Assembly (NCBI GenBank): GCA_023248635.1
Contig: JAHFED010000015.1
Span: 25,177 to 89,176 of the forward strand
Direction of reading: 5' to 3'
Source of the DNA: Myxococcales bacterium
Lineage (GTDB): Bacteria; Myxococcota; UBA727; VGSZ01
Length of the DNA stretch: 64,000 nucleotides
In this document: positions 1-64,000 of the stretch, one piece after another
Layout of the letters: every line of letters starts with the position of its first letter
Position numbering within the stretch: position 1 is the stretch's first letter
Position numbers and translations under genes: made by a program
The notes under the pieces: generated by a model
The model's database searches: none
What the model saw: only the letters and a program-made list of their open reading frames with translations
Told to the model about the DNA's origin: nothing

Positions 1-2
1 GC

Positions 3-209
3 GTGCGCCACGCCGTCGCCACTCTTTCGGCCGAGCAGCGCGCCGTCGTCGACCTCGCCTATTTCGCCGGCCTCTCGACCCTCGAAATCGGCGAGCAACT
101 CGGCATCCCCCAAGGCACGGTGAAGTCCCGCCTCTTTGCCGCCCGCGAAAAGCTCGCGCCCGCGCTGCGCGACGTCGACACGCCCCTGAAACCGGGGGGG
201 GCGCCGTGA
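3..209 (+). CDS. ECF (sigma-70 family) RNA polymerase sigma factor, C-terminal region 4 only; 5' end lies outside the window
   Basis: The translation ...LSAEQRAVVDLAYFAGLSTLEIGEQLGIPQGTVKSRLFAAREKL is a typical sigma-70 region 4 helix-turn-helix. Its stop overlaps the next gene as GTGA, which indicates translational coupling. Confidence 0.8.
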   Translation: MRHAVATLSAEQRAVVDLAYFAGLSTLEIGEQLGIPQGTVKSRLFAAREKLAPALRDVDTPLKPGGAP

Positions 210-745
210 CCCAGGACCGCGACGACGTCGACGTCGACGTCGACCTGCTGGTGTTGCTGGTCGACCCGGTCGCTCCCCGGCCGCAGACGAAGCAGGCATT
301 GCTACAGGCCCTCGCAGGCCCCTGGTACGCCCCCTTCGTGCGCCGCGTGGCGGAGCTCTGTGAGATCCCGGCCGCCGCCGCCGAGCAGCTCCTGGCTGCC
401 GTCGACGACATCAGCCGGTGGGTGCCGGGTCCAGCCTCGGGCGTGCAAGCCTTCCACATCGACGCCGGAGCCGGGCTGGAGGACGCCGTCGTCGGCCTCA
501 TTCGCATCGCGCCCTTGGCTCTTTTCCCCGCCCACGAGCACATCGGCGCCGAAGACGCGTTGGTTTTGCAGGGGGGCTTCAGGGCCGGCGACGTCGACGT
601 GCGCGCGGGCTGCGAGCTGCTGATGCCAGCGGGATCGCAGCACGAGCTCCGGGCCCTCGCCGAAGGATGCCTCTATCTCGGCGTCGTCAGAGGAGGCCTG
701 CGCTTCGCCGACGTCGTCGTCGGCCCCGAGGATCCGCGCTTCTGA
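206..745 (+). CDS. Cupin-domain putative anti-sigma factor (ChrR-like)
   Basis: It is translationally coupled to the upstream ECF sigma gene by a GTGA overlap. A cupin motif LFPAHEHIGAEDALVLQGG...SQHEL is present. The N-terminal zinc-binding anti-sigma motif is not obvious. Confidence 0.5.
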   Translation: MTQDRDDVDVDVDLLVLLVDPVAPRPQTKQALLQALAGPWYAPFVRRVAELCEIPAAAAEQLLAAVDDISRWVPGPASGVQAFHIDAGAGLEDAVVGLIRIAPLALFPAHEHIGAEDALVLQGGFRAGDVDVRAGCELLMPAGSQHELRALAEGCLYLGVVRGGLRFADVVVGPEDPRF

Positions 746-800
746 TCCCGCATCCCCTTGATGTCCGATCGCGGCTGCGGCGTTGTCGCCACGATGGCGG

Positions 801-1085
801 CTACTTCTTCTCGGGGACGAAGTCGGGTGGCGCCTGGCTGCCGTCGCCGAAAAAGAACTGCTCGCACTGCTGCTTCAAGAGGGTGCGCGCCGACTTGTCG
901 CTGAGGTCGATGCGGTATTCATTCATCAGCATCTTCTGGTGCTCGAGCCAGAGGCCCCAGCCCTCTTCGGAGACCTGCTCAAACAAGCGCTTGCCGAGGT
1001 CGCCGGGGAAAGGCGCCTTCTCGAGGCCAGCGGCTTCCTTCTTCAGCTTCACACAAGAGACCAGGCGCGTCGTCGTCATGGCCAT
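801..1085 (-). CDS. yggX: Fe(2+)-trafficking protein YggX
   Basis: This 94-aa protein carries the YggX signature ...FPGDLGKRLFEQVSEEGWGLWLEHQKMLMNEYRIDLSDKSARTLLKQQCEQFFFGDG. Confidence 0.85.
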   Translation of the reverse strand: MAMTTTRLVSCVKLKKEAAGLEKAPFPGDLGKRLFEQVSEEGWGLWLEHQKMLMNEYRIDLSDKSARTLLKQQCEQFFFGDGSQAPPDFVPEKK

Positions 1086-1143
1086 GGTCTAGTGCACTCC
1101 CGGCGCGGAGCAAGTCCCTGCTGGCGTCGACGAATTCAACACT

Positions 1144-1170
1144 AAAAAGAGGGCCAAAGGCCCTCTTTTT
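1144..1170. terminator. Bidirectional Rho-independent terminator (AAAAAGAGGGCC-AAA-GGCCCTCTTTTT)
   Basis: A perfect 8-bp GC-rich stem with a 3-nt loop is flanked by A5 and T5 runs. It sits between the rpsD stop (1192) and the yggX start (1085) on the minus strand. Confidence 0.75.
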
Positions 1171-1191
1171 AGTGTCAAAGTGATGCCGAGA

Positions 1192-1806
1192 TCACTTGCC
1201 GGAGTAGTACTCAACGATCAACTGAGGATCAACATCAACAGGGACAGAATCTCGTTCGGGGATCATCTTGACGTTGACGACGCCGCCGTCGCTGACCTCG
1301 AGATAATCCGGAACTTTGAGATTGTTGGGATCCTTGATTGCCTCGGCAATCTTCGCCTTCATTTTGCTGGTTTCACGCAAGGTGATGACATTGCCGGCTC
1401 GCACCTGGAAGCTGGCAATGTCGACCTTCTTGCCGTTCACGGTGACGTGACCGTGCATCACGATCTGACGGGCCGCAGCCATCGAGGGCGCAAAGCCGGC
1501 GCGAAAGACGACGTTGTCGAGGCGGCGCTCGAGGAGCGAGAGGAGCATGTGGCCGGAGTTGCCCTTGCCGGCGAAGGCCTGGGCGACGTAGCGGCGCAGC
1601 TGGCGCTCGGAGAGGCCGTAGTGGAAGCGCAGCTTCTGCTTCTCCATCAGGCGCAGGGCGTAGTCCGAGAGCTTCTTGCGCTTGGTGGGGCCGTGCTGCC
1701 CGGGTGGGTAGGGGCGGCGCAGATCGGGATCGGTGCGCATCAAGCCCGGCAGGGGGGTGCCGAGGCGGCGGATGATTCTCAGTCGCGGACCAGTGTAGCG
1801 AGCCAT
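1192..1806 (-). CDS. rpsD: 30S ribosomal protein S4
   Basis: This 204-aa protein begins MARYTGPRLRIIRRLG and shows S4 conservation throughout (...LSERQLRRYV..., RLDNVVFRAGFA, S4 RNA-binding domain). The gene is monocistronic here. Confidence 0.95.
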   Translation of the reverse strand: MARYTGPRLRIIRRLGTPLPGLMRTDPDLRRPYPPGQHGPTKRKKLSDYALRLMEKQKLRFHYGLSERQLRRYVAQAFAGKGNSGHMLLSLLERRLDNVVFRAGFAPSMAAARQIVMHGHVTVNGKKVDIASFQVRAGNVITLRETSKMKAKIAEAIKDPNNLKVPDYLEVSDGGVVNVKMIPERDSVPVDVDPQLIVEYYSGK

Positions 1807-2006
1807 GAAACAGTTCCTTCGTCGTCGCTGTCGCCGTGGACCTTTGAAAAACTCGCTCCAACCGGAGCCAGCGGACCAGCGGCTTGTCTGGGGACAGCCA
1901 TCAAGACCCCGCAGCCGTAGCCAAACGTCGACGAGGGATCAACGCCTCATTGCTCAGGCGGCCAAATCCCAGTGACGTCGTCGCCCCCCCGTGTCATGCA
2001 GAAACG

Positions 2007-2732
2007 ATGAACGACGTCATCCACGTCCACGTCGCCGAGGCCGCCCAGGGTGTGGCGCCGTCGCTGTTTACGACCATCACCCACTCGGGGCCCGTCGCCT
2101 TCTTGGTCTTGCTGCTGCTGGTCGGCTTTTCCGTCGCCAGCTGGGCCATCATCATCGTGAAGTTCATGGCCATCCGCACCTCGCAGAACAGCTCCGTCGA
2201 GTTCCTCGAGCACTTCTGGCAGTCCAAGCGCCTCGACGAGATCTTCGCCCGCACCGAGCAGTCGCCGGCGTCGCCGCTCGCTCAGGTCTTTCGCGCGGGC
2301 TATCAGGAGCTCGTCAAGGTCAAGCAGCGAGAAGCCGCGGCGGCCGAAAAGGGCAAAGACCAGATCGGTGGCGGCGTCGAAAACGTCGAACGCGCCCTGC
2401 GCCGCGCTGCCCTCGCTGAGATGACCGAGCTTGAGCGCTTGATTCCCTTTTTGGCCACCGTCGGCAGCACCGCGCCCTTCATTGGCCTCTTTGGCACCGT
2501 CGTCGGCATCATGAAGAGCTTTGGCGAGATCGGCGCCAAAGGGTCGGCCAACCTCGCCACCGTCGCCCCCGGCATCGCCGAAGCCCTCATCGCCACCGCC
2601 GCCGGCCTGCTCGCCGCCATCCCCGCCGTCATCGCCTTCAACTCCTTTGGCAGTCGCATCAAGGTGCTGGGCGCCGAGATGGAGTCTTTCAGTAGTGACT
2701 TCATGAACATCGTACGACGCCACTTCTTTTAG
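2007..2732 (+). CDS. MotA/TolQ/ExbB family proton-channel protein
   Basis: Three TM segments and the conserved C-terminal ...LATVGSTAPFIGLFGTVVGIMKSFGEIG...VAPGIAEALIATAAGLLAAIPAVIAFN motif are present. I chose the start at MNDVIHV (ATG 2007) rather than the upstream ORF start. No ExbD/TolR-like partner follows. Confidence 0.8.
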   Translation: MNDVIHVHVAEAAQGVAPSLFTTITHSGPVAFLVLLLLVGFSVASWAIIIVKFMAIRTSQNSSVEFLEHFWQSKRLDEIFARTEQSPASPLAQVFRAGYQELVKVKQREAAAAEKGKDQIGGGVENVERALRRAALAEMTELERLIPFLATVGSTAPFIGLFGTVVGIMKSFGEIGAKGSANLATVAPGIAEALIATAAGLLAAIPAVIAFNSFGSRIKVLGAEMESFSSDFMNIVRRHFF

Positions 2733-2811
2733 AGCCTTACGCTCGTCTCAGCCGCCATCGAGACCAAAGCAAGAACGCATCAATCCATATAAACACCGCA
2801 TTGGTTGAGCG

Positions 2812-3231
2812 ATGAACCAGAAACTCATGTACGTTGAGCGCAAGAGTGGCGGCCATCGCGGCTGCGCATGGATCGGTTTGGTGTCCTTCTCGAGGACCGG
2901 CGCCACGCTCTTCTTCAACGGGCGCGCCCATCGAAGCCTCAAGGGGTCAGGAATCTCTGGAAACTACGCCGACATTGAGACTGGTGAAGAGTTCTGGATC
3001 TCGGGCGTGAAGAAGCGCGGCACGAACCGACACCAGTTTGGTGGCGGCGCCGTCTTCGTCGATCGCGCTGCGGTATCTGCGTTGCTCCAGAAGCTGGCAA
3101 CGTCGGCACTCGACCCTGCGTCGTTCGTCGTTTCCGATGCAGAGGATACCACCGCGAGACGGATTTCACTCCACCACAAGGAGAACGAGCCGATCACCCA
3201 GAAGCGCCGATCAAAACCCGTACAGCGCTAA
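2812..3231 (+). CDS. Hypothetical protein (139 aa) in a low-GC islet
   Basis: The ORF has diverse amino-acid composition (W, Y, F, K, N, H present) and lies in a region with clearly lower GC than its surroundings. It is followed by the AGTCTGT-CT-ACAGACT hairpin at 3261-3277. I found no recognisable domain. Confidence 0.45.
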   Translation: MNQKLMYVERKSGGHRGCAWIGLVSFSRTGATLFFNGRAHRSLKGSGISGNYADIETGEEFWISGVKKRGTNRHQFGGGAVFVDRAAVSALLQKLATSALDPASFVVSDAEDTTARRISLHHKENEPITQKRRSKPVQR

Positions 3232-3313
3232 GACTTTAGAACAAAAAGTCCATCGAAGACAGTCTGTCTACAGACTTATAATTATCACGTCGTCTCGACC
3301 TGAATCGCGAGAG

Positions 3314-5947
3314 TTACCGTGGACTCGAACTGACGATGGGCTGGGCATGCTTGTCGAAGCGCAGCATCCGATCGTCGAGCAGCAGGGTGATGACGTCGAC
3401 GCGATCCTTGGGAAAGGCCATGGTCGCGACGCGGGCGGCGATGGTGGCGTCGTCGAGCTGGTTGTAATGACCATTGTTGCGCAGGTCGAGGTGCACGATG
3501 CCCTTCATGCCCGCTGGCGCGCCGCTGACGGGTCCGCTCGAGCCGTCGAAGCCCTTGAGCTGTTCGGCTGCTTTCTTCAGCGCCGGCGCCAGGTGGCGCG
3601 AGAGCACGCGCTTGTGTTGGTAGACGACGCCCTCGCTCAGATCGATGAGGTCACCGAGGCCCTGGGCGTGCTCTTCGACGGCGATCTTGTGACCCGCCGA
3701 GACCAGGTCCCAAGCGTCGCCGAGCATTGTGCAGTAGCCGTCGCCGGGCCCGCCGGGGGCTGCGATGCCCTGCAGCCAGGACTTGAGCGCATCGGGATTC
3801 TGCAGGTGTTTCGACGTCGCCAGCTCCGTGAAGCGTTCGAACACGACCTCTTGTTTAGGAGCCCAGCGGGCGGCGATGGCCAAGGCGTGGGCGCCGATGT
3901 TCTGGTACGCCGCCACCGGCGCACAGGCCCACAAGAAGCGAAAGGCCTGCGGTCCGGCGCCGTCGCGGACGAGGGCGGCGACGACGTCGGCGCCCACGCC
4001 GTGATCGAGGGCCCAGGCCACGTGGCGCAGATCGATGCCCCGGCCCTCGAGGACGCCGACGAGAGAGGGGTGCGCGCTCTTCAGCTCTTGCACGACGAAG
4101 GCGCGCGAGAGGGCGGGGTCGTGATCGATGCCCTTGCCGACGACGTTGCCGCCGCGGGGCGCGCCCTGCAGCCAACCTGCGAGCTGCTGCCCGGGGGGAT
4201 TCAACATCGTCGTCTTGTCGCCCTCAAAGAGCACCGGAGCGACGCTGCCAGCAGGGGTGGGGTCGACGTCGACGTGCTGCTGCGACGACGGCTTCGACAG
4301 CGCGGGTTGCAGCGCCCGCAGCGCCTCGGCGGGGTCGTCGGTGATGACCACCAGGTCGAGGTCTTCGGGGCTGATGGTGCGGCGCTCGGGGGCGAGCATC
4401 TTTTCCTTCAGCGCCGCAAAGATGGGGCCCCAATAGTCCTTGCCGATGAGGACGACGGGGATCTTGGGCAGGTGCCCGGTCTGCATTTGCGTGAGCACGG
4501 AGAAGACTTCGCCCAGGGTGTTGAGGCCGCCGGGGAGGGCGACGAAGGCCTGGCTGCGACGTCCCACGATCTCTTTGTGGGTGATCAGCTCGTCGACGCA
4601 TTGGTGCGTCTGCAGGTTGGGCAGATCCCGGGTGCCCTGCACCGCGCCGTGCAGCACGCCTTGAACGAGAGTGTCTTTGTCGGCGGCGGCGGCTCCATCG
4701 CAGACGGCAGCGGCGACGACGCCGGCGGAGCCCACGCGCAGGGGGATGCCCGCCTTCACCAATGAGCTCGCGAGCTCCTGGGCCACGCCCAAGGTGGGAT
4801 CGGCGTCGTCGAGGCGGCGTCCTCCCAGGAAGGTCACCGCGGGCGGCAGCCGATCGAGCACGTTGATGGACTCTTCGATCTCCTTGGCGAGTCTCTTGGC
4901 GCGGTCCAGCGGCGGACGCTCGAAGGCCAGGGTGGCAGAGGCGGCGTCGAAGTGCTGCAGCAAGGCCTTGGGATCGTCGGTGACCTTGAGCTTCTTCCAC
5001 TCGGCGGCGGGGATGAGCGCTCGGCCGCGCACAGCGACCTGCTCGATGGGATCGAGGATGGCCCGCCAGAAGTCGACGCCGACGGCGGCCAGGGGTTTGT
5101 GGAAGCGCCCCCCTTCGCCCAGGGCCATCACCTCGAACAGCTCATCGAGGGTGCCGACGCCGCCGGGAAACACCGCCACGCCCGCGCAGTTTTCGTAGAG
5201 CGCGAGCTTGCGGTAGGGAAAGAGCTTGGCCTCGGCGCCGACGTCGATGACCTCGCTCCACTCCTGCTCGAAGGGCAGGCGCACGCGAAAGCCCTGCGTC
5301 TGCTGGGCACAGGCCATGCCGGCGACCAGGGGGTGCAACGCCAGCTTCGCCGCCAACGCCGTCGCCGGAGCTGGCGCAGCGCTGAGCGCTGGCGGGGTGC
5401 TCGGGGCTGGCGAAGCGCTCGTCGGCCGGGTCGGGAGGTGCTGAAGCGCCTTTTTGTAGCCCTCGGGGCCGGCGGTCATGATGCCGGGCCCCGCACCGGT
5501 GCGCAGGGACTTTCCCTGGGTCGCAAGCAGCGCGCCGATCTGTTGGCTGATGGTGAAGTAGGGATCGGTGGGCTGGATGCGCGCGCCGCCGAAGAAGGTC
5601 ACCGCCGGCGGCAACTTCACCAAGAGCTCGAAGACGATCTGAATGTCGCTCAGCAGGGCCTCGCGCAGTTGCGAGGACTGCCAGGTGCGCAAGTCGAGGG
5701 CCGCACGCTTGCCAGGCTGCGGCTGGTACGCCGTCGACGAGGGCGAGGTCAGGGCGTGGGCGTCGAAGCGTTTGCCACTTCCGCTCACCGCATCGAGGCC
5801 CCCGCCGCTCGTCGGAGCGGGCCCAACGCTCGTCGTCGTCGGCGCCGCCGAATCAGCCGCCGGAGGTGGCGACGCAATCGTCGCACTCTTAGCCGGCCCT
5901 GGAATCACGACCTCGGAGCGAATCTTCACCACCCAAGTATCCGCCAA
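3314..5947 (-). CDS. Tandem LOG-family (TIGR00730-like, SLOG/PpnN-related) protein with a ~300-aa C-terminal domain of unknown function
   Basis: LOG/Rossmann motifs are duplicated: PPAVTFFGGAR...PGIM...FPGGVGTLDELFEVMAL appears once and PPAVTFLGGRR...LPGGLNTLGEVFSVL...VVLIGKDYW appears a second time. The N-terminal ~100 aa are low-complexity, so the true start may lie downstream. The opposite-strand ORF 3038..4765 looks like an antisense artefact. Confidence 0.7.
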   Translation of the reverse strand: MADTWVVKIRSEVVIPGPAKSATIASPPPAADSAAPTTTSVGPAPTSGGGLDAVSGSGKRFDAHALTSPSSTAYQPQPGKRAALDLRTWQSSQLREALLSDIQIVFELLVKLPPAVTFFGGARIQPTDPYFTISQQIGALLATQGKSLRTGAGPGIMTAGPEGYKKALQHLPTRPTSASPAPSTPPALSAAPAPATALAAKLALHPLVAGMACAQQTQGFRVRLPFEQEWSEVIDVGAEAKLFPYRKLALYENCAGVAVFPGGVGTLDELFEVMALGEGGRFHKPLAAVGVDFWRAILDPIEQVAVRGRALIPAAEWKKLKVTDDPKALLQHFDAASATLAFERPPLDRAKRLAKEIEESINVLDRLPPAVTFLGGRRLDDADPTLGVAQELASSLVKAGIPLRVGSAGVVAAAVCDGAAAADKDTLVQGVLHGAVQGTRDLPNLQTHQCVDELITHKEIVGRRSQAFVALPGGLNTLGEVFSVLTQMQTGHLPKIPVVLIGKDYWGPIFAALKEKMLAPERRTISPEDLDLVVITDDPAEALRALQPALSKPSSQQHVDVDPTPAGSVAPVLFEGDKTTMLNPPGQQLAGWLQGAPRGGNVVGKGIDHDPALSRAFVVQELKSAHPSLVGVLEGRGIDLRHVAWALDHGVGADVVAALVRDGAGPQAFRFLWACAPVAAYQNIGAHALAIAARWAPKQEVVFERFTELATSKHLQNPDALKSWLQGIAAPGGPGDGYCTMLGDAWDLVSAGHKIAVEEHAQGLGDLIDLSEGVVYQHKRVLSRHLAPALKKAAEQLKGFDGSSGPVSGAPAGMKGIVHLDLRNNGHYNQLDDATIAARVATMAFPKDRVDVITLLLDDRMLRFDKHAQPIVSSSPR

Positions 5948-6030
5948 CTGGGCTCTTTGGCGCAGCGAAACCCCGACGCGGTCATCGCACAGGGCTGGGC
6001 GCTCGACGACGGACCCGCTACACCGCTGTC

Positions 6031-6561
6031 ATGCTCGCGCTCGTCGTCCTCGTTGTGGCCAATCTCGGGCTGCCGGCCGCGAGGCCCAACGTCGCCCTGC
6101 CCCACACCCGCCTCGACGTCGTCGCCTTCTCCGACGACGGCACCTTTGCGCTGCTCGAAGAGACAACGCGCATTGGTCCGACCCTGCAGCAGACCTTCCT
6201 GATCGTCGATCAAAACGGCACCTCCGAGCGCCTTCCCGTGTCTTTGCGCTTCGCGGGCCTCGGCCGCGACGGTGTCGACCATGAGGTATGCACAGCGAGC
6301 GCCGAACGTCTGGCGTCGATGGCCAAGGATCTGCGCGGGGTCTCGGTGCGCATTGGGCTGTGTGGGTCGATGCGGCGCGACATCGTCGACGTCATGGGTG
6401 CGCCGCGTCCAGCGCTCCTGTCGAAGAAGACGGCGGCCTTTCACCAGCAGGTTGGCTTCGCGGGACGGGTGTTTTTGGCGCCCACAGGGCCCTTGGTGCT
6501 GGTCGTCGGTGTCGACGAGCTCGGCAACGACCGCCTCGGAACCGCGGTGCAGGACGACTAG
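6031..6561 (+). CDS. Hypothetical exported protein
   Basis: It has an N-terminal hydrophobic signal-like segment MLALVVLVVANLGLPAA and a non-repetitive composition. It ends 5 nt before the DUF1178 gene. Confidence 0.45.
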   Translation: MLALVVLVVANLGLPAARPNVALPHTRLDVVAFSDDGTFALLEETTRIGPTLQQTFLIVDQNGTSERLPVSLRFAGLGRDGVDHEVCTASAERLASMAKDLRGVSVRIGLCGSMRRDIVDVMGAPRPALLSKKTAAFHQQVGFAGRVFLAPTGPLVLVVGVDELGNDRLGTAVQDD

Positions 6562-6565
6562 ACCC

Positions 6566-7021
6566 ATGTTCATCGTCGATCTTATCTGCGGTGCTGGCCA
6601 CCTCTTTGAGGGCTGGTACGACAACAAAGACGCCTTCGACGACGCTCGTGAGGCAGCAGCTCTCAGTTGTCCGCTTTGCAGCGACGCCAACGTCGAACAG
6701 CGCCCCAGTTTCCGCGGCATCGTCCGCCGCGCGCCCGCCCCGAAGCGCCCTGCAGACACGCCCAGCGCCGTGTCAGCGACGCCGACGCCGACGCCGTTGT
6801 CCCTGGAGCTGCAACGGAAACTGTCGGCGCTGCTGAAGCTGGTGAAAGCCCACACCCAAGACGCCGGCGACGCCTTCGCCACCCGCGCCCTCGCCATGCA
6901 CAAGGGCGACGCGGAGCCTGTCCCCATCCACGGCACCTCGACGCCGGAGGAGCAGCAGACCTTGCGCGACGAAGGTGTGCCCTTCGGGCTCATCCCGGTG
7001 CCCGACATCGATCAGAACTGA
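6566..7021 (+). CDS. DUF1178-family zinc-ribbon protein
   Basis: It starts MFIVDLICGAGHLFEGWY... with a CxxC pair (CPLC), which is typical of DUF1178. The upstream part of the six-frame ORF (6272-6565) is not coding. Confidence 0.6.
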   Translation: MFIVDLICGAGHLFEGWYDNKDAFDDAREAAALSCPLCSDANVEQRPSFRGIVRRAPAPKRPADTPSAVSATPTPTPLSLELQRKLSALLKLVKAHTQDAGDAFATRALAMHKGDAEPVPIHGTSTPEEQQTLRDEGVPFGLIPVPDIDQN

Positions 7022-7056
7022 TCGGGAGACGCGGCGGCGACGACGATCTCAAGGCG

Positions 7057-8514
7057 TCAGCTGCAGAGTTGCTCGTAGAGCTCGACGTAGCGGCCCACGC
7101 GGTGCTTCCATCCCAATGGCAGACCCATGCCGTTGCGCTGGATGGTGCGCCAACGCGCGCGATCGGCGCCCGTGCCGCTGCCCCAGACCTCGAGCGCGCG
7201 GCGCAGCGCCCAGCTCAGGCCAGCGTCGTCGAAGTGCTCAAAGACGAAGCCCGTGCCCTGCTGGGTCTTGGCGTCGAAATTCCACACGGTGTCGGCGAGG
7301 CCACCGGTCTTGTGCACCACCGGCACCGTGCCGTAGCGCAAGCTGTACATCTGGTTGAGACCGCAGGGCTCGTAGCGCGAGGGCATCAAGAACAAGTCGG
7401 CGCCGGCTTCGATGAGATGGGCGCGAGCCTCGTTGAAGGCCGAGTCGTAAGCGACCTTGTGGGGGAAGGCCATCGCGAGGGTGCGAAAGAACTCCTCGTA
7501 AGCAGGCTCGCCTTTGCCGAGGACAACGAGCTGGCAGCGCTGGTGCCGCAAGAGCGAGGGCAACACGCGCACGCAGAGGTCGAGGCCCTTTTGCCAGACC
7601 AAGCGCGACACCAATCCAAAGACGGGAACCTCGGGCCGGTAGGGCAGGCGCACCGACGCCATCAGCGCTTGCTTGCACACCTCTTTGCCGTCGAGGTCGT
7701 CGGCGGAGAAGGCCTGGGGGATGTGATGGTCGGCGGCGGGGTTCCACTCGTTTTCGTCGATGCCGTTGAGGATGCCCGTCAACACATCCCGGCGCGCGCG
7801 CAGCACGGGATCGAGGCGCAGTCCCTGCTCGGGGGTCTGGATTTCTTTGGCGTAGGTGGGGCTGACGGTGGTGATGGCGTCGGCGTGCAGCAGCCCCGTC
7901 AGCAGATAGCCGAGGCGGCCCGCGCGCAGCTCGTCTTGGTGAAAGAGATGGGCCGAATCCCCCAGGCCAGTCTCAGGCAACACCTCGGCCGGGAAGGTCC
8001 CCTGGTGTCCCAGGTTGTGCAGCGTGATCACGGTCTTGGTGCGCGCGAACAAGCGATCCCAGGCGAAGCGCGTCTTCAGCAGCAGCGGCACCAGCGCCGT
8101 CTGCCAATCGTTGACGTGCAGGATGTCTGGGGAAAAGCCGGTGTGCTGGCAGGCCTTGAACGCAGCCCAAGACAGAACCGCAAAGCGCAGATGTTCGTCG
8201 GGGGAAGAGCCGTAGAGCGAAGGTCGGTCAAAGAGAGGCGGACAACGCACGAAGTACACGGGCATGCGCGTGCCCGGCATAGGTGCGGTGTGCAGCGACA
8301 CGCGCACGGTGTGACGACCCAAGGACAGCGCGACGTCGTCGGCGACCTCGCTGAACACCACGCCGGGCAGCCGCACGCGCGGGTACATCGGCATCACCAC
8401 CCTGACGTCGTGACCCAAAGCACCGAGCTGACGGGGCAGGGCGGCGGAGACGTCACCGAGACCTCCGCTCTTGGCGAAGGGTGCGACTTCGGACGAGACA
8501 AAAAGCACGTTCAT
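7057..8514 (-). CDS. glgA: Glycogen synthase (ADP-glucose transglucosylase), GT5
   Basis: MNVLFVSSEVAPFAKSGGLGDV... contains the KxGGL motif. The 485-aa length and overall conservation fit GlgA. Confidence 0.95.
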   Translation of the reverse strand: MNVLFVSSEVAPFAKSGGLGDVSAALPRQLGALGHDVRVVMPMYPRVRLPGVVFSEVADDVALSLGRHTVRVSLHTAPMPGTRMPVYFVRCPPLFDRPSLYGSSPDEHLRFAVLSWAAFKACQHTGFSPDILHVNDWQTALVPLLLKTRFAWDRLFARTKTVITLHNLGHQGTFPAEVLPETGLGDSAHLFHQDELRAGRLGYLLTGLLHADAITTVSPTYAKEIQTPEQGLRLDPVLRARRDVLTGILNGIDENEWNPAADHHIPQAFSADDLDGKEVCKQALMASVRLPYRPEVPVFGLVSRLVWQKGLDLCVRVLPSLLRHQRCQLVVLGKGEPAYEEFFRTLAMAFPHKVAYDSAFNEARAHLIEAGADLFLMPSRYEPCGLNQMYSLRYGTVPVVHKTGGLADTVWNFDAKTQQGTGFVFEHFDDAGLSWALRRALEVWGSGTGADRARWRTIQRNGMGLPLGWKHRVGRYVELYEQLCS

Positions 8515-8576
8515 CGGTCCGCACGATAGCGGGGGAAAACGACAAGAGTGTGTCGATCGCGAACCAATGTTCGCCG

Positions 8577-9047
8577 TCAGACGATCGGCATGCAGTCCAA
8601 GATGGCCTCCTCGAGCTGGTCGACGTCGACGGGCTTGTCGAAGAAGCGGGTGCGTGGAACGCGGGCGATGCGGGCCCGCAGCGCCGGGTCTCCGAAGGCC
8701 GAGATCATGATGATCGGCGTCAGCATGCCGGCGTTGCGCAGGCCGACGACGACGTTGAGCGTGTTGAAGCCCGGCATGCGCACGTCAGTGACGATGACGT
8801 CGGGGGCGCTGCCCGGTTTGGCCACCATGCTGTCGGCGAGCACCTCGAGCAGCTCGAAGCCGTTGCGCACCGTCGAGACCACGAAGCCGTCGCGCTCAAA
8901 GAGGGCAGCCAAAGAAGAGCGCAGGTCGTCGTCGTCTTCGGCGAGCAAGACCCGCGGTCGGTGGCTGGGCCATGTGTCCAGATGGAGGCAGCCTTCGTCG
9001 TCGTCGACGGGGGGATCGAGGGGGATGGACGAGTGGTGGCGTTGCAT
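8577..9047 (-). CDS. Single-domain response regulator (receiver only)
   Basis: RVLLAEDDDDLR...VIVTDVRMPGF...IIMISAFGD...KPVDVDQL is a REC domain. It is paralogous to the RECs at 12339-12773 and at the C-terminus of the sigma-54 activator. Confidence 0.8.
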   Translation of the reverse strand: MQRHHSSIPLDPPVDDDEGCLHLDTWPSHRPRVLLAEDDDDLRSSLAALFERDGFVVSTVRNGFELLEVLADSMVAKPGSAPDVIVTDVRMPGFNTLNVVVGLRNAGMLTPIIMISAFGDPALRARIARVPRTRFFDKPVDVDQLEEAILDCMPIV

Positions 9048-9204
9048 GTTGACGCTCCTGTGGTGGTGGCGTCATCGTCGACTCAAGGCCCGTGCCGCGC
9101 TCAGCCCTCTTCGGGGTCGGCGCGCTGCTGTTGACGTCGATGGAGACGCAATCGGTGCGCGCAGGCCGCCGGAGAAGCGCAACATCTGCGGATCGTGGGG
9201 CCGC

Positions 9205-9582
9205 TCACGGCAGAGGGGTTGTGGGCGCCCATTGCCGCACCAGGGCGAGGAGGTCGTCGATGTCGACGGGCTTGCGCAACCAACCAGCAGCGCCCAGCCG
9301 CGGTGCCACCTGGGCGACGTCGGCGCCGGCGGACAAGATGATGACGGGGATCGACGCCCACGGCGAGGCGCGCAGCGCCTGCAGCAGCCGCGCACCGCCC
9401 ATCACCGGCATCACCAAGTCCACGACCAGCAAGGCGGGCAGGATCGCCGTCGTCGCCAACGTCGACAGCGCCTGCTCTCCATGGGCGGCCGTGATCGTTG
9501 GGTGACCGTGCTCCTCGAGCACCCAGGCCAGGCTTTCACGGCAGTCGCTGTCGTCTTCGACGATCATCACCGACGAGGGCAT
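9205..9582 (-). CDS. Single-domain response regulator (receiver only)
   Basis: MPSSVMIVEDDSDCRESLAWVLEEHGH...LVVDLVMPVMGG...VIILSAGAD...KPVDIDDL is a REC domain. I placed the start at the internal ATG (9582). Confidence 0.7.
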   Translation of the reverse strand: MPSSVMIVEDDSDCRESLAWVLEEHGHPTITAAHGEQALSTLATTAILPALLVVDLVMPVMGGARLLQALRASPWASIPVIILSAGADVAQVAPRLGAAGWLRKPVDIDDLLALVRQWAPTTPLP

Positions 9583-9777
9583 CTCATTCCCCGTCCTCGC
9601 TGTCATCGATGCCGAGGCCCAAGCGGCAGCAGCAACGCGCGCAGACATCCGGGCCAGGACCTCGCAGGCGTCGACGTCGTCGTCGGCAACGACGGCTCGG
9701 CGACGACGCGTCTTGGTGGGGACGATGTCGAGGTGTCGACGTCGGCGCACGATCCGGGACAACAGCATCCCGGGACA

Positions 9778-12057
9778 TCACGCTGTCGATGCTTGGGGCT
9801 GGGCGGTGGTGGCGGCGGTGATCGAGCGCAGGGTCAGCACGAGGATGTTGCCGACGGCAGTGCTCCGTGGCCCGAGCACGAGGTCGCCGCCGACGGCGCG
9901 GGCGATGTCTCGCACGACGTGAAGACCGATGCCAGATCCGCTCCCCGCTCGATCGGCCAGATCGGTGTGAAACTGAAAGGGCGAGAAGATCTCGGTGCGT
10001 TCGTCGTCGGCAACAGGATCGGCGCCGTCGCCCACCAGCACGCGCAGCACGTCGCCGTCTTGTTCGGCGCGCACGGTGATGGCGCCGGCCTCGGTGTTGC
10101 GCAGCGCATAGGCCAAGAGGTTGTGCACGATCAGGTGGATCAGCCGACGATCGCTCGTCAGAGGCGACATCCCCCGCAGGTCGACGTCGACGTCGACGCC
10201 CTTGTCGTCGGCCTGGCTCTGCAACTCGGCCACCACGGCGTCGAGCTCGCCGCGCACGTCGACGGTCTGGATCTCGAGCCGGCACCGGCCGCTCTCGACG
10301 CGGGCCCACTCGATCATGGTGTCGATCAGCTTGACCAGCCGCCCGCTCGCGCGGCGCATGCGGACCAGGCCGTCGGCCGGCGAGTGCGGTGTGCTGGAGT
10401 TGATACCGGGCGCCACCGCGAACTCCTTGCTGCGCTCGAGCATGTGGAGGTGCAGCAACATGGCAGCGAGGGGCGTCTTGAGCTCGTGCGACATCATGCG
10501 CAGGAAGTTGCTCTTCACCCGGTTGGCGCGCTCGGCGGCGTCGCGCTCGATGCTGAGCTCTTGCAGCGCCACCTCGAGGTCGCTCTGGCGTTGGGCGACG
10601 TCGTTGGCGAGCTGCACCAGGTTTTGTTCGTGACGTCCAAGGGCACAGTTGAGGATCGCGCGCGCGTGGTTGGCCGCCACCAGGGCCCGCACGCGCGCCC
10701 GCACTTCGAGGTCTTGAAAGGGCTTGCGCACCACGCCTTCGACGCCGGCCTCGAGCAGGCGCACGACCTGGGCACGATCCTCGGTGGCGGTGAGCACGAG
10801 GATCGGAACGTCGGCGAGCTCGTCATGCTTGCGGAGCTCGTGAATCATCGTCTCGCCATTCATGCGCGGCATCATGACGTCGGTGACGATGAGGTCGGGC
10901 TTGAGCGCGATAGCCTTGGTGAGCCCGTCGACGCCGTCGAAGGCCGAGGCGATGTTGTAGGTGGGACCCAGGCACACCGTGATGATGCGCTGGGTCGCTC
11001 GACTGTCGTCGACGATGAGCACCAGCGGCCGTTCATCGCGCACGACATCGGCGCCGAGCTTCTCCTCCGCTTGGAGCTCCTCGGCGGTGACCTGGGCGAC
11101 GACGTCGGCGAGGCCTGTCGGCCGCGCTTCCTCCTGGGCCACGGTCAGGGCTTCCGGCGCACGGGCGGGAAAGCTCGCATCGAAGACGCAGCCGCTTCGT
11201 CCGGGTGTGCTGCGCAGCAGCAGGGTGCCGCCGTGGAGGCGGCTGTAGTCCCGCGAGGCGCCGAGGTTGAACACCCGGCCGCCGATGTGCCGCCCGGCGC
11301 TGCGATCATGGTGCACGGCACGCCCGAACAGCGCCTCGCCCTGGGCAGTTGCGATGCGCAAGCCGCTGTCGGCGACGCTGAGGGTGACGGTGTTGGCGGG
11401 TTCGTCGCGCTGCAGGGTGCAGCGAATCACGCCCGCCCGGGGCGTGTGTTTGAACGCGTTCAGCAGCAGGTTCAAGAGCACCATCTCGAATTTGGCGGGA
11501 TCGACGTCGACGAAGGCCACGTTGCCAACGTCCTGGTGGAAGGCGATGCCTCGGCGCAGCGCCAAAGAAGCGAAGCTCGCGCAGGACGCGCGTGTGAGCG
11601 CCGAGAGGTCGGTCCGGTGCCGCACGATCGCAAGCTCGTCGCCGGGGAAGGGGTTGTCGCGGTCCGCCACGCGCTCCGACAGGCACTCCAGCGATGCGAG
11701 CAGGGTGCGCAGGTCCCGCTTGGCGCGATCGCTCAGCGACGATGATTTGGTTTCGACGATGAGATGCCGCAGCAGGGGCCGCCAGGCTGCGCTCGCGACC
11801 TCAAAGGCCCCAGCCCGATCGGGAGCGTCCCGGAGGCGACCAACGATGCCTTCGACGCTGACCTGCCACCAGCCCCGCCGGGAGCCCGGCGGTCGCGCTA
11901 CGCAGGCGGCCAAGGCCACGAGCTCCTCGATGCAAGAGGCTTCCAGGGGCAGGGCCAAGTCTGAGGAGAGCACGCGCCGTCCAACGCAAGGCGCGCGCCA
12001 CCAAACCCCGCAGAAAGCGGCAGGCAGCTCGCAAGGCGGGATCGTCGTCGACTGCAA
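9778..12057 (-). CDS. Hybrid sensor histidine kinase/response regulator with two HATPase_c modules (HATPase-REC-HisKA-HATPase)
   Basis: The N-terminal half has N/G boxes (LNLLLNAFKHT, SVADSGLRI) but no obvious H-box. A REC domain follows (LVLIVDDSRATQ...LIVTDVMMPRMNG...PILVLTA). A canonical HisKA is next (RVKSNFLRMMSHELKTPL), then HATPase (HNLLAYALRNT...GSGIGLHVV). The start is uncertain. Confidence 0.8.
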   Translation of the reverse strand: MQSTTIPPCELPAAFCGVWWRAPCVGRRVLSSDLALPLEASCIEELVALAACVARPPGSRRGWWQVSVEGIVGRLRDAPDRAGAFEVASAAWRPLLRHLIVETKSSSLSDRAKRDLRTLLASLECLSERVADRDNPFPGDELAIVRHRTDLSALTRASCASFASLALRRGIAFHQDVGNVAFVDVDPAKFEMVLLNLLLNAFKHTPRAGVIRCTLQRDEPANTVTLSVADSGLRIATAQGEALFGRAVHHDRSAGRHIGGRVFNLGASRDYSRLHGGTLLLRSTPGRSGCVFDASFPARAPEALTVAQEEARPTGLADVVAQVTAEELQAEEKLGADVVRDERPLVLIVDDSRATQRIITVCLGPTYNIASAFDGVDGLTKAIALKPDLIVTDVMMPRMNGETMIHELRKHDELADVPILVLTATEDRAQVVRLLEAGVEGVVRKPFQDLEVRARVRALVAANHARAILNCALGRHEQNLVQLANDVAQRQSDLEVALQELSIERDAAERANRVKSNFLRMMSHELKTPLAAMLLHLHMLERSKEFAVAPGINSSTPHSPADGLVRMRRASGRLVKLIDTMIEWARVESGRCRLEIQTVDVRGELDAVVAELQSQADDKGVDVDVDLRGMSPLTSDRRLIHLIVHNLLAYALRNTEAGAITVRAEQDGDVLRVLVGDGADPVADDERTEIFSPFQFHTDLADRAGSGSGIGLHVVRDIARAVGGDLVLGPRSTAVGNILVLTLRSITAATTAQPQASTA

Positions 12058-12338
12058 AGCGCGGTCGTTTCGCCCGCCGGCCCTGCAAAAGCTGCAGGCG
12101 GCAGGGCGAGCGTCCCGGATCGATCGTCCTTCCGTCGCCGTGGCGCATCGGTTGCTACGGTCTTTTGCCCGGGAGCGGCTTGCAGTGTCGGAGTCCAGAC
12201 GCTGCAGGCCGCTGCTCTGGGGGTTGCTGCAAGACGCTGGCGAAGTCGGCGTCGCTGGAATGTCGTTGCTCCACCGTCGAGCTCATCCGTCGACGTTTGA
12301 CGTTCGAACGCTGCGCGTCCGCTGCGCGAGGTCCGCCC

Positions 12339-12773
12339 ATGCAAGTACAAAGCGACCCTGGCTCTGGATTCCGAATCGCGCTCGCCGAAGACGATCACGA
12401 CCTGCGCACGGGTCTGGCGGCCTTGCTCGAGGCCGATGGCCATCAGGTGGATGCACTGGCTTCGGGAGCGGTGCTCATCGAACATCTGACGGCAGCCATC
12501 CTCGACGTCGATGCCGGTCGGCCTGATGCCATCGTCACCGACGTGCGCATGCCGGGGGTGAGCGGGCTCAGCATCGTCGAAGGCCTGCGGGCCAATGGCT
12601 GGGATGCCCCCATCATCATCATCTCGGCCTTCGCCGACCAAGAGCTGCGAGAGCGCGTGAACCGCCTCGGAGGCGCCGTACTCTTCGCCAAGCCCTTCGA
12701 CCCCGATGAGCTCGGACGCACGCTGAGCCAGATGCTGCGCGGCCACCGCGCTTGCGCCGCGGGAGCCGTGTGA
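12339..12773 (+). CDS. Single-domain response regulator (receiver only)
   Basis: RIALAEDDHDLRTGLAALLEADGH...AIVTDVRMPGVSG...IIIISAFADQ...KPFDPDEL is a REC domain. I placed the start at the internal ATG 12339 (MQVQSD). Confidence 0.75.
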   Translation: MQVQSDPGSGFRIALAEDDHDLRTGLAALLEADGHQVDALASGAVLIEHLTAAILDVDAGRPDAIVTDVRMPGVSGLSIVEGLRANGWDAPIIIISAFADQELRERVNRLGGAVLFAKPFDPDELGRTLSQMLRGHRACAAGAV

Positions 12774-14542
12774 AGAGCGACGAGCTTGGCGTGGCAGCTG
12801 CGCTCCCCCGGCGCATCCTCATGGTCACCAACAATGGGGCGCATGGCGAGCTCTGCAGCCGCATCGAGGCGGCTGGCTTCTCGGCCCGTGGCGTCCGCGA
12901 CGTCGCCGACGTGCCCCAGGTCGTGGCCCAATGGCGACCCACCGTGGTGCTCGTCGACGCCAACCTCAGCGGCGGAGCTGCTCAGGTCATCGACAGCGTC
13001 CGCGCTGTACATGCGGCTGCCGTCTGCGTGCTTCTCGTCGACGCCGCCTGTGGCAGAGCCGTCACCGATGCGCTGCTCTGCAAGGCCGACACCCTCTTGC
13101 CTTGGCCCGTAGACGTCGTCGCCTTGGGGCGCTTGCTGGCACTGACGGAAGCTCCGCGCACCGAGCCGGCAGCGACGTCCCAGCTGCCGACGTCTGTGAT
13201 TGGCAGAAGCGGGGCCATGGCCGAAGTGTGGCGACGGGTAATTCTTGCCGCGCAGACGCGGGCGTCGTTGCTCATCAGCGGCGAGACGGGGGTCGGCAAG
13301 GAGGTGATCGCGCGGGCCGTGCACCGCTTCTCTCCTCGACGACGCGGACCCTTCATCGCGGTCAACTGCGCCGCGCTGCCCGAGACGCTGCTGGAGGCGG
13401 AGCTCTTTGGCTACGAGGCCGGTGCCTTCACCGGCGCGAGCCGCCGTCACAAGGGCCGCTTCGAGCTGGCCCAGGGCGGCACCCTCTTTCTCGACGAGAT
13501 CGGCGATCTGCCGCTGGTGGTGCAGGTCAAGCTGCTCCGCGTCTTGCAGGAGCGCAGCTTCGAGCGGCTCGGCGGCACCGAGTCCATCCCCGTCGACGTC
13601 CGCGTCATCTCGGCGACGCACCGTGACCTCGACGCAGCGAGCAACGCCGGCAGCTTCCGCCTCGACCTCTTCTACCGCCTCAACGTCATCGCTCTCCAAG
13701 TGCCACCGCTGCGCGAACGTCCAGAGGACGTGCTCGAGCTTTGGGACAGCTTCTTGTCCCAGCAGGCGCGAGAAGAAGATCGGAAGCCGCCGCAGACGAC
13801 GCCGGCGGCCCGCAGCCGCTTGTTGCGCCACGATTGGCCGGGCAACGTGCGCGAGCTGCAGAACGCTGCTCAACACGCGCTGACGGTGGCCACCAGTGAC
13901 GTCGTCGACGAAGACAGCCTGCCTTCAACCCTGCTGGCGCCTCGCCGCACCCACGTGATGAGCCTGGTGGGATTGACCCTCAAGGAGATCGAAAGGCTCG
14001 CCATCTTGCAGACCTACGATGCGCTGGGTTCCATCGATGCGACGGCCCAAGCGCTGGGCATCTCCGCGCGCACCATTCACTACCGTCTCCGCGACTACCG
14101 CTCGCAGACGGCGGTCGTCGTCGCCGCCCGAGCCAAGGTGCCGTCGGCGCTGCGGGTGTTGCTGGCCGAAGACGACGACGACCTGCGCGGGGCCCTGACC
14201 GAATTCCTGCGCGGAGAAGGGCTCACCGTCGTCGCCGTCGCTGATGGCGACGCGGCCTTGGCCCACCTGCACGACGTCGGCGATGCCCCGCCGGATCTCT
14301 TGGTCACTGACGTGCGCATGCCCCGCGTCAATGGCATCGAGCTGCTCGAGGGCGTGCGGGCCCGCGGTCTCGGCCTGCCCGTCATCGTGATGAGCGCCTT
14401 CGGCGACGGCGACACCCGCGACCGCGCGCTGGCTCTGGGGGCCACTTCGTTCCTCGCCAAACCCGTCGACATCAACGACTTGCAGCGGGCGATCCGCGCC
14501 CTGTCCCCCGCGGCCTGGAACGACGACAGGAGGTTGACATGA
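12770..14542 (+). CDS. Sigma-54-dependent transcriptional activator (NtrC-like) with an additional C-terminal receiver domain
   Basis: An AAA+ sigma-54 interaction domain is present (LISGETGVGKEVIARAVH...GAFTGA...GNVRELQN), followed by a Fis-type HTH. A complete second REC follows (RVLLAEDDDDLRGAL...LLVTDVRMPRVNG...VIVMSAFGDGD...KPVDINDL). The start is ambiguous; a GTG at 12770 overlaps the upstream stop, and an ATG lies at 12752. Confidence 0.85.
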   Translation: MKSDELGVAAALPRRILMVTNNGAHGELCSRIEAAGFSARGVRDVADVPQVVAQWRPTVVLVDANLSGGAAQVIDSVRAVHAAAVCVLLVDAACGRAVTDALLCKADTLLPWPVDVVALGRLLALTEAPRTEPAATSQLPTSVIGRSGAMAEVWRRVILAAQTRASLLISGETGVGKEVIARAVHRFSPRRRGPFIAVNCAALPETLLEAELFGYEAGAFTGASRRHKGRFELAQGGTLFLDEIGDLPLVVQVKLLRVLQERSFERLGGTESIPVDVRVISATHRDLDAASNAGSFRLDLFYRLNVIALQVPPLRERPEDVLELWDSFLSQQAREEDRKPPQTTPAARSRLLRHDWPGNVRELQNAAQHALTVATSDVVDEDSLPSTLLAPRRTHVMSLVGLTLKEIERLAILQTYDALGSIDATAQALGISARTIHYRLRDYRSQTAVVVAARAKVPSALRVLLAEDDDDLRGALTEFLRGEGLTVVAVADGDAALAHLHDVGDAPPDLLVTDVRMPRVNGIELLEGVRARGLGLPVIVMSAFGDGDTRDRALALGATSFLAKPVDINDLQRAIRALSPAAWNDDRRLT

Positions 14543-15465
14543 CAAAGTTCTTTGCTCTCAGGCGGGGCGGGCAATTGAAGCGACTCGCCAGCATCACTGT
14601 GCTTTTCAGCGCTGCGTCGTCGGCGAGCGAATACCTGCCATTCACCGGATATTTGCCGCCGCTCTCTTTCTCGGCCGAGGAGTATGAAAGCGGCTACAAC
14701 GACTACTGCCGCGACGACGTCGGGCACATCAACACCTATCGGTGTGTCGACAAGGTTATTCGAGAAATGACTCATCGATACGATGACTTTCATGATACCT
14801 GTGATCATCGAGGAGTGTTCGGACTAGTTTACCTGATGACGACGCAGGAATATCAGCGCGCCTCCCTCGAGCCCGGCTTCTTCCAAGATCCCGAGTTCGT
14901 GAACCACGAGGACGTGATCTTCGCCAAGCTGTACAACAGCGCCGCCGACAACTGGTCGGGGGGCAGGCTCGAGTTCGTGCCGCCGGCGTGGCGCGTGGCC
15001 TTCGAGACCTCGCGCGATCGATCCGTCAGCACCACCGGCGACATGCTCTTGGGCATCTCGGCCCATATCAACCGCGACCTGCCCATCGCGCTCGCCACCA
15101 TCGGCCTCGTCGACCCCGCCACCGGCCTCAGCCGCAAGCCAGACCACGACAAGGTCAACACCTTCTTGGCACGCGTCGAGCCCGATCCCGCCATTCAGCA
15201 GTCTTGGGACGCCGACTACTCCAGCGGTTCGTCGACGCCGCACCTGTCGCTCGCAACCATGTCTCTCATCCAGACCTGGCGCGAGGCCGCCTGGCGCTGG
15301 GCCGAGCAGCTGGTGGCCGCCCCAACTGCCGCCGAGCAGGCCATCGTTTTGATGGGCATAGAACGCTACGCCTACGAGCAGGCGATGGCCATCAAGACAG
15401 CCACTCAATACACCGTTTTAGAAAACAGCGGAGATCGCGATGTCTACTGTGCAGTCAACAACTAG
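14539..15465 (+). CDS. Hypothetical exported protein
   Basis: It overlaps the upstream stop as ATGA. It has a signal-like N-terminus and Trp/Tyr/His-rich non-repetitive sequence. Its first ~300 nt are notably lower in GC than the surroundings. Confidence 0.55.
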   Translation: MTKFFALRRGGQLKRLASITVLFSAASSASEYLPFTGYLPPLSFSAEEYESGYNDYCRDDVGHINTYRCVDKVIREMTHRYDDFHDTCDHRGVFGLVYLMTTQEYQRASLEPGFFQDPEFVNHEDVIFAKLYNSAADNWSGGRLEFVPPAWRVAFETSRDRSVSTTGDMLLGISAHINRDLPIALATIGLVDPATGLSRKPDHDKVNTFLARVEPDPAIQQSWDADYSSGSSTPHLSLATMSLIQTWREAAWRWAEQLVAAPTAAEQAIVLMGIERYAYEQAMAIKTATQYTVLENSGDRDVYCAVNN

Positions 15466-16621
15466 CAGACGTGTCCCATCGTCTGAACACAAACCTCAAC
15501 CACGGCCCAACAATGCGGACCTTGCGGCCATCGTTCGTCTCCTCCCAGATGTTGTCTTCAAATGTGAGAAGCGCGCCGACGGAAAGATCTATTGGCTGCT
15601 CAACGAAGGGAAGCTCGCCGAGGAATTCGGCGTGAGCACCGAGCAGGTGCGGGGACGATGCCTCGAGGAGATCTTTCCTCCCGACGTCGTTAAACGCATC
15701 CTGCCCGAGTTCGAGCGCAGCTTCGCCGGCGAGGCCAATGAATTCGTGAACGAGATGCACGGACGATTTTTCTACCATTTTCCACAGCCGGTGTTCGGCG
15801 ACGACGGCGAAGTCACCGCCGTGGTTGGCTTCATTTCAGAGGTCACCAGCCTGAAAGAAGCGGAGGCACAAGTGCAATCGCTGAACGCGGCATTGAAGAC
15901 CCGCGTCGACGAGCTGGCCACCGCCAATCGACAACTTCAGATCGCCAACAAGCAGCTCGAAGCATTCAGTTACTCAGTGTCTCACGATCTGCGAAACCCG
16001 CTGGGAACGATGTCGTTGCTCGTGCAGCAAATGGCGGCGCACCCGGAGCGACTCGACGGCAGAACGCAGAAAGCCGTCGCGGCCCTCGGACGGACCACCA
16101 AGCGCATGGATCAGCTCATCGACGACGTCATGCGGGTGGCCAAGGCCACCGGCGGCGAATTGAAACGTGAGGACGTCGACCTGAGCCAGCTCGCCCGCCG
16201 CGTCGTCGGGGACTTGATCCGGCGGGAGCCAGGTCGGGATGTGCAGATCAGCATCGCCGACGACGCGCACGGTGACTGCGATCTGCGTTTGACCGAAATC
16301 GTGCTGGAGAATCTGTTGGGTAATGCGGTAAAATACACCAGAAAAAACACATCAACCGCCATTTCATTTGGTCAAGTGATGATCAACGGCGAGCTGGCGT
16401 TTTTCGTCGGCGACAACGGCGTCGGCTTTGACCCAAGGGAAGCGGGGCGGCTCTTCGTTCCCTTCGAGAGACTCCACGACGAAACGGACTTCGAAGGCAC
16501 CGGCGTCGGTCTTGCCACCGTACACCGGGTCATCGACGCCCACGGCGGCAAGATTTGGGCGGAGAGTGCCCCTGGGTGCGGCGCGACTTTCTATTTTACC
16601 CTTGGGGGGCAGTCGCGATAG
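15440..16621 (+). CDS. Cytoplasmic PAS-domain sensor histidine kinase
   Basis: A PAS-like N-terminal region is followed by HisKA (FSYSVSHDLRNPLGTM) and HATPase_c (NLLGNAVKYT...DNGVGFD...GTGVGLATV...GGKIWAES). Confidence 0.85.
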   Translation: MSTVQSTTSRRVPSSEHKPQPRPNNADLAAIVRLLPDVVFKCEKRADGKIYWLLNEGKLAEEFGVSTEQVRGRCLEEIFPPDVVKRILPEFERSFAGEANEFVNEMHGRFFYHFPQPVFGDDGEVTAVVGFISEVTSLKEAEAQVQSLNAALKTRVDELATANRQLQIANKQLEAFSYSVSHDLRNPLGTMSLLVQQMAAHPERLDGRTQKAVAALGRTTKRMDQLIDDVMRVAKATGGELKREDVDLSQLARRVVGDLIRREPGRDVQISIADDAHGDCDLRLTEIVLENLLGNAVKYTRKNTSTAISFGQVMINGELAFFVGDNGVGFDPREAGRLFVPFERLHDETDFEGTGVGLATVHRVIDAHGGKIWAESAPGCGATFYFTLGGQSR

Positions 16622-16631
16622 GCACCGGCGG

Positions 16632-17336
16632 ATGAAGAGCCTGTGGTTCACCCTCGTCGCGGCGTCGATCGGCGCTGGTTGCCACTCCGTCGACGGCGCC
16701 CCGCTCCCGCCTCCTGCCGTGCCGCTGGTCACCGAGCTCGACGTCGACGGCCTCCTGGGCTGGTTTGGTGCGCCCGTCCCCGGCCAACCGGCGCTGATGC
16801 CCATCGACGACGCCCGCCGGGTGGTCGAGGATTTCAAAAGCGGCACAGCGTTTCGCGCTTTCCCCGCCGGCAACGCCGAGGAAACGTGGTTCGGCAAGAG
16901 CTACCTCGTCTACGCCGACGGAACGAGCAGCGAGGCCTTCCAATTCCTGCGCTTCAAGAAAGGGCGCGGCCTCGCAGCCGGCGTCGACGCCGCCGCGGTC
17001 TTGCCCTGGCTCGCCTGCACCAACGGCCTTCAGACCGACGGGGGCAGCGAAGAGGCCGACGCCGACGACCTCTTCACGGCCGCCGAGAATGGCGCAGCGC
17101 CGCGGCCCGAGAGCGGGGCCCTGCGCTACGTCCGCGAAGCCGAATGCGTCGACGGCTACGGCGCCATCGTCGCGAGCGCCGGCGTGTCGCAGGTGGTGGT
17201 GCAGGCGGACCGGCGCTGGATGCGAATGAGCGGCAAGCGCTTGCTCCTCATCCAGCGAATCGTGCAGTTCTCGGGCTTGGCGAAGAACCCCAGTCACATC
17301 GCTGGGCGCTACTCGGAACTCTGGAAGCTGCCTTGA
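16632..17336 (+). CDS. Hypothetical lipoprotein
   Basis: MKSLWFTLVAASIGAGC gives a signal peptide plus lipobox Cys. I placed the start at the internal ATG 16632. Confidence 0.55.
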   Translation: MKSLWFTLVAASIGAGCHSVDGAPLPPPAVPLVTELDVDGLLGWFGAPVPGQPALMPIDDARRVVEDFKSGTAFRAFPAGNAEETWFGKSYLVYADGTSSEAFQFLRFKKGRGLAAGVDAAAVLPWLACTNGLQTDGGSEEADADDLFTAAENGAAPRPESGALRYVREAECVDGYGAIVASAGVSQVVVQADRRWMRMSGKRLLLIQRIVQFSGLAKNPSHIAGRYSELWKLP

Positions 17337-17363
17337 GCGCGGGCCCCGCTGGCAAGCAGAAGG

Positions 17364-17456
17364 GAATTCACCGACAGCGCTGCGCGTGTCGGTGAATTGT
17401 CTACAGGTTCATCGCCTGGCGGCGATGAATCGTCTACCGGTTCATCGCCGGTGGCG
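17364..17456. repeat. Double-hairpin palindromic repeat element, copy 1 (one unit plus a partial unit)
   Basis: The sequence GAATTCACCGACA-GCGCTGCGCG-TGTCGGTGAATT (hairpin A), GTCTACAGG, then TTCATCGCC-TGG-GGCGATGAA (hairpin B) is near-identical to copies at 22842, 30804 and 43087. Confidence 0.9.
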
Positions 17457-17473
17457 CAGCGAGATCGCCAGCG

Positions 17474-18676
17474 TCAGCCAAAGGGTCGCAGCACGCCGGT
17501 GGCGACGGCGACGGCGACGACGGCGACGAGGCCCAGCAGGGGGCCCACCGCGAGCACTGCGGCAGGAGCAGGCCGCGGCTGTTTGCCGAAAAGAAAGAGC
17601 GCCAAGCGAACGACGGGCAATGCCGACAACGCCACCCCCACCATCAGACCCACACTGAGCCAGGGCGTCTCGCACACCCTCGCCAGGCTTTGCCGCACCG
17701 CAAAACCCAGGGTGGGCGGCAAACCGCAGGCCTGGGCCGCAGCAAACACAAGCAGACCACAGCGCCAGGGATGACGACGACCCCAGCCCGAAGCGTCCTC
17801 CCACGTCGCCACCGAGCGCGAAAACACCGGAAGGGCTGCGGCGCCGACGGCCAGCCCCAAGGAACCAAGCGCCGCCGTAAAGCTCGCTGCCACGAGGTCG
17901 ACGCCGAGGCGCGCCGCCGCCAGGGGCAAGAGAGCCTGTTGCACCACCAGCACGCCGAGCAGCCGGCGCAAGGACACCTGACCCAGGGCCACCAAAGGCA
18001 AGCCAAAGAGGCCCAGAGCAAGGGCGACGTCGACGGCTCCGTGCTGCCGGCCGACCAGTGCCCCCAAAGGGGGCCCCAGCGCCACCAGGGCCAAGGGAGC
18101 GCTCACAGCCATCGCCGCCGGCGGAGCACCCTGAAAGAGGTCGACCCGGATCCCCTGCAGCGGCGGCAGACCAAGAACCAGGGCGAGGGCCGCCAACAGA
18201 CACGCTCCGCCGGCGGAGCCCTCGACCACCAGCCCCAAGCCCGCCAACAACACCGCCATCAGCCCCAGCAGGCACGCCTTGGCAGCGGCTTCGGCTTCGG
18301 CGCTGACAGGGGTCGGCGGCGACGTCGTCGGCACCCGCATGGCCAACCCCGCGCTCGCCACCGTCCACAGCGCGATCCAGGCCAGCAGGGCGGCCGGCGA
18401 TGGGGTGAGACCCAGCTTCAAGGTTCCCGATCCGAGCACCAGCGCCAGCGCGGCCCGTTCACCGAGCAGGCCCGGCCCCTCGATGAGAGCAAACACCACC
18501 AGTGCGCCAGCAACGGCCAGCGACGTCGGCGTCAAGGCCCACAGCGCCGCAGCGCAGGCGGCGACGACGACGACGACGACCTGGGGCAGGCGTGCGACCC
18601 GCTTGCGCCCGCCAAGGCCTGCACCAGTGGCCTCCAAGCCCAGCGCGACGAGGGCGGCCAGCAGCAGCACGCCCAT
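17474..18676 (-). CDS. Proton-pumping antiporter-like membrane subunit (NuoN/MrpD-like)
   Basis: It is polytopic (>10 predicted TM helices) and Ala/Leu/Gly-rich like the complex I antiporter subunits. I placed the start at ATG 18676, which lies 2 nt after the upstream gene's stop. The N-terminal 298 aa of the six-frame ORF overlap the upstream gene and look non-coding. Confidence 0.6.
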   Translation of the reverse strand: MGVLLLAALVALGLEATGAGLGGRKRVARLPQVVVVVVAACAAALWALTPTSLAVAGALVVFALIEGPGLLGERAALALVLGSGTLKLGLTPSPAALLAWIALWTVASAGLAMRVPTTSPPTPVSAEAEAAAKACLLGLMAVLLAGLGLVVEGSAGGACLLAALALVLGLPPLQGIRVDLFQGAPPAAMAVSAPLALVALGPPLGALVGRQHGAVDVALALGLFGLPLVALGQVSLRRLLGVLVVQQALLPLAAARLGVDLVAASFTAALGSLGLAVGAAALPVFSRSVATWEDASGWGRRHPWRCGLLVFAAAQACGLPPTLGFAVRQSLARVCETPWLSVGLMVGVALSALPVVRLALFLFGKQPRPAPAAVLAVGPLLGLVAVVAVAVATGVLRPFG

Positions 18677-18678
18677 GC

Positions 18679-20049
18679 TCACGACGCCACCCGCAACACC
18701 GCGTCGTGAGCCAGCGACGCCGCCACCAAGGCCGCCAGGGGCAGGAGCAGACGAATCCCCTGCTGCAACGACACACTGACGGTCTGTTTCAAGCTCGGTC
18801 GCGGCAGGCCGCCCACCCGCAACACCAAGCCGCTGATCCCCACCGCTGCCAACAAGAGGGAGGAAGCGCAGACGCCAGCGGCGACGCCGGTCTCGGGGCC
18901 TTTTCTCAGCAGGCCGGCGAGCGCAGGCCACAGGCCGGTGGCGGTGCCGGGCCCCGGCAGTCCGCACAGCGCCCAGAGGGACATTGGCAAGAGCAGGCCC
19001 AACGAGGGCGCGACCTGCAGCAAGCCCCTGAGCTCGGTGGTGCGCCGGGTCTCGAGGCGCCGCTCCACGGCCTCGACCAGCATCAAGGCCCAAGAAGCGC
19101 TGAATCCCGTCAGCGCCGCCAAGCCCACAGCGACCGGTCCAGCACCGCAGATGGCGACGAGGGCGGTCACCGATCCCAGGGCCCCCAACAGGTGCGCCAC
19201 CATGCGGCGGAGGTCGCGCTCGGCCATCACCAGCGCTCCGCCGATGGCACAACCCACCGCCAATACGCCGGCCAGGGAGGGGATGACCCGTGCCAGAGCT
19301 TCGGCGCCGCCGCCCACCCGCTCCAGGAGGGCAACGGATCGGCACAGCAACACAGCCCCCACCGGCGCCACCATCCCGCCCATCAGACAGGCTGCTGCCA
19401 CGGGGGACTGTTCGAGGGCCGGCAAGGCCCACAGCCCGTGGGGACCCGCCGCCAACCGGACCAGCCCCGGCCCCAGCAGCGCAACCACGACCCAGGCACC
19501 CCCTCCGGTCACCGGCCCCTGCTGGACCAGCACCAAAGCTCCAAGGGCTGCGCCGTCCAACAACAGCCACAGTGCGGCTGCCCTCAAGGTGACAGAGCCG
19601 CGCTCGGGCCCCCCAAAAAGGGCCACCAAGGCAAAGAAGGGAACAGCGGCCACCATCGCAACGGCCGTGGCGGCGACGACGTCGTCGACCAGCACGGCCA
19701 CCAGCGATCCGCTCTCGGCCAGCAAGATGGCGGCGACGTAGGCCTGGAGTCCGTGGCTCACCCGCGGTGCTCCCGCGCGCAGGGCCATCGGCGTCACCCC
19801 GAGGATCACCACCGCCGCCGGCAGGGCCACGCCGGAAAAGCGCAGCGAAGCCGCAACAGGCAGGACGAGCGTGGCGCCAGGAGCCTCAAAGAGCAGGGCC
19901 AGGCCGGGCACCAGGGCCAACAGGCCGCTGACGACGCCGACGGCGCGGAGGGTCAAGCGGTCGTCGGCGGGGACCACCAGCGCGAAGGCGCCCCCCAGCA
20001 GGGGCAGCAACACCATCAGCGCGATGAGCAGGTCAGGCGCCAGGCGCAT
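18679..20049 (-). CDS. NuoM/MrpD-like antiporter subunit
   Basis: The 456-aa polytopic membrane protein has the architecture of the NADH-quinone oxidoreductase chain M / Mrp D family. Confidence 0.65.
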   Translation of the reverse strand: MRLAPDLLIALMVLLPLLGGAFALVVPADDRLTLRAVGVVSGLLALVPGLALLFEAPGATLVLPVAASLRFSGVALPAAVVILGVTPMALRAGAPRVSHGLQAYVAAILLAESGSLVAVLVDDVVAATAVAMVAAVPFFALVALFGGPERGSVTLRAAALWLLLDGAALGALVLVQQGPVTGGGAWVVVALLGPGLVRLAAGPHGLWALPALEQSPVAAACLMGGMVAPVGAVLLCRSVALLERVGGGAEALARVIPSLAGVLAVGCAIGGALVMAERDLRRMVAHLLGALGSVTALVAICGAGPVAVGLAALTGFSASWALMLVEAVERRLETRRTTELRGLLQVAPSLGLLLPMSLWALCGLPGPGTATGLWPALAGLLRKGPETGVAAGVCASSLLLAAVGISGLVLRVGGLPRPSLKQTVSVSLQQGIRLLLPLAALVAASLAHDAVLRVAS

Positions 20050-20052
20050 GTC

Positions 20053-22095
20053 TTAGCCCGTCCCCGGCGTACGGCCGAGCCAGAGCAGGCCGGCGGCAGC
20101 CAACAAAGCGAGGAAGAAAGCCTGCTGAGCGCCACCGTTTTGCAGCAGCCGCAGCCCAAAGGCCGTGACCGCCGCAAAGGCAGCCGGCAGGCGGTGCAGC
20201 ACGACAGACAAGACCGCCGGCACGAGGTTGACCGCCAAGAGGCGCGACAGGCGCTCCACGCTTTCTTGGACGGACCGAGCCACGAGGCTGTCCTGCCCGG
20301 CGAGGCGCGCCAACCAGCGGGCCAGCGCAGCGACCGCGGTTTCGTCGGCGCCTTTTTCTCCCGCAAGCACGCGCCCCCGACCCCGGCGCCACCACAAGGC
20401 CGAGGTCAGCCAGGGCAGCAGCCCAAGCCCCAGCACGAGCAGCGCGAAGGTGGCCTGGCTCAGAGGCGGCGGCGCCTGGGCGGCGATAAAGAGCTCTCGC
20501 ACCGGCGTGCTTTGGACCAAGCTCGGCCGCACAAAGCTCGTCAGCACTGGGTCCAAGCTGAGCTCCCAAGGCAAGAGCTCCAAGAGCCCCTGGGGCACCG
20601 CCAGCAGCGTCAGCGCCGACGCCGCCAGAGCAACGACCCAGGGTGCCAACGTCGACGCCAGACCCGACTCGACGACGTCCGCAGTGGTTGCTTCGGGGCG
20701 CGCTCCAGTGAAGACCAGGTGCAGCGCGCGCCAGCCCGCCAGTCCCACCAGCACCACGCCGAGGACGACGGCGACGACGACGCCCGCGGGGATCCGGGTC
20801 GAAAAGACCGCGGCCTGCACAGCACGGTCGACGACGACGAAGCCGGCGAAGGGGGGGAGGGCGGCGATGCCGGCGGTGAGCAGCAGGCGCGCGGAGTGAG
20901 TGCGGGGGAGCAGGGGCTCGAGGCCTCCCAAGGCCCGGGGATCGCGGGACCCGCTGCGCTCGACCACTTCGGCGAAGGCCCACGGCAGGCCCAAGCCGGC
21001 GCTCATGAGGAAGAGGCCGGCGAAGGCGACACCGACGACGTCTTGGGTGCCGGCGCAGATGGCCATGAGGCCCGAAAAGGCCGCGAGCAGATGGGCGTCG
21101 AGGCGCAGCAGGTCACGCCCGGCCAGGGCGAGCACCCCAGCCCCCAGCAAGGTGAGGGCGCCAACGACGACCAGGCCGTCTTGCACTTCGGGAGACAGCG
21201 CGATGATGGGGTGCAGCCGCAGCAGGAGGATCGCCGCGCAGCCCTGCAGGCCGAGCCCGTGGACCAGGCCCAAGAGCGGGGCGGGGGTGTGGGGATCGGC
21301 GGTGGCGTCGCGCAGCCAGGGCCAGCACAACCAGCCGGCGCGGGAGGCAACGCCGGTCACCAGGCCGATGCCAGCGATGAACCACAGGGTGCGGTGGGCG
21401 AAGCCGTCGAAGGCGCCGCTGCTCAGGCGCTCCCAGGGGGACAGCGCGTCGGCTGCGAGGAGTTGGGTGAAGCTGAGATCCGCCGTCGACGACAACGACG
21501 CCGTCAACGCCGCCAGGGCGACCAGCAGCCCGGCGTCGCCGATGCGCTGGACGCCAAAGAGCTGGATCAGGCCTCCGCCGCCGCCGGCGAGCCCCAAGGC
21601 AAGCGCAACGACGGCCCCTGACAGCGCGGCCGCGGCGACGACGTGCGCGGGGTGGTCCGCCAAGACCACCACCAACACGCTGGCTTCCAGCAGCAGCCCC
21701 GCACCCACCGCCGACGGCGTCACACCGCTGTGGCGCCGCGCCCATCCCAGGGCCAGTCCGACGTTGCCTGCGGCGCCGATGAGGGCCGTGGCCAGCAGCA
21801 GGGGCGCGGTGAGGGGCTCCAGCACCAGCGGAAGGAAGGGGCCCAGGCCGGCGGGTGCGAGATCGGCGCACAAACGGGCACCGACGAAGCCGCCGACGCC
21901 GACATAGCGAAAGCCACCGACCTCGGCCAGAGTGAGCAGGCACGACCCAGCCAGCACGGCGACGACGACGACGACGACGACGACCCCCAGGCTCCGGGTC
22001 CACCTCGGTGCGCGGGCGCTCAAGAACAAGCCGGCTGCCGCCACCAGCAAGAGGGTGGGGAGCAGCGCCAGGGTGGGAAAGGGGAGCTCCTTCAC
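20053..22095 (-). CDS. NuoL/MrpA-like antiporter subunit
   Basis: It is about 680 aa from the GTG at 22095, which overlaps the upstream stop as GTGA. It is polytopic with a long C-terminal extension. The upstream 134 codons of the six-frame ORF are Arg-rich junk. Confidence 0.6.
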   Translation of the reverse strand: MKELPFPTLALLPTLLLVAAAGLFLSARAPRWTRSLGVVVVVVVVAVLAGSCLLTLAEVGGFRYVGVGGFVGARLCADLAPAGLGPFLPLVLEPLTAPLLLATALIGAAGNVGLALGWARRHSGVTPSAVGAGLLLEASVLVVVLADHPAHVVAAAALSGAVVALALGLAGGGGGLIQLFGVQRIGDAGLLVALAALTASLSSTADLSFTQLLAADALSPWERLSSGAFDGFAHRTLWFIAGIGLVTGVASRAGWLCWPWLRDATADPHTPAPLLGLVHGLGLQGCAAILLLRLHPIIALSPEVQDGLVVVGALTLLGAGVLALAGRDLLRLDAHLLAAFSGLMAICAGTQDVVGVAFAGLFLMSAGLGLPWAFAEVVERSGSRDPRALGGLEPLLPRTHSARLLLTAGIAALPPFAGFVVVDRAVQAAVFSTRIPAGVVVAVVLGVVLVGLAGWRALHLVFTGARPEATTADVVESGLASTLAPWVVALAASALTLLAVPQGLLELLPWELSLDPVLTSFVRPSLVQSTPVRELFIAAQAPPPLSQATFALLVLGLGLLPWLTSALWWRRGRGRVLAGEKGADETAVAALARWLARLAGQDSLVARSVQESVERLSRLLAVNLVPAVLSVVLHRLPAAFAAVTAFGLRLLQNGGAQQAFFLALLAAAGLLWLGRTPGTG

Positions 22096-22373
22096 CCGCG
22101 CAGCTCGCGCAACTCGTCGACATGGTCCGCACCCCGGCGGCGGTGAACAGCGACGGCTGCCCCCACGACGACCAGAGCAACGGCCGCGCCGGCAACCACC
22201 AACACGGCGGCGGCGGCGAGCTTGCCTTGGCTGCCCGCGGCGAGGGCCAGCCCCAAGGTGCCCAACTGCGCGCCCAGGGCCACAGCGAGGAGGGAACGCC
22301 GCAAGAGCAGCATGGCCAAGCCCAGGCCCAGCAAGAGCAGTCCGGTGCCGACGCCGACGCCGACGACGTTCAT
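22092..22373 (-). CDS. NuoK/MrpC-like small membrane subunit
   Basis: The 94-aa protein has three TM helices and an ...LLLRRSLLAVALGAQL... motif resembling NuoK/MnhC. It shows ATGA start-stop overlap with the upstream gene and GTGA overlap with the downstream gene. Confidence 0.55.
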   Translation of the reverse strand: MNVVGVGVGTGLLLLGLGLAMLLLRRSLLAVALGAQLGTLGLALAAGSQGKLAAAAVLVVAGAAVALVVVGAAVAVHRRRGADHVDELRELRG

Positions 22374-22825
22374 GCGGCCTCTCGTCGTCGAGCAAGCAGG
22401 AGCACCGCGGGTCCCGCCGACGCCAAGGCCAACAGGGCCAGCAGGGCCGCGTCGCTGGTCGGGCTGCTCGACGTCGTGCGGGACACGACGGCAAGAGGCA
22501 GCGGCCACAGGACGAAGCCCGTCAGGACCACGGGGAGCAGCATCAGCAAACGCCACGGCCGCAGCGTGCGCGGGGGGCGGCCATCGAGATCGACGACGAC
22601 GACACCGGCAGCGACGGGCAGCAGCAGGCCCATGCCTCCCACCAAGAGCAAGATCGCGAGCGCTGGGCCTTGGGTGGCGAGTCCCAACCCCGCACTGCCG
22701 ACGACGACGACCAACACCGAGACCACAGTGCTGCTCAGGCGCGAGGTGCACAGGGCGCCGATGCCCCCGAGGAGGGTGATGAGCGCGACGACGACGACGG
22801 CGGAGAGGGGCACGGCTTCGGGCAC
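22370..22825 (-). CDS. Small polytopic membrane subunit (NuoJ/MnhB-like)
   Basis: It is about 150 aa with 3-4 hydrophobic helices and is the first gene of the five-gene antiporter-like operon. I infer a GTG start, which is immediately downstream of repeat copy 2. Confidence 0.45.
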   Translation of the reverse strand: MPEAVPLSAVVVVALITLLGGIGALCTSRLSSTVVSVLVVVVGSAGLGLATQGPALAILLLVGGMGLLLPVAAGVVVVDLDGRPPRTLRPWRLLMLLPVVLTGFVLWPLPLAVVSRTTSSSPTSDAALLALLALASAGPAVLLLARRREAA

Positions 22826-22841
22826 CGAGCCTTGTACCGGA

Positions 22842-22908
22842 AATTCATCGCCGCCAGGCGATGAACGTGTAGACGATTCACCGACACGCGAAGCGTGTCG
22901 GTGAATTT
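22842..22908. repeat. Double-hairpin palindromic repeat element, copy 2 (inverted orientation)
   Basis: AATTCATCGCC-GCC-AGGCGATGAA CGTGTAGAC GATTCACCGACACGCGAAGCGTGTCGGTGAATT is the reverse complement of the unit at 17364 and sits 17 bp upstream of the antiporter-like operon. Confidence 0.9.
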
Positions 22909-23128
22909 CGCCCGTTGGAGGACATCGCCGGCGGCGCGGCCCTCCGGGGTCAACAATCGCTTGCTGTCGTCGCGACTCGAGCTTTTGCCCGAGCACCGTG
23001 CTTGAGGTTGGATGACGACGAAGAAGCACAGCCCGAGGTCGTTGGCGATCGGGTGTTCTGACGTCCGTCGTGCGTCCGGTGGCGGTGGCTTCGAGGCTGG
23101 GCTGATCTTGGGCTGCGTGGAGGACCTC

Positions 23129-24151
<1,023 letters not shown>

Positions 24152-24255
24152 CCTGCTGATGTTCCCGCCGCGTTGCCCAGCGAGGAGGGAGGAGCTTCGG
24201 ATCCACCGCGGCCCGGAGGTCGACGTGGTCCGAGGTTTTCGGGCATCTTCTTGCC

Positions 24256-25530
24256 ATGCTCGTCGCCGCCCTGACCCTCCTGCTTGCTGCTGCCGATTCG
24301 CCCGGCCTTCCCGCCGCCACGGGTGACGTCACCAGCTTGCCGGTCTTCGTCGACGAAGGGGTGCTGCTCGATGTGCTCAACACCCTGCTGCTGTCGGCGC
24401 AGGAGCCCGGACGTGTGGCCATCATCGTCGATGACACCGATGGCATTCGTCGGCTCTCCCTCGAGCGCAGCCTCGTGCGCACCATGCGCGATCGACGACG
24501 AGAGGAGGTCATCACGCCGGCTCTGGTCAAGGCCTCACTCGACGCCGCCGCCGAGGCCCAGCTCGTGGGGGGGCATGCCCAGGCGGCGACGTCGCTGGCC
24601 GCCGATCACGTGATCACGGCGAGCATCGTGGACCAGGGCGGCAAAGCCGTCTTGCGCCTGCAGTTGCTCTACACCGAGAGCGGTGCAGTGCTGGGCACCC
24701 AGTCCGTCGACGTCGATGGTGCGGCGCAGGCCTCGACGGCCCGCTCCCTCGACGTGCGCACCGCGGCCACCGACCTGGCCGATGTGATCGCCGAGGGGGT
24801 GGAGAACCGCGGTGTCGACGTCAGGACCCACCGCATCGCCGTGGCGCCAGCTCAAGCCACTGGAGCCGCCAAAGAAGCCCGCCTCGATCGCTTCGTGCAA
24901 AGCGAGCTCACGTCCGCCTTGCGCACGCGCGGCTTTCTCGTCGTCGAACGGGCCCGACTCTCGGCGGCGATGGAGCAACTCACCATCCAGGAGCTCACGG
25001 GCACCGAGCGCGTCGCCGAGCTGGGGGCGCTGCTGGGAGCGCAATCCATCGTGTTGGCGCAAGTGTCTGAGGCCGGGACGACCTTCATCATCAGCGCTCG
25101 CGCCGTGGCCATCGACACCAGCGAGGTCCTCGGCGCCGCTTCGGCCACCATCGTTCGTGACGACGTCGTCTCTCTGGCGGCAGTGGAGACGCGCACGCCC
25201 GGAGAGGCCGCGGTGCGCTCCGCCGTCGCGCCGGGCTGGGGACAAGCATTCAATGGCGACGGCGTCAAAGCCGTGCTCTTTGGCATCTCGACCTATGGGG
25301 CGTTGGCGACCACGGTGGGCCTCGGCGTCGGAGCGGGGGCGTCTTTGGCGGGCTACAACGGCATCACCGTCGGCGAAGGCCTCACGGCGGAGGAAGCGGG
25401 CCAAAAAGCCGTCGACCTGCGCAACCAGACCAACGCCCTGCTGACGGCAACAGCGGTGGCGGGAGCGGTGACGGCGTCGGTGTGGTCGCTGAACGTCATC
25501 GACGCGCTCTTGTCGTCGCCCCCCGACTGA
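24256..25530 (+). CDS. Hypothetical exported protein with two internally repeated alpha/beta modules
   Basis: It has a signal-like N-terminus. The modules ...VITASIVDQGGKAVLRLQLLYTESGAVLGTQSV... and ...IVLAQVSEAGTTFIISARAVAIDTSEVLGAAS... resemble each other. The C-terminal segment is hydrophobic and Gly-rich. Confidence 0.5.
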   Translation: MLVAALTLLLAAADSPGLPAATGDVTSLPVFVDEGVLLDVLNTLLLSAQEPGRVAIIVDDTDGIRRLSLERSLVRTMRDRRREEVITPALVKASLDAAAEAQLVGGHAQAATSLAADHVITASIVDQGGKAVLRLQLLYTESGAVLGTQSVDVDGAAQASTARSLDVRTAATDLADVIAEGVENRGVDVRTHRIAVAPAQATGAAKEARLDRFVQSELTSALRTRGFLVVERARLSAAMEQLTIQELTGTERVAELGALLGAQSIVLAQVSEAGTTFIISARAVAIDTSEVLGAASATIVRDDVVSLAAVETRTPGEAAVRSAVAPGWGQAFNGDGVKAVLFGISTYGALATTVGLGVGAGASLAGYNGITVGEGLTAEEAGQKAVDLRNQTNALLTATAVAGAVTASVWSLNVIDALLSSPPD

Positions 25531-25576
25531 GGTTCTTGGGTTGTCGTCTCGTTCACACTGACGTCTGCTGTGCCGC

Positions 25577-27055
25577 GTGAACCCCGAGAAACTGCTCGAA
25601 GCCCTGCTCTTGCTCGACGCCATCGTTGCCGATCGCCGCCTGCTCGCTGACGTCGACGCCGCCGCCCGAGAGCGACTCCAGCGGGTCTGCGGCGAGATCG
25701 CCCGTCCCGATCTGAAGCAAAGGAAGAGACTCCAGAAGGAGCTTCTTCGACGAACGAATGACGAAAAAAGAGCCCAAGACGAGCAACTCCGACAGTTGAC
25801 TGCGATTCGTCAATTGCGCGCGAAGCCGGTCTATTCGACGCCGCCGCCCACCTCTGATCAGGTGAACCCCACCTTGGAAACGGAGGTCCGGCCTGGACCC
25901 GGACTGCACACGGACCGCGTCTGCTACGTCTGCAAGAAGTCGTATCAGAATCTTCATTTCTTCTACGATCAACTTTGCCAATCCTGTGGAGATATTAGTT
26001 ATCAAAAACGAGCGCCGAGCGGCGATTTGACCGGCCGCACGGCGGTGATCACCGGGGCGCGGGTGAAGATCGGCTACCACGCGGCGATCTTGCTGCTGCG
26101 CAATGGCTGCGACGTCGTCGTCACCACCCGTTTTCCCCGGGACGGCGCTGCTCGTTTCGCGCGGGAGCCCGACTTCGACGTCTGGAAGGACCGCCTCAGC
26201 CTCTACGGCCTCGACCTGCGCCACACGCCCTCGGTCGACGCCTTGGCCCGCCACTTGTCGACGACGCTCCCGCGCTTGGACTTCCTGCTGCACAACGCCT
26301 GTCAGACCGTGCGCCGGCCCCCGGGCTTCTATGCCCATCTGCTCGAACAGGAGCTCAAGCCCCTGGCCTCCCTCCCTGCTGCACAGCGCCGCATCGTCGA
26401 AGCCGACGACGCCTTTCGGGCCCATGATCCGGCTCTGCCCCTGCCAGCACAGATGAGCCAGCTGGAAAGCGAGCAGCCCGCGCTGCCGTCGTCGACGTCG
26501 TCGCTGGCCTCGATTTTCCCGGCCGGGGCTCTCGATCAAGACCTGCAGCAGATCGACCTGCGCGCCCACAATTCCTGGCGTGCCGCCCTCGGCGAGGTGC
26601 CCACGCTCGAGCTGCTCGAAGTGTTGCTGGTGAATGCTGCCGCCCCTTTCGTGCTCACCTCAAAGCTGCGGCCCCTGCTGGCCCGCGACAATGTCGGCCG
26701 CGACCGCCACGTCGTCAACGTCAGCGCCATGGAGGGCCAGTTCTACCGGGCCAACAAGACCAGCAAGCATCCCCACACCAACATGGCCAAGGCCGCGCTC
26801 AACATGTTGACGCGCACCTCGGCCCAAGACCTGGCCCAAGACGGTGTGTGGATGAACGCCGTCGACACCGGCTGGGTCACCGACGAAGATCCGACCCATC
26901 TCGCGGCCCTCAAGGTCAAAGAGCACCGCTTCAGCCCGCCTCTCGACGTCGTCGACGGCGCAGCCCGCATCGTCGATCCCATCTTTGCGGGGCTGCACAC
27001 CGGCAAGCACGCCTGCGGCGTCTTTTTCAAGGACTACCTGCCCGCGCGCTGGTGA
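25577..27055 (+). CDS. SDR-family oxidoreductase with an N-terminal zinc-ribbon (CxxC...CxxC) extension
   Basis: Rossmann TAVITGARVKIGYHAA and the catalytic region ...NVSAMEG...Y..NK..KAAL are present, preceded by a VCYVCKK...CQSCGD zinc ribbon. The zinc-ribbon part of the gene is low-GC. Confidence 0.7.
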   Translation: MNPEKLLEALLLLDAIVADRRLLADVDAAARERLQRVCGEIARPDLKQRKRLQKELLRRTNDEKRAQDEQLRQLTAIRQLRAKPVYSTPPPTSDQVNPTLETEVRPGPGLHTDRVCYVCKKSYQNLHFFYDQLCQSCGDISYQKRAPSGDLTGRTAVITGARVKIGYHAAILLLRNGCDVVVTTRFPRDGAARFAREPDFDVWKDRLSLYGLDLRHTPSVDALARHLSTTLPRLDFLLHNACQTVRRPPGFYAHLLEQELKPLASLPAAQRRIVEADDAFRAHDPALPLPAQMSQLESEQPALPSSTSSLASIFPAGALDQDLQQIDLRAHNSWRAALGEVPTLELLEVLLVNAAAPFVLTSKLRPLLARDNVGRDRHVVNVSAMEGQFYRANKTSKHPHTNMAKAALNMLTRTSAQDLAQDGVWMNAVDTGWVTDEDPTHLAALKVKEHRFSPPLDVVDGAARIVDPIFAGLHTGKHACGVFFKDYLPARW

Positions 27056-27102
27056 AGGCGACGGCTCCCAGCGGCGAGCGAGCCTGAAAAAAGCGGTGTA
27101 GC

Positions 27103-29121
27103 GTGCGCCTTCAGCGAAGGACCTACGTGAGCGGTGGCCGTCCCAATCAGGTGTTGCTCGTCGGCGACGCGTGTGCGCGCCTGGACATCGATTTCATCCC
27201 CTACGGATTGACGTGTGATTGGGTTGGCGGCGCCACCGACGCTGTGAGCAGGCTGCAGGCCACCCCCTACGCTTTCGTCGTCGTGGCCGCCGCGCTGCCA
27301 GACATGCACGGCGTCGCCTTCGTCGAAGGCTTGCTGCGGCACTTCGATCCCACCCTCGCGGTGCTCTACGGTGACGTCGACGCCGCCCAGGCCCAGGCGC
27401 TGGCGCGCTCGCCCAAGGTGGCGTTTTTTCCCGCAGCCGTCGAAGGCGTGGTCATCGGCCACCACCTCTTTCAACGCGTGAGTAGCAGCGCCCCGCCACC
27501 GCCCATGCACCAGCCGCCGCCGCCGCCGTTTTCTGCTGCGTTTTCGTCCTTGAGCCCCAATTTCGTCTCCGTCCCCAATTTCGGCACCCCTGCCAGCAAC
27601 TTCGCTGCGCCCGTGCTGGGGCCGCCGGCCGGCCTGCCGCTCTCCCAAACGCCGGGTGCCTGGCCCCAGACGGCGCCGCTCGGACCTCGCCCCAACACGA
27701 CGATGCCTTTCTTCGCCGCTTTCGGCGGGCAACCGGTCCCGCCCAGCCCCATGCCCGCGTCGATGTTCCCGGCGCCAGCCGCCGAAGACCGCGGATTGAT
27801 GGCGAAGCTCGAGACCATCGCCGAGGAGCTGGGTCGCGCCCACGGCGAAATCGGCTCCCTGCGGGCTCGGGTGGAGCTTGCCGAGGGGGAGCGCGACAAC
27901 GCCCAGGTGGAGCTCCAGTTGGTGCGGCGCGAGTGCTCTCAGCTCGGCGTCGACCTGAGGGCACTGCGCGAGCAGGAGCAGCGGCTTCGGCAGCAACTGG
28001 TGGACGCCCATGCCGATGGCGAGCAGCACGAGGCCGACGTCGGCGTTGCCCAGCGCGCCATGGCCGAGCTGGCGGCGAGCCTGGTAGAGATCGACGCGCT
28101 TCGGAGCCGCCTCGCGATCCAGGAGGCGGCGCACGAGAGCAAGCTGCGCGACGAAGACACGCTGCGAGCAAAGATGGAGGCCGCGCACGAACAGACCCTG
28201 CGGGACCGCCTGGCCGCCCAGCAGGCCGAGCACGAACAGCAACGCGCTGCCGACGCCGAACGTGCAGCCGGCAACGCCCTGGCCCTGCAGGCCGCCCAGC
28301 GGGCTGCCGAGCTGGTGCGCGGTGCCGAGCAGGAGAGCCACGCCGCTCTCGGCGCTGAGCAGGGCCGCCTGGCGGGGCTGCGCCTCGAGCTCGCCGCTGA
28401 ACGTGAACGCGCCGCGCGGCAGACCGCGAGCCTGAACGCTGCGCTGGCGGCCGGTCTGGTCGGCCGGGAGCTCGCGCCCGGCGACGAAGACCTGGTGCTG
28501 CACGAAGACGAAGCGAAGCTGCAGTTCGACATCGAGATCGATGGCCCCCCCGAAGGCGGCGACGACGTCGGCGTCGAAACCCGCCTGGCCTCTTTGATTG
28601 CCGCGGTGGACGGCGAGAAGGCCCGTCTCCAGGCTTTGATTGCCTCGCTGCGCGCCGAGATGGGCGAGGTGCAGGCCAGGCTCGACGACGAGCACGTGTC
28701 CCGTCGCGACACCGAGAGCGCCCTCCGCAACGACCTCAAGGAAGCTCTCGAGCGGCTGCACGAGCAGACCCTGGCGACGGAGGCGCAGGCCTTGCGCGCC
28801 GCTGATGCTGCCGCTGCCGTCGCCACCCTGCAGGCCGAGCACACGCATCTGGTGCACGAGCTCTCGAACATCCCTCCGCCCAACCAGCCCGACGTCGACG
28901 ACGCTGTCCGGGCCCGGACCCGCAACCTCCTCGAGCTCGTCAATGCGCTCGAGCCCTTCACCTGGGGATTGCAGCGGGCCTCGGTGTTCTTCGCCGAAAG
29001 AGACGTCGACGGCGGCACCGAGCACGTGCACGCCCTCCGCCTCTTGTTGATGACCCTCGAGCGGCTGCGCAGCGAGCTCGATCGCATCCACGGCGCCGCC
29101 GAACCTGGACTGGACGCGTGA
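27103..29121 (+). CDS. FrzS/AglZ-like protein: N-terminal (pseudo)receiver domain, Pro-rich linker, long coiled-coil
   Basis: REC-like VLLVGDACARLDIDFIPYGLTCDWVGGATDAV...FVVVAAALPDMHG is followed by a PPPP-rich segment and ~400 aa of heptad-rich E/A/R/L/Q coiled-coil. The opposite-strand ORF 27034..29241 looks antisense. Confidence 0.65.
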   Translation: MRLQRRTYVSGGRPNQVLLVGDACARLDIDFIPYGLTCDWVGGATDAVSRLQATPYAFVVVAAALPDMHGVAFVEGLLRHFDPTLAVLYGDVDAAQAQALARSPKVAFFPAAVEGVVIGHHLFQRVSSSAPPPPMHQPPPPPFSAAFSSLSPNFVSVPNFGTPASNFAAPVLGPPAGLPLSQTPGAWPQTAPLGPRPNTTMPFFAAFGGQPVPPSPMPASMFPAPAAEDRGLMAKLETIAEELGRAHGEIGSLRARVELAEGERDNAQVELQLVRRECSQLGVDLRALREQEQRLRQQLVDAHADGEQHEADVGVAQRAMAELAASLVEIDALRSRLAIQEAAHESKLRDEDTLRAKMEAAHEQTLRDRLAAQQAEHEQQRAADAERAAGNALALQAAQRAAELVRGAEQESHAALGAEQGRLAGLRLELAAERERAARQTASLNAALAAGLVGRELAPGDEDLVLHEDEAKLQFDIEIDGPPEGGDDVGVETRLASLIAAVDGEKARLQALIASLRAEMGEVQARLDDEHVSRRDTESALRNDLKEALERLHEQTLATEAQALRAADAAAAVATLQAEHTHLVHELSNIPPPNQPDVDDAVRARTRNLLELVNALEPFTWGLQRASVFFAERDVDGGTEHVHALRLLLMTLERLRSELDRIHGAAEPGLDA

Positions 29122-30089
29122 CGCTGCCCGTTGGCTTGGCCCTGGGGGGCCACACCCTGGCGAGCCCCTTCTTGTTGGCGCCCCTCGAGGGCGTCTCGGA
29201 TGCGGGATTTCGTCGTCTGTGTTTCGAGCAGGGTGCTGCACTTACTTTTACTGAAATGATCCGCGCTCGAAGTCTCGCAAAGCGCAACAAGGCAACGCTC
29301 GATCTCATCGACACCTTCGACGACGACGTCTTAACTGGAATACAGTTGTTGGCGACATCTCCGCAGGAGTTGTGCGATGCTGTTTCAACAGTCGAAGAGC
29401 TCTCGAAAACGTCGCACCCCCACTGGCAACGCATCGCCGCCGTCGACCTGAACTTCGGCTGTCCCTCCAAGGACGTCATTCAGCACGGGGCGGGGCCGGC
29501 CATGCTGAAGAGGCGCGGGCGCATGGAGGCGATCTTCCAAGCGCTCGCGAGCTGGAAGAAGACGACGTCGCTGCCGGTGAAGAGCGTGTCGGCCAAGATC
29601 CGGCTCGGGCTCAACCAGCGCGAACAGGAGCACCGCGTTTTTCTGCCGGTGGTCGAGCTGGCATCGGCGCACCTCGATTACGTCGTCGTTCATGCTCGGC
29701 ATGCAGGCCAGCGCAGCCGCGATCCACCGACCTGGGCCGCCATCGCCGAAGCGAAAAAGGTCGCCAGGGTGCCGGTGATCGGCAACGGCGACGTCGTCAC
29801 CCGCGCCGATGCCCTGCGCTTGTACGAGCTGAGCGGCTGCGACGGCTTCTTGATCGCTCGCGCGGCCATTGCGTCGCCCTGGGTGTTTGGGGCGCTGCTC
29901 GGCAGGGGGTACGTGCCCACCGTCGACGACGTCGAGCGTGAACGCCTGCGCTACCTGGACACGCCGCACACCAAGCCGAAATACCGCGAGTTCCACGCGC
30001 AGAATTTTGCGCGCTTGCTGCGACAGGCGCGCGGCGAGATGACGACGATGGTGATTCCGCAAAACGCCCATATGGGACCGAGCCGATGA
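29118..30089 (+). CDS. dus: tRNA-dihydrouridine synthase
   Basis: The FMN/TIM-barrel Dus signature ...DLNFGCPSKDVIQHGAGPAMLK... is present. It overlaps the upstream stop as ATGA. Confidence 0.85.
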   Translation: MTLPVGLALGGHTLASPFLLAPLEGVSDAGFRRLCFEQGAALTFTEMIRARSLAKRNKATLDLIDTFDDDVLTGIQLLATSPQELCDAVSTVEELSKTSHPHWQRIAAVDLNFGCPSKDVIQHGAGPAMLKRRGRMEAIFQALASWKKTTSLPVKSVSAKIRLGLNQREQEHRVFLPVVELASAHLDYVVVHARHAGQRSRDPPTWAAIAEAKKVARVPVIGNGDVVTRADALRLYELSGCDGFLIARAAIASPWVFGALLGRGYVPTVDDVERERLRYLDTPHTKPKYREFHAQNFARLLRQARGEMTTMVIPQNAHMGPSR

Positions 30090-30793
30090 CCGTCAACGTC
30101 GCCCGCGCGCTCTTTGCTTTCGACGTCGACGGCACCCTCATCGACACCCGGCCGAGCTTCACGCGCATCATCAAGGAGCTCTCTGGCGCCAGCGACGACG
30201 AGGTCCGACGTTTTCGCGACACCGGCGGCTTCAACGACGACTGGGAGCTCTCCCGTGCTTTGGTGTGTTGGACGCGCGCGGGGCGGCCCAAGATCGTCGA
30301 ACGCTGCGAAAACGTGCGCGACGTCGTCGCCTGGTGCGGCCACGATCCCGGCGACCTCGCCGCGCAATGCATCGCGCTGTACCGCGGCGGCTATTGGCGC
30401 GATGAGCGTCCCCTCATCGACGGCGCGCGTCTGGCTGCCTTGGAGTCCTTCATCGACGTCGTCGCCTGCACCGGCCGCGACGTCTGGGAGCTCGACAAGG
30501 GCCAGCTCATGATCGGGCATCGTTTTGCAGCGTCGACGACGATGGAGATCGCCAAGAAGCCCGATCCCCAGGCGCTGCTGCGCTTGTTGCCGCCGTCGAC
30601 GTCGCCTTCGCTGGTTGTGCTCCTCGGCGACACCCACGCCGATCGCAAGACCATCGCGAATGCTCGCGCCGCACGACCTGATCTGCATTTCGCCTTCGTG
30701 CTCATCGACGAAGAACACCCCTGCGCCGCCGTCGTCGACGCCGTGCTGCAGGCCCGGGATCCCCGCCGCGCCCTGGACTTCGCCGAGCGTTAG
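30086..30793 (+). CDS. HAD-superfamily hydrolase
   Basis: Motif I FAFDVDGTLIDT is present. It overlaps dus as ATGA. Its stop TAG lies inside the left terminal inverted repeat of the MITE-like element. Confidence 0.7.
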   Translation: MTVNVARALFAFDVDGTLIDTRPSFTRIIKELSGASDDEVRRFRDTGGFNDDWELSRALVCWTRAGRPKIVERCENVRDVVAWCGHDPGDLAAQCIALYRGGYWRDERPLIDGARLAALESFIDVVACTGRDVWELDKGQLMIGHRFAASTTMEIAKKPDPQALLRLLPPSTSPSLVVLLGDTHADRKTIANARAARPDLHFAFVLIDEEHPCAAVVDAVLQARDPRRALDFAER

Positions 30794-31016
30794 GGCGGTT
30801 TCCGAATTCACCGACAGCGCTTCGCGTGTCGGTGAATTGTCTACAGGTTCATCGCCTGGCGGCGATGAATTGATTGACCTTCGCCAGGCTTGGTCCTTTC
30901 CTCGATGCCTTCGTTGCGTGCTCGGTGAAGCCGGAGAGGCTGCCCCTGCGCCGCGCCTCGGCCTCGAGGAAATTCCCGGCGTCGGGCTCGATCAATCAAC
31001 AAGGAAACCGCCCTAG
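30790..31016. mobile_element. MITE-like element: 13-bp terminal inverted repeats (TAGGGCGGTTTCC ... GGAAACCGCCCTA) around a 226-bp segment that contains one double-hairpin repeat unit (30804-30872)
   Basis: A perfect 13-bp inverted repeat is read directly from the sequence. It exactly fills the gap between two convergent genes. Both gene stop codons (TAG) are supplied by the repeat termini. Confidence 0.55.
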
Positions 31017-31795
31017 CCAGAAAGAGGCTCCCCGATGAGCGCGGTGATGCGCACCGGGAACCAGGCCACCTCGATGCGCTCCACGCGAAATCGGTAGCCG
31101 TCGTCGTCGAGGCCAGCGGTGAGCTCCTTCAATTCGTCGACGGAGTAGGCCCGCAGACAGCTGCACAGGCCGTCCCAGAGCACGCCCATCGGAATGAGCG
31201 GCACCAGATAGGTGAAGAAGACGCGAGCGAAGGTCAGGGGGCGCGACCAGGGGGTGAGCCCCCAGACGGCGAAGGGCGTTCCTGTCAGAAACACGATGGT
31301 GGCCAGACGACGCTCGACGACCTCGAGGGAAACGAAGGGCTGCCGCTTGCGGGCGGCGTCTTCGACGATGCGCCGGGCCAGCTCTGGTCGGAAGTGGTGG
31401 AAGGCATTGAAGATGGTGCGCACCCCCTGCAGCGACGTCGGTACGTCGCCGGCGTCGACGGATTCTCGCACCGTGGTGATGCGACCGCGGCCCCGGGCCA
31501 CCGCTTCATCAAAGGCAGAGAGATTGGGGTAGAGATCGGTCAATACTGCGACGACGTCGACGTTGTGGTGCTTCTGCAGGGCCTCGCGCAGCCGCAACAA
31601 GGGTCCGCCGCCGCCGCTGCACAGATCGACCAGCTGCTGACTGCGGTGACGTTGCAGGATGCCGGCGACGACGGGGGCGGCGTTGTCGTAGATGCGAAAA
31701 CGTTCGGCCGCGACTTGGAGAAAGGCCGTGAGCCCATCGCGCAGAAAGCCGGGACACCAGGCCTCGTCCTCGAGCTCGGGAGCATGAACGCGCAT
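31013..31795 (-). CDS. Class I SAM-dependent methyltransferase
   Basis: Motif I LVDLCSGGGGP is present with a following acidic post-I region. I placed the start at the internal ATG (MRVHAPE..., 31795) because the longer ORF would overlap the divergent CorC gene start. The start is uncertain. Confidence 0.6.
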   Translation of the reverse strand: MRVHAPELEDEAWCPGFLRDGLTAFLQVAAERFRIYDNAAPVVAGILQRHRSQQLVDLCSGGGGPLLRLREALQKHHNVDVVAVLTDLYPNLSAFDEAVARGRGRITTVRESVDAGDVPTSLQGVRTIFNAFHHFRPELARRIVEDAARKRQPFVSLEVVERRLATIVFLTGTPFAVWGLTPWSRPLTFARVFFTYLVPLIPMGVLWDGLCSCLRAYSVDELKELTAGLDDDGYRFRVERIEVAWFPVRITALIGEPLSG

Positions 31796-31879
31796 GGGTT
31801 GAGATACGCCATCGGCGTGGAGCGCGCTGACTGCGGGCTCCTTCGGCTCAAAGGCTCGGAGCACTGGTAGGGTCCGGCC

Positions 31880-33190
31880 ATGACGTCCGAGGTCCTCATC
31901 ATCGTCGCTCTCTTGCTGCTGCACGGCTTTCTGGCGGGTGCCGAGATCGCCGTGGTGACGCTGCGCAAGACGCGGCTGCGGCAGCTGGTCGATCTCGGCA
32001 AAGCCAGCGCGCGCGCCGTCGAAGCCCTGCGAAAGACGCCCGAGCGTTTCCTCGCCACCGTGCAGATCTTCATGACGGTCACGGGCATGATCATCGGCAC
32101 CCGATCAAAGACCTTCGAGCATCTGCTGGGGCCGGTCTTTGAATCCGTCGGCATTCCGGCTTCGTACGCCGCCGCCATCGGCTTCGGCATCGCCATCATT
32201 TTCTTGTCCTACTCCGAGCTCGTCGTCGGCGAGCTGGTGCCCAAGTCCCTCGCGCTGCGGGCCAGCGAGCCCTACGCCTTGCTCGTGGGTCGGCCCCTCT
32301 TGTTGCTCTCGTCGGTCATGCGGCCGGCCGTGTGGTTGCTCGAAGGCACCTCGAATCTCTTTCTGCGCATCTTCGGCGACAAGACCAGCTTCATCGAGTC
32401 GCGCCTTTCGCCCGAAGAGATCACGCAGCTCCTCGAAGAAGCTGGCCGCACGGGCTCCCTCGACGCGCGCGCCGCCGACATCGCGGTGCGGGCCATCGAG
32501 CTCGATGGTTTGACCGGCGGCGACGTCATGGTGCCGCGCAACCGGGTCGTCGCCGTCGAAAAAGGCGCCGATCCCGCGCACCTGCAGCGCGTGCTGCTGA
32601 GCAAGGGACACCAGCGCTTGCCGGTCTACGAAGAAGGCGCTGCCGACGAAGTCGTTGGCTACGTCGCTGCCAAAGATGTGTTCGCCGCCCTGATCGAGGG
32701 CAGCTCGCTGTCGATCGATGAGCTCATTCGCCCGGCGACGTTTTTTCCCGAGTCCATGAGGGCGACGGCCATCCTCAAAGAAATGCAGAGCGCCCGGGTG
32801 CAATTGGCCATCATCGTCGATGAGCGCGGCAGCATGGCAGGCTTGTTGACGATGGAAGATCTGCTCGAAGAGCTCGTCGGCGACATCTGGTCCGAAGACG
32901 ACAGGGCCGTGCCCACCGCCATCCGCACCACCAAAGACGGCGCCGCCATCGTCTTGGGCAGCGTGCCCTTGCGCGAGGTCAACCGGGCTCTCGACCTGGC
33001 CCTGCCCGAAGGCGACAACTGGACCACCATCGCCGGCTACTGCATTTCGCTCGCCGGGCGCATTCCCGAAAGCGGCGCGCGCTTGGAGACCGACGACGGC
33101 ACCGTGCTCGAGATCCTGGAGTCGACGCCGCGCCGCATTCGCAGCGTGCGCATCGTGAAAAAGAAAGATGAGCCAGCGTCGTCGCCGTAG
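31880..33190 (+). CDS. CNNM/DUF21-CBS-CorC_HlyC family transporter (TlyC/CorC-like hemolysin-family protein)
   Basis: An N-terminal DUF21 with 4 TM helices (MTSEVLIIVALLLLHGFLAGAEIAVV) is followed by a tandem CBS pair and a C-terminal CorC/HlyC transporter-associated domain. Confidence 0.85.
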   Translation: MTSEVLIIVALLLLHGFLAGAEIAVVTLRKTRLRQLVDLGKASARAVEALRKTPERFLATVQIFMTVTGMIIGTRSKTFEHLLGPVFESVGIPASYAAAIGFGIAIIFLSYSELVVGELVPKSLALRASEPYALLVGRPLLLLSSVMRPAVWLLEGTSNLFLRIFGDKTSFIESRLSPEEITQLLEEAGRTGSLDARAADIAVRAIELDGLTGGDVMVPRNRVVAVEKGADPAHLQRVLLSKGHQRLPVYEEGAADEVVGYVAAKDVFAALIEGSSLSIDELIRPATFFPESMRATAILKEMQSARVQLAIIVDERGSMAGLLTMEDLLEELVGDIWSEDDRAVPTAIRTTKDGAAIVLGSVPLREVNRALDLALPEGDNWTTIAGYCISLAGRIPESGARLETDDGTVLEILESTPRRIRSVRIVKKKDEPASSP

Positions 33191-33213
33191 TCGCAGCCGC
33201 GTATCCTCGGCGC

Positions 33214-34434
33214 ATGACCACCCGCCGCGCTTTTCTGCAGAGCACTCGCGTCGTCGCTGGCGGTTTGGTGGTGGCCCCGCTGGGGTGTGCCGGTCTGCCC
33301 ATCATCGATCCCCTCGACGCCCACCGCGATCGCGTCGTGCTCGGGCTCTTCCCCTCGTCAAGACTGTCGACGCCCGAAGAAGCCGTGCACCGCACCCTCG
33401 AACAGGTCGATCTGGATTGGCTGCGGGCCGGCGACAGCGTGTTCATCAAGGTGGCCAGCAACTCGGCCAACACGCATCCAGCCACGACGTCGCCGACGGC
33501 GGTGCGAGCGATGTGCAAGGCACTGTTCGATCGAGGCGCCGGCCGCGTCGTCGTGGGTGATCAGTGCGGCGTGATGAGCGCGCGTCTGGCCAGAGGCGAG
33601 ACCCAGGACCAGCGCTGGCGCTCGACCCAGAGCGTGATGGAGAGCAACGGGCTGCTGCGGGCCATCGTCGACGGCGGCGCCGAACCCCACTTCTTCGACG
33701 ACCACGGCTTCGACGCCGGCTATTTCCCGGCGACGCTGCCCAGCGGTTCATCGTGGCGTCGTCCTCCGCACATTCCGCGCATCGTCAAAGAGGTGGACCA
33801 CATCGTCTACCTGCCGCGTCTCTCGTCGCATGTGCTCACGGGCTATACCCACGGCCACAAGATCGCGGTGGGTTGGATGCGCGACGACACGCGCCACGAG
33901 ATGCACAGCGACGCCGGCAACATCTACGAGAAATACACCGAGCTGAACTACTGCGACGAAATCGCCTCGCGCCTGCGCCTCGTCGTCACCCTCGCCGAGG
34001 AGGTGTTGTGCGAGGGCGGTCCCGATGGCGGCAGCATTGCCTGCGCCGATCCGCGCATCGTGCTGGCGTCGTCGCACCTCGCCAACCACGACGCCGTCTC
34101 CGTCGGCCTTTTAACCTGGGTGCAGCAGAACCTGCCCCGGACCAGAGACACGGGCGGCGTGCCCTATGGCGCGTGGGCGACGGCGTCGAACACGGTCTTT
34201 CTTGGCATCGTCGAGGCGCAGACGGGCATCCCCTGGACCTCCGACGGCGCCGGCCTCCCGCTCCCCTACTGGGCCCACGACTACGGCGGCGGCATCGAAT
34301 CCGATCGGGCCTTGAGCCGCGCCTACGAGCTCCTGGGGGGCGTGCCCCGCGGCATCGACGTCGTCCTCGCTGGCGATGAGCCCCCGCCCTCGTTGCGCGG
34401 CCACCTCGAGCAGCTGCTGCCCGTCGACCTCTGA
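33214..34434 (+). CDS. Tat-signal DUF362-like protein
   Basis: A twin-arginine leader TTRRAFLQSTRVVAGG is present. ...GDSVFIKVASNSANTHPATTSP... resembles the DUF362 core. Confidence 0.5.
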   Translation: MTTRRAFLQSTRVVAGGLVVAPLGCAGLPIIDPLDAHRDRVVLGLFPSSRLSTPEEAVHRTLEQVDLDWLRAGDSVFIKVASNSANTHPATTSPTAVRAMCKALFDRGAGRVVVGDQCGVMSARLARGETQDQRWRSTQSVMESNGLLRAIVDGGAEPHFFDDHGFDAGYFPATLPSGSSWRRPPHIPRIVKEVDHIVYLPRLSSHVLTGYTHGHKIAVGWMRDDTRHEMHSDAGNIYEKYTELNYCDEIASRLRLVVTLAEEVLCEGGPDGGSIACADPRIVLASSHLANHDAVSVGLLTWVQQNLPRTRDTGGVPYGAWATASNTVFLGIVEAQTGIPWTSDGAGLPLPYWAHDYGGGIESDRALSRAYELLGGVPRGIDVVLAGDEPPPSLRGHLEQLLPVDL

Positions 34435-34440
34435 GCAACC

Positions 34441-35385
34441 TCAGGGCTTCTGCAGACCCGCGAGCAGCTCGTCGACGGCGGCCAGATCGAGCTTCTTGCG
34501 CCGGCCCACCGGGGCCTCGTTCGTACCGCCCTGCCGCGCCTGCGTTGTCGACGCCGCTTCCTGGGCGGCCGACAGGGTGACGCCGAGGTTGTCGCCGACG
34601 CGTTTCATCATCGCGGTGTCGACGTCGCGCTGGCGCGCCAGAAAAGCCTCGAACAAGGCGTTGTCACACAGGGTGTTGATGACGCGGGGAATGCCCTGAC
34701 TGGCATCGTGGACGACGTCGAGAGCGCCGGATCGAAAGAGCATGCGACCCGCGCCGGCGAGGCGCAGCCGGTGTTTCACATAGGCCTCCGTGGCATCTCG
34801 GTCGAAGGACGAGAGCCGCACGCGCAAGGCCACACGTTGGGCCAACGGCGGATCCAGCATCAGGTTCTGCTCGATCTCTGGGAGGCCGAAGAAGACGAAG
34901 GTGACGAGCTTGCGCTCGGGGACCTCGAGGTTCAGCAGCCCGCGAAACTCCTCCATGATCTCTCGGGTCTGCAGCATCTGGGCTTCATCGATGAGGACGA
35001 CGGCTTTCTTGCCCGCCTCGTAGACCTGGACGAGGCGTTGATACAATTGGCCCAGCAGTGCGAGCTTTTCATGTGCAGGATCTGCCACACCGAGTTGCAG
35101 TGCAATACGCCTTAATAACCAGCTCGCTGTGATGCCAGAGTGAATAATAACGAGCAGGGCCGCTTCATAGCGATCATCGGGCAGGGCGTCGAGCATGCGG
35201 CGGGCGAGGGTGGTCTTGCCGGCGCCGATGTTGCCGACGAGCAGGGCGAGCCCCTTCATGGAGTCGACGGCATAAGTGAGGCGAGTCAGAGCCTCGGCGT
35301 GCTGGGAAGAGTTGTAGTAAAAACGACTCACCGGAGCGTTTGAAAACGGCTCCTGTCTCATCCCGAAGTAGTCAACATAATTCAT
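34441..35385 (-). CDS. ExeA/MshM-like AAA+ ATPase
   Basis: Walker A GNIGAGKTT and Walker B VVLIDEAQ are present within an ExeA-family architecture. It is co-oriented with, and immediately downstream of, the TPR protein, in the manner of an MshN/MshM pair. Confidence 0.8.
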   Translation of the reverse strand: MNYVDYFGMRQEPFSNAPVSRFYYNSSQHAEALTRLTYAVDSMKGLALLVGNIGAGKTTLARRMLDALPDDRYEAALLVIIHSGITASWLLRRIALQLGVADPAHEKLALLGQLYQRLVQVYEAGKKAVVLIDEAQMLQTREIMEEFRGLLNLEVPERKLVTFVFFGLPEIEQNLMLDPPLAQRVALRVRLSSFDRDATEAYVKHRLRLAGAGRMLFRSGALDVVHDASQGIPRVINTLCDNALFEAFLARQRDVDTAMMKRVGDNLGVTLSAAQEAASTTQARQGGTNEAPVGRRKKLDLAAVDELLAGLQKP

Positions 35386-35394
35386 TAGTAATGA

Positions 35395-38300
35395 CTATAC
35401 GTAGTCGATGTTCTTTGGCCGACCTGGCGCGCCCGCGACGTTGGGCTTGTGCGCGCCATTGCCGTTGATGCCCTTGCCCCGCGCTGCAGCGACGTCGACC
35501 AGATCGGGCACGTCGACGTCGCCGTAGACGGCCTGCAGCGCAGCGATGCGCCGATCGAGATCGGGGGCGTTACCGCCCAGGTGTTTGCTGCGTTTCAAGC
35601 ACACGAGGCCTTCGCGACCGCTCATCTTGCGCTCGTCGAAGATGACCCCGCGTTCGTACTCGGCGGCGGCCTTCTGACCCCGAGAGGCCGAGGGCGAAAA
35701 GAAGGCCCGCTCGAGGGCGGCCAGAGCGTCGTCGACGCGCCCCTGCTCGAGCTGCACCAAGGCGATGACGTAGAACGAGTCGGCCGAACGGCCGGGGGCC
35801 CGCGCTGCGATCTCGAACTCGGAGATGGCGTCGTCGAGCAGCCCCATCTCCCGATAGGCGATGCCCAGATCGTAGTGGGTCGCGGCGTCGTCTTCGGGGA
35901 CGGTCTCGGCCACACCCTTTTTGAACTGGGAGAGCACCTCGGCCACCGAGACCTGGTGCGGGCCGGAGGTTTCGACGTTGGGCGACAACGCGGCCATGTC
36001 GTCGAGCTGGGCGCCGACCTCGTCGATGAGCTTCTGCTCCCACGGTGCTGGCGGTTCAGGCTCGCCTGCTTCTTTGGCCGCAACGCGCGCGAGCATGTGT
36101 TGCACACGCAGCGAGTCCTCTATGTCCTCGAGGATCGGCGTCAAGATCTCCCGGGCTTCGTCGAGCAGGTCTTGCTGGATGAAGAACTCTGCCTCGGCCA
36201 GCTCGTCGCCGAAGAAGGTGTTGGCGGGGTCGTCTTCGAAGCCCCGAGCGACCTGGAACAGACTGCGGGACTGCGACGGCAGATCGAGGCCCGCGTCTTC
36301 GAAGTCGGCCAAAGGCGCGCTGCTGGCGCCCAGCTGCAACGACGGCGGCGGCGCCGTTTCGATGAGGGCCTCGGCGTCCATCGACGCCAGCGAGGGAATC
36401 TGGTCGTAGCGACCAGTCTCGATCACAGCGAAAGAGCCGGTGACGTCAGAGGCGCCGGCGTCGTCCGACAGGGGCGGCGCGGCAGCCGCGGGACGGGCCG
36501 CCAATATCGCTTTGACGTCGCTGGGCAGGTCGAACTCGTTGGGATCGAACTCGCTGGTGCCCGAGGGCGGCTCATGTTCCGAGCTCGCACGGGGGGCGAC
36601 GAGCGCAGCGCCAAGGCCCACTGCCGGGGTGGCAAAGGAGGGCAGGACCGGGCGCTTCGAGCTCGGCGGCAGCTCGGTTCGAGGCAGGGGCCCAGGCGCC
36701 GACACGGCCTTGCGCTCGCCGGTCTCGATGTTGTCCTCGTCGTCGAAGCCGTGGGGCGACATGGCCGGCGCAGCGACGCCGGCATCGCCGCTGCCGTAGG
36801 CCACGGTGCGCTCATCGAAGCCGTCGTCGTCGGCGCTGAATTCGGCGGGCAGCCGCGGGGGCGGGGGCGGGGTCCAGGCGGGTGCCGGGAGGTCGTCGTC
36901 GACGAAGGCCGCGGCGGGTTCGCTGGGGCTGCGGTCGCCCAGGATGCCCGGTGTGCCGCCAGCGCTCGGCGCCGAGATCGGTCGGGGTCGCGCGGGGGTG
37001 GAGCCGATGGGCAGGGCGTCCTGCACGGCCTGGGCGGCCAAGGCGTCGATTTCGTCGTCGTCAAAGGAACCCGGCGCAGAGCCAAAGGGCGGAGGTGCGG
37101 TCACGGCTGGGAGCGCGAGGCTGACCGTGGCTTGGTCGAAATCGGCGTCTTCTTGTTCGAGCACCAGCTCGTCCGCCGGGAGGCCCTCCGACGACGACGA
37201 CAGCGGCGGTCGCCACCCAGCGGTGTGCATGGCCTCGGGAAGACCGGGAAGACCGGGGTCGTCGGGCATCCCCAGCGCTTCGCGCACCAAGGCATCAGCG
37301 TCAGCGTCGAAGGCGCCGGCTGCGGCGGGCGGCGATGAGGTGGTCGCGGCGCGAGGCGCTCCGGCGGGTTGGCGCGGCAGCTGCGGCATCGGCAAGGCCA
37401 AAGTTTGGACCATGCCTTCGTCGGGGGGCAGCTCGTCGTTGTAAGGCTCGGAGCCGTGGCCGTTGAGCGCGGCACCAGAAGCGTCCAGGGGCGAGGCCAT
37501 CGAAAAGGACGGCGACGCCGACCGCGTTTGGGGTCGGGTGGCGGGTTCGAGGGGCTCGTCGAGGCTCGCGAGCATGTTGGGCATCGCCCCGGGGCGTGCC
37601 TGCAGCATGGTGCGCGGATCGATTCCGTTGTCGGCCGGGCGGCCTCGGATGAGATCGGGACGTCCAGCGGGAGGCGCCGCAAAGGTCGGCAGCGTCGGGG
37701 GCACAGGCTGCGCTACGGGTGAGGAGCGGAGGGCCACCGCCGGAGGAGCCGGGGGTGCCTCTTCGTCGACGACGAAGACCTCACCTTCGCTGGAGAAATC
37801 CCGGCGGGCCGCGGGAGGGACCTGCTTCGTCGCCGCCGTCACCTCGCGGCCACGTGGAGCGTCGCCGCGGGCCAGCTCCGCCCTCCATTCGGCGACCTTG
37901 GGATGGCCCAGCTCTTCACCGCGCAGAATCAGTCGCTTCAGCGTTTCGACGACGGCGGCGGGCTGCTTGGTCTGGGTTTGCAGCTGCTTGAGCTTCTCGA
38001 GCCCCGGGATGTGATCGGGGCGAATGCTGAAGATCTTGTCGAGGTGCTCGATGGCTTTTTCGCGCAGCCCGTACTTCACATAGACGTCGGTCTCGGTGAG
38101 CAGCCGCGCCAACTGATCGTCCTCGGGGCTGGCTTTGGCCACCGTCGTCGCCCGCGGCACCACCACCGCCAACGACGCCGACCGCAGCCCTAGCGCAGTC
38201 TCGGCGTCGTCGTCGCCGGGGCTGAGCTCCAACACGCGCTCCCACGCCGTACGGGCGTTGAACGAGTCGTTGTTGCCCTCGTAGATGCGGGCCATTTCTT

Positions 38301-39078
38301 TGTAGACCGAGATGGTCTTGGGCGTCTGCTCGAGCGCGAGAAAAGCCTTGGCGATGAGGTCGAGCACCTCGAGGTTGCGCGGGTCGAGGCGGAAGCACAT
38401 TTGCAGCTTGGGCAGGGCTTGCTTGGCGTCGCCGCGGGCCATGTAGACATTGGCCAGCTCGCGGGCGACGTCGGTGGCGTTTGGATCCCAGGCGAGGACC
38501 TTTTCGCCTACGCGCAATGCGTCGTCGTGTCTCTGCTGGATCTTCAGGAAGTCGTAGGCCGAGCGAATCTCGGTGTTGGCCTCGAGCATCTGTCCGCTTT
38601 GGGCGAAGAGCTCGGCAACCTTGATGCGGGACTGCAGGTTCTCGGGGTCGAGGTCGACCATCCTCTTGAGGATCCCGAGAGTGTCGCTGCTGCGATCCTG
38701 CTGCTCATAGAGCTGCACGACGTGCTGGTAATGAAGCAGGCACTGCGATCCGTGGTTGAGCTGCTGGTAGAGCTCGGCGAGGCGCAGGTGGATGTCGGGG
38801 TTGGTGCCGTCGATGGTGAGCATCTGCTTGAAGACCGCCACGGCCCTCATGAAGAAGCCCTGCTCTGTGTAGATGTTCGCCGCCCGGTCGTAGTGCTCGA
38901 GCGCTTCCTTGCGCTTGCCCATCTTGACGTGGAGGGTCTCGGCGATCTTGAGCAGCGTCCGGACGTCTTTGCCGTCCTCGGCAATCAGCTTTTGGAACTC
39001 AACGATCGCCTTGTCGTACTTCGAAGCCTGCAGGAGCTTGATCGCGCCGTCATAAACCTTGTCGCGATTGATGGCCAA
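35395..39078 (-). CDS. Large TPR-repeat protein (TPR, ~600-aa Pro/Ala-rich disordered region, TPR); possibly MshN-like
   Basis: N-terminal TPR units (AIVEFQKLIAED...HYDRAANIYTEQG...) and a C-terminal TPR block flank a long low-complexity region. Confidence 0.75.
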   Translation of the reverse strand: MAINRDKVYDGAIKLLQASKYDKAIVEFQKLIAEDGKDVRTLLKIAETLHVKMGKRKEALEHYDRAANIYTEQGFFMRAVAVFKQMLTIDGTNPDIHLRLAELYQQLNHGSQCLLHYQHVVQLYEQQDRSSDTLGILKRMVDLDPENLQSRIKVAELFAQSGQMLEANTEIRSAYDFLKIQQRHDDALRVGEKVLAWDPNATDVARELANVYMARGDAKQALPKLQMCFRLDPRNLEVLDLIAKAFLALEQTPKTISVYKEMARIYEGNNDSFNARTAWERVLELSPGDDDAETALGLRSASLAVVVPRATTVAKASPEDDQLARLLTETDVYVKYGLREKAIEHLDKIFSIRPDHIPGLEKLKQLQTQTKQPAAVVETLKRLILRGEELGHPKVAEWRAELARGDAPRGREVTAATKQVPPAARRDFSSEGEVFVVDEEAPPAPPAVALRSSPVAQPVPPTLPTFAAPPAGRPDLIRGRPADNGIDPRTMLQARPGAMPNMLASLDEPLEPATRPQTRSASPSFSMASPLDASGAALNGHGSEPYNDELPPDEGMVQTLALPMPQLPRQPAGAPRAATTSSPPAAAGAFDADADALVREALGMPDDPGLPGLPEAMHTAGWRPPLSSSSEGLPADELVLEQEDADFDQATVSLALPAVTAPPPFGSAPGSFDDDEIDALAAQAVQDALPIGSTPARPRPISAPSAGGTPGILGDRSPSEPAAAFVDDDLPAPAWTPPPPPRLPAEFSADDDGFDERTVAYGSGDAGVAAPAMSPHGFDDEDNIETGERKAVSAPGPLPRTELPPSSKRPVLPSFATPAVGLGAALVAPRASSEHEPPSGTSEFDPNEFDLPSDVKAILAARPAAAAPPLSDDAGASDVTGSFAVIETGRYDQIPSLASMDAEALIETAPPPSLQLGASSAPLADFEDAGLDLPSQSRSLFQVARGFEDDPANTFFGDELAEAEFFIQQDLLDEAREILTPILEDIEDSLRVQHMLARVAAKEAGEPEPPAPWEQKLIDEVGAQLDDMAALSPNVETSGPHQVSVAEVLSQFKKGVAETVPEDDAATHYDLGIAYREMGLLDDAISEFEIAARAPGRSADSFYVIALVQLEQGRVDDALAALERAFFSPSASRGQKAAAEYERGVIFDERKMSGREGLVCLKRSKHLGGNAPDLDRRIAALQAVYGDVDVPDLVDVAAARGKGINGNGAHKPNVAGAPGRPKNIDYV

Positions 39079-39367
39079 GGCGCGCTCCGAACCTTTCTTC
39101 CAGCCGTCCCGCCGCGTTCGCGGGAAGCACTGAGCAGGATGCTCTGATGTTCAAGAAGCTGGGGTCTTGAAGAATGGGTTTGCGAACGACGGCGACGACG
39201 ACGGCTTCGACGATAGGGGGGGCCTCGGAGCCGGTCAAGCTTGCCACCGCTGGCGGGCGCAGACACGTGTCCGCTTCGGGCGCAAAGCAGGAAGCACTTG
39301 CGCCTGGCCCAAGGGCGCCGGCCCAAGGGCGCAAGGGGCGGAGGTTGCACCGCTCGCACGCCAACCC

Positions 39368-40867
39368 TCAGGGCCCGACGCCTGCCAAGACGACGACGTA
39401 GAAGACGCCTTCTTCGGGGTGCAGGGCCAGGCCGACGCCCAGGGCCGTCGTGTCGATGTCGACCAGGGGTTCGAAGGGGCCCAGCAGCAGGGGATCGTCG
39501 ATGCGGGCCACCAGGGGCAACACCTTGGTGAGGGAGGCGTCGGCTTCGAGGGCGACTTCGCCGATGGGCCCCCCCAGCAGGGTGTCGTCGACGCGCCGAA
39601 TCTCCATCATGCGGCGGGCGAGACGCCGCGCGGCCTCTTGCAGGGTGTCAGAGACCACCAAGGGCGCAAAGCCGCGGCTGGTGCGCAGGGCGTTGGCGTC
39701 GTCGAGCAGCTTTTTCTGCAGCGTGGCGACGTCGCGGGTGGGCGGACGACGTCCCAGCAAGGTGACCAGGGTGATGGTGGGACGACCCAGCGCGTCCTGG
39801 CCGCGGACGACGGCGACGCCCATGTGGGTGACGCCCAGGGACACCAGCTCGAAGCGGTGGGCGGGGCTGTCGGTGAGCGCGCTCCAGGCGTCTTGGAGCG
39901 TGCTGCCGCGGGCCTGCACCTCGCCGAGCCGGATGAAGAGAGCGCGGGGATCGCCGGGGAAGCGCTCATCCAGCAGTTCGCGCGGGCTCTTGCCGTCGAC
40001 GCGGTGGCCCAGGACCCCTCCGAGGCTGCGGGCCCTCTCCGTGGCGGCATCGGTGAGCACCGGTGAGATCTTCAGCGTCTCGAGCAGCTGCTCGTTGCGC
40101 AGGCGTTGCACCAGCGCCTCGGCACGGTGGGACAAAGCGAGGTCATCGTGGCCGGCGTCGGGGAAGAGCACCGCCGGACTCGGGGGCAGGGTCGGTGTGC
40201 CGCGCACATAGGGCCACAGCAGGGCGACTTCGGGGTTGCCGCGCGGTGTGCCATCGCCGCCCACTTCGTCGACGATGACCTCGACGACGTGGCGGCCGAC
40301 TTTGCGCAGGGGCAGGCGGCGGGCCTCGCTTCCTTGCAAGACCCATCGATCGACGAAGCCATCGGGCGAGAGCACGAAGAGCTGAGCGACCCGCGACGCC
40401 GGCACCGTCAAAGCGATGGCCGGCGGCTCTTGTCCAGGACCCGACCACGCCGGCGGCAGCTGGGTGACGCTGATGACGCGCCGCGAGGCCACCACCGCCA
40501 CGCAGGGCCTACCCCCGGGGTGTTCAGCGACGACGAAGCCGACGTGCGAGAGGCCCGCACCCCCAAACAGGGCCGAGACCTGTCGGGCGGCGTCGTCGGG
40601 GGAGGAGGCCAGCACGCCCAACACGCGTCCATCGAAGACGCGGGCGGCGGCGCGTACGTCGTCGTCGATGACAGCATCGGTGTCCCGGGCACACAAGAGC
40701 GCAGCCGCTTCGTCGAGGGCGGGGTCTCGCACCAGCTCGGCGGGGATCCAGGGCGGCAACTCCGCCGACGTCGCCAGCTCCGGCGCCGTCACGCACGACG
40801 AGAGCCCGAGCAGGAGCAGGAAACGTCGCACCAGCCGCAGCATCGGGGCTGCCATCGAGCAACGCAA
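39368..40867 (-). CDS. Hypothetical lipoprotein
   Basis: It carries the signal/lipobox RFLLLLGLSSC. The rest is non-repetitive with no domain assigned. Confidence 0.5.
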   Translation of the reverse strand: MRCSMAAPMLRLVRRFLLLLGLSSCVTAPELATSAELPPWIPAELVRDPALDEAAALLCARDTDAVIDDDVRAAARVFDGRVLGVLASSPDDAARQVSALFGGAGLSHVGFVVAEHPGGRPCVAVVASRRVISVTQLPPAWSGPGQEPPAIALTVPASRVAQLFVLSPDGFVDRWVLQGSEARRLPLRKVGRHVVEVIVDEVGGDGTPRGNPEVALLWPYVRGTPTLPPSPAVLFPDAGHDDLALSHRAEALVQRLRNEQLLETLKISPVLTDAATERARSLGGVLGHRVDGKSPRELLDERFPGDPRALFIRLGEVQARGSTLQDAWSALTDSPAHRFELVSLGVTHMGVAVVRGQDALGRPTITLVTLLGRRPPTRDVATLQKKLLDDANALRTSRGFAPLVVSDTLQEAARRLARRMMEIRRVDDTLLGGPIGEVALEADASLTKVLPLVARIDDPLLLGPFEPLVDIDTTALGVGLALHPEEGVFYVVVLAGVGP

Positions 40868-40942
40868 GAATGCTCAGCGCACGACGAGAGCATTGGGAAA
40901 CCCAGCCCAGACGTCGACGTCGGTGTTCCTCCAGCGCTGCGG

Positions 40943-41593
40943 TCACCGCACCGTCAACGAAGGCAGCAAGCGCGGACCGCCGAGGTCGTCGACCAGGCGC
41001 GCGAGGGTGCGAGCTTCGGCCAGCAGCGCACCCACCTGCCGCAAGCGCACGGCCTCGGCAGAGGGGTTGCCATAGCCGCCGACGACGTCGTCGACGATGC
41101 GCAGCTCCGCCTCGACCTTGGCCATCAGCGCCTCGAAACGGGCGACGCCATCGGCGACGACGGCAGCCTTGTGGGCCGGGGAGCTTTCTGCTTCTTCGCG
41201 GGCTTCGATGAAGGCCACCAACAGGGCCTGGCGCAGGGGAGGCTCGGGGACACCCGCCGTCGTCAGCAGCAGGGCGGCGCGATCAAAGGGGATGCGCACA
41301 AGGCGCCAGGCGTCGTTCAAGGCGGCCGTCTGCTCGACGGCGAAACGTCTTTCGGCGTCGCTCTTGCGCACCGCGCGATCGGGATGCACCACGCGCGTGC
41401 GCTGCAACCACGAGGCCTCGAGGGCTTTTTCGTCGACGACAAAGCGGGGACGATCGAGACCCAACCGGACAAAGGACGACGCTGAGGGGTGGGGTGGCAC
41501 CAGGGCCTTGCAGGAGGGACAAGTCAGCGGCGCCAGGGCGGCGTCGAAGGGAGCCCCGCAGGACCGGCACAGGAGCTCGAGGGACGCGCTCAC
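40943..41593 (-). CDS. J-domain co-chaperone (HscB-like) with an N-terminal Cys4 zinc ribbon
   Basis: CRSCGAPF...CPSC is followed by the J-domain HPD tripeptide (RTRVVHPDRAV) and a C-terminal helical bundle. The inferred GTG start overlaps the upstream stop as GTGA. Confidence 0.5.
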   Translation of the reverse strand: MSASLELLCRSCGAPFDAALAPLTCPSCKALVPPHPSASSFVRLGLDRPRFVVDEKALEASWLQRTRVVHPDRAVRKSDAERRFAVEQTAALNDAWRLVRIPFDRAALLLTTAGVPEPPLRQALLVAFIEAREEAESSPAHKAAVVADGVARFEALMAKVEAELRIVDDVVGGYGNPSAEAVRLRQVGALLAEARTLARLVDDLGGPRLLPSLTVR

Positions 41594-42054
41594 GCCGTAT
41601 CGGGTTCGCGCACGGCCGACAGCAAGGCGTCGATCTTCTGTTCCTCGGGTTTCCACGGGGCCAAGAAGCGCGCTTTGCGTTCGGCGCGGGTGAGGATCAA
41701 AACCGCGGCGCTCGTCGACAAACCCTGCCGGCGGGCCTCCTTCAAAAAGAGGCGGCGCACCGAGAGGCTGCCGATGGCGAACACCGGCATCCCGACCGTC
41801 GCCGCCAGCACCCCATAGATGAGGACCGCATACAGGCCACGCACGTCGAGCAGACCGAAGATGGCGACGCCGGCGGCGCAGCAGGCCAGGGCCACTAGGT
41901 TGCGCAGGCGTCGCAACATCACGAGCTGCTGCAGCAGGCCGGCCACGGTGTCGTCGTCGACCTCGCGCACGCGGCGGTGCCAAGGCTCCACGAACTGATC
42001 CTGCGACTGCGGGGCGAAGGGTGTGGCTTCCAGGAGCGCGTGCTCGTCGGACAT
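41590..42054 (-). CDS. Small membrane protein (2 TM helices)
   Basis: The C-terminal half is hydrophobic (LVALACCAAGVAIFGLL...VLIYGVLAATVGMPVFAIGSL). The start is uncertain; the ATG at 42054 overlaps head-to-head with the ATG of the divergent gene. Confidence 0.4.
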   Translation of the reverse strand: MSDEHALLEATPFAPQSQDQFVEPWHRRVREVDDDTVAGLLQQLVMLRRLRNLVALACCAAGVAIFGLLDVRGLYAVLIYGVLAATVGMPVFAIGSLSVRRLFLKEARRQGLSTSAAVLILTRAERKARFLAPWKPEEQKIDALLSAVREPDTA

Positions 42055-42103
42055 GACGCAGCCTACCTCGCTCTCGCCGACGACGTCGTGCCACACTGGC
42101 TGC

Positions 42104-43078
42104 GTGCGGATCCATCCGGGCGGATTTCGACTGGTGCTCGCGGGGCCGAGGGTGTCGAGGTTGCTGCCCTTTCTGCAGGAGAAGGGCTTCGTCGGCGATG
42201 CCTTCGCCAACGGCAAGCAGGCCCTCGAGCACCTGCGAGGCTCGCCCTGCCACGTGCTGTGCATCGAGATCGAGGTCGGCGACATGATGGGCGTCGACCT
42301 GGCCCGCATCGGCAAAGACGAAGGTCTCGTCGGCGCCACCTTGCTCCTGGAAGATCCGATCAAGTCGGGCATGGTGATTTCGGCGTTGGCGCGCGGCATC
42401 GAGGCCTTCGTGCCGGTCCCGCCCGACGAAAAGCTGCTGCTCGACCGGCTCGAGGCCCTGCTGCTGGCCCAATGGGGGCTCGTCGTCAGCCAGCAGCAAG
42501 AGCAGCAGACGCAGGAGCTGGCGCGCGCCCGTCTCGAGCTCGATCAGGCGGGAAAAAAAGCCCAGCAGGCAGAGGAGGTCTTTCGAGAGCTCACCCAGAG
42601 CGCCAGCCGAGACCTCGCCGACGAACGGCGCAAAGTTGCAGAGTTGGAGAGTGAGATCGCGTCGTTGCGCGACCAGCTGGCGACCATGCACCTGCTGGTG
42701 GGGGCAAAGACCGGCAACACCGACGAAGGCCTCTCAACCCGCTCTGGCGAAGGGAGGAGGGTCAGCGGCAGCAACATCCCCGCAGGCGACTTCGACGACG
42801 AGATCACGCTGAAACGGCAGGCCGTGGTGCGAAACGAGCCCACCACCCGGCCCCAGCAGGCTCTCCCCGACGTCGACGACGCGCCGACGCCTCACCTTCC
42901 TCGGGCAGCGGCCCGTCCGGTGAAAAAAGATGGCAGCCCCGGCCAGTCCGCGGAAGCACTTCCAAAGGCACGCAAGAGCCCAGCGACGACGGCCAAGCTC
43001 GATGTGGGCATGTTGAGAGAGCTGGCCGGCATCCCCAAGTCTGGCGAAGAAGAGATCATCTTCGTCGAGGATGACTGA
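42104..43078 (+). CDS. FrzS-like (pseudo)receiver plus coiled-coil protein
   Basis: REC-like FRLVLAGPRVSRLLPFLQEKGF...VLCIEIEVGDMMG is followed by a coiled-coil (QQQEQQTQELARARLELDQAGKKAQQAEE...). The start is ambiguous between 42023, 42053 and 42104. Confidence 0.55.
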   Translation: MRIHPGGFRLVLAGPRVSRLLPFLQEKGFVGDAFANGKQALEHLRGSPCHVLCIEIEVGDMMGVDLARIGKDEGLVGATLLLEDPIKSGMVISALARGIEAFVPVPPDEKLLLDRLEALLLAQWGLVVSQQQEQQTQELARARLELDQAGKKAQQAEEVFRELTQSASRDLADERRKVAELESEIASLRDQLATMHLLVGAKTGNTDEGLSTRSGEGRRVSGSNIPAGDFDDEITLKRQAVVRNEPTTRPQQALPDVDDAPTPHLPRAAARPVKKDGSPGQSAEALPKARKSPATTAKLDVGMLRELAGIPKSGEEEIIFVEDD

Positions 43079-43086
43079 CAACAGCG

Positions 43087-43344
43087 GAATTCACCGACAG
43101 CGCTTCGCGTGTCGGTGAATTGTCTACACGTTCATCGCCTGGCGGCGATGAATTCACCGACGGCTTCGCGTGTCGGTGAATTGTCTACGGGTTCATCGCC
43201 TGGCGGCGATGAATTCACCGACAGCGCTTCGCGTGTCGGTGAATTGTCTACACGTTCATCGCCTGGCGGCGATGAATTCACCGACGGCGCTTCGCGTGTC
43301 GGTGAATTGTCTACGGGTTCATCGCCTGGCGGCGATGAATTCTC
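43087..43344. repeat. Tandem array of four double-hairpin palindromic repeat units (63/61/63/63 bp), copy 4
   Basis: (GAATTCACCGACAGCGCTTCGCGTGTCGGTGAATTGTCTACACGTTCATCGCCTGGCGGCGAT) repeats four times head-to-tail with no unique spacers. Alternating unit variants indicate duplication of a 2-unit block. Confidence 0.95.
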
Positions 43345-43358
43345 ATAGCGTCGCAGCC

Positions 43359-44582
43359 ATGGACGTCGTCTTCATCGAGCCCTGCTTTCCCCAAAACCAG
43401 CGGGAGTTCGTGCGCGCGCTGCACGCTGTCGGCGCTCGCGTCAGTGGCATCGGCGAACGTCCCAAGGAGTCCCTCGACGGCGAACTGAGGCACTGGCTCT
43501 CGCACTATGAGCAAATTCGAAACGTCACAGACATCGGCGATGTCGAACGCGCGGTTCGCTTCATCCAATCCAAGGTGAGGGTGCAAAGGCTCGAGGCCGT
43601 CGTCGAGGCCCACGTCATGACCGCGGCCAAAGTACGGGAGCGCTGCGGGATCCCAGGCACCAGCGTGAACTCCACCTGGCTCTGCCGCGACAAGCCGGCC
43701 ATGAAGGACGCCCTGCGCGAGGCTGGCGTCGCCTGCGCCCAATCCATCGGCTCCAGCGACGCCGCCGAAATCCGGGCCTTCGCCGCCCAGGTTGGCTTCC
43801 CCATGATCATCAAGCCCCGCGATGCGGCCGGAGCCTCAGGCACCGTCCGCGTCGACGACGTCGCCAGCTTGGAGCGGGCGCTGGTCGAGTTCGACGTTGT
43901 CAAAGGCAAGAGTGTCGCCGTCGAAGAATTCATCGAGGGACATGAGGGCTTCTACGACACCCTCACCGTCTCCGGCCGCGTCGTCGCCGACTTCGCCACC
44001 CACTATTTTCCCAACGTGCTCGAGGCCATGCGCACCCGCTGGATCTCGCCGCAGTTCATCACGACCAACCGCCTCGATCACGCCTCGGCCTACGGCGAGG
44101 TCAGGGCCATGGGCCAGCAGGTGATCAGCGCGCTGGGCATCGAGACCTCGGCCACGCACATGGAGTGGTTCTTTGGTCCCAAGGGGCTCAAGTTCAGCGA
44201 GATCGGCTGCCGGCCTCCCGGCGTGCGCACCTGGGACCTCTACTGCGCCGCCAACGACGTCGACGTCTACCAGGAATGGGCGATGGCGGTGGTGCACGGC
44301 AAGCGCGGCCAGGCTCTGTCGCGCCGCTTTTCGGCGGGCATGATCGCGCTGCGGCCCGAATGCGACGGCACCATCGTCGGCTACGAGGGCGTCGACGAGG
44401 TGCACCGGCGCTTCGGCGAGTGGTTCATCGACGAGCACCTGCCCCCCCGCGGACACCCGACCCAGCCCGTCGACGCCGGCTTCATGGCCAACGCCTGGAT
44501 GAGGCTCAAACACCCCGACTACGACACGCTGCGCGGCATGCTCGATGTGATCGGCCAGACCGTGAAGGTGCGCGCGCGCTGA
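43359..44582 (+). CDS. ATP-grasp family ligase (RimK/D-Ala-D-Ala-ligase-like fold)
   Basis: The central ATP-grasp region ...CRDKPAMKDALREAGVACAQS...GFPMIIKPRDAAGASGTVRV... is present. I placed the start at ATG 43359 (MDVVFIEP), immediately after the repeat array. Confidence 0.7.
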   Translation: MDVVFIEPCFPQNQREFVRALHAVGARVSGIGERPKESLDGELRHWLSHYEQIRNVTDIGDVERAVRFIQSKVRVQRLEAVVEAHVMTAAKVRERCGIPGTSVNSTWLCRDKPAMKDALREAGVACAQSIGSSDAAEIRAFAAQVGFPMIIKPRDAAGASGTVRVDDVASLERALVEFDVVKGKSVAVEEFIEGHEGFYDTLTVSGRVVADFATHYFPNVLEAMRTRWISPQFITTNRLDHASAYGEVRAMGQQVISALGIETSATHMEWFFGPKGLKFSEIGCRPPGVRTWDLYCAANDVDVYQEWAMAVVHGKRGQALSRRFSAGMIALRPECDGTIVGYEGVDEVHRRFGEWFIDEHLPPRGHPTQPVDAGFMANAWMRLKHPDYDTLRGMLDVIGQTVKVRAR

Positions 44583-44592
44583 GCGACGTGTA

Positions 44593-45666
44593 TTGACCCT
44601 TGCTGTGAGCACCGTGCCGGAAGAACAGAGCCAGCCCCCCCAAGCAGCGAGGCCGTCGGCGGCGGCGAACAACACCTCGCGCACCGCCGTGCTCTTGGGA
44701 GCCCAGCGCTTCAACCCCACCCTCGGCAGCGTCGTCGCCTCCCTCGGCCTGCAGGGACGGGTCGCGCTCATCACCGCGGGTTGGCAGGAACGGGAGCGCG
44801 AAGACGACGAGCTCTCGACCCACCTCGGCAGCAACACCATCAACCTGGGCCTGCATGCTCGCGGCGGCGCCGTGTTCCACGAGGACAAGGAGCTGGCCGT
44901 TGCCCACCGCGAACGCCAGGACTTGCTGCGGCATCTGCAAGAAATCTATCGCATTCGGCTCGAGGCCGCCTTCGAGGCCGAGCGCGACGTTCGTGCCTAC
45001 GACACGCCACCGGCCCTTCGTGACGAGGTGGCAGAGGCGTCGATCGAGGCCATCCGCGGCCTCGACGCCTGGCACCTCGATCAGTGCGCCCGCGTGCGCG
45101 CCGACTTCGAAGGGCGCTTTCATGTCGCCCAGCGGCCGGCGGTCGCTCGCCAGCGCGAGGAGCTGCGAAAGCTCCTGCAGGACTGCAGCGCCGTCGCCAT
45201 CGCCGGCGGCCACGTCGCCGTCCTTGTCAACCGCTTGGTGCTCTTTGGCCTCGACGAGCTCATCGGCGATCGGCCGATCTTCGCCTGGTCGGCGGGGGCC
45301 ATGGCCGTGAGCGATCGCATCGTGCTCTTTCACGACGATCCGCCTCAGGGACGCATTGCTCGTCAGGTGCTCGACGTCGGCCTGGGCTTCGTCCCAAAGA
45401 CCGTGGTGCTGCCCGAGCCGGAGCGGCGGCTCCACCTCGAGGCCCAGGATCGCATCTCGCTGGTGGCGCGCCGTTTTGCGCCGGCGACCTGCCTGGCCTT
45501 TCCGGCTTGCTCCTACGTCGTCTGGCGAGCTGGTCACATCGAGCGCGCCGAAGGGGTCATCGAGCTCAGCGCTGGCGGCGAGCACCGGCCCTTTCTCCCC
45601 GAGGAGCACGATCGCCGGGCCCGGCCCGATCGACGCGCGAGCAGCCGCGACCGGCGGGCCCGATGA
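44593..45666 (+). CDS. Peptidase S51 family protein (cyanophycinase / dipeptidase-E-like)
   Basis: The nucleophile motif GxSAG is seen as AWSAGAMAV, inside a class-I glutamine-amidotransferase-like fold (AVAIAGGHVAVLVNRL...). It is 10 nt downstream of the ATP-grasp gene. Confidence 0.55.
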   Translation: MTLAVSTVPEEQSQPPQAARPSAAANNTSRTAVLLGAQRFNPTLGSVVASLGLQGRVALITAGWQEREREDDELSTHLGSNTINLGLHARGGAVFHEDKELAVAHRERQDLLRHLQEIYRIRLEAAFEAERDVRAYDTPPALRDEVAEASIEAIRGLDAWHLDQCARVRADFEGRFHVAQRPAVARQREELRKLLQDCSAVAIAGGHVAVLVNRLVLFGLDELIGDRPIFAWSAGAMAVSDRIVLFHDDPPQGRIARQVLDVGLGFVPKTVVLPEPERRLHLEAQDRISLVARRFAPATCLAFPACSYVVWRAGHIERAEGVIELSAGGEHRPFLPEEHDRRARPDRRASSRDRRAR

Positions 45667-45754
45667 TGCTCTCCGCGCCACAGACCTGGCTCAGGGGATC
45701 GTTCAACGACGTTGAGACAAAGATCGGGACCATCGGGACGATGGCGAGGCCACG

Positions 45755-46906
45755 ATGGTGACCCCTCCCACCACCACCGCCGTCGAAGAGCTCATCGAGG
45801 CTTGGTCCGATCCGGCCAAGGTGCGGGGCTTCCTGTCGACGCACAAGTTCCCGCTGGTGCACGGCTCGCTGGTCACCTTCGTCTGGCTCGGTCACGCCGA
45901 CGGCGTCAGCCTCCGCCATTGGGTCTACGGCCTCGAGTCGTCGACGACGCTGACGCGGGCGCCCAACACCGACATCTGGCACCTCACCCTCGAGATCCCG
46001 TCGAACTCGCGCGTCGAATACAAATTCGAGCTCCACCGCGGCGGCCACAACGAGTGGATCGAAGACCCCCTCAACCCCGCCCGGGCCCGCGACCCCTTCG
46101 GCGCCAACTCGGTGCTGCAAGGCGAGGGCTACGTCATCCCCGAGTGGACCAACCCCGACGCCGTCACCCGCCGCGGCACCCTCGAGCCCCTCATCGTCGA
46201 CAGCAAAGCCCTGGGCAACCGTCGCTTCGGCCATCTCTATCTGCCGGCCCGCTTTCGCCGTTCGCGTCAATATCCTCTGTTGGTGGTGCACGACGGCGAC
46301 GACTACATTCGCTATGCCAACATGGTCACGGTGTTGGACAATCTCATTCACCGCCTCGAGATTCCGGACTTGATTGTAGCGTTTACGGGTTCGCCGGATC
46401 GCCTGCGCGAATACGCCGACAACGAGGCCCACGCCCGCTTTGTCACCGAAGAGATGCTGCCCCAGATCGCCTCGCGCTTTCCCCTCGTCGACCAGCCTCA
46501 AGGCCGCTGCTTGATGGGAGCCAGCTTCGGCGCCGTCGCCGCTTTTTCCACCGCCTGCCGCTACCCGAGCGTGTGGGGACGCCTGCTGCTGCAATCGGGG
46601 AGCTTCGCGTTCACAGACATCGGCCGCCGCAACCGCCGCGGACCCCTCTTTGACCGCGTCGTCGAATTCGTGAACGCCTACCGCGCCGAGCCCAAGGCCA
46701 TCAGCCAGCGCGTGTTCATCAGCTGCGGCGTCTACGAGTCCTTGATCTACGAGAACCGCTCGCTGGCTCCCTTGCTCGACGCCACCGGCATGCAGGTGCG
46801 CTTCGTCGAAGCCAGAGACGGCCACAATTGGCAGAATTGGCGCGACCGCCTGCGCGAAGGCCTGTCCTGGCTCTTCCCTGGCCCGCTGCTCTTCGTTTAT
46901 GAATAA
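45755..46906 (+). CDS. Enterochelin-esterase-like alpha/beta hydrolase (N-terminal Ig-like domain plus esterase domain)
   Basis: The GxSxG nucleophile CLMGASFGAVAAF is present, preceded by ...YPLLVVHDGDDY.... The N-terminal beta-sandwich is like that of Fes/IroE-type esterases. Confidence 0.65.
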   Translation: MVTPPTTTAVEELIEAWSDPAKVRGFLSTHKFPLVHGSLVTFVWLGHADGVSLRHWVYGLESSTTLTRAPNTDIWHLTLEIPSNSRVEYKFELHRGGHNEWIEDPLNPARARDPFGANSVLQGEGYVIPEWTNPDAVTRRGTLEPLIVDSKALGNRRFGHLYLPARFRRSRQYPLLVVHDGDDYIRYANMVTVLDNLIHRLEIPDLIVAFTGSPDRLREYADNEAHARFVTEEMLPQIASRFPLVDQPQGRCLMGASFGAVAAFSTACRYPSVWGRLLLQSGSFAFTDIGRRNRRGPLFDRVVEFVNAYRAEPKAISQRVFISCGVYESLIYENRSLAPLLDATGMQVRFVEARDGHNWQNWRDRLREGLSWLFPGPLLFVYE

Positions 46907-46920
46907 GTGCGCTTGGGCGA

Positions 46921-48198
46921 TTGCCGGCGCCGAGGTCCACCATGGCTGAGGTCACGCGACGCATCGGGCTCTCCTTGGGCGCCGACATCTGCTGGCCCGC
47001 CTGCTTCGAGCACATGCTCAGAGAGCTCGATCTCAAGATCCCCGTCGACGGCGACACCGTGCGCTTCGAGTGCGAGCGGGTCACCATCGAGCCCTTCGAC
47101 CTGCAGCAACCCTGCAAATACGACGTCGTCATCGATCGATTGACCCACTGGTATCACACCAGCCGTGAGTGGATCAAAAAGTCCATCATCATGGACGACC
47201 TTTATGTATTCAACAACCCCTGGAGCGTGCAGTCCAACGAGAAGCACACCAGCTACTGCGCGATGATGCACCTGGGCATGCCCATCCCCACGACGTGGAT
47301 GATCCCCCCGCGCAGCTACGAAAAAGAGCTCCCCGACGTCAAAGTCACACTCAACAAATACGCGCGCCTCTTCGACCTCGGCAAGCTCGGCGACAAGGTC
47401 GGCTGGCCCCTGTACCTCAAGCCCTACGACGGCGGCGGCTGGCGCGCGGTCACCCGCGTCTCTGACGTCAAAGCCGCCTGGAAGGCCTACGACGACAGCG
47501 GCAAGGCGGTCATGCACGCCCAGGCCTCCGTCGAGGGCTTTGACCGCTTCGTGCGCTGCATCGGCTTTGGACCCCAGACCAAGTGCGTGCTCTACGACCC
47601 CTCGGCCCCCCTGCACGACCGCTACACCCTGCAGACCAACTTCATCTCCGACGCCGACGCCGAACACCTGCGCAAGGTCACGGTCACCATCAACGCCTTC
47701 TTCGGCTGGGACTTCAACTCCTGCGAAGCCCTGCGCAAGCCCTCTGCTGGCGGCGCCGGCGGCGTCTGGCATCCCATCGACTTCGCGAACCCCTGCCCCG
47801 ACTCGCAGGTGACCTCGCTGCACGGCCATTTTCCCTGGCTGGTGAAGGCCTACCTGCGCTGGGCCCTCTTTTGCGCCGCCACCAAAAGAAAGATGCGCCG
47901 CACCCTGGACTGGCAGCCCTTCTACGACGTCGCCGCCCTCGATCTCTCCTACGAAGAAAAACTCGATCGCTACGCCGCCATCGCCGACGAGCGCATGGGC
48001 CGCGCGCAATTTGAAGAGTTCTGCGCCAGGCACCTGAGCCACCTCGACGACGTCGCCTTCGCCTTCTTCGGCACCCAAGAGGCCAAAGACGCCGTGCGCC
48101 AGAAGACCGCGGCTTTGTTTCCGGCTCATGAGGTCGAAAAGTTCACCGAGCTCTTCTGGCAGCGCATTCAAGCCTGGCGGGCGGCCGGCGTCCCGTGA
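46921..48198 (+). CDS. Second ATP-grasp family ligase (RimK/GspS-like)
   Basis: ...VQSNEKHTSYCAMMHLGMPIPTTWMIP...GWPLYLKPYDGGGWRAVTRV... matches the S-N-K and K-P-x-D-G-x-G-x-G-V ATP-grasp motifs. The start may be 46921 or 46942. Confidence 0.6.
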   Translation: MPAPRSTMAEVTRRIGLSLGADICWPACFEHMLRELDLKIPVDGDTVRFECERVTIEPFDLQQPCKYDVVIDRLTHWYHTSREWIKKSIIMDDLYVFNNPWSVQSNEKHTSYCAMMHLGMPIPTTWMIPPRSYEKELPDVKVTLNKYARLFDLGKLGDKVGWPLYLKPYDGGGWRAVTRVSDVKAAWKAYDDSGKAVMHAQASVEGFDRFVRCIGFGPQTKCVLYDPSAPLHDRYTLQTNFISDADAEHLRKVTVTINAFFGWDFNSCEALRKPSAGGAGGVWHPIDFANPCPDSQVTSLHGHFPWLVKAYLRWALFCAATKRKMRRTLDWQPFYDVAALDLSYEEKLDRYAAIADERMGRAQFEEFCARHLSHLDDVAFAFFGTQEAKDAVRQKTAALFPAHEVEKFTELFWQRIQAWRAAGVP

Positions 48199-48659
48199 GC
48201 GAGTTTTGGTTCGGCTCGCTTTATGAGGAGATGAGAGAACCACAGGGCGATCTTTTTGACGACGTTCTCGCTCCTCGCCTCGATGACGCCCATCGGGCAC
48301 TTCAGGAGATGGACTATGTCTTTCGAGATGAAGGGGCGTTGCTCCTCGATAAAGACGTCGAAAATGAGCGCGATTTATACGCTTTCTCTCGAGTTGCCGA
48401 TCAGTTGATCTCACGGGTCGCTTCCAAAGAAGAGCGGGTTCGATGGCTGATGGATGATGAGGTGTTGCACTTGATTGGTGACAACAAAATCCTTGATAAA
48501 AACCACTTTGAACGCCTCGATTTGGGCGATCTCACCCACGCCGATCGGGTGGAGCTGCTCCGTCATCGCTGTTTCGTCACCGGTCGTCACGACGTAGGGC
48601 GTGAGCATCCCGACCGCTCCACGGACTTTCGCTACGAGGAACCGAATTCGACGGCGTAG
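48195..48659 (+). CDS. Small acidic protein (154 aa) of unknown function in a sharply low-GC (~50%) segment
   Basis: It overlaps the upstream ATP-grasp gene as ATGA. It is rich in D/E, and the codon usage and GC are atypical for the replicon. Confidence 0.45.
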   Translation: MSEFWFGSLYEEMREPQGDLFDDVLAPRLDDAHRALQEMDYVFRDEGALLLDKDVENERDLYAFSRVADQLISRVASKEERVRWLMDDEVLHLIGDNKILDKNHFERLDLGDLTHADRVELLRHRCFVTGRHDVGREHPDRSTDFRYEEPNSTA

Positions 48660-48673
48660 CCCTCGGCGCTTGA

Positions 48674-49459
48674 ATGCTCTCGTGCGAGCGTGCTGGCGTT
48701 CCCGTCATTGGAGGCCCCGTGTTCCTGAAGTCCCGCTGGTATTCGTCGCGCATGGGCGCCCAGTCCACCCTCGCGCGCTGGGGCGAGACCGGCCAACCCG
48801 TGCTGCTGCTGCCCACCGCCGGCGGCGACGCCGAAGAGATCGAGCGCTTTCACCTCATCACCGCGCTCAAAGACCTGCTGACGGCGGGGAAGATCAAGAT
48901 CTACTCCTGCGACAGCGTCGCCGGCCGCGCTTGGTTCAACCGCGAAGGCTCGCCCCAGCACCGCATGTGGATGCAGGACGCCTTTCACCACTACATCCGC
49001 GAAGAAGTGGTCCCCGCCATCCGCATGGATTGCAAGAAGCATCACGGCGACGACCTCCCGATCTGGAGCGCCGGCGCCTCCATCGGGGCCTTTCACGCCG
49101 CTGCCCTGGTGTGCCGCTTCCCCGACATCTTCACGCGCGCCCTGGCCATGAGCGGCACCTACAACCTCATGCGCTTCATCGAGACCGACACGCCGACGGC
49201 GGAGTACTGGCGGGCCTCTCCCCTGCAGTTCGTGCCCCACCTGCAGGGGCGCCACCTCGAGATCTTGCAGACCCGCTACATCCACATCGCCACCGGCGAA
49301 GGACGCTGGGAGTCCCTGCCGGAGAGCTGGGGATTGGCCAATGTGCTGGGCGCCAGGGGCATTCCCAACCGGGTCGAGAACTGGGGCCCGGACTGGCACC
49401 ACGATTGGGTGACCTGGCGCGAGATGCTGCCCAAGTACCTCGGCGCGTGGACCGCCTGA
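48674..49459 (+). CDS. Esterase-family alpha/beta hydrolase (esterase D / S-formylglutathione-hydrolase-like)
   Basis: The nucleophile motif is GASIGAFHAA, preceded by ...PVLLLPTAGGDAEE.... The start may be the internal ATG 48749. Confidence 0.6.
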   Translation: MLSCERAGVPVIGGPVFLKSRWYSSRMGAQSTLARWGETGQPVLLLPTAGGDAEEIERFHLITALKDLLTAGKIKIYSCDSVAGRAWFNREGSPQHRMWMQDAFHHYIREEVVPAIRMDCKKHHGDDLPIWSAGASIGAFHAAALVCRFPDIFTRALAMSGTYNLMRFIETDTPTAEYWRASPLQFVPHLQGRHLEILQTRYIHIATGEGRWESLPESWGLANVLGARGIPNRVENWGPDWHHDWVTWREMLPKYLGAWTA

Positions 49460-49546
49460 GGCCGCAAGCGTCCACCCGGTCGGTGCACGCCGGGACAGAG
49501 GGCGACGTGCTTTGACGTGCCTCTCGGTGGCGCGAGACCCTGGATC

Positions 49547-52165
49547 ATGATCAGGTCCTTCGTCGTCGTCCTCGCGTTGACGTTCATCGGTCTCGCTGGC
49601 TGTTCGGCTGCCGAGCTGGCAGGGGAGGGCGAAGAAGGCGAAGGCGAAGGCGAAGGAGAAGGCGAAGGCGAAGGTGAGGGAGAAGGCGAAGGCGAAGGCG
49701 AAGGCGAAGGTGAGGGAGAAGGCGAAGGAGAAGGCGAAGGCGAAGGCGAAGGCGAGGGCGAAGGCGAAGGCGAGGGCGAGGGCGAAGGAGAAGGAGAAGG
49801 AGAAGGTGAGGGAGAAGGTGAGGGAGAAGGTGAGGGAGAAGGAGAAGGAGAAGGAGAAGGAGAAGGAGAAGGGGAAGGCGCATCGCAGCAAGAGGACTGC
49901 GACAACGGGGACGACGACGACGGCGATGGCAACGTCGACTGTGAGGACCCAGACTGCCTCCCCACAGCACCCTGCAATGCCTGCGGCAACGGCATCCTCA
50001 ACGCTGGGGAGCAGTGTGACGACGGCAACCTCCTCGGCGGGGACAATTGCTCCCCCACCTGCTCGCTGTGCGGCAACGGCCACACCGATCCCGATGAGGA
50101 GTGCGACGACGGCAACGGCATCAACGGCGACGGGTGCGACGTCGACTGTGTCATCAACTTTTGCGGAAACAACATCGTCGATCAGGGCGAGGAGTGCGAC
50201 GACGGCGGCGCCAACTCCGACGTCCTCGCCGACGCCTGCCGCTCCTCCTGCGTCTTGGCGTTCTGCGGCGACGGCACCATCGACGCGGCTGAGCTCTGCG
50301 ACGTTGGGCAGGGCGACGGCGGCATCCCCTGCGAAAACGACTGCACCTTCACCTTCTGTGGCAACCACATCATCGACCCCGGCGAAGAATGCGACGACGG
50401 CGACAACGTCGACGGCGACGACTGCCGCTTCAACTGCTTGTTCGAGGTCTGCGGCGACGGCTTTCAAAACACCGGGGAGGCGTGTGACGACGGCGACACC
50501 CTGAGCGAGGATGGCTGCTCCTCTGGCTGCCTGGTGGAATTCTGCAGCGACGGGATCACGCAAGCGGGCCTGGGTGAGGAGTGCGACGACGGCGACATCA
50601 ACAGCGGCGACGGCTGCCGCAGCGATTGCACGGCCGAGGTCTGCGGCGACGGGATCACAGACGCCGACGAGGAGTGCGACGACGGCAACGACCAGAGCCA
50701 GGATGGCTGCTCGTCGATCTGCCTGGTGGAGAGCTGCGGTGACGGCGTCGTGCAACCCGGCCGGGGCGAGGAGTGCGACGACGGGAACTCGAACTCCAAC
50801 CTCGGAGCGTGCCTCATCAATTGCAAGCAGGCTGCGTGCGGCGACGACTTCGTTCACCTCGGTGTCGAAGGGTGCGACGACGGCAACACCGACAACGGCG
50901 ACGGCTGCGATGACGACTGCGTCAGCTCGCGCGTCCTCGCCATCGAAGCCGGCTTCGAGCATACCTGCGCGCTGCTGCCCCCGTCGCCGACGGTTCCGTC
51001 GATCCAGCGGGTGCGCTGCTGGGGACGCGGCACCAGCGGACGACTCGGCTATCCAGCCAATGGAACCAACGCCATCGGCGCCACGAACACGGTCGCAAGC
51101 TTTGGGGACGTCAATCTAGGGGGGGACGCCGTACAGGTCGCCACCGGCCGCGACCACACCTGCGCGCTCTTGGCCGATCACACCGTCCGCTGCTGGGGCT
51201 TGGGGGCAGGAGGTCAATTGGGCTACGGCGCCACCGACAACCTCGGCGACAACGAGCTCCCGGCCCTTGCGGGGGCGGTGCCCATCGGCGGACCCGTCGT
51301 GCAAATCGCCGCTGGTGCCCAGCACACCTGCGCCGTGCTCGAGAACCAAAAGGTGCGCTGCTGGGGACAGTCGGTCGAAGGCGAGCTCGGCTACGGCAAC
51401 CAAAACCCCGTGGGCAACACTGCGCAGTCGCGGCTGACAGAGCTCCCGGCGCCCGACGTCAACGTCGGCGGCGACGTCGTGCAAATCGCCGCCGGTGACT
51501 TTCACACCTGCGCCATCCGCGACACCGGCACGGTGGTTTGCTGGGGCTTCGGCGGCGACGGTCAGCTGGGCTATGGAAACACGTCTACCGTTGGCGCTCT
51601 CGATGTCCCCGCCGCTCGCGAGGTCAACCTCGGGCCCGGCGCGGCAGCCATCCAGATTGTGGCCGGCTCCCGACACACCTGCGCGCTGCTCTTGGGGGGG
51701 GCGGTGCACTGTTGGGGATTGGGCGACAGCGGCCAGCTCGGCTACGGCAGCAACCTCGAGGTCGGCGACAACGAGACCCCTGCCGCCGCCGGCCCCGTCT
51801 CCATCTCCGCCACCGGGGCAAAGACGGTGCAAATCGCGGCCGGCGCTTCCCATACCTGCGCGCTCCTCGACACCGGCGAGGTGCGTTGCTGGGGTTTCGG
51901 AGCCAATGGACAACTGGGCAACTCGAGCAACGCCACCGTCAGCCTCGGTGGCCAACCACCCTCGGCGTTCGCTGTGGTCCCGCTCGGCGCCGACGTCGCG
52001 CAGATCACGGCCGGTGGTTTTCACACGTGCGCGCTCCTGGTGACCGGCAGGGTCGTCTGCTGGGGGAGCAGCAGCCAAGGTCAGCGCGGCTACGGCAACA
52101 CCACGACCATCGGCGACAACGTGAACCGCCCGCCCCAACTGGATGGCTTCGTGCCGGTGTACTGA
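49547..52165 (+). CDS. Lipoprotein: (Gly-Glu)n linker, multiple Myxococcus-type cysteine-rich (myxo-disulfide, TIGR02232-like) repeats, C-terminal RCC1/beta-propeller repeats
   Basis: [19 protein letters not shown] (lipobox) is followed by ~85 aa of (EG)n. About 12 repeats of ...CGNG/CGDG...EECDDGN...DGC...C... follow, then 7 or more repeats of HTCALL..G.VRCWG.G..GQLGYG (RCC1). Confidence 0.85.
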
Positions 52166-52326
52166 CGAGAGCCCGGGGGGTGGCACCCAGCCGCCCAGAC
52201 GCAGCACCCTCGAGGCTCGCTCGTTGGAGCCGGCGCAGACGACGACGTGCACGTTTGGGGCGTGACTTGTTGTATTCCTGGCGGCCGCTCACGAACCTCA
52301 GGACGCCGCCGCCCGGGCAACGAGAA

Positions 52327-54318
52327 ATGACGATGGACGAGAACCGGACCCACAAAGCTGTCGACGGCGAGCTCGAAGGCGAGGGTCGGCGCGCCTACAT
52401 GCACGCGCTGCTGCGCGATCTGCACGCCCTCGACGCCATGGTCGAGCAGGACGCCTTCGAACGCGGCGTCAGTCGCATCGGCGCCGAACAAGAGATGTTC
52501 CTCGTCGACGACGCCTTCCACCCCACCAAGGGTGCGCTCAAGGTGCTCGAGCAGCTCGACGATCCCCGCTTCACCACCGAGCTTGGGCTCTTCAACCTCG
52601 AAGCCAACGCCGGCGCCCAACCCTTCTCGGGCACGGGCCTGTCGGACATGGAAAAGGAGATGCACCTGCTCTTTGAGAAGGTGCGCACGGCGGGGTCGTC
52701 CATCGGCGTCAAACCGATCATGGCCGGCATTCTCCCCACCATCGGCAAGACCGATCTCGGCCTCGACAACATGGTGCCCAAGCCGCGCTACCAGGCGCTG
52801 AACCGGGCCATGAACGCCGCCCGCGGCGAGGCCTTCGACTTCTCCATCCGCGGCATCGACGAGCTGGTGGTGCGCCACGACTCCGTCATGGTCGAAGCCT
52901 GCAACGCCAGCTTTCAGGTGCACCTGCAACTCGCCGAGCCCGAGCGCTTCGCCCACCACTACAACATCGCCCAACTGCTGCTCGGACCGGTACTGGCGGC
53001 GGGTCCCAACTCGCCCCTGCTCTTCAACCGCCGCCTGTGGGCAGAGACCCGCATCGCTCTCTTCGAGCAGTCCTGCGACGTGCGCACGCCGGGACTTCAC
53101 TTGCGCGACTCCATGGGCCGCGTCTCCTTCGGCCGCCAATGGCTCAAAGGCGGCGTCGCCGATCTCTACAAAGAAAACGTCTCCCGCTTCCGCGCCCTCG
53201 TCGGCACCCCCCTCGACGCTGGCGACGACGGCCCCGATGCCCTTGCTGCGGGCCGTGTGCCCACCATGAAGGCCCTGCGCCTGCACAATGGCACCGTCTA
53301 CCGCTGGAACCGTCCCTGCTACGGCGTCTCCGAAAACGGCAAACCCCACCTGCGCATCGAGCTGCGCGTGTTGCCCTCAGGACCCACCGTCGCCGACGAA
53401 ATCGCCAACGCCGCTCTGTGGCTCGGCCTGATGAGCGAGCTGGGAGCCACCGTCGACGACGTCGCCTCACGGGTCGGCTTCGAAGACGCGCGGGCCAACC
53501 TCTACGCCGCCGCTCGGGATGGCTTGCGCGCCAGGCTCACTTGGCTCGACGGCGAAGAGGTCGCCGTCGACACCCTCTTGCTCGATCGCTTGTTGCCCCT
53601 GGCCAAGGCCGGCTTGAACCGAGCAAAGATCGCCGGCGCCGACAGCGATCGCTACCTGGGCATCCTCGAGAAGCGCTGGCGCACCCAGCGCACGGGGTCG
53701 TCGTGGATGCTGCAGTCCCTCGCCGGCATGAAGGGCCGGGGCACACCGGGAGCGCGCTTGACGGCGTTGACGGCGGCCATCCATGCCCGGCAACAGTCGA
53801 CGCAGCCGGTGACGGAGTGGGAGCTGGCCCAGCTCGACGAGCACGAGAGCGCCAGCGCGCACTTTCAGAAGGTCTCTCAGTTCATGCTGACCGACATCTA
53901 CACGGTGCGTCCCGACGACCCCATCGAGTTGGTGTGGGACCTGATGACCTGGGAGCGAGCCCGCTACGTGCCCGTCGAGGACGAGCGCGGCCGCTTGGTG
54001 GGCCTGGTCTCTTACCGCGGTGTCATGCGCCACCTGGGCAGCGTTGCCCGCGGCAGCGTCGACAGCGCGTCGATGGCCCCCGTTTCGCAGATCATGAGGC
54101 GCGAGCTGATCACCGTGACCCCCGATACGCCGACGCGTGAAGCCATCGGCTTGATGAAGACGCACAAGATCGGCGCGCTGCCCGTGGTGCAGGGCGAGCA
54201 CATCGTGGCCATCGTGACCGAAGCCGAATTCGTCGGATTGGCCGCCAAGCTGCTCGAGGGCTTCGTCACCGAGCTGCCGTCGTCGTCGTCGTTGCCCTCT
54301 CCCGCTGAGAGGGGCTGA
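52327..54318 (+). CDS. GCS2-family carboxylate-amine ligase (YbdK-like glutamate-cysteine-ligase family 2) fused to a C-terminal CBS-domain pair
   Basis: The N-terminal ~400 aa is GCS2-like (...RIGAEQEMFLVD..., ...FQVHLQL...). The C-terminal ~150 aa has two CBS motifs (MLTDIYTVRPDDPI...; IMRRELITVTPDTPTREAIGLMKTHKIGALPVV). The start is ATG 52327 (MTMDENRTH). Confidence 0.7.
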   Translation: MTMDENRTHKAVDGELEGEGRRAYMHALLRDLHALDAMVEQDAFERGVSRIGAEQEMFLVDDAFHPTKGALKVLEQLDDPRFTTELGLFNLEANAGAQPFSGTGLSDMEKEMHLLFEKVRTAGSSIGVKPIMAGILPTIGKTDLGLDNMVPKPRYQALNRAMNAARGEAFDFSIRGIDELVVRHDSVMVEACNASFQVHLQLAEPERFAHHYNIAQLLLGPVLAAGPNSPLLFNRRLWAETRIALFEQSCDVRTPGLHLRDSMGRVSFGRQWLKGGVADLYKENVSRFRALVGTPLDAGDDGPDALAAGRVPTMKALRLHNGTVYRWNRPCYGVSENGKPHLRIELRVLPSGPTVADEIANAALWLGLMSELGATVDDVASRVGFEDARANLYAAARDGLRARLTWLDGEEVAVDTLLLDRLLPLAKAGLNRAKIAGADSDRYLGILEKRWRTQRTGSSWMLQSLAGMKGRGTPGARLTALTAAIHARQQSTQPVTEWELAQLDEHESASAHFQKVSQFMLTDIYTVRPDDPIELVWDLMTWERARYVPVEDERGRLVGLVSYRGVMRHLGSVARGSVDSASMAPVSQIMRRELITVTPDTPTREAIGLMKTHKIGALPVVQGEHIVAIVTEAEFVGLAAKLLEGFVTELPSSSSLPSPAERG

Positions 54319-54322
54319 GCCC

Positions 54323-55570
54323 ATGCAGCTCCAACCCAGCGTTGGCGCCGACCGCCAGGCGAAGTCGTCCTCGTCCGCTCCCACTGGGGCACCCTCTCCC
54401 AAAACTGTGGGCGGCCGGGCGTCGACACCTGGCGAGGCCACTACCGGAGTCGCTTGCGAGCGCGTGATGGGGCGGGTGCGGGGACAAGAGGCGGGACCCT
54501 CCCTCGTCGTCGTCGCTGGCATCCATGGCAACGAGCCCGCGGGGGTCGAGGCCGCCCGGCGGGTGCTCTTGCGGCTGGCCCAGGGCGACATCGCCTTGCG
54601 CGGTGAGCTGGTGATCTTGGGCGGCAACGTCGCGGCCTTGCGTACCGGTGCCCGCTACCTTCAGCGCGACCTCAACCGCGGTTGGACCGACGACGACGCC
54701 TTGCGCTTGCAGACCGCAACGCCGGGGAGCTTGCAGGCCGAAGATCGCGAGCAGGCCGAGCTTCTGGCGGCCATCGAGGTCGTGCGCTCGACGGCGCGGG
54801 GGGCGGTGCACCTCGCCGATCTCCACACCTCGAGCGCGCCCGGCGTTCCCTTCGTCATCTTTGGCGACACGTTGGTGCAACGGCGTTTCGTGCGGGTCTT
54901 TCCCATTCCGGTGATCATCGGCCTGGTCGAGCACGTCGACGGCGTCCTCTCGGAATTCTGGAGCCGCCGCGGCCTGGTGACCTTCTCCGTCGAAGGCGGC
55001 CAGCACGAAGACCCGCGCTCTCGCGATGGGCTCGAGGCCATCCTCTGGCTGGCGCTTTCCCAGGCCGGGATGATTGCGACGTCGACGCCGCCGGAGGTGG
55101 CAGCAGCGACCCGCTTGCTCGACCAGAGGCGGGGAGACCTGCCCCGCGTCCTCGATGTGGTGTCGCGCCATTCGATCACCGCCGCCGACGCCTTCGTCAT
55201 GGAGCCGGGTTTTCGCAACGTGCACCGCATCCCCAAGGGCTGCCTGCTGGCCCACGATCGCCGGGGGGAGATCCGCGCCAGCAGCGCCGGCGTCGTCGTG
55301 CTGCCGCTGTATCAAAAGCTCGGCAGCGACGGCTTCTTCTGGGCTCTCGAGGTCAGCGATGGCCAGCTGAGAATTTCTGAGCTGCTGCGTCGCCTCCCCG
55401 TCGATGCCCTCGTCACCTTGTTGCCAGGCGTGAAGCGCGACGCAGCCCAGCCGCGCCGCCTCGAGGTCTCGACCACCACCGGTCGCGCAAAGATCTTGTC
55501 GCTGCTGCGCCTGCTCGGCTACCGGCGAGAGAAAACCACGGGAACGACGTCGACGGTGGAGCGCGCGTAG
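54323..55570 (+). CDS. Succinylglutamate desuccinylase/aspartoacylase (AstE/AspA, M14-like) family deacylase
   Basis: Zn-binding motifs VVAGIHGNEPAG and ...LHTSS... are present. It begins 5 nt after the GCS2-CBS gene. Confidence 0.7.
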   Translation: MQLQPSVGADRQAKSSSSAPTGAPSPKTVGGRASTPGEATTGVACERVMGRVRGQEAGPSLVVVAGIHGNEPAGVEAARRVLLRLAQGDIALRGELVILGGNVAALRTGARYLQRDLNRGWTDDDALRLQTATPGSLQAEDREQAELLAAIEVVRSTARGAVHLADLHTSSAPGVPFVIFGDTLVQRRFVRVFPIPVIIGLVEHVDGVLSEFWSRRGLVTFSVEGGQHEDPRSRDGLEAILWLALSQAGMIATSTPPEVAAATRLLDQRRGDLPRVLDVVSRHSITAADAFVMEPGFRNVHRIPKGCLLAHDRRGEIRASSAGVVVLPLYQKLGSDGFFWALEVSDGQLRISELLRRLPVDALVTLLPGVKRDAAQPRRLEVSTTTGRAKILSLLRLLGYRREKTTGTTSTVERA

Positions 55571-55702
55571 TCGCGACGGACGTTTCTTGTTCAAAACGCT
55601 GGCGTGTCTTCCGCGCCAAATCTTCAAGTCGCTGGCGCGCGCGATGATGCGATGGAGATGGAGATCCCTTTGTCGACGTCGATGACGCGCTACAATTCAA
55701 CC

Positions 55703-56500
55703 ATGCGCTCGTTGTTCGTCGTCGTCGTCGTCTTGCTTCTCGCCGCCTGTCCCCAACATCCCGACGAAGGAGGCTTTCCCGCCGAAGGGGAGCTCGGTGG
55801 CGAAGGCGAAGAGGGGGAAGGCGAAGAGGGGGAAGGCGAAGGCGAAGGCGAGGGCGAGGGCGAGGGCGAAGGCGAGGGCGAAGGACCGCAGCCGGGCTTC
55901 GGTGCGATCTCAGGTCCTTGTGGGGTGCTCGATGACGAGCTCAGCAGCCCGCTGCCCTTCTATCTCGATGAGACCAGCATCGACTTCGGCACCGATCCCT
56001 ACGACGACGCCGACCTGCTGCTGCTCACCGCTGGAGGCCAAGAGATGGTCTCTGACGACAACGCCGGCGGGAACTCTTTGCTCTCGGAGGTGTTTAGCTT
56101 CGAGTTCTTGGCGCGCTGTGAAGGTGCAACCTTGTTCAAGACCGAGACCGAAGTCGAATATACGGTGAAACAGACGAAGATCACCGATCTCGTGGTGCTC
56201 ATCGAAGGCGTACGCTACGGTGTCAGTGTGGTGCGCACTTTCGTGTTTCCCGAGGGCACGCCCTTGTCGTCCGAAGAAGCCACCCGCCGTCTCGAGGGAA
56301 AGCTCGACGACATCTTGGTCAGCAGCGCCAACGTCGCCGCCTCCGATGCCTGGGACAAGCAGATCCTGGCCGTCATCGCCAACGAACCGGAACACCTCGC
56401 GGTCTGGCGCGCTGCCTACGATGATCTCGATGATGAAACCCGCGCTGATACCATCGTTTATGTGATTCTGACCAACGGCGACGACGCCTTCCTTCACTGA
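55703..56500 (+). CDS. Lipoprotein with a (Gly-Glu)n linker
   Basis: MRSLFVVVVVLLLAAC (lipobox) is followed by [27 protein letters not shown] and a ~200-aa globular domain of unknown function. Confidence 0.6.
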   Translation: MRSLFVVVVVLLLAACPQHPDEGGFPAEGELGGEGEEGEGEEGEGEGEGEGEGEGEGEGEGPQPGFGAISGPCGVLDDELSSPLPFYLDETSIDFGTDPYDDADLLLLTAGGQEMVSDDNAGGNSLLSEVFSFEFLARCEGATLFKTETEVEYTVKQTKITDLVVLIEGVRYGVSVVRTFVFPEGTPLSSEEATRRLEGKLDDILVSSANVAASDAWDKQILAVIANEPEHLAVWRAAYDDLDDETRADTIVYVILTNGDDAFLH

Positions 56501-56630
56501 TCCCCGCGCCGGCGGAGCCGGACGCGGGGCCCCCCACCAACTCCGCGTTCCGCGGGCGCCCTCCACGCGCATCATCCCGCGTCTTTCCCATCTCAGAACG
56601 TGGTCGAACATCAATCGGACGCGGGATGAC

Positions 56631-57134
56631 CTATCCGGGCGGCGGCTGCGGCGACTGCGGGGGCGGCGGCGGGGCAGGGTCTTTGACCTCCAAGCGCACC
56701 GACGACGACAGGGTGGCGCTCAGGTCCTTCTCTTCGGGCCAGAGCTCCACCAGCCAGCGGATGCGCCCGACGCGCCCGGGATCAATGTCGCTGGCTTGAA
56801 AGACCACGGGCCTGCGCACAGGACGGCCGGCCGGCACCGCGAGGCGCACCACGGGCGGGGGCTCCTTTTCGACGCTGCGGTTGGTGACGAAGACCGAGAC
56901 CAGCGCCGCCCGACAGCCCGGGTCTGGACAAGACCCAGGCGGCAGCAAGAGGGTGCCGTCGACGTCTTTGCGGGCTTTGATGGCTGCCAATTGCGCCGGC
57001 GTCTGGGGGCCGAGGTTCTGGAGCTCGAAGCGCACGTTCTCGGGCTGAAAGCCATCGACCCACAGCTGGATGGGCGTCTGCTCCGAACAAGCAGGCAAAA
57101 ACAAGGCGACGACGACGGGGAGGAGCAGGCGCAT
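56631..57134 (-). CDS. Hypothetical lipoprotein
   Basis: MRLLLPVVVALFLPAC (lipobox) with a Pro-rich C-terminus. The start is at the internal ATG 57134. Confidence 0.5.
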   Translation of the reverse strand: MRLLLPVVVALFLPACSEQTPIQLWVDGFQPENVRFELQNLGPQTPAQLAAIKARKDVDGTLLLPPGSCPDPGCRAALVSVFVTNRSVEKEPPPVVRLAVPAGRPVRRPVVFQASDIDPGRVGRIRWLVELWPEEKDLSATLSSSVRLEVKDPAPPPPPQSPQPPPG

Positions 57135-57222
57135 GCGATCTGCATAGCCAATTTTTGGCCGTGCCAACGGCCAAAACATCAGCACTTTGTGTCCCAAGCG
57201 CCAGTCGTGCGAACACAGCTTC

Positions 57223-58770
57223 ATGACGACGATGACGAACTACGGAAAACCCGCGAAGAAGGCGAAGAAGGTCACAGCCTTCCCCCGCTCGGCCGGGGTC
57301 TTGTTGCACCCGACCTCGCTCCCTTCACCTCATGGCATTGGCGACGTCGGCGCTGGCGCCCGGGCTTTTGTGGATTGGCTGGCCCATGCCGGCTGTCAAC
57401 GCTGGCAAATCTTGCCCCTGGTGCCCGTGGGCGAGAGCTGGTCGCCCTATGCGTCTTTGTCGGCGTTGGCCGGCAATCCGCTGCTCATCGACCTCGACAA
57501 CCTTGTCGTCCGCGGGCTGCTCACCAAAGAAGAGGTCGAGCCCAAGATCGCCTTCAACCGCGACAACGTCGACTGGGCCAGGGTGCCCGCCTTCAAGCAG
57601 TCGCGCATCGACACCGCTTGCGATCGCTTCGGCCAAACCAAGGCAGGCCAAGAGACGCTGGCGCGCTACCGCCACGAACAGCCTTGGGTCGACGACGACG
57701 CGCTCTTCATCGCCATCAGAAACGCCCACCAGGGCAAAGCGTGGTGGCAGTGGGAGGAGGGGCTTCAGGAGCGGGCGCCGGCGGCCATTGCCAAGGCCAG
57801 AAACGATCTCCGCACGCAAATCGAGAGACGAGTGCTCGAGCAGGCCCTCTTCGAAGAGCAGTGGCAAGGCCTGCGCACCTACGCTCGCAGCAAGGGCGTG
57901 AGCGTCATTGGCGATGCTCCCATCTATGTGGCCGACGACTCCGCCGACGTCTGGGCCCACCGCCAATTCTTCGAGCTCGACGACGAGGGGCAGCCGACGC
58001 ACGTCGCGGGTTGTCCGCCGGATGCCTTCTCCGAGACGGGCCAATGGTGGGGCTCGCCCCTGTACCGCTGGGACAAGATGAAGGCCGATGGCCACAAGTG
58101 GTGGATCGAGCGCATTCGCCGCAACCTGGCTCTCACCGACGTCGTGCGCATCGATCACTTCCGCGGCTTCGCTGGCTATTGGTCCATCCCAAAAAAGGCC
58201 AAAGACGCCCGCAGCGGATCCTGGCGCGAAGGACCAGGACAAGCCCTCTTCGACGACGTGCAAAAGGCCCTGGGCCCGAACTTGCCGATCATCGCCGAAG
58301 ACCTCGGCGTCATCACCGACGACGTCATCGCCCTGCGGGATCGGGTGGGCCTGCCGGGCATGAAGATCTTGCAGTTCGCTTTCGGCGCCGGCCACGACAA
58401 CGCCTACTTGCCCCACCACCACGTCGAAAACTGCGTGGTCTACACGGGCACCCACGACAACGACACGACACTGGGCTGGTGGAAGAACGAAGCCGATCAC
58501 GTGCGCGATCATGTGCGTCATTACTTGGGCCGCGACGGCAGCGACGTCGTCTGGGACTTCATCCGCTTGGCCCTGCTCTCGGTGGCCCACACCGCTGTCG
58601 TCCCTTTTCAAGACGTGCTCACCCTCGACTCAGGAGCCCGCTTGAACACGCCGGGCCTGGCCACCGGCAACTGGTCGTGGCGCGTGCGCCTCGATGCCTT
58701 CCATCCCAACCTGTCGATGCGCCTGCGCGGGCTGGTCGAGCTCGGTTACCGCCTGCCCCACGCGGGGTGA
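57223..58770 (+). CDS. malQ: 4-alpha-glucanotransferase (amylomaltase, GH77)
   Basis: ...[14 protein letters not shown]..., [20 protein letters not shown] and HDNDT are MalQ/GH77 hallmarks. The start may be 57187, 57223 or 57232. Confidence 0.9.
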
Positions 58771-58949
58771 GGCGTGCGCATCGATTTTCGACGGCTGCTG
58801 GCCTGCGCCGAGGCGGCGTTTCTGACCGTGCGGTCGGAGCCTGCCCGACGGCGTTGGGCCTTTCCCGAGACACGAGGGCTGGCGACGTTGGTGGGGGGCC
58901 ACTTGCCGGCCATAGATTCAAGGGCCCGTCACGAGCCCCTTGAGGTCCC

Positions 58950-61900
58950 ATGAAGCGTCTTCTTGTCGTCGCCCTGCCCCTGCTCGCCCTCGCCTGCGGC
59001 CGCGCCACCGACTCTGCCGCAGAAGGAGAAGGAGAAGGAGAAGGAACAGGAGAAGGAGAAGGAGAAGGAGAAGGAACAGGAGAAGGAGAAGGAGAAGGAA
59101 CAGGAGAAGGAACAGGAGAAGGGGAAGGAGAAGGAGAAGGAGAAGGAGAAGGAACAGGAGAAGGGGAAGGAGAAGGAGAAGGAACAGGAGAAGGAGAAGG
59201 AGAAGGAGAAGGAACAGGAGAAGGAGAAGGAACAGGAGAAGGAGAAGGAGAAGGAGAAGGAGAAGGAGAAGGCGGGGGTGGCTCACAAGGTGAGGGTGAG
59301 GGTGAGGGCGATCCGGAGCCTGCCGCTTGTGAGGGGGTCCTGGATTTCTGTGCCAACGGATTGTTCTGTGACGGCTTCGAGACCTGCGACCCCCTCAGCA
59401 TCGCCGCCGACGTTGACGGCTGTGTCTCTGGCCAGCCGCCGGATGCCCTGGACGCCGTCGGCTGTACGGTAGACATCTGCGACGAGGGCGCGGACGTCGG
59501 GGACAACGTCGGCTCGTTCACGCATCAACCCGACAGTGGCTTCTGCAGCGATGGCGTGTTCTGCAACGGCGATGAACAGTGTGCGCCGGGCGCGCCGGGG
59601 GCTGATGCTGTGACCGGCTGTCGTGCCGTTCCCCGCAACCTCGACGATGGCTCGGTGTGCACCACCGACGGTTGCAATGAGGGCGACCATCAGATCACCC
59701 ACGTCGCCGTCGACGTCGACGATGCCGACGCCTGCACCAACGACTTCTGCGACGAGGCAACCGGCGAGTTCCATGAAGACGCCGGGATCGAAGACGACGG
59801 CAACGTGTGCACCCTCGACGGCTGCGACAGCGTCACCGGCCCCACGCACGATCCGATCGATTTCGACGACGACATCGGCTGCACCGTGGACACTTGCGAT
59901 CCCATCACCGGCCTGCGGCACGACCACAACAACGTCGTCTGCGACGACGGTCAATTCTGCAACGGTGATGAGCAGTGTGCACCCGGGTCTTCTGGTGCCA
60001 ACGCGACCACAGGCTGCAAGAGCGTCGGCCGCGCCTTGGACGACGGCTCGGTCTGCACGACGGATGGGTGCGATGAAGAAAACGACCAGATCACCCACGT
60101 CGCTGTCGACGTAGACGATGCCGATGCTTGCACCAACGACTTCTGCGACGATGCGACGGGCGAGTTCCACGAGGTCAGCAGCATCCAAGACGATGACAAT
60201 GTCTGCACCCTCGACGGCTGCGACAGCGTCACCGGCCCCACGCACGATCCCATCGACTTCGACGACGACATCGGTTGCACCGTGGATCATTGCAATCCAA
60301 TCACTGGCCCGAGTCACGACAGCAACAATGGTTTCTGCGACGATGGTCAATTTTGCAACGGTGATGAGCAGTGCGCACCGGGGGCCTCAGGTGCCAATGC
60401 GCTCACCGGTTGCAAGGCCGTCGCCCGCGACCTCAGCGATGGCAGCCTCTGTACAAGCGATGGCTGCGATGAGGAGACCAATCAGATCACGCACACCGCC
60501 GTCGGCACCAACGACAACAACGCCTGCACCGTCGACTCCTGTGATCCGATCGCGGGCGTGTCCCACGTTGGCGTCGATCCCAACGACGGCATCGGCTGCA
60601 CCAACGACAGCTGCGATCCCAGCGCCGGGGTCTCCCATACCCCCAACAACGGCTTCTGCGACGACGCCCTGTTCTGCACTGGTGTCGAGCAATGCTCTCC
60701 CGGCGCGCCCCAAGCCGACGGCGCCTCGGGCTGCTTGGCGGTGCCGCTGCAAACCAACGACAACAACGCCTGCACCACCGACTCCTGCAACGAGGGAGCC
60801 GATCAGGTCACCCACGATCCCATCAACGCCAGCGACGGCGACTCGTGCACTGCCGACTCTTGCGACCCGTCCTCGGGCCCAATTCACGATCCCGGCCCGT
60901 TCACCCACGTCGGGGACTTCACCATCGACGAAGCCAGCGACGTCACCGGGCTGAGCACCAAGTGCTTGGTGACGGGCAGTCTCGTTGTGACAGCGAATGA
61001 TCTCGCCAACCTCTCGCTGCCAGACTTAAGGGCCATCAGCGGGGAGCTCAACGTCGATGGCAACACCACCCTCGAGAGCGTCGAGCTCACGGCACTGCAG
61101 GGCGTTGGCGGCCGGGTCCGCGTCTCCAACAACGCCGCCCTGGAGCAGCTCTCGCTGCCGCTGCTGACGGGGGTTGGGGGAAGCGTCGAGGTCGTCGGCA
61201 ACCCTGTCTTGACCAGCTTCTCGTTCGACGCGCTCTCTGGCCTCGGCGGCGCCATCGACATTTCCAACAACGCGGCGCTGACAACCTTCACGATGGCCGG
61301 GGTGCCGAACGCCGACCGCGTCGACATTCGGACCAATGCGGCGTTGACCAACTTCTCCCTGCCGGCGCTCGCCGACTGCGGCAATTCCATCATTGATTCG
61401 AATGCCGTGCTGACGATCATCGACCTCCCCGAGCTGCAAGGCATCGACAACTTCCAGATCCTCAACAACGCGGGTCTCGCGACCCTGTCGCTGCCGGCCC
61501 TGGAGACGGCGGGCGGCATCTTGGAAGTCTTCAACTGTGACGCCTTGACGACCGCCAGCCTGCCGCTCTTGGCCGCCGTCAACGGGCTCGACCTCCAGGG
61601 CAACCTCGGTCTGACCACCATTTCGCTGCCGGTGCTCGCCACGGCCGCTGGCAACGTCCAGATCGTCGCCAACGACACCCTGCCGAGCGTCTCCCTGCCC
61701 GCGCTCACCAACGTCAACGGCAATCTTCAAATCGATTCCAATGCTGCGCTGACCAGCCTCTCGCTCCCCGTGTTCAACAGCGGCGGGTTCAACGTCTCCG
61801 TCGTCAACGACGACCTCCTGACCAGCATTTCCTTGCCGGTCCTGACCGTCATTTCTCAATCGCTCTTCATCCAAGATGACTCTTCCCTGTCGAACATTTC

Positions 61901-62009
61901 GCTCCCACAGCTCAGCAGCGTCGGCGGTGCCGTGCTCATCTCCCAGGACGACGCCTTGACGAGCTGCACCGGAGCGCTGATCGTGAACGTGGGGGACTGC
62001 GTGCAATAG
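58950..62009 (+). CDS. Large repetitive lipoprotein: (GEGEGEGT)n linker, ~5 Cys-rich ~130-aa modules, C-terminal ~24-aa leucine-rich/receptor-L-domain-like repeats
   Basis: [16 protein letters not shown] (lipobox) is followed by ~110 aa of [11 protein letters not shown].... Repeated ...[15 protein letters not shown]...GCK.V.R.LDDGS.CT.DGC.E...[19 protein letters not shown]... modules follow, then ~20 L..L.LP.L..V.G.L.I..N..L repeats. Confidence 0.8.
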
Positions 62010-62058
62010 CTGCGGGCTGCGCGGCCGTCGTCGGCGCTGGTGACTGCGGTCGAAGCCC

Positions 62059-63126
62059 TCAGCGGATCGAAGTGCGACAGGACCCCACGTGCACACCGAC
62101 GGCGTCGACGTCGACGACGCGGGCGTTGGATTGCACGACGCTTTGCTGCACCTGCACGCCGCTCCTCACCGTGATGCCGGGGCCGATGACGGCAAAGGGT
62201 CCCAGGCGGGCGTTGGCTTCGACGACGCAGCCGGCATCGAGGAGCAGAGGGCCTCGCAGGGTCGCCTTCGCATGCACTCGCGCGCTGGGATGAACAAAGA
62301 CGCGCCCAGGACCTTCAACGAAGCGGGCAAAGGGCCGCAGATGGGCCAAGACGACGTCGCCGGAGAGCAGGAGCCGGTTGGCCTCCCACAGGCGTTCGGC
62401 AGTGCCTGTGTCGAAGAAGAAGCCGGCGTGATCGAAGGCCTGCAAGTGGGCGCCCTCGTTCAACCAGTGGGGATAGCCCTCCTTGTTGATGCAGCTCTCG
62501 GCACCGCGCACCGTCGGGAGCAGCGTGGCGTCGTCGACGTCGACGGCGGGGAGCACATCGAGGGCCCGGGGCTGCACGCAGTGCCAGCCACAGAACATGC
62601 GCTCGCGCGCCACCGCACCGCGCGCTTTGATGCGGCCAGCGAAGGTCAGGATGCGGTCGTCGACGTCGGTGCCGATGGCCCCGTAGGTCGCAGCATCGGG
62701 CACGGACTTGAGCACCAAGGTCGACAGGGGCGCGGGGTCGGTGCCCATCAAGCCAGCAACGTCGAGATCGATGAGGGCGTCGGCGTTGGCGATGAGCGCG
62801 CGTCCTCGGGCGGGCAGCACGTGGCGCAATCCCAGCAAGCCGCCGCCGGTGCCGAGTGCGGTGGGCTCATAGGTGTAGTGCAGGCGCAGCGGGGTGCCGT
62901 CAACGTCGACGGCGCTGCCGAGTGCTTGGGGAATCTGGGGATGCAGCCAGTGGGAATTGACGGCGACGTCGACGACGCCGGCATCTTTCAGCAGCTGCAG
63001 CGCGTGCACGATGAGCGGACGACCGCAGACCTCGAGCAGGGGCTTGGGCCTCTCGGCGGTCAAGGGCCGCAGGCGGGTGCCGAGACCAGCAGCGAGGATC
63101 CAGGCGACCGTGCCGTCGGAAGACAT
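62059..63126 (-). CDS. Sugar-phosphate nucleotidyltransferase (N-terminal NTP-transferase domain plus C-terminal left-handed beta-helix)
   Basis: The G-x-G-T-R-L motif WILAAGLGTRLRPLT is present, and the C-terminal hexapeptide-repeat region is Val/Gly-rich. I placed the start at the internal ATG 63126. Confidence 0.75.
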   Translation of the reverse strand: MSSDGTVAWILAAGLGTRLRPLTAERPKPLLEVCGRPLIVHALQLLKDAGVVDVAVNSHWLHPQIPQALGSAVDVDGTPLRLHYTYEPTALGTGGGLLGLRHVLPARGRALIANADALIDLDVAGLMGTDPAPLSTLVLKSVPDAATYGAIGTDVDDRILTFAGRIKARGAVARERMFCGWHCVQPRALDVLPAVDVDDATLLPTVRGAESCINKEGYPHWLNEGAHLQAFDHAGFFFDTGTAERLWEANRLLLSGDVVLAHLRPFARFVEGPGRVFVHPSARVHAKATLRGPLLLDAGCVVEANARLGPFAVIGPGITVRSGVQVQQSVVQSNARVVDVDAVGVHVGSCRTSIR

Positions 63127-63190
63127 GGACGGGATGTAGCCGACGTCGTCGTCGACGTCTCGCTCTTGTGCGCGCCGCGCCACCCTTTTT

Positions 63191-63840
63191 TCAGGCCGCG
63201 ACGAAGGCATCGAGGCGCAGCGGCGGTCGGGAGAGCAAGAGATAGGCGCGGGTCTCGGCACCAGGGTTCTTGAGCTTCGACGACGGCGCCTTTTCAAGAC
63301 GCGCCAGCGTCTTGGACATCAACTCTGAGATCTCCCCCTGCCGTCCCGCGGACACATCGAAGATCACGACCTGCTTGGGCAGCTGCACCGAGGCGCCACC
63401 GCGCAGGCGCAACCGATAGATGCCAAGTCCGCGCACATTCCAGATGACGTCGACGACGCCGAAGTTGAAGGTCCACAGGGCCGAAGGCGCATCCCGGCCG
63501 CGGCGCACGGTCAGGGCGGGCAGGCCGTTGCCGCCGAGGGCCCGCGGTTTCTGCAGGGTGAGCTCCATCTCGGAGGGTTGGTCGAGACCCGAGAGCACGG
63601 TGGCGCAGACCACTTCGGCCGCGGTCTCGAGGAGGTGAAATGCACCGTGCTGCAGGACGAAGGCGACTTCGCCGACGACGCGGGCGTAGTCGACGGTGTG
63701 GGCCAGGCTCTCTTCTTGGGCAGCGCGCCGGGTGTCGAGCTCGAAGGCGAGGCCCACGCGCAGGGGCTGGGGGTGGCGGCGCTCTTCGGGATAGACGCCG
63801 ATGATGCACTCGACCTCGACGTCGCTGACCCGCAACACCG
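63191..63840 (-). CDS. folB: Dihydroneopterin aldolase (FolB) with a ~100-aa C-terminal extension
   Basis: ...VLRVSDVEVECIIGVYPEERRHPQPLRVGLAFELD...LAHTVDYARV... is the FolB core. It is followed in-frame by an extra domain of unknown function. The GTG start at ~63837 is inferred. Confidence 0.6.
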
Positions 63841-63860
63841 TGCTCACAGCGCAGCGCCCA

Positions 63861-64000
63861 TCAGTAGAGCACGGCGCCGACGGCCCAACGCAGGCCGAGG
63901 CGGGCGGTGGCGAGGTCGAGTTCGGCGCGCAAGGCATCGGTTTCAGCGACGAAGACCGCGAGATTCGCATCGCTGAGATCGAGCGCGGTGCCGACGCCGG
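63861..64000 (-). CDS. 3' end of a gene continuing beyond the window (C-terminus ...ATARLGLRWAVGAVLY)
   Basis: An open frame runs to the window edge and ends in an aromatic residue. It could be the C-terminus of an outer-membrane protein, but that is not determinable from the sequence here. Confidence 0.3.
   Translation of the reverse strand, partial: GVGTALDLSDANLAVFVAETDALRAELDLATARLGLRWAVGAVLY

Follow-up and report, generated by a model that had tools for sequence, protein, structure and literature searches.

A tandem LOG-domain protein of uncultured Myxococcota with a C-terminal module homologous to polymorphic-toxin domains

We analyzed one gene within a 64-kb window, the window being the whole stretch of DNA under study. 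ORF analysis of the window gave an uninterrupted 877-codon reading frame at 3314..5947 on the minus strand. This confirms the ORF described in the initial annotation, which had left the strand unstated. The gene and the parts of its product are as follows.

3314..5947, minus strand: whole ORF, from a TTG at 5947 to the stop codon at 3314-3316 (877 codons)
5696..5947, minus strand: disordered N-terminal region rich in Pro, Ala, Ser and Thr (aa 1-84; pLDDT below 50 over residues 1-84)
4913..5677, minus strand: first LOG domain, LOG1 (aa 91-345), type-II-like by its alignments to 5zi9 and 5wq3
5297..5452, minus strand: low-complexity insertion of about 52 aa within LOG1 (aa 166-217), predicted to be disordered
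4292..4912, minus strand: second LOG domain, LOG2 (aa 346-552), LOG fold with altered active site, high pLDDT
4118..4291, minus strand: partly disordered linker (aa 553-610; pLDDT below 50 for 555-586)
3698..4117, minus strand: C-terminal module, helical subdomain (aa 611-750; nine helices in the predicted structure)
3338..3697, minus strand: predicted restriction-endonuclease-fold (PD-(D/E)xK-like) core of the module (aa 751-870; pLDDT about 90)

The true start of the gene is probably the GTG at 5932, giving a product of 872 amino acids. The frame opens with the codons TTG GCG GAT ACT TGG GTG GTG AAG, its relatives begin with VKIR, and a database protein of 872 amino acids (P0001) is identical to the window protein. 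About 30 full-length relatives with 44-80% identity occur in uncultured Myxococcota, and comparison with the closest relative gave a dN/dS of 0.18-0.24 for every folded domain. The folded domains are under purifying selection, and the ORF is a real gene given the identical 872-aa protein, the roughly 30 relatives and the low dN/dS. Values for the remaining regions were 0.39-0.59 for the N-terminal region (aa 1-84), 0.34-0.57 for the LOG1 insertion and 0.41-0.85 for the linker. The N-terminal region does not have the appearance of a signal peptide; it recalls the 'disordered N-terminal region' of type-II LOGs, such as that described for CgLOGII (PMC5379747). The full-length model has a pTM of 0.54, and the arrangement between domains is not confidently predicted.

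The tandem LOG domains proposed in the initial annotation were recovered by two family models, PF03641 (119.2 bits; cutoff 27) and TIGR00730 (132.5 bits; cutoff 96.35), both of which hit two stretches of the protein, and by self-comparison, in which the LOG halves align with each other at E = 3e-12. By sequence, the protein thus lies above the thresholds of the LOG family. The NCBIfam equivalog for cytokinin riboside 5'-monophosphate phosphoribohydrolase (NF058542) scored 60.6 bits, under its cutoff of 300. All of the strings quoted in that annotation (PGIM, GGVGTLDELFEV, GGLNTLGEVFSV and VVLIGKDYW) are found in the protein. The layout is also as unusual as was claimed, in that the architecture is real and no report of it was found in the literature searched.

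The closest sequences are those of the type-II (hexameric) LOGs CgLOGII/Cg1261 (5WQ3), 5ZI9 and TtLOGII (1WEK), with E = 1e-22 to 1e-24. Common to these and to LOG1 are an additional N-terminal helix (aa 91-111 in LOG1), a disordered N-terminus, the catalytic Arg and Glu, the Gly-rich loop, and a PGGxGTxDE motif with the type-II Asp. Unlike the type-II LOGs, the window protein has two LOG copies in tandem on a single chain, a second copy with His for the catalytic Arg and altered motifs, a disordered insertion of about 52 aa in LOG1, and an added 320-aa toxin-type module. LOG catalysis has been defined by Arg, Glu and PGGxGTxxE residues (PMC5379747), and LOG1 contains the full canonical set, with GAGPGIM (151-157), R246-K247 and PGGVGTLDE (261-269, nt 5141-5167); none of the 30 family members deviates at R246, E269 or PGGVGTLDE. 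The LOG1 insertion stands where solved type-II LOGs have a 6-residue loop (query residues 165 and 218 corresponding to residues 124 and 131 of 5zi9), and pLDDT is below 50 across residues 174-241. One genome encodes, in addition to a long form, a short tandem-LOG paralogue that lacks the module, and the disordered N-terminus is present in this short form as well.

LOG2 begins with its own N-terminal helix (aa 346-366) and departs from the canonical motifs at several positions. Its Gly-rich loop reads RVGSAGVVAAAV in place of GGGPGxM, the form being GSxGVVAxA family-wide and GSAGVVAAAV in the window protein. The catalytic Arg is replaced by His457 (nt 4577-4579), a His in all 30 members; this assignment follows from the alignment, in which Lys156 of 5wq3 pairs with K458 and hence Arg155 with H457. 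The PGGxGTxxE motif is replaced by PGGLNTLGE (472-480, nt 4508-4534), with Asn476 for the motif Gly and Gly479 for the adenine-binding Asp, whereas K458, T477 and E480 are kept. Under the Arg, Glu and motif definition, by which MCP proteins were left out of the LOG family (PMC5379747), LOG2 does not qualify as a catalytic LOG, although Glu480 remains. The changes to the catalytic motifs are invariant across the family, and LOG2 has the lowest dN/dS among all regions (0.18). The earlier description of both LOG cores as intact is therefore wrong: LOG1 is canonical, but LOG2, with His457, Gly479, Asn476 and GSAGVVAAAV, is invariantly non-canonical.

The protein had also been compared with PpnN, on the premise that LOG proteins are flanked by DUF4478 and DUF3412. 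The comparison is inapt since these domains flank PpnN only and not LOG proteins generally, and neither was detected here (whole protein at E ≤ 1, tail at E ≤ 10); the C-terminal region is a distinct extra domain. Nor does it follow that loss of the Arg from the second copy would make this an ordinary PpnN paralogue, as the PpnN equivalog NF038390 scored 24.4 bits (aa 113-195) against a cutoff of 450. PpnN identity was rejected on this score and on the missing flanking domains. The weak equivalog match, and a weak match to 3bq9 (E = 3.6e-4), might suggest a plain PpnN or LOG paralogue ending in a DUF3412-like tail, but the best matches are type-II LOGs and homology links the tail to toxin modules, as described below. 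We consider this explanation, which is refuted by the Pfam, equivalog and toxin-profile results, to have next to no probability. PpnN (YgdH), a nucleotide 5'-monophosphate nucleosidase, has one LOG domain and no nuclease module, whereas the window protein has two LOGs and the module. The LOG-like catalytic domain of PpnN is under allosteric control by (p)ppGpp, which sets a precedent, in concept, for regulation of this fold by a nucleotide.

The last 320 or so residues gave no Pfam match, even at E ≤ 10. The structure prediction and Foldseek search that had been recommended for this region yielded a confident model of the C-terminal 300 or so residues (pLDDT 88.8, pTM 0.85), composed of a helical subdomain and an αβββαβ core, with chain A of the CdiA-CT structure 4G6V as the top match. 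In the AF2 model the core comprises a helix (732-750), three strands (755-760, 763-769 and 774-780), a second helix (787-798) and a fourth strand (799-808), and this predicted core has the αβββαβ topology of PD-(D/E)xK nucleases. H753 and E758/E759 are found on β1, D766 and D769 on β2, Q777-x-K779 (Q777-H-K779) and R780 on β3, and Q796 on the next helix; the D766-K779 motif spans nt 3611-3652. The β2 acid and β3 (D/E/Q)xK of PD-(D/E)xK nucleases are thus both in place in the model. The last three helices of the helical subdomain (approximately aa 695-750, with the motif SxxLxNP) are common to the toxin-borne copies of the module. A hairpin at aa 648-680 is similar to a TALE repeat (13.0 bits, a score that none of 5000 shuffles attained), and HHalign self-comparison detected no internal repeat in the module (probability 0.1%). 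A TALE-like repeat protein was rejected, there being a single hairpin and no tandem array of 33-35-residue repeats.

The match to CdiA-CT of Burkholderia pseudomallei 1026b (4g6v_A) had a Foldseek probability of 1.00, E = 8e-3 and a TM-score of 0.57 on the target. Weaker structural matches were to further solved restriction-endonuclease-fold proteins, among them I-Ssp6803I, Cas4, Mus81, Hjc, EcoRV and YaeQ, and matches in the viral library BFVD were to CDI toxin-like, T7SS, MuF-fusion, MmcB, Cas4, ExoVIII, Vsr and Mrr proteins. The CdiA-CT of 4G6V is a contact-dependent-inhibition toxin, a PD-(D/E)xK-fold tRNase that is neutralized by CdiI. Like the homologues of the module, CdiA-CT is a polymorphic-toxin C-terminal warhead with a cognate immunity protein. 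Its identity to the module is only 9%, no sequence homology was detected between the two, and the module for its part has the motif D...D...QxK with a helical subdomain in front. CdiA-CT is carried on a delivery filament, whereas the window module is carried on LOG domains with no immunity gene after it.

Searched as a profile against 1.84 billion proteins, the module gave 79 matches, with E-values down to 1e-16. In most carriers the core sits no more than about 60 residues from the C-terminus, the carrier domains being eCIS_core/DUF4157 (at least 8 proteins), PAAR, RHS, T7SS_signal and WXG100. The module is also encoded as stand-alone proteins, and one protein (P0064) is a minimal version consisting of a single LOG2-like domain and the module. 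Conservation in 65 distant homologues was 65/65 for D766, 61/65 for D769, 61/65 for Q777, 63/65 for K779 and 64/65 for Q796, and the residues near-invariant in toxin copies are all kept by the window protein. With a profile built from toxin-borne copies only, the window protein scored 96.6 bits, compared to a shuffle maximum of 7.3. These profile comparisons show that the module is homologous to polymorphic-toxin C-terminal domains, such as those of eCIS_core/DUF4157 (Geller et al. 2021, PMC8213781), PAAR, Rhs and T7SS/LXG toxins. The initial annotation had left the C-terminal region as a domain of unknown function; it is indeed a distinct extra domain, but one that can now be related to a polymorphic-toxin module with a PD-(D/E)xK-type motif. 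No Pfam toxin or nuclease family matched the 22 LOG-fused C-terminal segments at E ≤ 1, no Pfam family matched over the module in 70 other carriers scanned at E ≤ 0.001, and the module had no match in PADLOC or NCBIfam.

A homologous small immunity-like protein (E = 1e-13 and 1e-5; loci P0063, P0066 and P0087) follows two of three stand-alone modules and the one eCIS toxin examined, the family having been sampled in these four toxin or stand-alone loci. No homologue of it was found near any LOG-fused gene or in the 64-kb window. One alternative is that the window protein as a whole is secreted or injected as a polymorphic toxin, with the nuclease as warhead and the LOG-LOG portion as an extra toxic activity (nucleotide depletion) or a carrier. 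Homologues of the module form the C-terminal warheads in eCIS, T6SS, Rhs and T7SS toxins, and the N-terminus of the window protein is disordered. An arrangement of N-terminal DUF4157 and C-terminal toxin is documented for eCIS toxins, many of which lack identifiable immunity genes (PMC8213781). The window protein differs from these toxins, however, in having no trafficking domain (LOG-LOG being found in its place), no linked secretion system and no immunity-like neighbor or downstream immunity gene. Signal peptide and lipobox are also absent from it, and no secretion-system families occur among the families listed for the window or in the relatives' loci. The disordered N-terminus is a type-II LOG feature, found also in the short tandem-LOG form that has no warhead. 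Furthermore, the N-terminal part shows conservation, and no variation by replacement is seen at the C-terminal end, the reverse of what polymorphic toxins show. We conclude that the window protein, although it bears a toxin module, is no polymorphic toxin in its own right, a toxin role for the whole protein being very improbable.

Within the window protein's own subclade the dN/dS of the module is 0.22, indicating purifying selection like that on the LOG domains; between subclades it is 0.68-0.83, indicating fast evolution. In the LOG-fused family Q777 is absent from 11 of 30 members and K779 from 13 of 30, and Q777, K779 and Q796 are lost in about a third of the family (P0011, P0013, P0014, P0016, P0018-P0021, P0024-P0026 and P0031). 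Because of these losses and the fast evolution of the module, nuclease catalysis is not essential in every member. The members concerned retain H753, D769, R780, H819, D821, R823, N825 and D858, some of which are not conserved in toxin copies. This pattern would suit a LOG paralogue with a domesticated, non-catalytic module, the toxin-derived domain binding nucleic acid or protein or oligomerizing, and so localizing or regulating the enzyme. Such a role is also consistent with the missing immunity gene, with a solitary gene in housekeeping surroundings, and with the short tandem-LOG paralogue sharing a genome with the long form, its existence without the module indicating that the LOG pair works alone. 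We nevertheless regard domestication as unlikely. It is difficult to see why D, D, QxK and Q would be kept among relatives of 44-80% identity if the module were not catalytic, and the window protein's own subclade keeps every toxin-type catalytic residue at a dN/dS matching that of the LOG domains.

The LOG-fused genes had no conserved neighbors in the relatives' loci examined. The window gene is surrounded by housekeeping genes and not by a defence island, a PADLOC scan of its product gave no match, and no gene for a signal-generating partner such as a TIR protein or a cyclase was found in the same operon or conserved nearby. Housekeeping context and the inheritance of the gene within one lineage are compatible with a metabolic coupling, in which the module would bind or cut RNA (e.g. 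tRNA) or DNA and LOG1 would strip bases from 5'-phosphorylated nucleotides. The outcome would be nucleotide salvage or release of a modified base (a cytokinin-like signal), the module supplying or recruiting substrate and not acting as a regulated toxin. The invariant, full catalytic residue set of LOG1, the absent immunity partner, and a closest solved structure that is a tRNase also fit this coupling. In addition, the LOG-like clade is said to act on AMP-containing substrates including tRNA (PMC9503650). We consider metabolic coupling distinctly unlikely, as a PD-(D/E)xK endonuclease would give oligonucleotides but a LOG takes mononucleotides, and an exonuclease is neither fused to the protein nor encoded next to it. 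It also leaves unexplained the conserved alteration of LOG2 and the existence of P0064, which has no active LOG domain, and the relatives of the module are no metabolic enzymes but toxins accompanied by immunity partners.

The explanation we favor, tentatively and at somewhat short of an even chance, is that the LOG-LOG-module protein is an intracellular nucleotide-gated nuclease whose LOG pair senses and processes a ligand. The product would be a cytoplasmic single-chain sensor-effector with three working parts. LOG1, judged by its motifs, would be a catalytically competent type-II LOG phosphoribohydrolase that cuts the N-glycosidic bond of a nucleoside 5'-monophosphate. LOG2, a duplicated domain in which the Lys, the Glu and the phosphate-binding Thr persist while the catalytic Arg, adenine-binding Asp and Gly-rich loop are gone, would most likely hold a phosphoribosyl ligand without efficient turnover. 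The third part would be the predicted PD-(D/E)xK-type nuclease, putatively drawn from among the C-terminal domains of polymorphic toxins. We propose that LOG1 and LOG2 form an intramolecular pseudo-dimer that mimics the obligatory LOG homodimer, and that ligand bound to the pair gates the nuclease in cis, so that a separate immunity protein would be unneeded; the inter-domain arrangement being predicted with low confidence (pTM 0.54), pseudo-dimer and gating are put forward as hypotheses. Hydrolysis by LOG1 of the ligand or of a competing nucleotide could set the threshold or reset the switch, and in the output envisaged here cellular or invading RNA or DNA would be cut in stress or infection, leading to growth arrest or abortive infection. 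Nucleotide gating draws support from LOG1 being canonical and invariant, from LOG2 being altered yet the most constrained domain, and from P0064, which pairs a lone LOG2-like domain with the module. Against it, neither ligand, partner enzyme nor conserved neighbor points to a signaling pathway, the surroundings are housekeeping, and PADLOC gave no match.

SLOG domains include both enzymes and non-catalytic nucleotide sensors, and SLOG-nuclease fusions have been read as sensor-activated systems (PMC9503650); the initial pointer to 'nucleotide-centred conflict systems' was in the right direction. In ThsA of Thoeris, SIR2 is combined with a SLOG domain to which a cADPR isomer binds, and fusions of the SLOG-HNH and SLOG-exonuclease types in phages are classed as 'SLOG sensor-activated systems' (PMC9503650). 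Like these sensor-effectors, the window protein joins a SLOG domain short of the full catalytic set to a toxic-type effector in one polypeptide and, by analogy of logic, its effector would be under the control of a nucleotide-derived ligand. Unlike them, its LOGs belong to the LOG-like (enzymatic) clade and not the YpsA-like sensor clade, its SLOG domains are duplicated with one still catalytic by motif, and it has no signal-generating partner, PADLOC match or defence-island context. CARF-nuclease (Can1/Card1) and SAVED-nuclease (Cap4) proteins are analogous sensor-effectors. A more specific reading, possible though doubtful, is an immunity-free 'suicide switch', in which the LOG pseudo-dimer would restrain the toxin-derived nuclease, a ligand in the degenerate LOG2 pocket (a specific nucleotide, or a base-modified or ADP-ribose-like ligand) would release it, and LOG1 would destroy the ligand and so set the threshold.

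What is new here is a variant of the SLOG sensor-effector proteins together with a toxin domain family for which no model exists. The toxin C-terminal domain is widespread, with eCIS, T6SS-PAAR, Rhs and T7SS proteins carrying it in phyla that include Proteobacteria and Acidobacteriota; neither it nor its cognate immunity-like family is modeled in Pfam, NCBIfam or PADLOC, and both are therefore annotated as hypothetical at present. To our knowledge, work on LOG enzymes has dealt almost exclusively with single-domain cytokinin or nucleotide hydrolases. The present protein is a natural fusion of a LOG with active-type motifs, a degenerate LOG and a predicted toxin-type nuclease, and this fusion suggests a nucleotide-controlled nuclease of a previously undescribed kind. 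If the LOG pair does gate the nuclease, the LOG clade would take its place beside CARF, SAVED and YpsA-type SLOG domains among the inputs that sense a ligand for effectors degrading nucleic acid, and a polymorphic-toxin warhead would be kept inside its producer without an immunity protein. The 'suicide switch', if true, would be built on the fold of a cytokinin-activating enzyme and would represent a one-polypeptide analogue of CARF/SAVED/SLOG second-messenger defence in social (multicellular) myxobacteria.

The window protein is encoded by 877 uninterrupted codons on the minus strand (3314..5947). Because the G+C content of the genome is approximately 67%, spurious long ORFs are common in it, as exemplified by a 575-aa ORF antisense to the gene (3038..4765). 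Numerous such ORFs, some as long as 1065 aa, overlap real genes or run opposite them, including those at 3038–4765 (+), 4952–6202 (+), and 8548–11745 (+); these Arg/Ala/Gly-rich ORFs are spurious products of the high G+C content. We consider the window ORF a genuine gene because the public protein collection contains an identical 872-aa protein, because there are approximately 30 full-length relatives with 44–80% identity, and because dN/dS in comparison to the closest relative is 0.18–0.24 for each folded domain (all dN/dS values given here are rough, being Nei-Gojobori estimates from a genome of high GC). Purifying selection thus acts on all domains of the protein. The 872-aa database form and the relatives starting with VKIR point to the GTG at 5932 as the translation start, rather than the TTG at 5947, from which amino acids are numbered here.

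The N-terminal part of the protein was matched twice by Pfam PF03641 (119 bits) and twice by TIGR00730 (132.5 bits), the two LOG halves aligned with each other at E=3e-12, and the best solved relatives were the type-II LOGs 5zi9, 5wq3, and 1wek (E=1e-17 to 1e-24). As is typical of type-II LOGs, an extra N-terminal helix is present in both domains of the predicted model (aa 91–111 and 346–366), and the disordered first 84 residues of the model resemble the disordered N-terminal region of CgLOGII. The catalytic residues of LOG surround the motif 170-PGGFGTLDE-178, with phosphate bound by Thr175 and main-chain atoms and adenine bound by Asp177; MCP proteins were left out of the LOG family by the same authors because the Arg is replaced (PMC5379747).

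LOG domains of the window protein (minus-strand gene)
aa 91–345: LOG1, with GAGPGIM, R246-K247, and PGGVGTLDE, invariant in 30/30 family members
aa 346–552: LOG2, with altered motifs that are invariant across the family

The initial annotation quoted peptide strings that were all found in the ORF translation, and described both LOG cores as intact. This description fits LOG1, which is canonical, but not LOG2. Lys156 of 5wq3 aligns with K458 of LOG2, placing His457 at the position of the catalytic Arg; the LOG2 motif reads PGGLNTLGE, with Gly174 replaced by Asn and Asp177 by Gly while the Thr and Glu are retained, and the Gly-rich loop is altered to RVGSAGVVAAAV. The dN/dS of LOG2 (0.18) is the lowest among all regions which, together with the invariance of the altered motifs in the family, indicates that LOG2 is conserved and functional as a domain; it is not a canonical LOG enzyme. 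LOG1 contains a low-complexity, disordered insertion of approximately 52 aa (aa 166–217) in place of the 6-residue loop of solved LOGs. These data demonstrate that the window protein contains a tandem duplication of a type-II LOG, one copy being canonical and the other altered. The protein differs from PpnN, and an ordinary PpnN paralogue is unlikely, the PpnN equivalog scoring 24 bits versus a cutoff of 450 and both DUF4478 and DUF3412 being absent.

No Pfam, NCBIfam, or PADLOC model matched the last ~320 aa of the protein. A confident AlphaFold2 model of this C-terminal region, based on a 22-sequence alignment (pLDDT 88.8, pTM 0.85), consists of a nine-helix subdomain (aa 611–750) followed by an α/β core. 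The first match in a Foldseek search of the PDB was the CdiA-CT toxin of B. pseudomallei 1026b (4g6v_A; probability 1.00, E=8e-3, TM 0.57 by target), and the weaker matches, to I-Ssp6803I, Cas4 SSO0001, Mus81, Hjc, EcoRV, and YaeQ, belong to one common fold class. A viral library gave weak matches to ‘CDI toxin-like protein’, ‘type VII secretion protein’, and MuF/minor-capsid fusions, as well as to MmcB, Cas4, Exo VIII, ‘PD-(D/E)XK nuclease’, Vsr, Mrr, and DUF559. The predicted secondary structure of the core is αβββαβ (helix 732–750, strands 755–760, 763–769, and 774–780, helix 787–798, strand 799–808), with D766 and D769 in the second strand and the motif QxK (Q777-x-K779) in the third. Enzymes with the restriction-endonuclease fold carry their PD and (D/E)xK motifs at the equivalent places in β2 and β3. 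The structural matches are evidence that the module core would adopt a restriction-endonuclease fold, and alignment indicates that a motif of the restriction-endonuclease type is intact in the window protein.

Two other assignments for the C-terminal region were rejected. An OTU/papain-like cysteine protease, considered from the string GDGYCTML...NGHYNQL, was discarded because neither Cys738 nor His829 is conserved; the consensus of the family is GDGFATML and NNxAxNAL. A TALE-like repeat array, or ‘TALEN-like’ layout, was discarded because HHalign found no periodic repeats within the region (probability 0.1%); 11 near-identical repeats in the target inflate the Hax3/dTALE profile match (E=2e-5), whose best single stretch scores 9.6 bits. 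What remains is the resemblance of one hairpin, for which a real TALE repeat scored 13.0 bits, a value reached by 0 of 5000 shuffles (maximum 12.9).

Position of the TALE-like hairpin
3908–4006, minus strand: aa 648–680, in which DHGVGADVVAALVRDGAGPQAFRFLWACAPV resembles the TAL-effector repeat AHGLTPEQVVAIASNGGGKQALETVQRLLPV

A profile of the C-terminal region gave 79 hits among 1.84 billion representative proteins. Outside the LOG-fused family, the core (~aa 695–865) recurs in many large proteins, at most some 60 residues from the C-terminus. At least eight of these carriers have Pfam eCIS_core/DUF4157 near the N-terminus, and others have PAAR, RHS repeats, or a T7SS signal domain or WXG100. 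In eCIS-associated toxins DUF4157 is N-terminal and a variable toxin domain C-terminal, often with a very long linker between them (PMC8213781). The carriers are taxonomically scattered (e.g. Paraburkholderia, Blastocatellia) and at source are named ‘hypothetical protein’, ‘predicted Rossmann-fold nucleotide-binding protein’, or not at all. The consensus of the 65 distant copies is GHxVxL..GxADVVDxTxxEAxQxKxV...AAxQLxG, and all five residues listed below are present in the window protein (GDLIDLSEGVVYQHKRV...AAEQL).

Conservation of module residues in the distant copies
D766: 65/65
D769: 61/65
Q777: 61/65
K779: 63/65
Q796: 64/65

As a reciprocal control, a profile was built from 61 distant copies only, with the LOG-fused sequences excluded; it matched the window protein at aa 629–855 with 96.6 bits, compared to 7.3 bits for the best of 2000 shuffles. 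By these profile comparisons the module is homologous to polymorphic-toxin warheads. It defines a family of polymorphic-toxin C-terminal domains, found in eCIS_core/DUF4157, PAAR, RHS, and T7SS-signal carriers and in stand-alone proteins, that has no Pfam, NCBIfam, or PADLOC model. It is unlikely that the window protein is itself a secreted toxin; among the matches listed (25 of 55 families) in a Pfam census of window ORFs of at least 280 aa, there were housekeeping and regulatory families and no secretion-system families.

Three copies of the module are followed by a small gene. For the stand-alone modules P0063 and P0066 the next gene overlaps the stop codon by 4 bp, and for the eCIS toxin P0087 it begins 10 nt downstream.

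Module genes and the genes downstream of them (coordinates within each locus)
L009 785–1891 with 1888–2367: stand-alone module and downstream gene
L010 5001–6194 with 6191–6832: stand-alone module and downstream gene
L008 5001–9836 with 9846–10604: eCIS toxin P0087 and downstream gene

The three downstream products are homologous (E=1e-13 and 1e-5), as expected of a cognate immunity family, here putative and drawn from a small sample; this family, too, is without a model in the three collections. The third stand-alone copy, P0065, has no immunity-like neighbor. When the 64-kb window and the LOG-associated loci L001–L007 and L012–L015 were searched with a profile of this family, there were no matches, and an immunity gene adjoining the LOG-fused genes was accordingly rejected for these regions. 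The LOG-module gene P0064 is followed by a translationally coupled gene for a 165-aa product (L012 5761–6258, 4-bp overlap), but this predicted small membrane protein is unrelated to the immunity-like family and was rejected as an immunity protein. Nor was a split version, with a stand-alone module beside a LOG gene, seen at the three stand-alone loci examined.

A word-based search for relatives of the whole protein recovered 62 proteins, every named source being an uncultured Myxococcota or ‘Deltaproteobacteria’ MAG. Approximately 31 have the long architecture (LOG1-LOG2-module), and approximately 30 are tandem-LOG proteins of ~500 aa without the module, in which LOG2 also has His at the catalytic Arg position. 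The LOG-fused form of the module was found in 3 of 185,579 species-representative genomes, all three being Myxococcota MAGs. Assembly GCA_030685175.1 encodes both the short form P0048 (locus L011) and the long form P0002 (locus L001), the closest relative of the window protein; their presence in one assembly makes them paralogues and indicates that the LOG pair has a function of its own. Two divergent architectures indicate an association of the module with LOG domains of the non-catalytic type: P0067, with two strongly degenerate LOG-like domains and the module, and the minimal form P0064.

Minimal LOG-module architecture
L012 4001–5764: P0064, one degenerate LOG2-like domain and the module, on 16 contigs

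The distant tandem-LOG relatives P0061 and P0062 (610–615 aa) have a helical insertion of ~90 aa ahead of the GAGPGIM loop of their first LOG domain, and the C-terminal module is absent from both.

Of 30 members of the long family, 17–19 retain Q777, K779, and Q796, the window protein among them; these residues are replaced in the subclade P0011, 13, 14, 16, and 18–21 and in P0024–26 and P0031. Members with these replacements still have H753, D769, R780, H819, D821, R823, N825, and D858. Domestication of the module to a non-catalytic domain is one of the two main rival explanations; for the third of the family that has lost QxK, it has real support. For the window protein, the motif is retained and the dN/dS of the module within its subclade is 0.22, a constraint equal to that of the LOG domains; between subclades the module is the fastest-evolving folded part (0.68–0.83).

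The gene is monocistronic in appearance, and promoter and terminator signals and RNA genes around it gave nothing informative; no tRNA or Rfam matches were found in the window.

Genes adjoining the LOG-fusion gene
2812–3231, plus strand: 139-aa ORF, convergent with the gene, G+C 0.58–0.59 versus ~0.68 around it, no Pfam or NCBIfam match
6031–6561, plus strand: 176-aa ORF, divergent from the gene, no family matches
6566–7021, plus strand: DUF1178 protein, directly after the 176-aa ORF

Wider neighbors are rpsD, a MotA/TolQ-like gene, glgA, and two-component regulators. The 176-aa ORF and DUF1178 also adjoin the closest relative (L001 5374–5910 and 4910–5374) but not more distant relatives. A conserved operon or defense island was rejected, as neighbors (DUF1178, glgA) are common to the closest relative only and the contexts of other relatives are unrelated; PADLOC found nothing. 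In L001 two same-strand genes (8558–13278) come after the LOG fusion; their products are a 547-aa protein with no Pfam match and an HSP70-like protein of 1026 aa, both absent from the corresponding place in the window. Matches listed for 16000–64000 include RCC1-repeat, DUF4215, and Dicty_CTDC repeat proteins and 4-alpha-glucanotransferase, Dus, CNNM/CBS, and Mrp-antiporter genes, a content that we take to fit a myxobacterial chromosome.

We infer that the LOG pair would sense and process a ligand and, as an input domain, would gate the predicted nuclease in cis. SLOG domains divide into enzymes and non-catalytic sensors, and SLOG-nuclease fusions were earlier read as sensor-activated systems (PMC9503650); gating in cis fits both, as well as the effector domains that polymorphic toxins and intracellular conflict systems are known to have in common (PMC7159879). 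LOG1 and LOG2 would pack as an intramolecular pseudo-dimer, which is plausible because LOG proteins work as dimers (PMC5379747); the pTM of the full-length model (0.54) is too low to define inter-domain geometry. The other main rival to gating in cis is a metabolic coupling of the nuclease to LOG.

Neither LOG/SLOG domains nor toxin modules of the restriction-endonuclease fold are new in kind, and fusions of SLOG to effectors were predicted previously. The combination of a tandem type-II LOG, one copy being degenerate, with a toxin-type nuclease and no immunity gene appears to be undescribed in the literature searched, and neither the module nor the immunity-like family has a model in Pfam, NCBIfam, or PADLOC.

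What the first reader, a model, noticed from the sequence alone, without database searches (positions are those of the whole stretch)
8577..14542. Signalling locus with three paralogous receiver domains, one fused to the C-terminus of a sigma-54 activator, and a dual-HATPase hybrid kinase
The receiver domains at 8577-9047, 12339-12773 and the C-terminal REC of the NtrC-like activator share a distinctive signature: LAEDD(D/H)DLR ... VTDVRMPG/R ... I(I/M)ISAF(G/A)D ... KP(V/F)D. That implies recent duplication and domain shuffling. An NtrC-family enhancer-binding protein with a complete second REC after the HTH is atypical. The hybrid kinase at 9778-12057 carries a degenerate N-terminal kinase core (an ATP-lid but no H-box His), then REC, then a canonical HisKA+HATPase. 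Together these suggest a multi-branch phosphorelay.
Basis: partly seen in the sequence, partly recalled or inferred. Interest (0 to 1): 0.55.

Follow-up and report, generated by a model that had tools for sequence, protein, structure and literature searches.

The report
Myxobacterial sigma-54 phosphorelay with degenerate kinase
This is a real, conserved but uncharacterised myxobacterial signalling gene cluster in which a sigma-54 transcription activator carries its working phospho-receiver at the wrong (C-terminal) end, and its partner "double kinase" has lost complementary halves of its two kinase cores.

Summary
RR1 (8577-9047), RR3 (12339-12773) and the C-terminal receiver of the sigma-54 activator (12770-14542) belong to one receiver subfamily (41-45% identity). 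The activator's C-terminal receiver keeps every catalytic residue in 36 of 36 relatives.

The kinase (9778-11973) is an LvrA-like tandem kinase (DHp-CA-REC-DHp-CA) with complementary decay:
- Core 1 has no His but keeps the ATP-binding Asn and Asp.
- Core 2 keeps His496 but never has the N-box Asn, so it is not "canonical".
- Thirty-three relatives share this pattern, while about 80 other tandem kinases are intact in both cores.

The module recurs in 11 Myxococcota loci: activator, stand-alone receiver paralogues, usually this kinase transcribed divergently. The paralogues are old, not recent.

The divergent intergenic region holds the window's best sigma-54 promoter match (12141-12156). It also holds a TGCA-N5-TGCA site (12084-12096) found only twice in the window. 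Both recur in related loci with 43-45 nt spacing, which suggests autoregulation.

Most likely this is an autoregulated multi-component phosphorelay. The activator would be switched through its C-terminal receiver, and the kinase-like protein would act mainly as a receiver-gated phosphotransfer/phosphatase hub. It is a new variant of known kinds, of moderate interest.

The parts
8577..9047 (-). RR1: stand-alone receiver (156 aa) of the same subfamily as the activator's C-terminal REC
   Evidence: Pfam Response_reg 66 bits. 42-45% identical to RR3 and the activator's C-terminal REC. Groups with L88_REC153 in the tree.
9205..9582 (-).
   Evidence: Pfam Response_reg 70 bits. Gene call of 125 aa. 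Groups with the N-terminal REC of a REC-HK-REC protein of L084, not with the activator clade.
9778..11973 (-). Tandem kinase-like hybrid protein (731 aa): pseudo-DHp, CA1, REC, DHp2 with His496, pseudo-CA2
   Evidence: Pfam, family alignment A2, site table, AF2 model with pLDDT 82, and 33 versus about 80 homologues.
11665..11823 (-). Module 1 DHp-like helical hairpin (residues 51-103) without a phospho-acceptor His. The His position is Ala62, in 'SAAWRPLL' versus the canonical 'SHELRTPL'.
   Evidence: Alignment with intact tandem kinases. No column with conserved His. Helices 51-75 and 82-103 in the AF2 model.
11164..11619 (-). CA1 (residues 119-270): keeps N-box Asn172 and G1 Asp202. The second G1 glycine is Arg, and the G2 box is degenerate (GGRVFNLG).
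   Evidence: Residue alignment to WalK-type kinases 5c93 and 4u7n. Asn 26/27 and Asp 26/27. 32/33 each.
10663..11034 (-). Internal receiver of the kinase (residues 314-437; D365, T395, K417)
   Evidence: Pfam 79 bits. D365 and K417 in 27/27. Forms its own clade together with the receivers of L86_RH413 and L87_RH595.
10291..10521 (-). DHp2 (residues 485-561) with a canonical H-box 'MMSHELKTP' (His496, Glu497, Thr500)
   Evidence: HisKA 50 bits. H496, E497, T500 and P501 are invariant.
9826..10272 (-). Pseudo-CA2 (residues 568-716): the N-box Asn is replaced by Tyr622, the G1 box is degenerate (DGADP), and the G2 box GSGSGIGL is intact
   Evidence: Residue alignment to GacS 7z8n. Asn position is R17/Y6/F3/H1 and the G2 glycines are invariant. 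Asn in 0/33.
11985..12000 (-). Weaker sigma-54-like -24/-12 element pointing toward the kinase gene (TGGCGCGCGCCTTGCG, 2 mismatches)
   Evidence: Comparable minus-strand elements lie upstream of the kinase in L082, L084 and L086. On its own this is not above chance.
12084..12096 (.). Candidate activator binding site TGCA-N5-TGCA, within CCTGCAAAAGCTGCAGG
   Evidence: The stricter CTGCA-N4-YTGCA occurs only here in the window, against 0.3 expected. The looser TGCA-N5-TGCA occurs twice, here and at 62996. The same motif lies in the equivalent intergenic regions of L082, L084, L086 and L091. It sits 45 nt from the -24 element at 12141.
12141..12156 (+). Sigma-54-type promoter candidate TGGCGCATCGGTTGCT, 183 nt upstream of the RR3 start codon
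   Evidence: The only match with 1 mismatch or fewer in 64 kb. One-mismatch matches lie at the equivalent place in L084, L088 and L092.
12339..12773 (+). RR3: stand-alone receiver (144 aa). Its stop overlaps the activator's start codon (GTGA).
   Evidence: Pfam 68 bits, gene call, sequence at 12770-12773, tree.
12770..14542 (+). Sigma-54 enhancer-binding protein (590 aa): pseudo-REC, AAA+, HTH, REC
   Evidence: Pfam Sigma54_activat 235 bits and Response_reg 92 bits. At least 76 full-length relatives. Alignment A1. AF2 model with pLDDT 85.
12812..13144 (+). N-terminal pseudo-receiver (residues 21-131 of the 596-aa ORF): full (beta-alpha)5 fold, acidic pair lost (Asn-Asn), Lys replaced by Trp
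   Evidence: AF2 secondary structure with pLDDT above 90. Site frequencies: the two acidic-pair positions are variable, Asp at beta3 32/36, Lys 3/36. No Pfam REC hit. Weak hit to a REC HMM built here.
13196..13948 (+). AAA+ sigma-54 interaction domain plus lid; Walker A, GAFTGA, Walker B and the Arg finger are all intact
   Evidence: Pfam. 36/36 conservation at each site. PDB relatives NtrC1 and ZraR at E about 1e-80.
13979..14131 (+). Fis-type helix-turn-helix DNA-binding region (residues 410-460)
   Evidence: HTH_8 22.1 bits, at its cut-off of 22, and HTH_23 24.5 bits. Three helices in the AF2 model.
14153..14518 (+). C-terminal true receiver of the activator (residues 468-589; D474/D475, D520, S548, K570)
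   Evidence: Pfam 92 bits. All catalytic residues 36/36.
14539..15465 (+). DUF5995 protein whose start overlaps the activator's stop. It is in the operon in this genome only.
   Evidence: Pfam DUF5995 169 bits. Absent from the other 10 loci.
15440..16621 (+). PAS-HisKA-HATPase kinase scored as an ordinary sensor kinase; last gene of the RR3-activator operon and a candidate ATP-dependent phosphodonor
   Evidence: Pfam PAS_4, HisKA and HATPase_c, 78 bits. The H-, N-, G1- and G2-box motifs were read by eye from the translation.

Best explanation
The locus is one copy of a conserved, Myxococcota-restricted multi-component two-component module that appears to regulate its own transcription through sigma-54.

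Shown by sequence analysis:
- The output protein is an intact sigma-54 enhancer-binding ATPase. Its N-terminal receiver has decayed into a pseudo-receiver, and a fully intact receiver sits after the DNA-binding domain.
- One to several stand-alone receivers of that same subfamily always accompany it. Here they are RR1 and RR3.
- The divergently transcribed partner descends from LvrA-type tandem kinases (DHp-CA-REC-DHp-CA). Its first core has lost the His. Its second core has lost the Mg-ATP Asn but keeps His496, with the HExxT motif.

Inferred mechanism:
- The activator is switched on by phosphorylation of Asp520 in its C-terminal receiver.
- RR1 and RR3 compete for the same phosphodonor and so act as sinks or buffers.
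- The tandem protein is not a conventional autokinase. It acts mainly as a receiver-gated His496 phosphotransfer/phosphatase hub toward the activator-type receivers.
- ATP-dependent input comes from a conventional kinase. In this genome that would be the co-operonic PAS kinase at 15440-16621.
- Once active, the activator binds the TGCA-N5-TGCA site at 12084-12096. It then drives the sigma-54 promoter at 12141-12156, and possibly the weaker one at 11985-12000, giving positive autoregulation.
For: Activator:
- Walker A Lys, GAFTGA, Walker B and the Arg finger are 36/36. The C-terminal REC DD, D, S/T and K residues are 36/36. In the N-terminal REC-fold domain the two acidic-pair positions are variable and Lys is present in 3/36.

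Receiver paralogy and co-occurrence:
- One clade holds all activator C-terminal RECs and most of the neighbouring stand-alone RECs.
- The signature is also seen, by eye, in most receivers of four further loci; one there (L92_REC147) lacks it.
- A stand-alone receiver lies in 10 of 11 loci.

Kinase:
- No His in module 1.
- CA1 Asn and Asp 26/27 each. CA2 Asn 0/27, with G2 glycines 27/27. H496, E497, T500, D365 and K417 27/27.
- The dichotomy is clean: 33 degenerate proteins versus about 80 intact tandem kinases, with no full-length intermediate.
- Orthologues with no competent ATPase domain at all still keep the H-box: L86_RH413 and L85_HK590.
- The G2 box of CA1 is degenerate: Gly 20, 12 and 7 of 27.
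- Other kinase genes whose HisKA and HATPase_c pass Pfam lie in most loci.
- The long helix 421-519 linking REC to DHp2 and the best structural match to the Rec-controlled kinase LvrB, 8vc9, fit receiver gating.

Cis elements:
- The only sigma-54 match with 1 mismatch or fewer in 64 kb lies in the divergent region, facing RR3.
- One-mismatch matches lie at the same place in L084, L088 and twice in L092. Using the chance rate and my estimate of about 2 kb of relevant single-strand sequence, about 0.03 would be expected against 5 observed.
- The strict form of the site is unique in the window. It recurs in the intergenic regions of L082, L084, L086 and L091. In four loci it lies 43-45 nt from the -24 element.

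Operon structure: overlapping stop and start codons link RR3, the activator, DUF5995 and the PAS kinase.
Against: - No experiment exists for any member; every functional step is inferred.
- CA1 keeps Asn and Asp in about 97% of a subfamily that has diverged to 34% identity. That argues it still binds ATP, which fits the rival split-kinase model as well or better.
- L87_RH595, an orthologue without module 1, has a canonical ATPase domain. This suggests one working ATPase domain per protein is sometimes needed.
- The PAS kinase and DUF5995 are not conserved partners. They occur in this genome only.
- Two related loci have no kinase gene beside the activator: L088 has none within the 8 kb fetched, and in L093 the kinase genes lie downstream, convergent with the activator.
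- Sigma-54 pattern matches as a class are not enriched in the window: 21 found against 29 expected at 2 mismatches or fewer.
- The promoter element pointing at the kinase ends only about 12 nt from the called start codon.
- The binding site is assigned to this activator only by conserved position, not by any binding data.
- How a receiver placed after the HTH would control AAA+ assembly is unknown.
Confidence: 0.5

Rival explanations
1. Split-function autokinase. CA1, the only ATPase domain with an intact Asn and Asp, binds ATP and phosphorylates His496 of DHp2, in cis or across the dimer. The His-less DHp1 serves only as a dimerisation scaffold, as the P3 and P4 domains do in CheA, and CA2 is structural. 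The two cores of an LvrA-like ancestor would then have sub-functionalised into a single kinase. It would feed its own REC and the activator-type receivers.
For: - CA1 Asn172 and Asp202 are kept in 26/27 and 32/33, with a fully canonical N-box context NAFK(H/Y)TP.
- CA2 never has the Asn, yet His496 and Glu497 are invariant.
- Loss of His in core 1 and of Asn in core 2 are perfectly coupled, in 33 of 33 proteins against 0 of about 80.
- The orthologue that lacks module 1 (L87_RH595) has a canonical ATPase domain.
Against: - The G2 box of CA1 is poorly conserved. In this window's protein the second G1 glycine is Arg and G2 reads GGRVFNLG.
- CA1 is tethered to DHp1, more than 200 residues and one REC domain away from DHp2.
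- Orthologues L86_RH413 and L85_HK590 have no competent ATPase domain yet keep the H-box.
- The coupled loss is probably one ancestral event, so it counts as a single observation.
Confidence: 0.3
2. Conventional Rec-controlled hybrid kinase. CA2 still catalyses autophosphorylation of His496 despite lacking the N-box Asn. The whole N-terminal pseudo-kinase is only an input or dimerisation domain. It might be a DivL-like sensor of a phosphorylated single-domain receiver such as RR1, RR2 or RR3.
For: - The G2 box of CA2 is invariant and its G1 Asp is present in 20/27.
- The domain order and the long linking helix match LvrB-type kinases.
- The DivL and RetS structures are among the matches for both cores.
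Against: - The Asn position is R, Y, F or H in 33/33.
- In EnvZ-type kinases this Asn is required for Mg-ATP binding and kinase activity (from my own knowledge of EnvZ N347 mutants, not checked here).
- The G1 box is lost altogether in the nearest relatives, P0122-P0127.
Confidence: 0.1
3. The C-terminal receiver is not the on-switch of the activator. The activator would be constitutive, or controlled through its pseudo-receiver by protein partners or a ligand, as in FleQ. The C-terminal REC, like RR1 and RR3, would be a phosphate sink, or would modulate DNA binding only.
For: - The pseudo-receiver occupies the position that controls AAA+ assembly in NtrC1- and DctD-type activators, and it keeps the beta3 Asp in 32/36.
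- Pseudo-receivers are known to act by dimerisation or by ligand binding (PMC12632262).
- A disordered linker, residues 455-465, separates the C-terminal REC from the HTH.
Against: - Every catalytic residue of the C-terminal REC is invariant, and so is the aromatic switch position F/Y550. That indicates selection for a working phospho-switch fused to this protein.
- The pseudo-receiver is the least conserved part of the protein.
Confidence: 0.1

Closest known systems
LvrA of pathogenic Leptospira: hybrid kinase with the order PAS-DHp-CA-REC-DHp-CA (PMC5863495)
   Same: The order of two kinase cores separated by a receiver is the same, and both are cytoplasmic. LvrA is the best NCBIfam match for the window's kinase, at 244 bits. 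Intact relatives with this architecture are common in cultured myxobacteria such as Minicystis rosea, Myxococcus stipitatus, Archangium and Corallococcus.
   Different: LvrA has a His in both H-boxes (H218 and H616). Here core 1 has no His and core 2 has no N-box Asn. The score is far below the family cut-off of 1200. There is no PAS or other recognisable sensor domain.
Rec-controlled histidine kinases: LvrB (PMC13269768) and NmpS of the M. xanthus NmpRSTU system (PMC11841059)
   Same: REC, then a long helix, then DHp-CA, as in residues 314-716. LvrB (8vc9) is the top structural match. NmpRSTU is also a multi-component system with an upstream kinase, a receiver-only probable phosphate sink (NmpT), a REC-HisKA-CA hybrid and an NtrC-like output.
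   Different: In LvrB and NmpS the ATPase domain is functional and autokinase activity has been demonstrated. NmpR has the usual N-terminal receiver. Here the ATPase domain lacks the Asn, an extra pseudo-kinase precedes the REC, and the activator's receiver is C-terminal.
NtrC/NtrC1/ZraR-type sigma-54 enhancer-binding response regulators
   Same: The AAA+ domain with GAFTGA, lid and Fis-type HTH is present. The closest solved structures are NtrC1 and ZraR, at E about 1e-80.
   Different: Those proteins are controlled by a phosphorylatable N-terminal receiver. Here that domain is a pseudo-receiver and the intact receiver follows the HTH. No NCBIfam equivalog reaches its cut-off.
FleQ: sigma-54 activator with an N-terminal pseudo-receiver (discussed in PMC12632262)
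   Same: An N-terminal REC-fold domain without phospho-acceptor chemistry sits in front of the AAA+ domain.
   Different: FleQ has no second receiver and is controlled by FleN and c-di-GMP. The c-di-GMP-binding residues were not examined here.
DivL (His-less pseudo-kinase, PMC4211667), RetS, and ChpT/Spo0B-type phosphotransferases
   Same: Core 1 is a DHp-CA without the phospho-acceptor His, like DivL. Core 2 is a DHp with His plus an ATPase-like domain lacking a key ATP-binding residue, like ChpT or Spo0B (that comparison is from my own knowledge). The DivL and RetS structures are among the matches.
   Different: Here both kinds of degenerate core are fused in one polypeptide around a receiver. 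DivL has Tyr at the His position, whereas here it is Ala or variable. CA2 keeps an intact G2 box, unlike ChpT and Spo0B.

Membership tests
Bacterial enhancer-binding protein (sigma-54 activator, NtrC family) | AAA+ Sigma54_activat domain above the curated cut-off | tested here: met
   PF00158 at 234.7 bits against a cut-off of 20.2.
Bacterial enhancer-binding protein (sigma-54 activator, NtrC family) | GAFTGA sigma-54 contact loop, Walker A Lys, Walker B Asp-Glu, Arg finger | tested here: met
   All are present in the window protein and in 36/36 relatives.
Bacterial enhancer-binding protein (sigma-54 activator, NtrC family) | C-terminal Fis-type HTH | tested here: met
   HTH_8 at 22.1 bits (cut-off 22) and HTH_23 at 24.5 bits, residues 410-450. 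Three helices in the AF2 model. It is followed by a further domain, so it is not C-terminal in the strict sense.
Bacterial enhancer-binding protein (sigma-54 activator, NtrC family) | Phosphorylatable N-terminal receiver (NtrC subgroup) | tested here: not met
   The REC fold is predicted. However, the acidic pair is Asn-Asn, the Thr/Ser position is lost and Lys is replaced by Trp. Across the family the acidic-pair positions are variable and Lys is present in 3/36. No Pfam REC hit.
Bacterial enhancer-binding protein (sigma-54 activator, NtrC family) | Acts at a -24/-12 sigma-54 promoter from an upstream binding site | tested here: inconclusive
   The promoter candidate at 12141-12156 and the TGCA-N5-TGCA site are conserved in position across loci. 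There are no binding or transcription data.
Two-component receiver domain (activator C-terminal REC, RR1, RR3) | Acidic pair, phospho-acceptor Asp, Thr/Ser and Lys | tested here: met
   All are present in RR1, RR3 and the activator's C-terminal REC. 36/36 in the activator family.
LvrA-type tandem hybrid kinase (DHp-CA-REC-DHp-CA) | Domain order of two kinase cores flanking one receiver | tested here: met
   Pfam, AF2 model, alignment with intact tandem kinases.
LvrA-type tandem hybrid kinase (DHp-CA-REC-DHp-CA) | Phospho-acceptor His in both H-boxes | tested here: not met
   His496 is present in core 2. Core 1 has Ala62 at the His position, and no His is conserved anywhere in the hairpin.
LvrA-type tandem hybrid kinase (DHp-CA-REC-DHp-CA) | Complete N, G1 and G2 boxes in both ATPase domains | tested here: not met
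   CA1 has Asn and Asp, but its G1 and G2 glycines are degenerate. In CA2 the Asn is replaced by Tyr and G1 is degenerate, while G2 is intact. NCBIfam LvrA scores 244 bits against a cut-off of 1200.
Rec-controlled histidine kinase (LvrB/NmpS type) | REC joined by a long helix to DHp-CA, with His | tested here: met
   REC 314-437, helix 421-519, DHp2 with His496. Top Foldseek match is LvrB 8vc9.
Rec-controlled histidine kinase (LvrB/NmpS type) | ATP-dependent autophosphorylation by the adjoining ATPase domain | not testable with these tools
   The sequence argues against it, since the N-box Asn is absent in 33/33. A biochemical assay is needed.
ChpT/Spo0B-type histidine phosphotransferase | DHp with His plus an ATPase-like domain that cannot bind ATP, shuttling phosphate between receivers | tested here: inconclusive
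   The His and the HExxT motif are invariant and the CA2 Asn is lost. However, the G2 box is intact and the module is fused to other domains rather than free-standing. Transfer activity cannot be tested here.
DivL-type pseudo-kinase | DHp-CA lacking the phospho-acceptor His and used to sense a phosphorylated receiver | tested here: inconclusive
   Absence of the His is shown. Binding of a phosphorylated receiver cannot be tested here.

The most novel reading that the evidence does not exclude
An LvrA-like tandem kinase has sub-functionalised into a single 'inside-out' kinase. The N-terminal ATPase domain, attached to a His-less dimerisation hairpin, phosphorylates the His of the C-terminal DHp across an intervening receiver. 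This would be a CheA-like division of labour that arose by complementary degeneration. The kinase would feed a class of sigma-54 activators whose AAA+ ring is controlled from a receiver placed after the DNA-binding domain, with stand-alone paralogues of that receiver titrating the signal.
Probability: 0.25. Interest if true: 0.7.

Novelty: new variant of a known kind. Interest (0 to 1): 0.48.

Why it matters
Sigma-54 activators are textbook examples of control by an N-terminal regulatory domain. Here a whole family, at least 76 protein clusters and all of the named ones from Myxococcota, has retired that domain and placed an intact phospho-switch after the DNA-binding domain. That would require a different way of coupling phosphorylation to AAA+ ring assembly.

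The partner protein is a natural experiment in kinase evolution. Two complete kinase cores were reduced to complementary halves, and that state has been kept over deep divergence. It offers a tractable test of two questions. Can an ATPase domain serve a distant DHp? And how do histidine kinases turn into phosphotransferases or pseudo-kinases?

The conserved promoter and binding-site pair gives an immediate handle for reporter assays. None of this overturns known principles. Domain reshuffling is common in myxobacterial signalling, so the interest is moderate.

Tried and rejected
1. The scan of genome contigs with the activator alignment chose generic AAA+ motifs. It returned 80 ordinary NtrC-type loci (L001-L080) and no orthologues.

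2. I first placed the lost His of core 1 at Arg86 ('KRDLRT'), from a non-significant local phmmer alignment (domain E about 1e4). The full-length alignment with intact tandem kinases and the AF2 helices show that this segment is helix 2 of the hairpin. The His position is Ala62. Neither position holds a His in any family member.

3. 'Recent duplication' is rejected on the receiver tree.

4. A pseudogene or decaying cluster is rejected. All ORFs are intact, they are conserved at 34-56% identity across many genomes, and their catalytic residues are invariant.

5. I looked for a sigma-54 promoter or the TGCA-N5-TGCA site upstream of the neighbouring Mrp-like antiporter cluster and found none.

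6. Four literature searches found no description of a sigma-54 activator with a C-terminal receiver. The library does not cover most subscription journals, so this is absence of evidence only.

7. Foldseek on the whole kinase model returned ordinary kinase cores. Beyond LvrB it added nothing.

Full report
**What is there.**
- The window has about 67% G+C.
- The minus strand carries glgA (7057-8514), then RR1 (8577-9047), RR2 (9205-9582) and a 731-aa kinase-like protein (9778-11973).
- The plus strand carries, divergently, RR3 (12339-12773), a 590-aa sigma-54 activator (12770-14542), a DUF5995 protein (14539-15465) and a PAS kinase (15440-16621).
- The four plus-strand genes have overlapping stop and start codons. 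RR3 and the activator share GTGA at 12770-12773. They therefore form one operon.
- The exact proteins occur on a metagenomic contig (ENA ERZ27276474, also in NCBI).

**Checking the observation.**
- RR1, RR3 and the activator's C-terminal receiver are 41-45% identical to each other. They are 15-38% identical to the other receivers of the locus and to the CheY and NtrC receivers.
- In a distance tree of 30 receivers from seven loci, plus references, one clade holds all activator C-terminal receivers and most neighbouring stand-alone receivers. The kinase's internal receiver and RR2 fall elsewhere.
- Within that clade RR1 groups with the stand-alone receiver of L088 and RR3 with that of L084. The paralogues are therefore old, not recent.

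**The activator.**
- A search of 5.8 billion proteins found at least 76 clusters of full-length relatives: 45-56% identity, 87-98% coverage, 560-640 aa. Every named one comes from Myxococcota (Paraliomyxa miuraensis, Sandaracinaceae, Archangium sp., 'Myxococcales').
- In an alignment of 36 of them, the Walker A Lys, GAFTGA, Walker B and the Arg finger are invariant. So are the C-terminal receiver's E473, D474, D475, D520, K570 and P571, with Ser/Thr at 548 and Phe/Tyr at 550.
- The first about 130 residues are the least conserved part and give no Pfam hit. AlphaFold2 (pLDDT 85) nevertheless predicts a complete five-stranded receiver fold for residues 21-131 at pLDDT above 90.
- The catalytic set of that domain is gone. 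The acidic pair is Asn-Asn here and variable in the family, and Lys is present in 3/36. The beta3 Asp is kept in 32/36.
- The protein is therefore pseudo-receiver, AAA+, HTH, receiver.
- No NCBIfam equivalog reaches its cut-off. Four literature searches found no description of this arrangement.

**The kinase-like protein.**
- Its architecture, DHp-CA-REC-DHp-CA, is not new. Leptospira LvrA has it, with a His in both cores (PMC5863495), and LvrA is the best NCBIfam match, though far below cut-off.
- Intact tandem kinases are common in cultured myxobacteria.
- The degeneracy is what stands out. Aligned with intact relatives, core 1 has 'SAAWRPLL' where they have 'SHELRTPL'. No column of the hairpin has a conserved His.
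- The model (pLDDT 82) shows the hairpin as helices 51-75 and 82-103, followed by CA1, the REC, a long helix 421-519, DHp2 and CA2.
- Across 27 orthologues:
  - CA1 keeps the N-box Asn (26/27) and the G1 Asp (26/27), but its G2 glycines are weak (20, 12 and 7 of 27).
  - CA2 never has the Asn (R17, Y6, F3, H1) and has a degenerate G1, but its G2 glycines are invariant.
  - His496, Glu497 and Thr500, and the receiver's D365 and K417, are invariant.
- Classifying all 120 retrieved homologues with one kinase-core HMM gave a clean split. Thirty-three have no H-box in core 1 and no Asn in core 2. About 80 have both cores fully canonical. There is no full-length intermediate.

**Conservation of the module.** Eleven independent loci were examined.
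- The degenerate tandem kinase lies divergent to the activator in six. In one of these, L092, it is split into two overlapping ORFs.
- Three loci have reduced versions:
  - L087: REC-DHp-CA with a canonical ATPase domain and no module 1.
  - L086: REC-DHp plus a degenerate ATPase domain.
  - L085: no receiver and both ATPase domains degenerate.
- In L093 two kinase genes lie downstream of the activator, convergent with it. L088 has no kinase gene within the 8 kb fetched.
- A stand-alone receiver is present in 10 of 11 loci. Most of these carry the activator-type signature.
- Further kinase genes whose HisKA and HATPase_c pass Pfam are present in most loci. The PAS kinase and DUF5995 are specific to this genome.

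**Cis elements.**
- The only match with 1 mismatch or fewer to TGGCAC-N5-TTGCW in the 64-kb window is TGGCGCATCGGTTGCT at 12141-12156. It lies on the plus strand, 183 nt upstream of RR3.
- On its own this is not significant: 1.9 such matches are expected per window.
- However, one-mismatch matches lie at the equivalent place, just upstream of the receiver gene that precedes the activator, in L084, L088 and twice in L092. Using the chance rate and my estimate of about 2 kb of relevant single-strand sequence, about 0.03 would be expected against 5 found.
- Weaker elements (2-3 mismatches) point toward the kinase gene in the window (11985-12000), L082, L084 and L086.
- Between the two promoters lies CCTGCAAAAGCTGCAGG. 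The pattern CTGCA-N4-YTGCA occurs nowhere else in the window, against 0.3 expected. The looser TGCA-N5-TGCA occurs once more, at 62996.
- The motif recurs in the same intergenic region in L082, L084, L086 and L091. It also recurs next to neighbouring receiver genes in L084, L086 and L090.
- In the window, L082, L084 and L086 the site lies 43-45 nt from the -24 element.
- I read this as the activator's binding site and as evidence for autoregulation. That reading is an inference from conserved position.

**Mechanism.**
- Shown: an intact sigma-54 ATPase; an intact C-terminal receiver; a dead N-terminal receiver; receiver paralogues that always travel with it; and a kinase-like partner whose only invariant phospho-sites are D365 and H496.
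- Inferred, activator control: phosphorylation of D520 controls the activator, and RR1 and RR3 compete for the same donor. This resembles the proposed sink role of NmpT in the M. xanthus NmpRSTU system (PMC11841059).
- Inferred, role of the tandem protein: it works as a receiver-gated phosphotransfer/phosphatase hub, and ATP-dependent input comes from a conventional kinase. I favour this for three reasons:
  - The H-box survives in orthologues that have no competent ATPase domain (L085, L086).
  - The G1 and G2 boxes of CA1 are eroded in this very protein.
  - The HExxT motif, which I recall to be the HisKA phosphatase motif, is invariant.
- The main rival is that CA1 phosphorylates His496. 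It has real support: the Asn and Asp of CA1 are strongly retained, and L087 has a canonical ATPase domain where module 1 is absent. I give the rival about 0.3.
- Only biochemistry can separate the two.

**Comparison and verdict.**
- The parts belong to known kinds: NtrC-family activator, receiver domains, LvrA-type tandem kinase, Rec-controlled kinase.
- The activator fails the NtrC-subgroup feature of a phosphorylatable N-terminal receiver.
- The kinase fails two LvrA features: a His in both cores, and complete ATPase domains.
- This is a new variant of known kinds, conserved and probably functional, in a lineage known for inventive two-component wiring.
- Interest is moderate, at 0.48.

Noticed in passing
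window 9205-9582 (-): There is a fourth stand-alone receiver, RR2 (125 aa by the contig's gene call; the raw ORF runs to 9768). It has all catalytic residues but belongs to a different receiver subfamily, nearest to the N-terminal REC of a REC-HK-REC protein in L084.
   Followed up: partly
window 14539-15465 (+): A DUF5995 protein (169 bits) is translationally coupled between the activator and the PAS kinase. It is absent from the other ten related loci and its role is unknown.
   Followed up: partly
L082 14944-16764, L088 4472-6718, L090 1860-4109: A Na+/H+ exchanger carrying a TrkA_N and/or PTS_EIIA_2 regulatory domain sits in or beside the module in three related loci. In L090 it lies 25 nt downstream of the kinase gene. 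In L088 it occupies the divergent position and has a sigma-54-like element (2 mismatches, 6749-6764, minus strand) 31 nt upstream. This may hint that the regulon concerns cation or pH homeostasis.
   Followed up: partly
window 17474-22825 (-): An Mrp/NADH-dehydrogenase-like membrane cluster (two Proton_antipo_M proteins, one Oxidored_q2 protein and two without a Pfam hit) lies about 0.9 kb beyond the PAS kinase. The AT skew there is very strong (0.40-0.45) and G+C is 72%. No sigma-54 promoter or TGCA-N5-TGCA site was found upstream of it.
   Followed up: partly
L092 2959-5210 (-): In this Myxococcota genome the tandem kinase orthologue is called as two ORFs that overlap by 13 nt: HATPase-REC (457 aa) and HisKA-HATPase (296 aa). 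This is either a natural split of the two modules or a frameshift.
   Followed up: no
L085 6132-7904 (-), L086 6623-7864 (-), L087 5660-7447 (-): These are reduced orthologues of the kinase. L085 lacks the internal receiver and both its ATPase domains are degenerate. L086 lacks module 1 and has an ATP-lid deletion. L087 lacks module 1 but has a canonical ATPase domain.
   Followed up: partly
window 12174-12213 and 12226-12239: Further TGCA-containing repeats lie between the promoter candidate and the RR3 start. One is an inverted repeat, AGCGGCTTGCAGTGTC / GACGCTGCAGGCCGCT (88% complementary). Direct copies of GCTGCAGGC/GCTGCAAGA are also present. They could be extra binding sites or a leader structure.
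   Followed up: no
window 62996: This is the only other TGCA-N5-TGCA occurrence in the window. Its context was not examined.
   Followed up: no
P0154, P0159, P0171 (relatives of the kinase): Many intact tandem kinases of myxobacteria begin with an ETR1_N-like (ethylene-receptor-type) membrane domain (PF25487).
   Followed up: no

Follow-up and report, generated by a model that had tools for sequence, protein, structure and literature searches.

Four intergenic sites in the window, by which we mean the whole stretch of 64,000 nucleotides of DNA that was analysed, carry a palindromic sequence that recurs almost letter for letter, and the question that they raise is whether this sequence belongs to a dispersed repeat family and, if so, to a family of which kind. 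A first-pass annotation had described a unit of about 63 bp made of two hairpins, had called it REP/MITE-like, and had not recognised it as a described family. Most work on REP/BIME-type repeats has concerned Gamma- and Alphaproteobacteria. Here, we describe the anatomy, dispersal, and surroundings of the unit, which we read, with a probability of roughly 80%, as a new lineage-specific REP/BIME-type palindromic repeat family of an uncultured Myxococcota bacterium.

Copies of the Unit in the Window

The two-hairpin unit is present at all four loci for which it had been proposed (Table 1). The 35-mer of hairpin A, with up to three mismatches, matches at 17364, 30804, 43087, 43211, and 43274, and two more copies of A with loop deletions of 1–2 nt were recognised by eye and with nhmmer at 22875–22908 (inverted) and 43150. 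The 23-mer of hairpin B occurs exactly at 17407, 22844 (minus strand), 30847, 43130, 43191, 43254, and 43317. Dinucleotide shuffles returned no match to hairpin A, and shuffles returned none to hairpin B either. All four loci lie between called genes in stretches without codon-position GC periodicity, in agreement with the earlier statement that they are not coding sequence.

Table 1. Positions of the repeat modules in the window.
Feature	Position	Strand	Details
Locus 1, hairpin A	17364..17398	+	GAATTCACCGACA / loop GCGCTGCGCG / TGTCGGTGAATT
Locus 1, linker GTCTAC+AG	17399..17406	+	reverse strand CT-GTAG-AC directly 5' of hairpin A
Locus 1, hairpin B	17407..17429	+	GTTCATCGCC TGGC GGCGATGAA
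Locus 1, second GTCTAC linker and decayed hairpin B (GTTCATCGCCGGTGGCG)	17432..17456	+	TRF period 33
Locus 2, full unit, inverted	22842..22908	-	B 22844-22866, GTAGAC 22869-22874, A about 22875-22908
Locus 2, decayed linker plus remnant of B, beyond hairpin A	about 22909..22939	+	nhmmer 22876-22933, E=1.3e-5
Locus 3, full unit	30804..30872	+	A 30804-30838, GTCTAC 30839-30844, B 30847-30869
Locus 4, head-to-tail array of four units	43087..43344	+	A 43087, 43150, 43211, 43274; B 43130, 43191, 43254, 43317

Locus 1 takes up the whole space between two convergent genes, which end at 17336 (+) and 17474 (−). Locus 2 lies between divergent genes, 16 nt ahead of the GTG (22825) called as the start of a minus-strand Mrp-like operon, and since a remnant of B lies beyond its hairpin A, this locus is a degenerate symmetrical B-link-A-link-B. 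Locus 3, between convergent genes, begins 10 nt past the stop of a HAD-hydrolase gene (30793). Locus 4 starts 8 nt past a stop at 43078, extends to 14 nt upstream of an ATP-grasp gene (ATG at 43359), and is a duplicated two-unit block in which unit a equals unit c and unit b is nearly the same as unit d; TRF reports 43087–43342 with a period of 63, 4.1 copies, and 94% matches. Adjacent units of this array overlap in a common GAATT, and a CRISPR array was rejected on account of this overlap and the lack of spacers. Integron attC sites were rejected as well, as the ends GAATTCA...TGAATTC contain no GTTRRRY core, the units abut without cassettes, and no integrase is called nearby.

Structure of the Unit

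In the 63-nt unit, hairpin A is followed by a GTCTAC linker and then by hairpin B. Hairpin A (35 nt) has a stem of 12+3 bp with the arm GAATTCACCGAC and a loop of 10–12 nt, while hairpin B (23 nt) has a stem of 9–11 bp with the arm (GAA)TTCATCGCC and a loop of 4 nt, which reads TGGC and not TGG as first annotated. The linker from A to B measures about 8–9 nt and is conserved as GTCTACNNN. Read on the reverse strand it becomes NN-GTAG-AC, situated directly 5' of hairpin A, and its majority form on that strand is C-CT-GTAG. Of the 12 arm positions, two distinguish A from B, and because both differences are compensated on the opposite arm, the two hairpins are variants of one palindrome.

An alignment of 18 full units gave an identity of 95% per column, which bears out the earlier impression of near-identical copies. 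The variable parts are the A loop and the linker, while the stems are almost invariant, so that the family offers no internal covariation by which a role as RNA could be told from a role as DNA. GTAG precedes hairpin A on the reverse strand in two thirds of these units (12/18), and the remaining six carry GCAG (three units), GTCG, ATAG, or GTGG; GTAG occurs at least once at every one of the 10 loci read as DNA. The tag is found on hairpin A only, hairpin B being untagged. RNA folding, a check proposed with the first-pass annotation, gave both hairpins as predicted (z-scores of −5.4 to −7.5 vs. shuffles) and −42.6 kcal/mol per unit (z about −6), and folding with DNA parameters gave −15.4 for hairpin A and −9.9 for hairpin B. 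The length of 63 nt corresponds to 21 codons, and three reading frames are open.

Dispersal Beyond the Window

A fifth locus lies on the same contig, about 3 kb outside the window (L036, 5913–5978), and consists of two inverted A hairpins, which together fold into a single hairpin of 30 bp. A protein search with the translated array added at least six more loci on three further contigs from this sample, namely four on L047, one on L048, and one inferred from the protein P0249, whose contig is 37 kb long and on which the repeat is known from the protein only. The total comes to at least 12 loci, comprising more than 20 units, on four contigs from a single sample; 10 of the loci (three contigs) were read as DNA. 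The modules appear as single A-link-B units, in head-to-tail arrays that reach 5.5 units, as an inverted A/A pair, and as decayed or chimeric fragments, with solo B, B-A-B, and A/B chimeras as additional combinations; L047-2 resembles a decayed symmetrical B-link-A-link-B. Within arrays, neighbouring units carry common private variants. Array lengths and copy numbers derive from short-read assemblies and may be wrong. The unbiased density is five loci in 73 kb, about 100 kb having been read as DNA, and a figure of several hundred copies in the genome is only an extrapolation.

Such dispersal supports the original view of a repeat family as opposed to local duplications. An explanation by local duplication or metagenome-assembly artefact alone could appeal to array copy numbers that, with short reads, are not exactly trustworthy, but it is almost certainly wrong, given 10 loci seen as DNA on three contigs and one inferred from protein on a fourth; an independent Logan assembly also contains the unit, and its contig L043 breaks off within hairpin A of locus 3.

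No copies were found in about 60 kb of close relatives (83–91% protein identity), one of which has a different palindrome at the same spot. The family, absent from the closest relatives fetched, is therefore lineage-restricted. Taken with the 95% identity of the units, this absence would suit a recently active element, as first suggested. Exact-pattern scans of JGI metagenomes did not find the unit. In a Polyangiaceae MAG, two contigs carry a repeated 26-nt hairpin with the same stem as hairpin B. A search of Rfam over the window gave no match at the gathering threshold, by which an Rfam RNA family was rejected, and over the locus 4 array it gave only chance-level matches of at most 19 bits. 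Neither Rfam nor the searched literature contained a similar family or described a REP/BIME-type family for Myxococcota, so by these sources the unit matches no family on record, as first supposed.

Genomic Context and Effects on Genes

Nine loci are intergenic, four between convergent, four between unidirectional, and one between divergent genes, and eight of them lie downstream of a gene end. The distance to the nearest gene end ranges from 8 to about 150 nt and is below 30 nt at five of the nine. A divergent promoter region harbours one locus, and one array runs antisense to its flanking genes. That every copy is intergenic holds within the window, but elsewhere in the sample one copy lies inside an Hpt gene. 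There, the protein P0218 has an in-frame, repeat-encoded insert of 25–30 aa, which its five closest homologues lack; the insert falls in a loop between helices, and the Pfam Hpt match becomes longer and better once it is removed in silico. Another copy forms the C-terminal extension of a histidine-kinase ORF, so that one internal insertion and one ORF extension compare with nine intergenic loci. A spurious 187-aa ORF and the extended histidine kinase are gene-calling errors caused by the repeat. Contig breaks also fall at repeats, as do two of the three synteny breakpoints seen. No T-runs accompany the repeats, terminators with T-runs occur elsewhere in the window, and the repeats are not canonical terminators.

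The position of the copies could also be explained by a host-selected cis element, i.e., protein-binding sites or RNA 3'-end structures multiplied by selection and local duplication, with dispersal reflecting ancient recruitment and recombination. The almost invariant stems beside varying loops and linkers, the preference for sites close to stop codons, and the B-stem hairpin (26 nt) of the Polyangiaceae MAG, which hints at wider conservation, would all suit such an element. We nevertheless consider it distinctly improbable, because the unit is absent from about 60 kb of relatives at 83–91% protein identity, one of which has a different palindrome, because copies lie inside a coding region, extend an ORF, run antisense to genes, and occupy a promoter region, and because decayed and chimeric copies occur. 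Arm spacings of 4 and of 10–12 nt would, moreover, not be tolerable for a dimeric protein that binds double-stranded DNA.

At the 10 loci read as DNA, neither target-site duplications nor flanking direct repeats were detected, and the left flanks showed no conserved target tetranucleotide. A classical MITE, mobilised by a DDE transposase, would likewise be short, non-coding, and multicopy, and the unit ends do form a 7-bp inverted repeat (GAATTCA...TGAATTC). This apparent terminal repeat is, however, the common foot of two hairpins, and the missing target-site duplications at these 10 loci, together with the precise overlapping head-to-tail arrays and the mosaic fragments, which are atypical of MITEs, make such an origin highly improbable. 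From the label REP/MITE-like, the REP side is retained (palindrome, GTAG, location at gene ends, mosaic and tandem clusters), while the classical MITE side fails for want of target-site duplications.

Comparison With Known Repeat Systems

The closest resemblance is to the GTAG-tagged REPs (Di Nocera, De Gregorio and Rocco 2013, PMC3733652), which are likewise short, perfect or near-perfect palindromes with an unpaired GTAG at one foot (here GTAG-AC), are species-specific in sequence, occur as singles, dimers, and clusters without target-site duplication, lie mainly between ORFs that converge or run in one direction, close to the 3' end of the upstream one, and have occasional intragenic copies that encode 20–30 aa. 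In the GTAG-1 and GTAG-2 families (Pseudomonas-type REPs), a dinucleotide stands between GTAG and the stem, and GCAG, GTCG, and GTGG are listed as tag variants (PMC3733652). In contrast to these REPs, whose host phyla in PMC3733652 do not include Myxococcota, the present family has a long A stem (12+3 bp) and a variable tag (GCAG, GTCG, ATAG, GTGG), and in its standard unit a tagged A and an untagged B form a head-to-tail heterodimer, head-to-tail dimers being rare in described families. The link to a RAYT is here inferred only.

E. coli BIMEs, built of Y and Z REPs and linked to TnpA-REP (PMC3479197), also combine two palindrome variants and conserved linkers in mosaic clusters. They share the GTAG at the hairpin foot, and in most units described here CT stands beside the tag; cleavage by the E. 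coli RAYT takes place at CT and depends on a GTAG situated 5' of the hairpin foot, and it was abolished by any single change of this tetranucleotide (PMC3479197), whereas the tag of the present family is not strictly conserved. The sequences are unrelated, though, and BIME hairpins are imperfect where those of our unit are perfect. REPs alternate in orientation in BIMEs, whereas the arrays here are strictly head-to-tail and only L036 is an inverted A/A pair. That inverted hairpin, together with the decayed B-link-A-link-B forms of locus 2 and L047-2, recalls REPINs (Bertels and Rainey 2011, PMC3116915), but among the 10 loci read as DNA a single one is an inverted doublet, and the head-to-tail A-B form dominates. 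Rickettsia palindromic elements (RPE) and intragenic REPs offer a parallel for the in-frame Hpt insertion, which adds about 30 residues and leaves the domain unbroken, and for a unit length that is a multiple of three with three open frames. Unlike RPE, to which there is no sequence similarity, most copies here are intergenic.

Possible Mobilization and Maintenance

Gene calls covering roughly 100 kb of the organism include no RAYT or Y1 transposase (PF01797). As a RAYT is normally single-copy, its absence from a stretch of this size says little. The unit could instead be a miniature IS200/IS605 derivative (PATE-like), with B and A as the left- and right-end subterminal hairpins, moved by the dimeric TnpA(Y1) of a full-length IS located elsewhere. 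Two related but distinct hairpins at opposite ends of the unit, comparable with the LE and RE of IS608 (PMC3479197), precise head-to-tail junctions, and the lack of target-site duplications accord with such a derivative, but no IS200/IS605 transposase gene is among those called in the roughly 100 kb read, and the left flanks have no conserved target tetranucleotide. Solo B, inverted A/A, B-A-B, and chimeric copies are, furthermore, typical of BIME-like mosaics and not of a fixed two-ended element, and we regard this origin as quite unlikely.

For a REP/BIME-type family, seeding would be carried out by a RAYT-type, single-strand-specific HUH/Y1 enzyme that binds the folded hairpin and its GTAG guide, and the same enzyme would cut and rejoin single-stranded DNA without producing target-site duplications. 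Arrays would then lengthen through local tandem duplication, as suggested by the private variants common to neighbouring units. Copies may persist mostly just past stop codons because these sites would be the least harmful. If transcribed, they would form very stable 3' stem-loops without a U-tract, which probably act as protectors of mRNA 3' ends or as operon punctuation. A unit of 63 nt (21 codons) with three open frames can also occasionally survive inside a gene.

Some of the same features would fit a domesticated structural module in place of a RAYT-driven selfish repeat, a reading that we consider unlikely. Hairpin B, having the same stem as the 26-nt hairpin of the Polyangiaceae MAG, could be a conserved Myxococcota host-factor binding site, or the codon-phased unit could be tolerated or used as a peptide insert, analogous to the Rickettsia RPE. 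If so, the arrays would be multi-site platforms at gene ends.

Significance

As a REP/BIME-type family, the repeat would extend the known host range of REPs and add a head-to-tail heterodimer layout, leaving the current understanding of REPs unchanged. The near-identical 63-nt unit may serve as a marker when this uncultured lineage is binned or its strains are typed, and the coincidence of repeats with contig and synteny breaks would explain assembly gaps and possible rearrangements. The in-frame insertion in the Hpt protein provides a clean case of a repeat that adds a segment to a protein.

Structure of the repeat unit and its copies in the window

The four window loci share a repeat unit of 63 nt, read from the sequence as hairpin A (GAATTCACCGACA-GCGCTTCGCG-TGTCGGTGAATT), a linker (GTCTACNN) and hairpin B (GTTCATCGCC-TGGC-GGCGATGAA), which bears out the two-hairpin unit of about 63 bp at four loci described in the first-pass annotation. 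Hairpin A was matched five times in the window (35-mer, at most three mismatches) and hairpin B seven times exactly (23-mer), and neither occurred in dinucleotide-preserving shuffles. Two other copies of A carry loop deletions of 1-2 nt, namely the inverted copy at locus 2 and the one in the second array unit. The array at locus 4 was delimited by Tandem Repeats Finder at 43087-43342, with a period of 63 and 4.1 copies. A search with a unit profile (nhmmer) recovered a decayed hairpin B after locus 1 and another at locus 2, and no additional diverged copies in the window. RNA folding of the unit, which the annotation had proposed as a check, yields two separate stable hairpins (-42.6 kcal/mol, z about -6), and the whole array folds with a z of -7.5; with DNA parameters, hairpin A reaches -15.4 and hairpin B -9.9 kcal/mol.

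An alignment of 18 full units gives a mean column identity of 95%, with almost invariant stems and a variable A loop and linker. The arms of hairpins A (GAATTCACCGAC) and B (GAATTCATCGCC) differ at two of 12 positions, and direct reading of the sequence shows each difference to be compensated on the other arm (C:G to T:A; A:T to C:G). A and B are therefore one palindrome in two variants, with its pairing preserved. These compensatory changes come from the comparison of A with B only, since the stems are invariant within the 18 units and no covariation within the family could be counted. Read on the reverse strand, the linker is NN-GTAG-AC and lies directly 5' of hairpin A, its most frequent form being C-CT-GTAG-AC; the tag is GTAG in 12 units, GCAG in three, and GTCG, ATAG or GTGG in the others. 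Adjacent units have private variants in common. Units a and c of the window array are equal, and b and d nearly so; on L047 (another contig of the sample) both units of the third locus have a TTGG loop, and three units of the fourth have GCAG. The arrays therefore grow through local tandem duplication. Chimeric A/B hairpins are also present, and none of the 10 loci available as DNA is flanked by direct repeats. Readings of the unit as attC, CRISPR or operator sites were rejected because of its anatomy.

Positions of the repeat loci and of other features in the window (no prefix) and on further contigs
Feature	Position	Orientation	Context
Locus 1	17364-17456	+	Fills gap between convergent gene ends, 17336(+) and 17474(-), from gene calls
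Decayed B, locus 1	17432-17456		
Locus 2	22842-22908	-	Between divergent genes; 16 nt upstream of called start 22825, minus-strand Mrp-like antiporter operon
Inverted A with loop deletion, locus 2	22875-22908		
Decayed B, locus 2	to about 22939		Far side of A
Locus 3	30804-30872	+	Convergent genes; begins 10 nt past HAD hydrolase stop
Locus 4 (four-unit array)	43087-43344	+	8 nt past stop 43078; 14 nt ahead of ATG 43359, ATP-grasp gene
Fifth locus, same contig	L036		Order: B, CCTGTAGAC, A (reversed loop), A (forward loop), decayed B', CCTGGAGAC, decayed A arm
tRNA-Ala(GGC) and 5.5-unit array	L047:9902-9977 and 10030-10370	same strand	Array 52 nt upstream of tRNA
Copy in Hpt gene	L048:4604-4690		Gene 4326-4772
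Logan contig end in hairpin A of locus 3	L043:3959-3987		
Different palindrome pair in a relative	L041:122-212		CCCCCTCTCCAGAGGAACTGGAGAGGGGG and CCCCCCTCTCCACTTCCTGTGGAGAGGGGGG, upstream of ATP-grasp gene
Hairpin TGATTCATCGCCTCACGGCGATGAAT (26 nt)	L017:2274-2299, L032:4130-4155		Two contigs of Polyangiaceae MAG WDNA12_bin.27
Bidirectional intrinsic terminators	1139-1175, 57153-57176		A-run, GC stem, T-run
Hexanucleotide runs (GAAGGC x41, AGAAGG x42, shorter GAAGGC run)	49634-49880, 55802-55884, 59021-59272		In or near long ORFs
192-bp and 396-bp tandem repeats	50381-50784, 59643-60429		In or near long ORFs; Cys/Asp codon-rich

Genomic context of the window copies

The window lies within metagenome contig ENA ERZ27276474 k141_4919503 (89,455 bp), identical proteins are found on a 112-kb NCBI contig, and the nearest named relatives are MAGs labeled Myxococcota or 'Deltaproteobacteria'. 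Its GC content is 66.7%; GC skew is about 0 and tracks the gene strands, and the leading strand is not assignable from it. Gene context was taken from the gene calls and Pfam marks of the fetched loci, complemented by our own Pfam runs. Codon-position GC periodicity vanishes at all four window loci. Loci 1 and 2, in opposite orientation, flank the entire 5.4-kb Mrp-like antiporter operon (17474-22825), an arrangement resembling a composite element with its two ends. The hexanucleotide runs and the longer tandem repeats of the window are unrelated to the hairpin family.

Dispersal beyond the window

A fifth locus lies on the same contig between convergent genes, in the 9 kb read past the window end (L036), where two copies of A fold together as one 30-bp hairpin. 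The unit of 63 nt equals 21 codons, with three open frames among the six; protein collections were searched with concatenated array translations, which returned two proteins, P0217 and P0218. P0217, of 187 aa, is a spurious ORF called across an array of 5.5 units; its contig, k141_373589 (81.6 kb), belongs to the same sample. The 20.5 kb around P0217 (L047) contain four separate loci, including this array, which adjoins tRNA-Ala(GGC), and a two-unit array. P0218 is encoded on contig k141_3344185, where the one locus of the stretch read (L048) lies inside an Hpt gene. An exhaustive protein search with P0218 led to P0249, a histidine kinase of 446 aa from a fourth contig (37,249 bp, NCBI and ENA) that is known from the protein alone. 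Its ORF continues past the end of HATPase_c into about 70 repeat-encoded residues (EFTDSASRVGEF...GELSPGSSPGGDE...), so that at this further locus a repeat array abuts or replaces the stop codon. P0222, a giant ORF of 3239 aa with dozens of repeats of about 60-70 aa, gave weak matches to the repeat-encoded peptide over 29 stretches; it was rejected as a repeat carrier, the resemblance being due to chance and its own repeat sequence unrelated.

GC content is equal (66-67%) among the three contigs available as DNA, which by this measure are from the same organism. In an independent assembly of this organism, Logan contig L043 breaks off within hairpin A of locus 3, as assemblies usually do at a multicopy repeat. 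An unbiased density of 5 loci per 73 kb would, by extrapolation, amount to several hundred copies per genome. The first-pass annotation had allowed for purely local duplications, with the unit absent elsewhere in the genome; copies are present on L036, L047, L048 and the P0249 contig.

An in-frame copy in an Hpt gene

P0218 (contig ERZ27276474 k141_3344185) is an Hpt-domain protein. It can be aligned to its five nearest homologues (identity of up to 66%) apart from one segment, RSASRVGEFTDTASRVGELSTGSSPGGDEF, which is absent from all five. The segment corresponds to one and a half repeat units inserted in frame, which place about 30 extra residues between two Hpt helices. Pfam matches the complete protein to positions 1-72 of the Hpt profile (52.4 bits); after in silico deletion of the segment, the match extends over positions 1-80 (55 bits). 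The earlier statement that every copy is intergenic hence holds for the four window loci and not for this copy on another contig.

Relatives and apparent lineage restriction

The closest genome reached, GCA_030685175.1 (83-87% protein identity), has no copies in 42.5 kb (L034, L044), in which about three would be expected at window density (Poisson P(0) about 0.05), and two more relatives (L041 and L046) likewise have none. The hairpin B 23-mer had no exact match in JGI metagenomes or IMG/VR, and scans with the hairpin A stem gave two unrelated AT-rich matches in JGI metagenomes and none among viruses (IMG/VR). The family therefore looks lineage-restricted, with palindrome families turning over between close lineages, a pattern described for REPs. 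L041, whose ATP-grasp protein is 91% identical, has a different palindrome pair in the corresponding position upstream of this gene, which suggests that each lineage has a palindromic repeat family of its own.

Orthologous empty sites could not be aligned, synteny with the closest relatives (L034, L044-L046 and L041) breaking at or near the repeat loci. Two of three synteny breakpoints against relatives (L044/L046, L034) fall exactly at loci 2 and 4, upstream of a 340-aa gene (23129) and of the ATP-grasp gene. This coincidence could reflect repeat-mediated rearrangement or, with lower probability, assembly joins at the repeats.

Matches of a degenerate hairpin B pattern (18 specified bases) in genome contigs were mostly due to chance among those listed and carry no information on copy number; of these, only two from a Polyangiaceae MAG look meaningful. 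These are identical hairpins, TGATTCATCGCCTCACGGCGATGAAT, with the same stem as hairpin B and a different loop. On L032 the hairpin is followed, 10 nt further on, by a second one whose feet are GAATTC (AATTCGCCGGCGC...GCGCCGGCGAATT), echoing the two-hairpin layout.

Comparison with known REPs

GTAG-tagged REPs have stems of 6-13 bp and an unpaired GTAG at one end, which is sometimes degenerate (GYAG, GTMG, GTGG) and in the GTAG-1 and GTAG-2 families is separated from the stem by a dinucleotide (Di Nocera et al., 2013, PMC3733652). They occur singly, as dimers (head-head, tail-tail or, rarely, head-tail) and in clusters, mainly between unidirectional and convergent ORFs near the 3' end of the upstream ORF, and are sometimes intragenic, encoding 20-30 aa (PMC3733652). 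All these features are seen in the Myxococcota repeat except the unit layout, which is usually a heterodimer arranged head to tail and carrying a tag on one hairpin only. The E. coli RAYT, the Y1 HUH transposase of REPs, depends on a GTAG located 5' to the foot of the hairpin, and its cleavage site is CT (Messing et al., 2012, PMC3479197); the majority linker presents exactly CT-GTAG. The reading as a REP/MITE-like family is upheld. The copies are real, dispersed and nearly identical; they have the anatomy of REP/BIME repeats, and their placement in the genome is REP-like. These REP surveys make no mention of Myxococcota, further literature searched contained nothing specific, and Rfam has no matching family.

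Possible spread, function and significance

The repeats may owe their spread to a Y1 enzyme of the RAYT type that acts on folded single-stranded DNA; a Y1 transposase domain was not found on the about 100 kb read from this organism. Transcribed copies may serve as 3' stem-loops. Scans gave no promoter or terminator sites in or beside the array, and the repeat hairpins have no T-run. Ordinary terminators are in use in this organism, as the canonical, T-run-bearing ones of the window (e.g., ACACTAAAAAGAGGGCC-AAA-GGCCCTCTTTTTAGTGT) show, in contrast to the T-less hairpins. The family is noteworthy for a new host phylum of REP-like repeats and for its head-to-tail A/B layout, as well as for a codon-phased unit with an in-frame insertion and for repeats that coincide with synteny and contig breaks.
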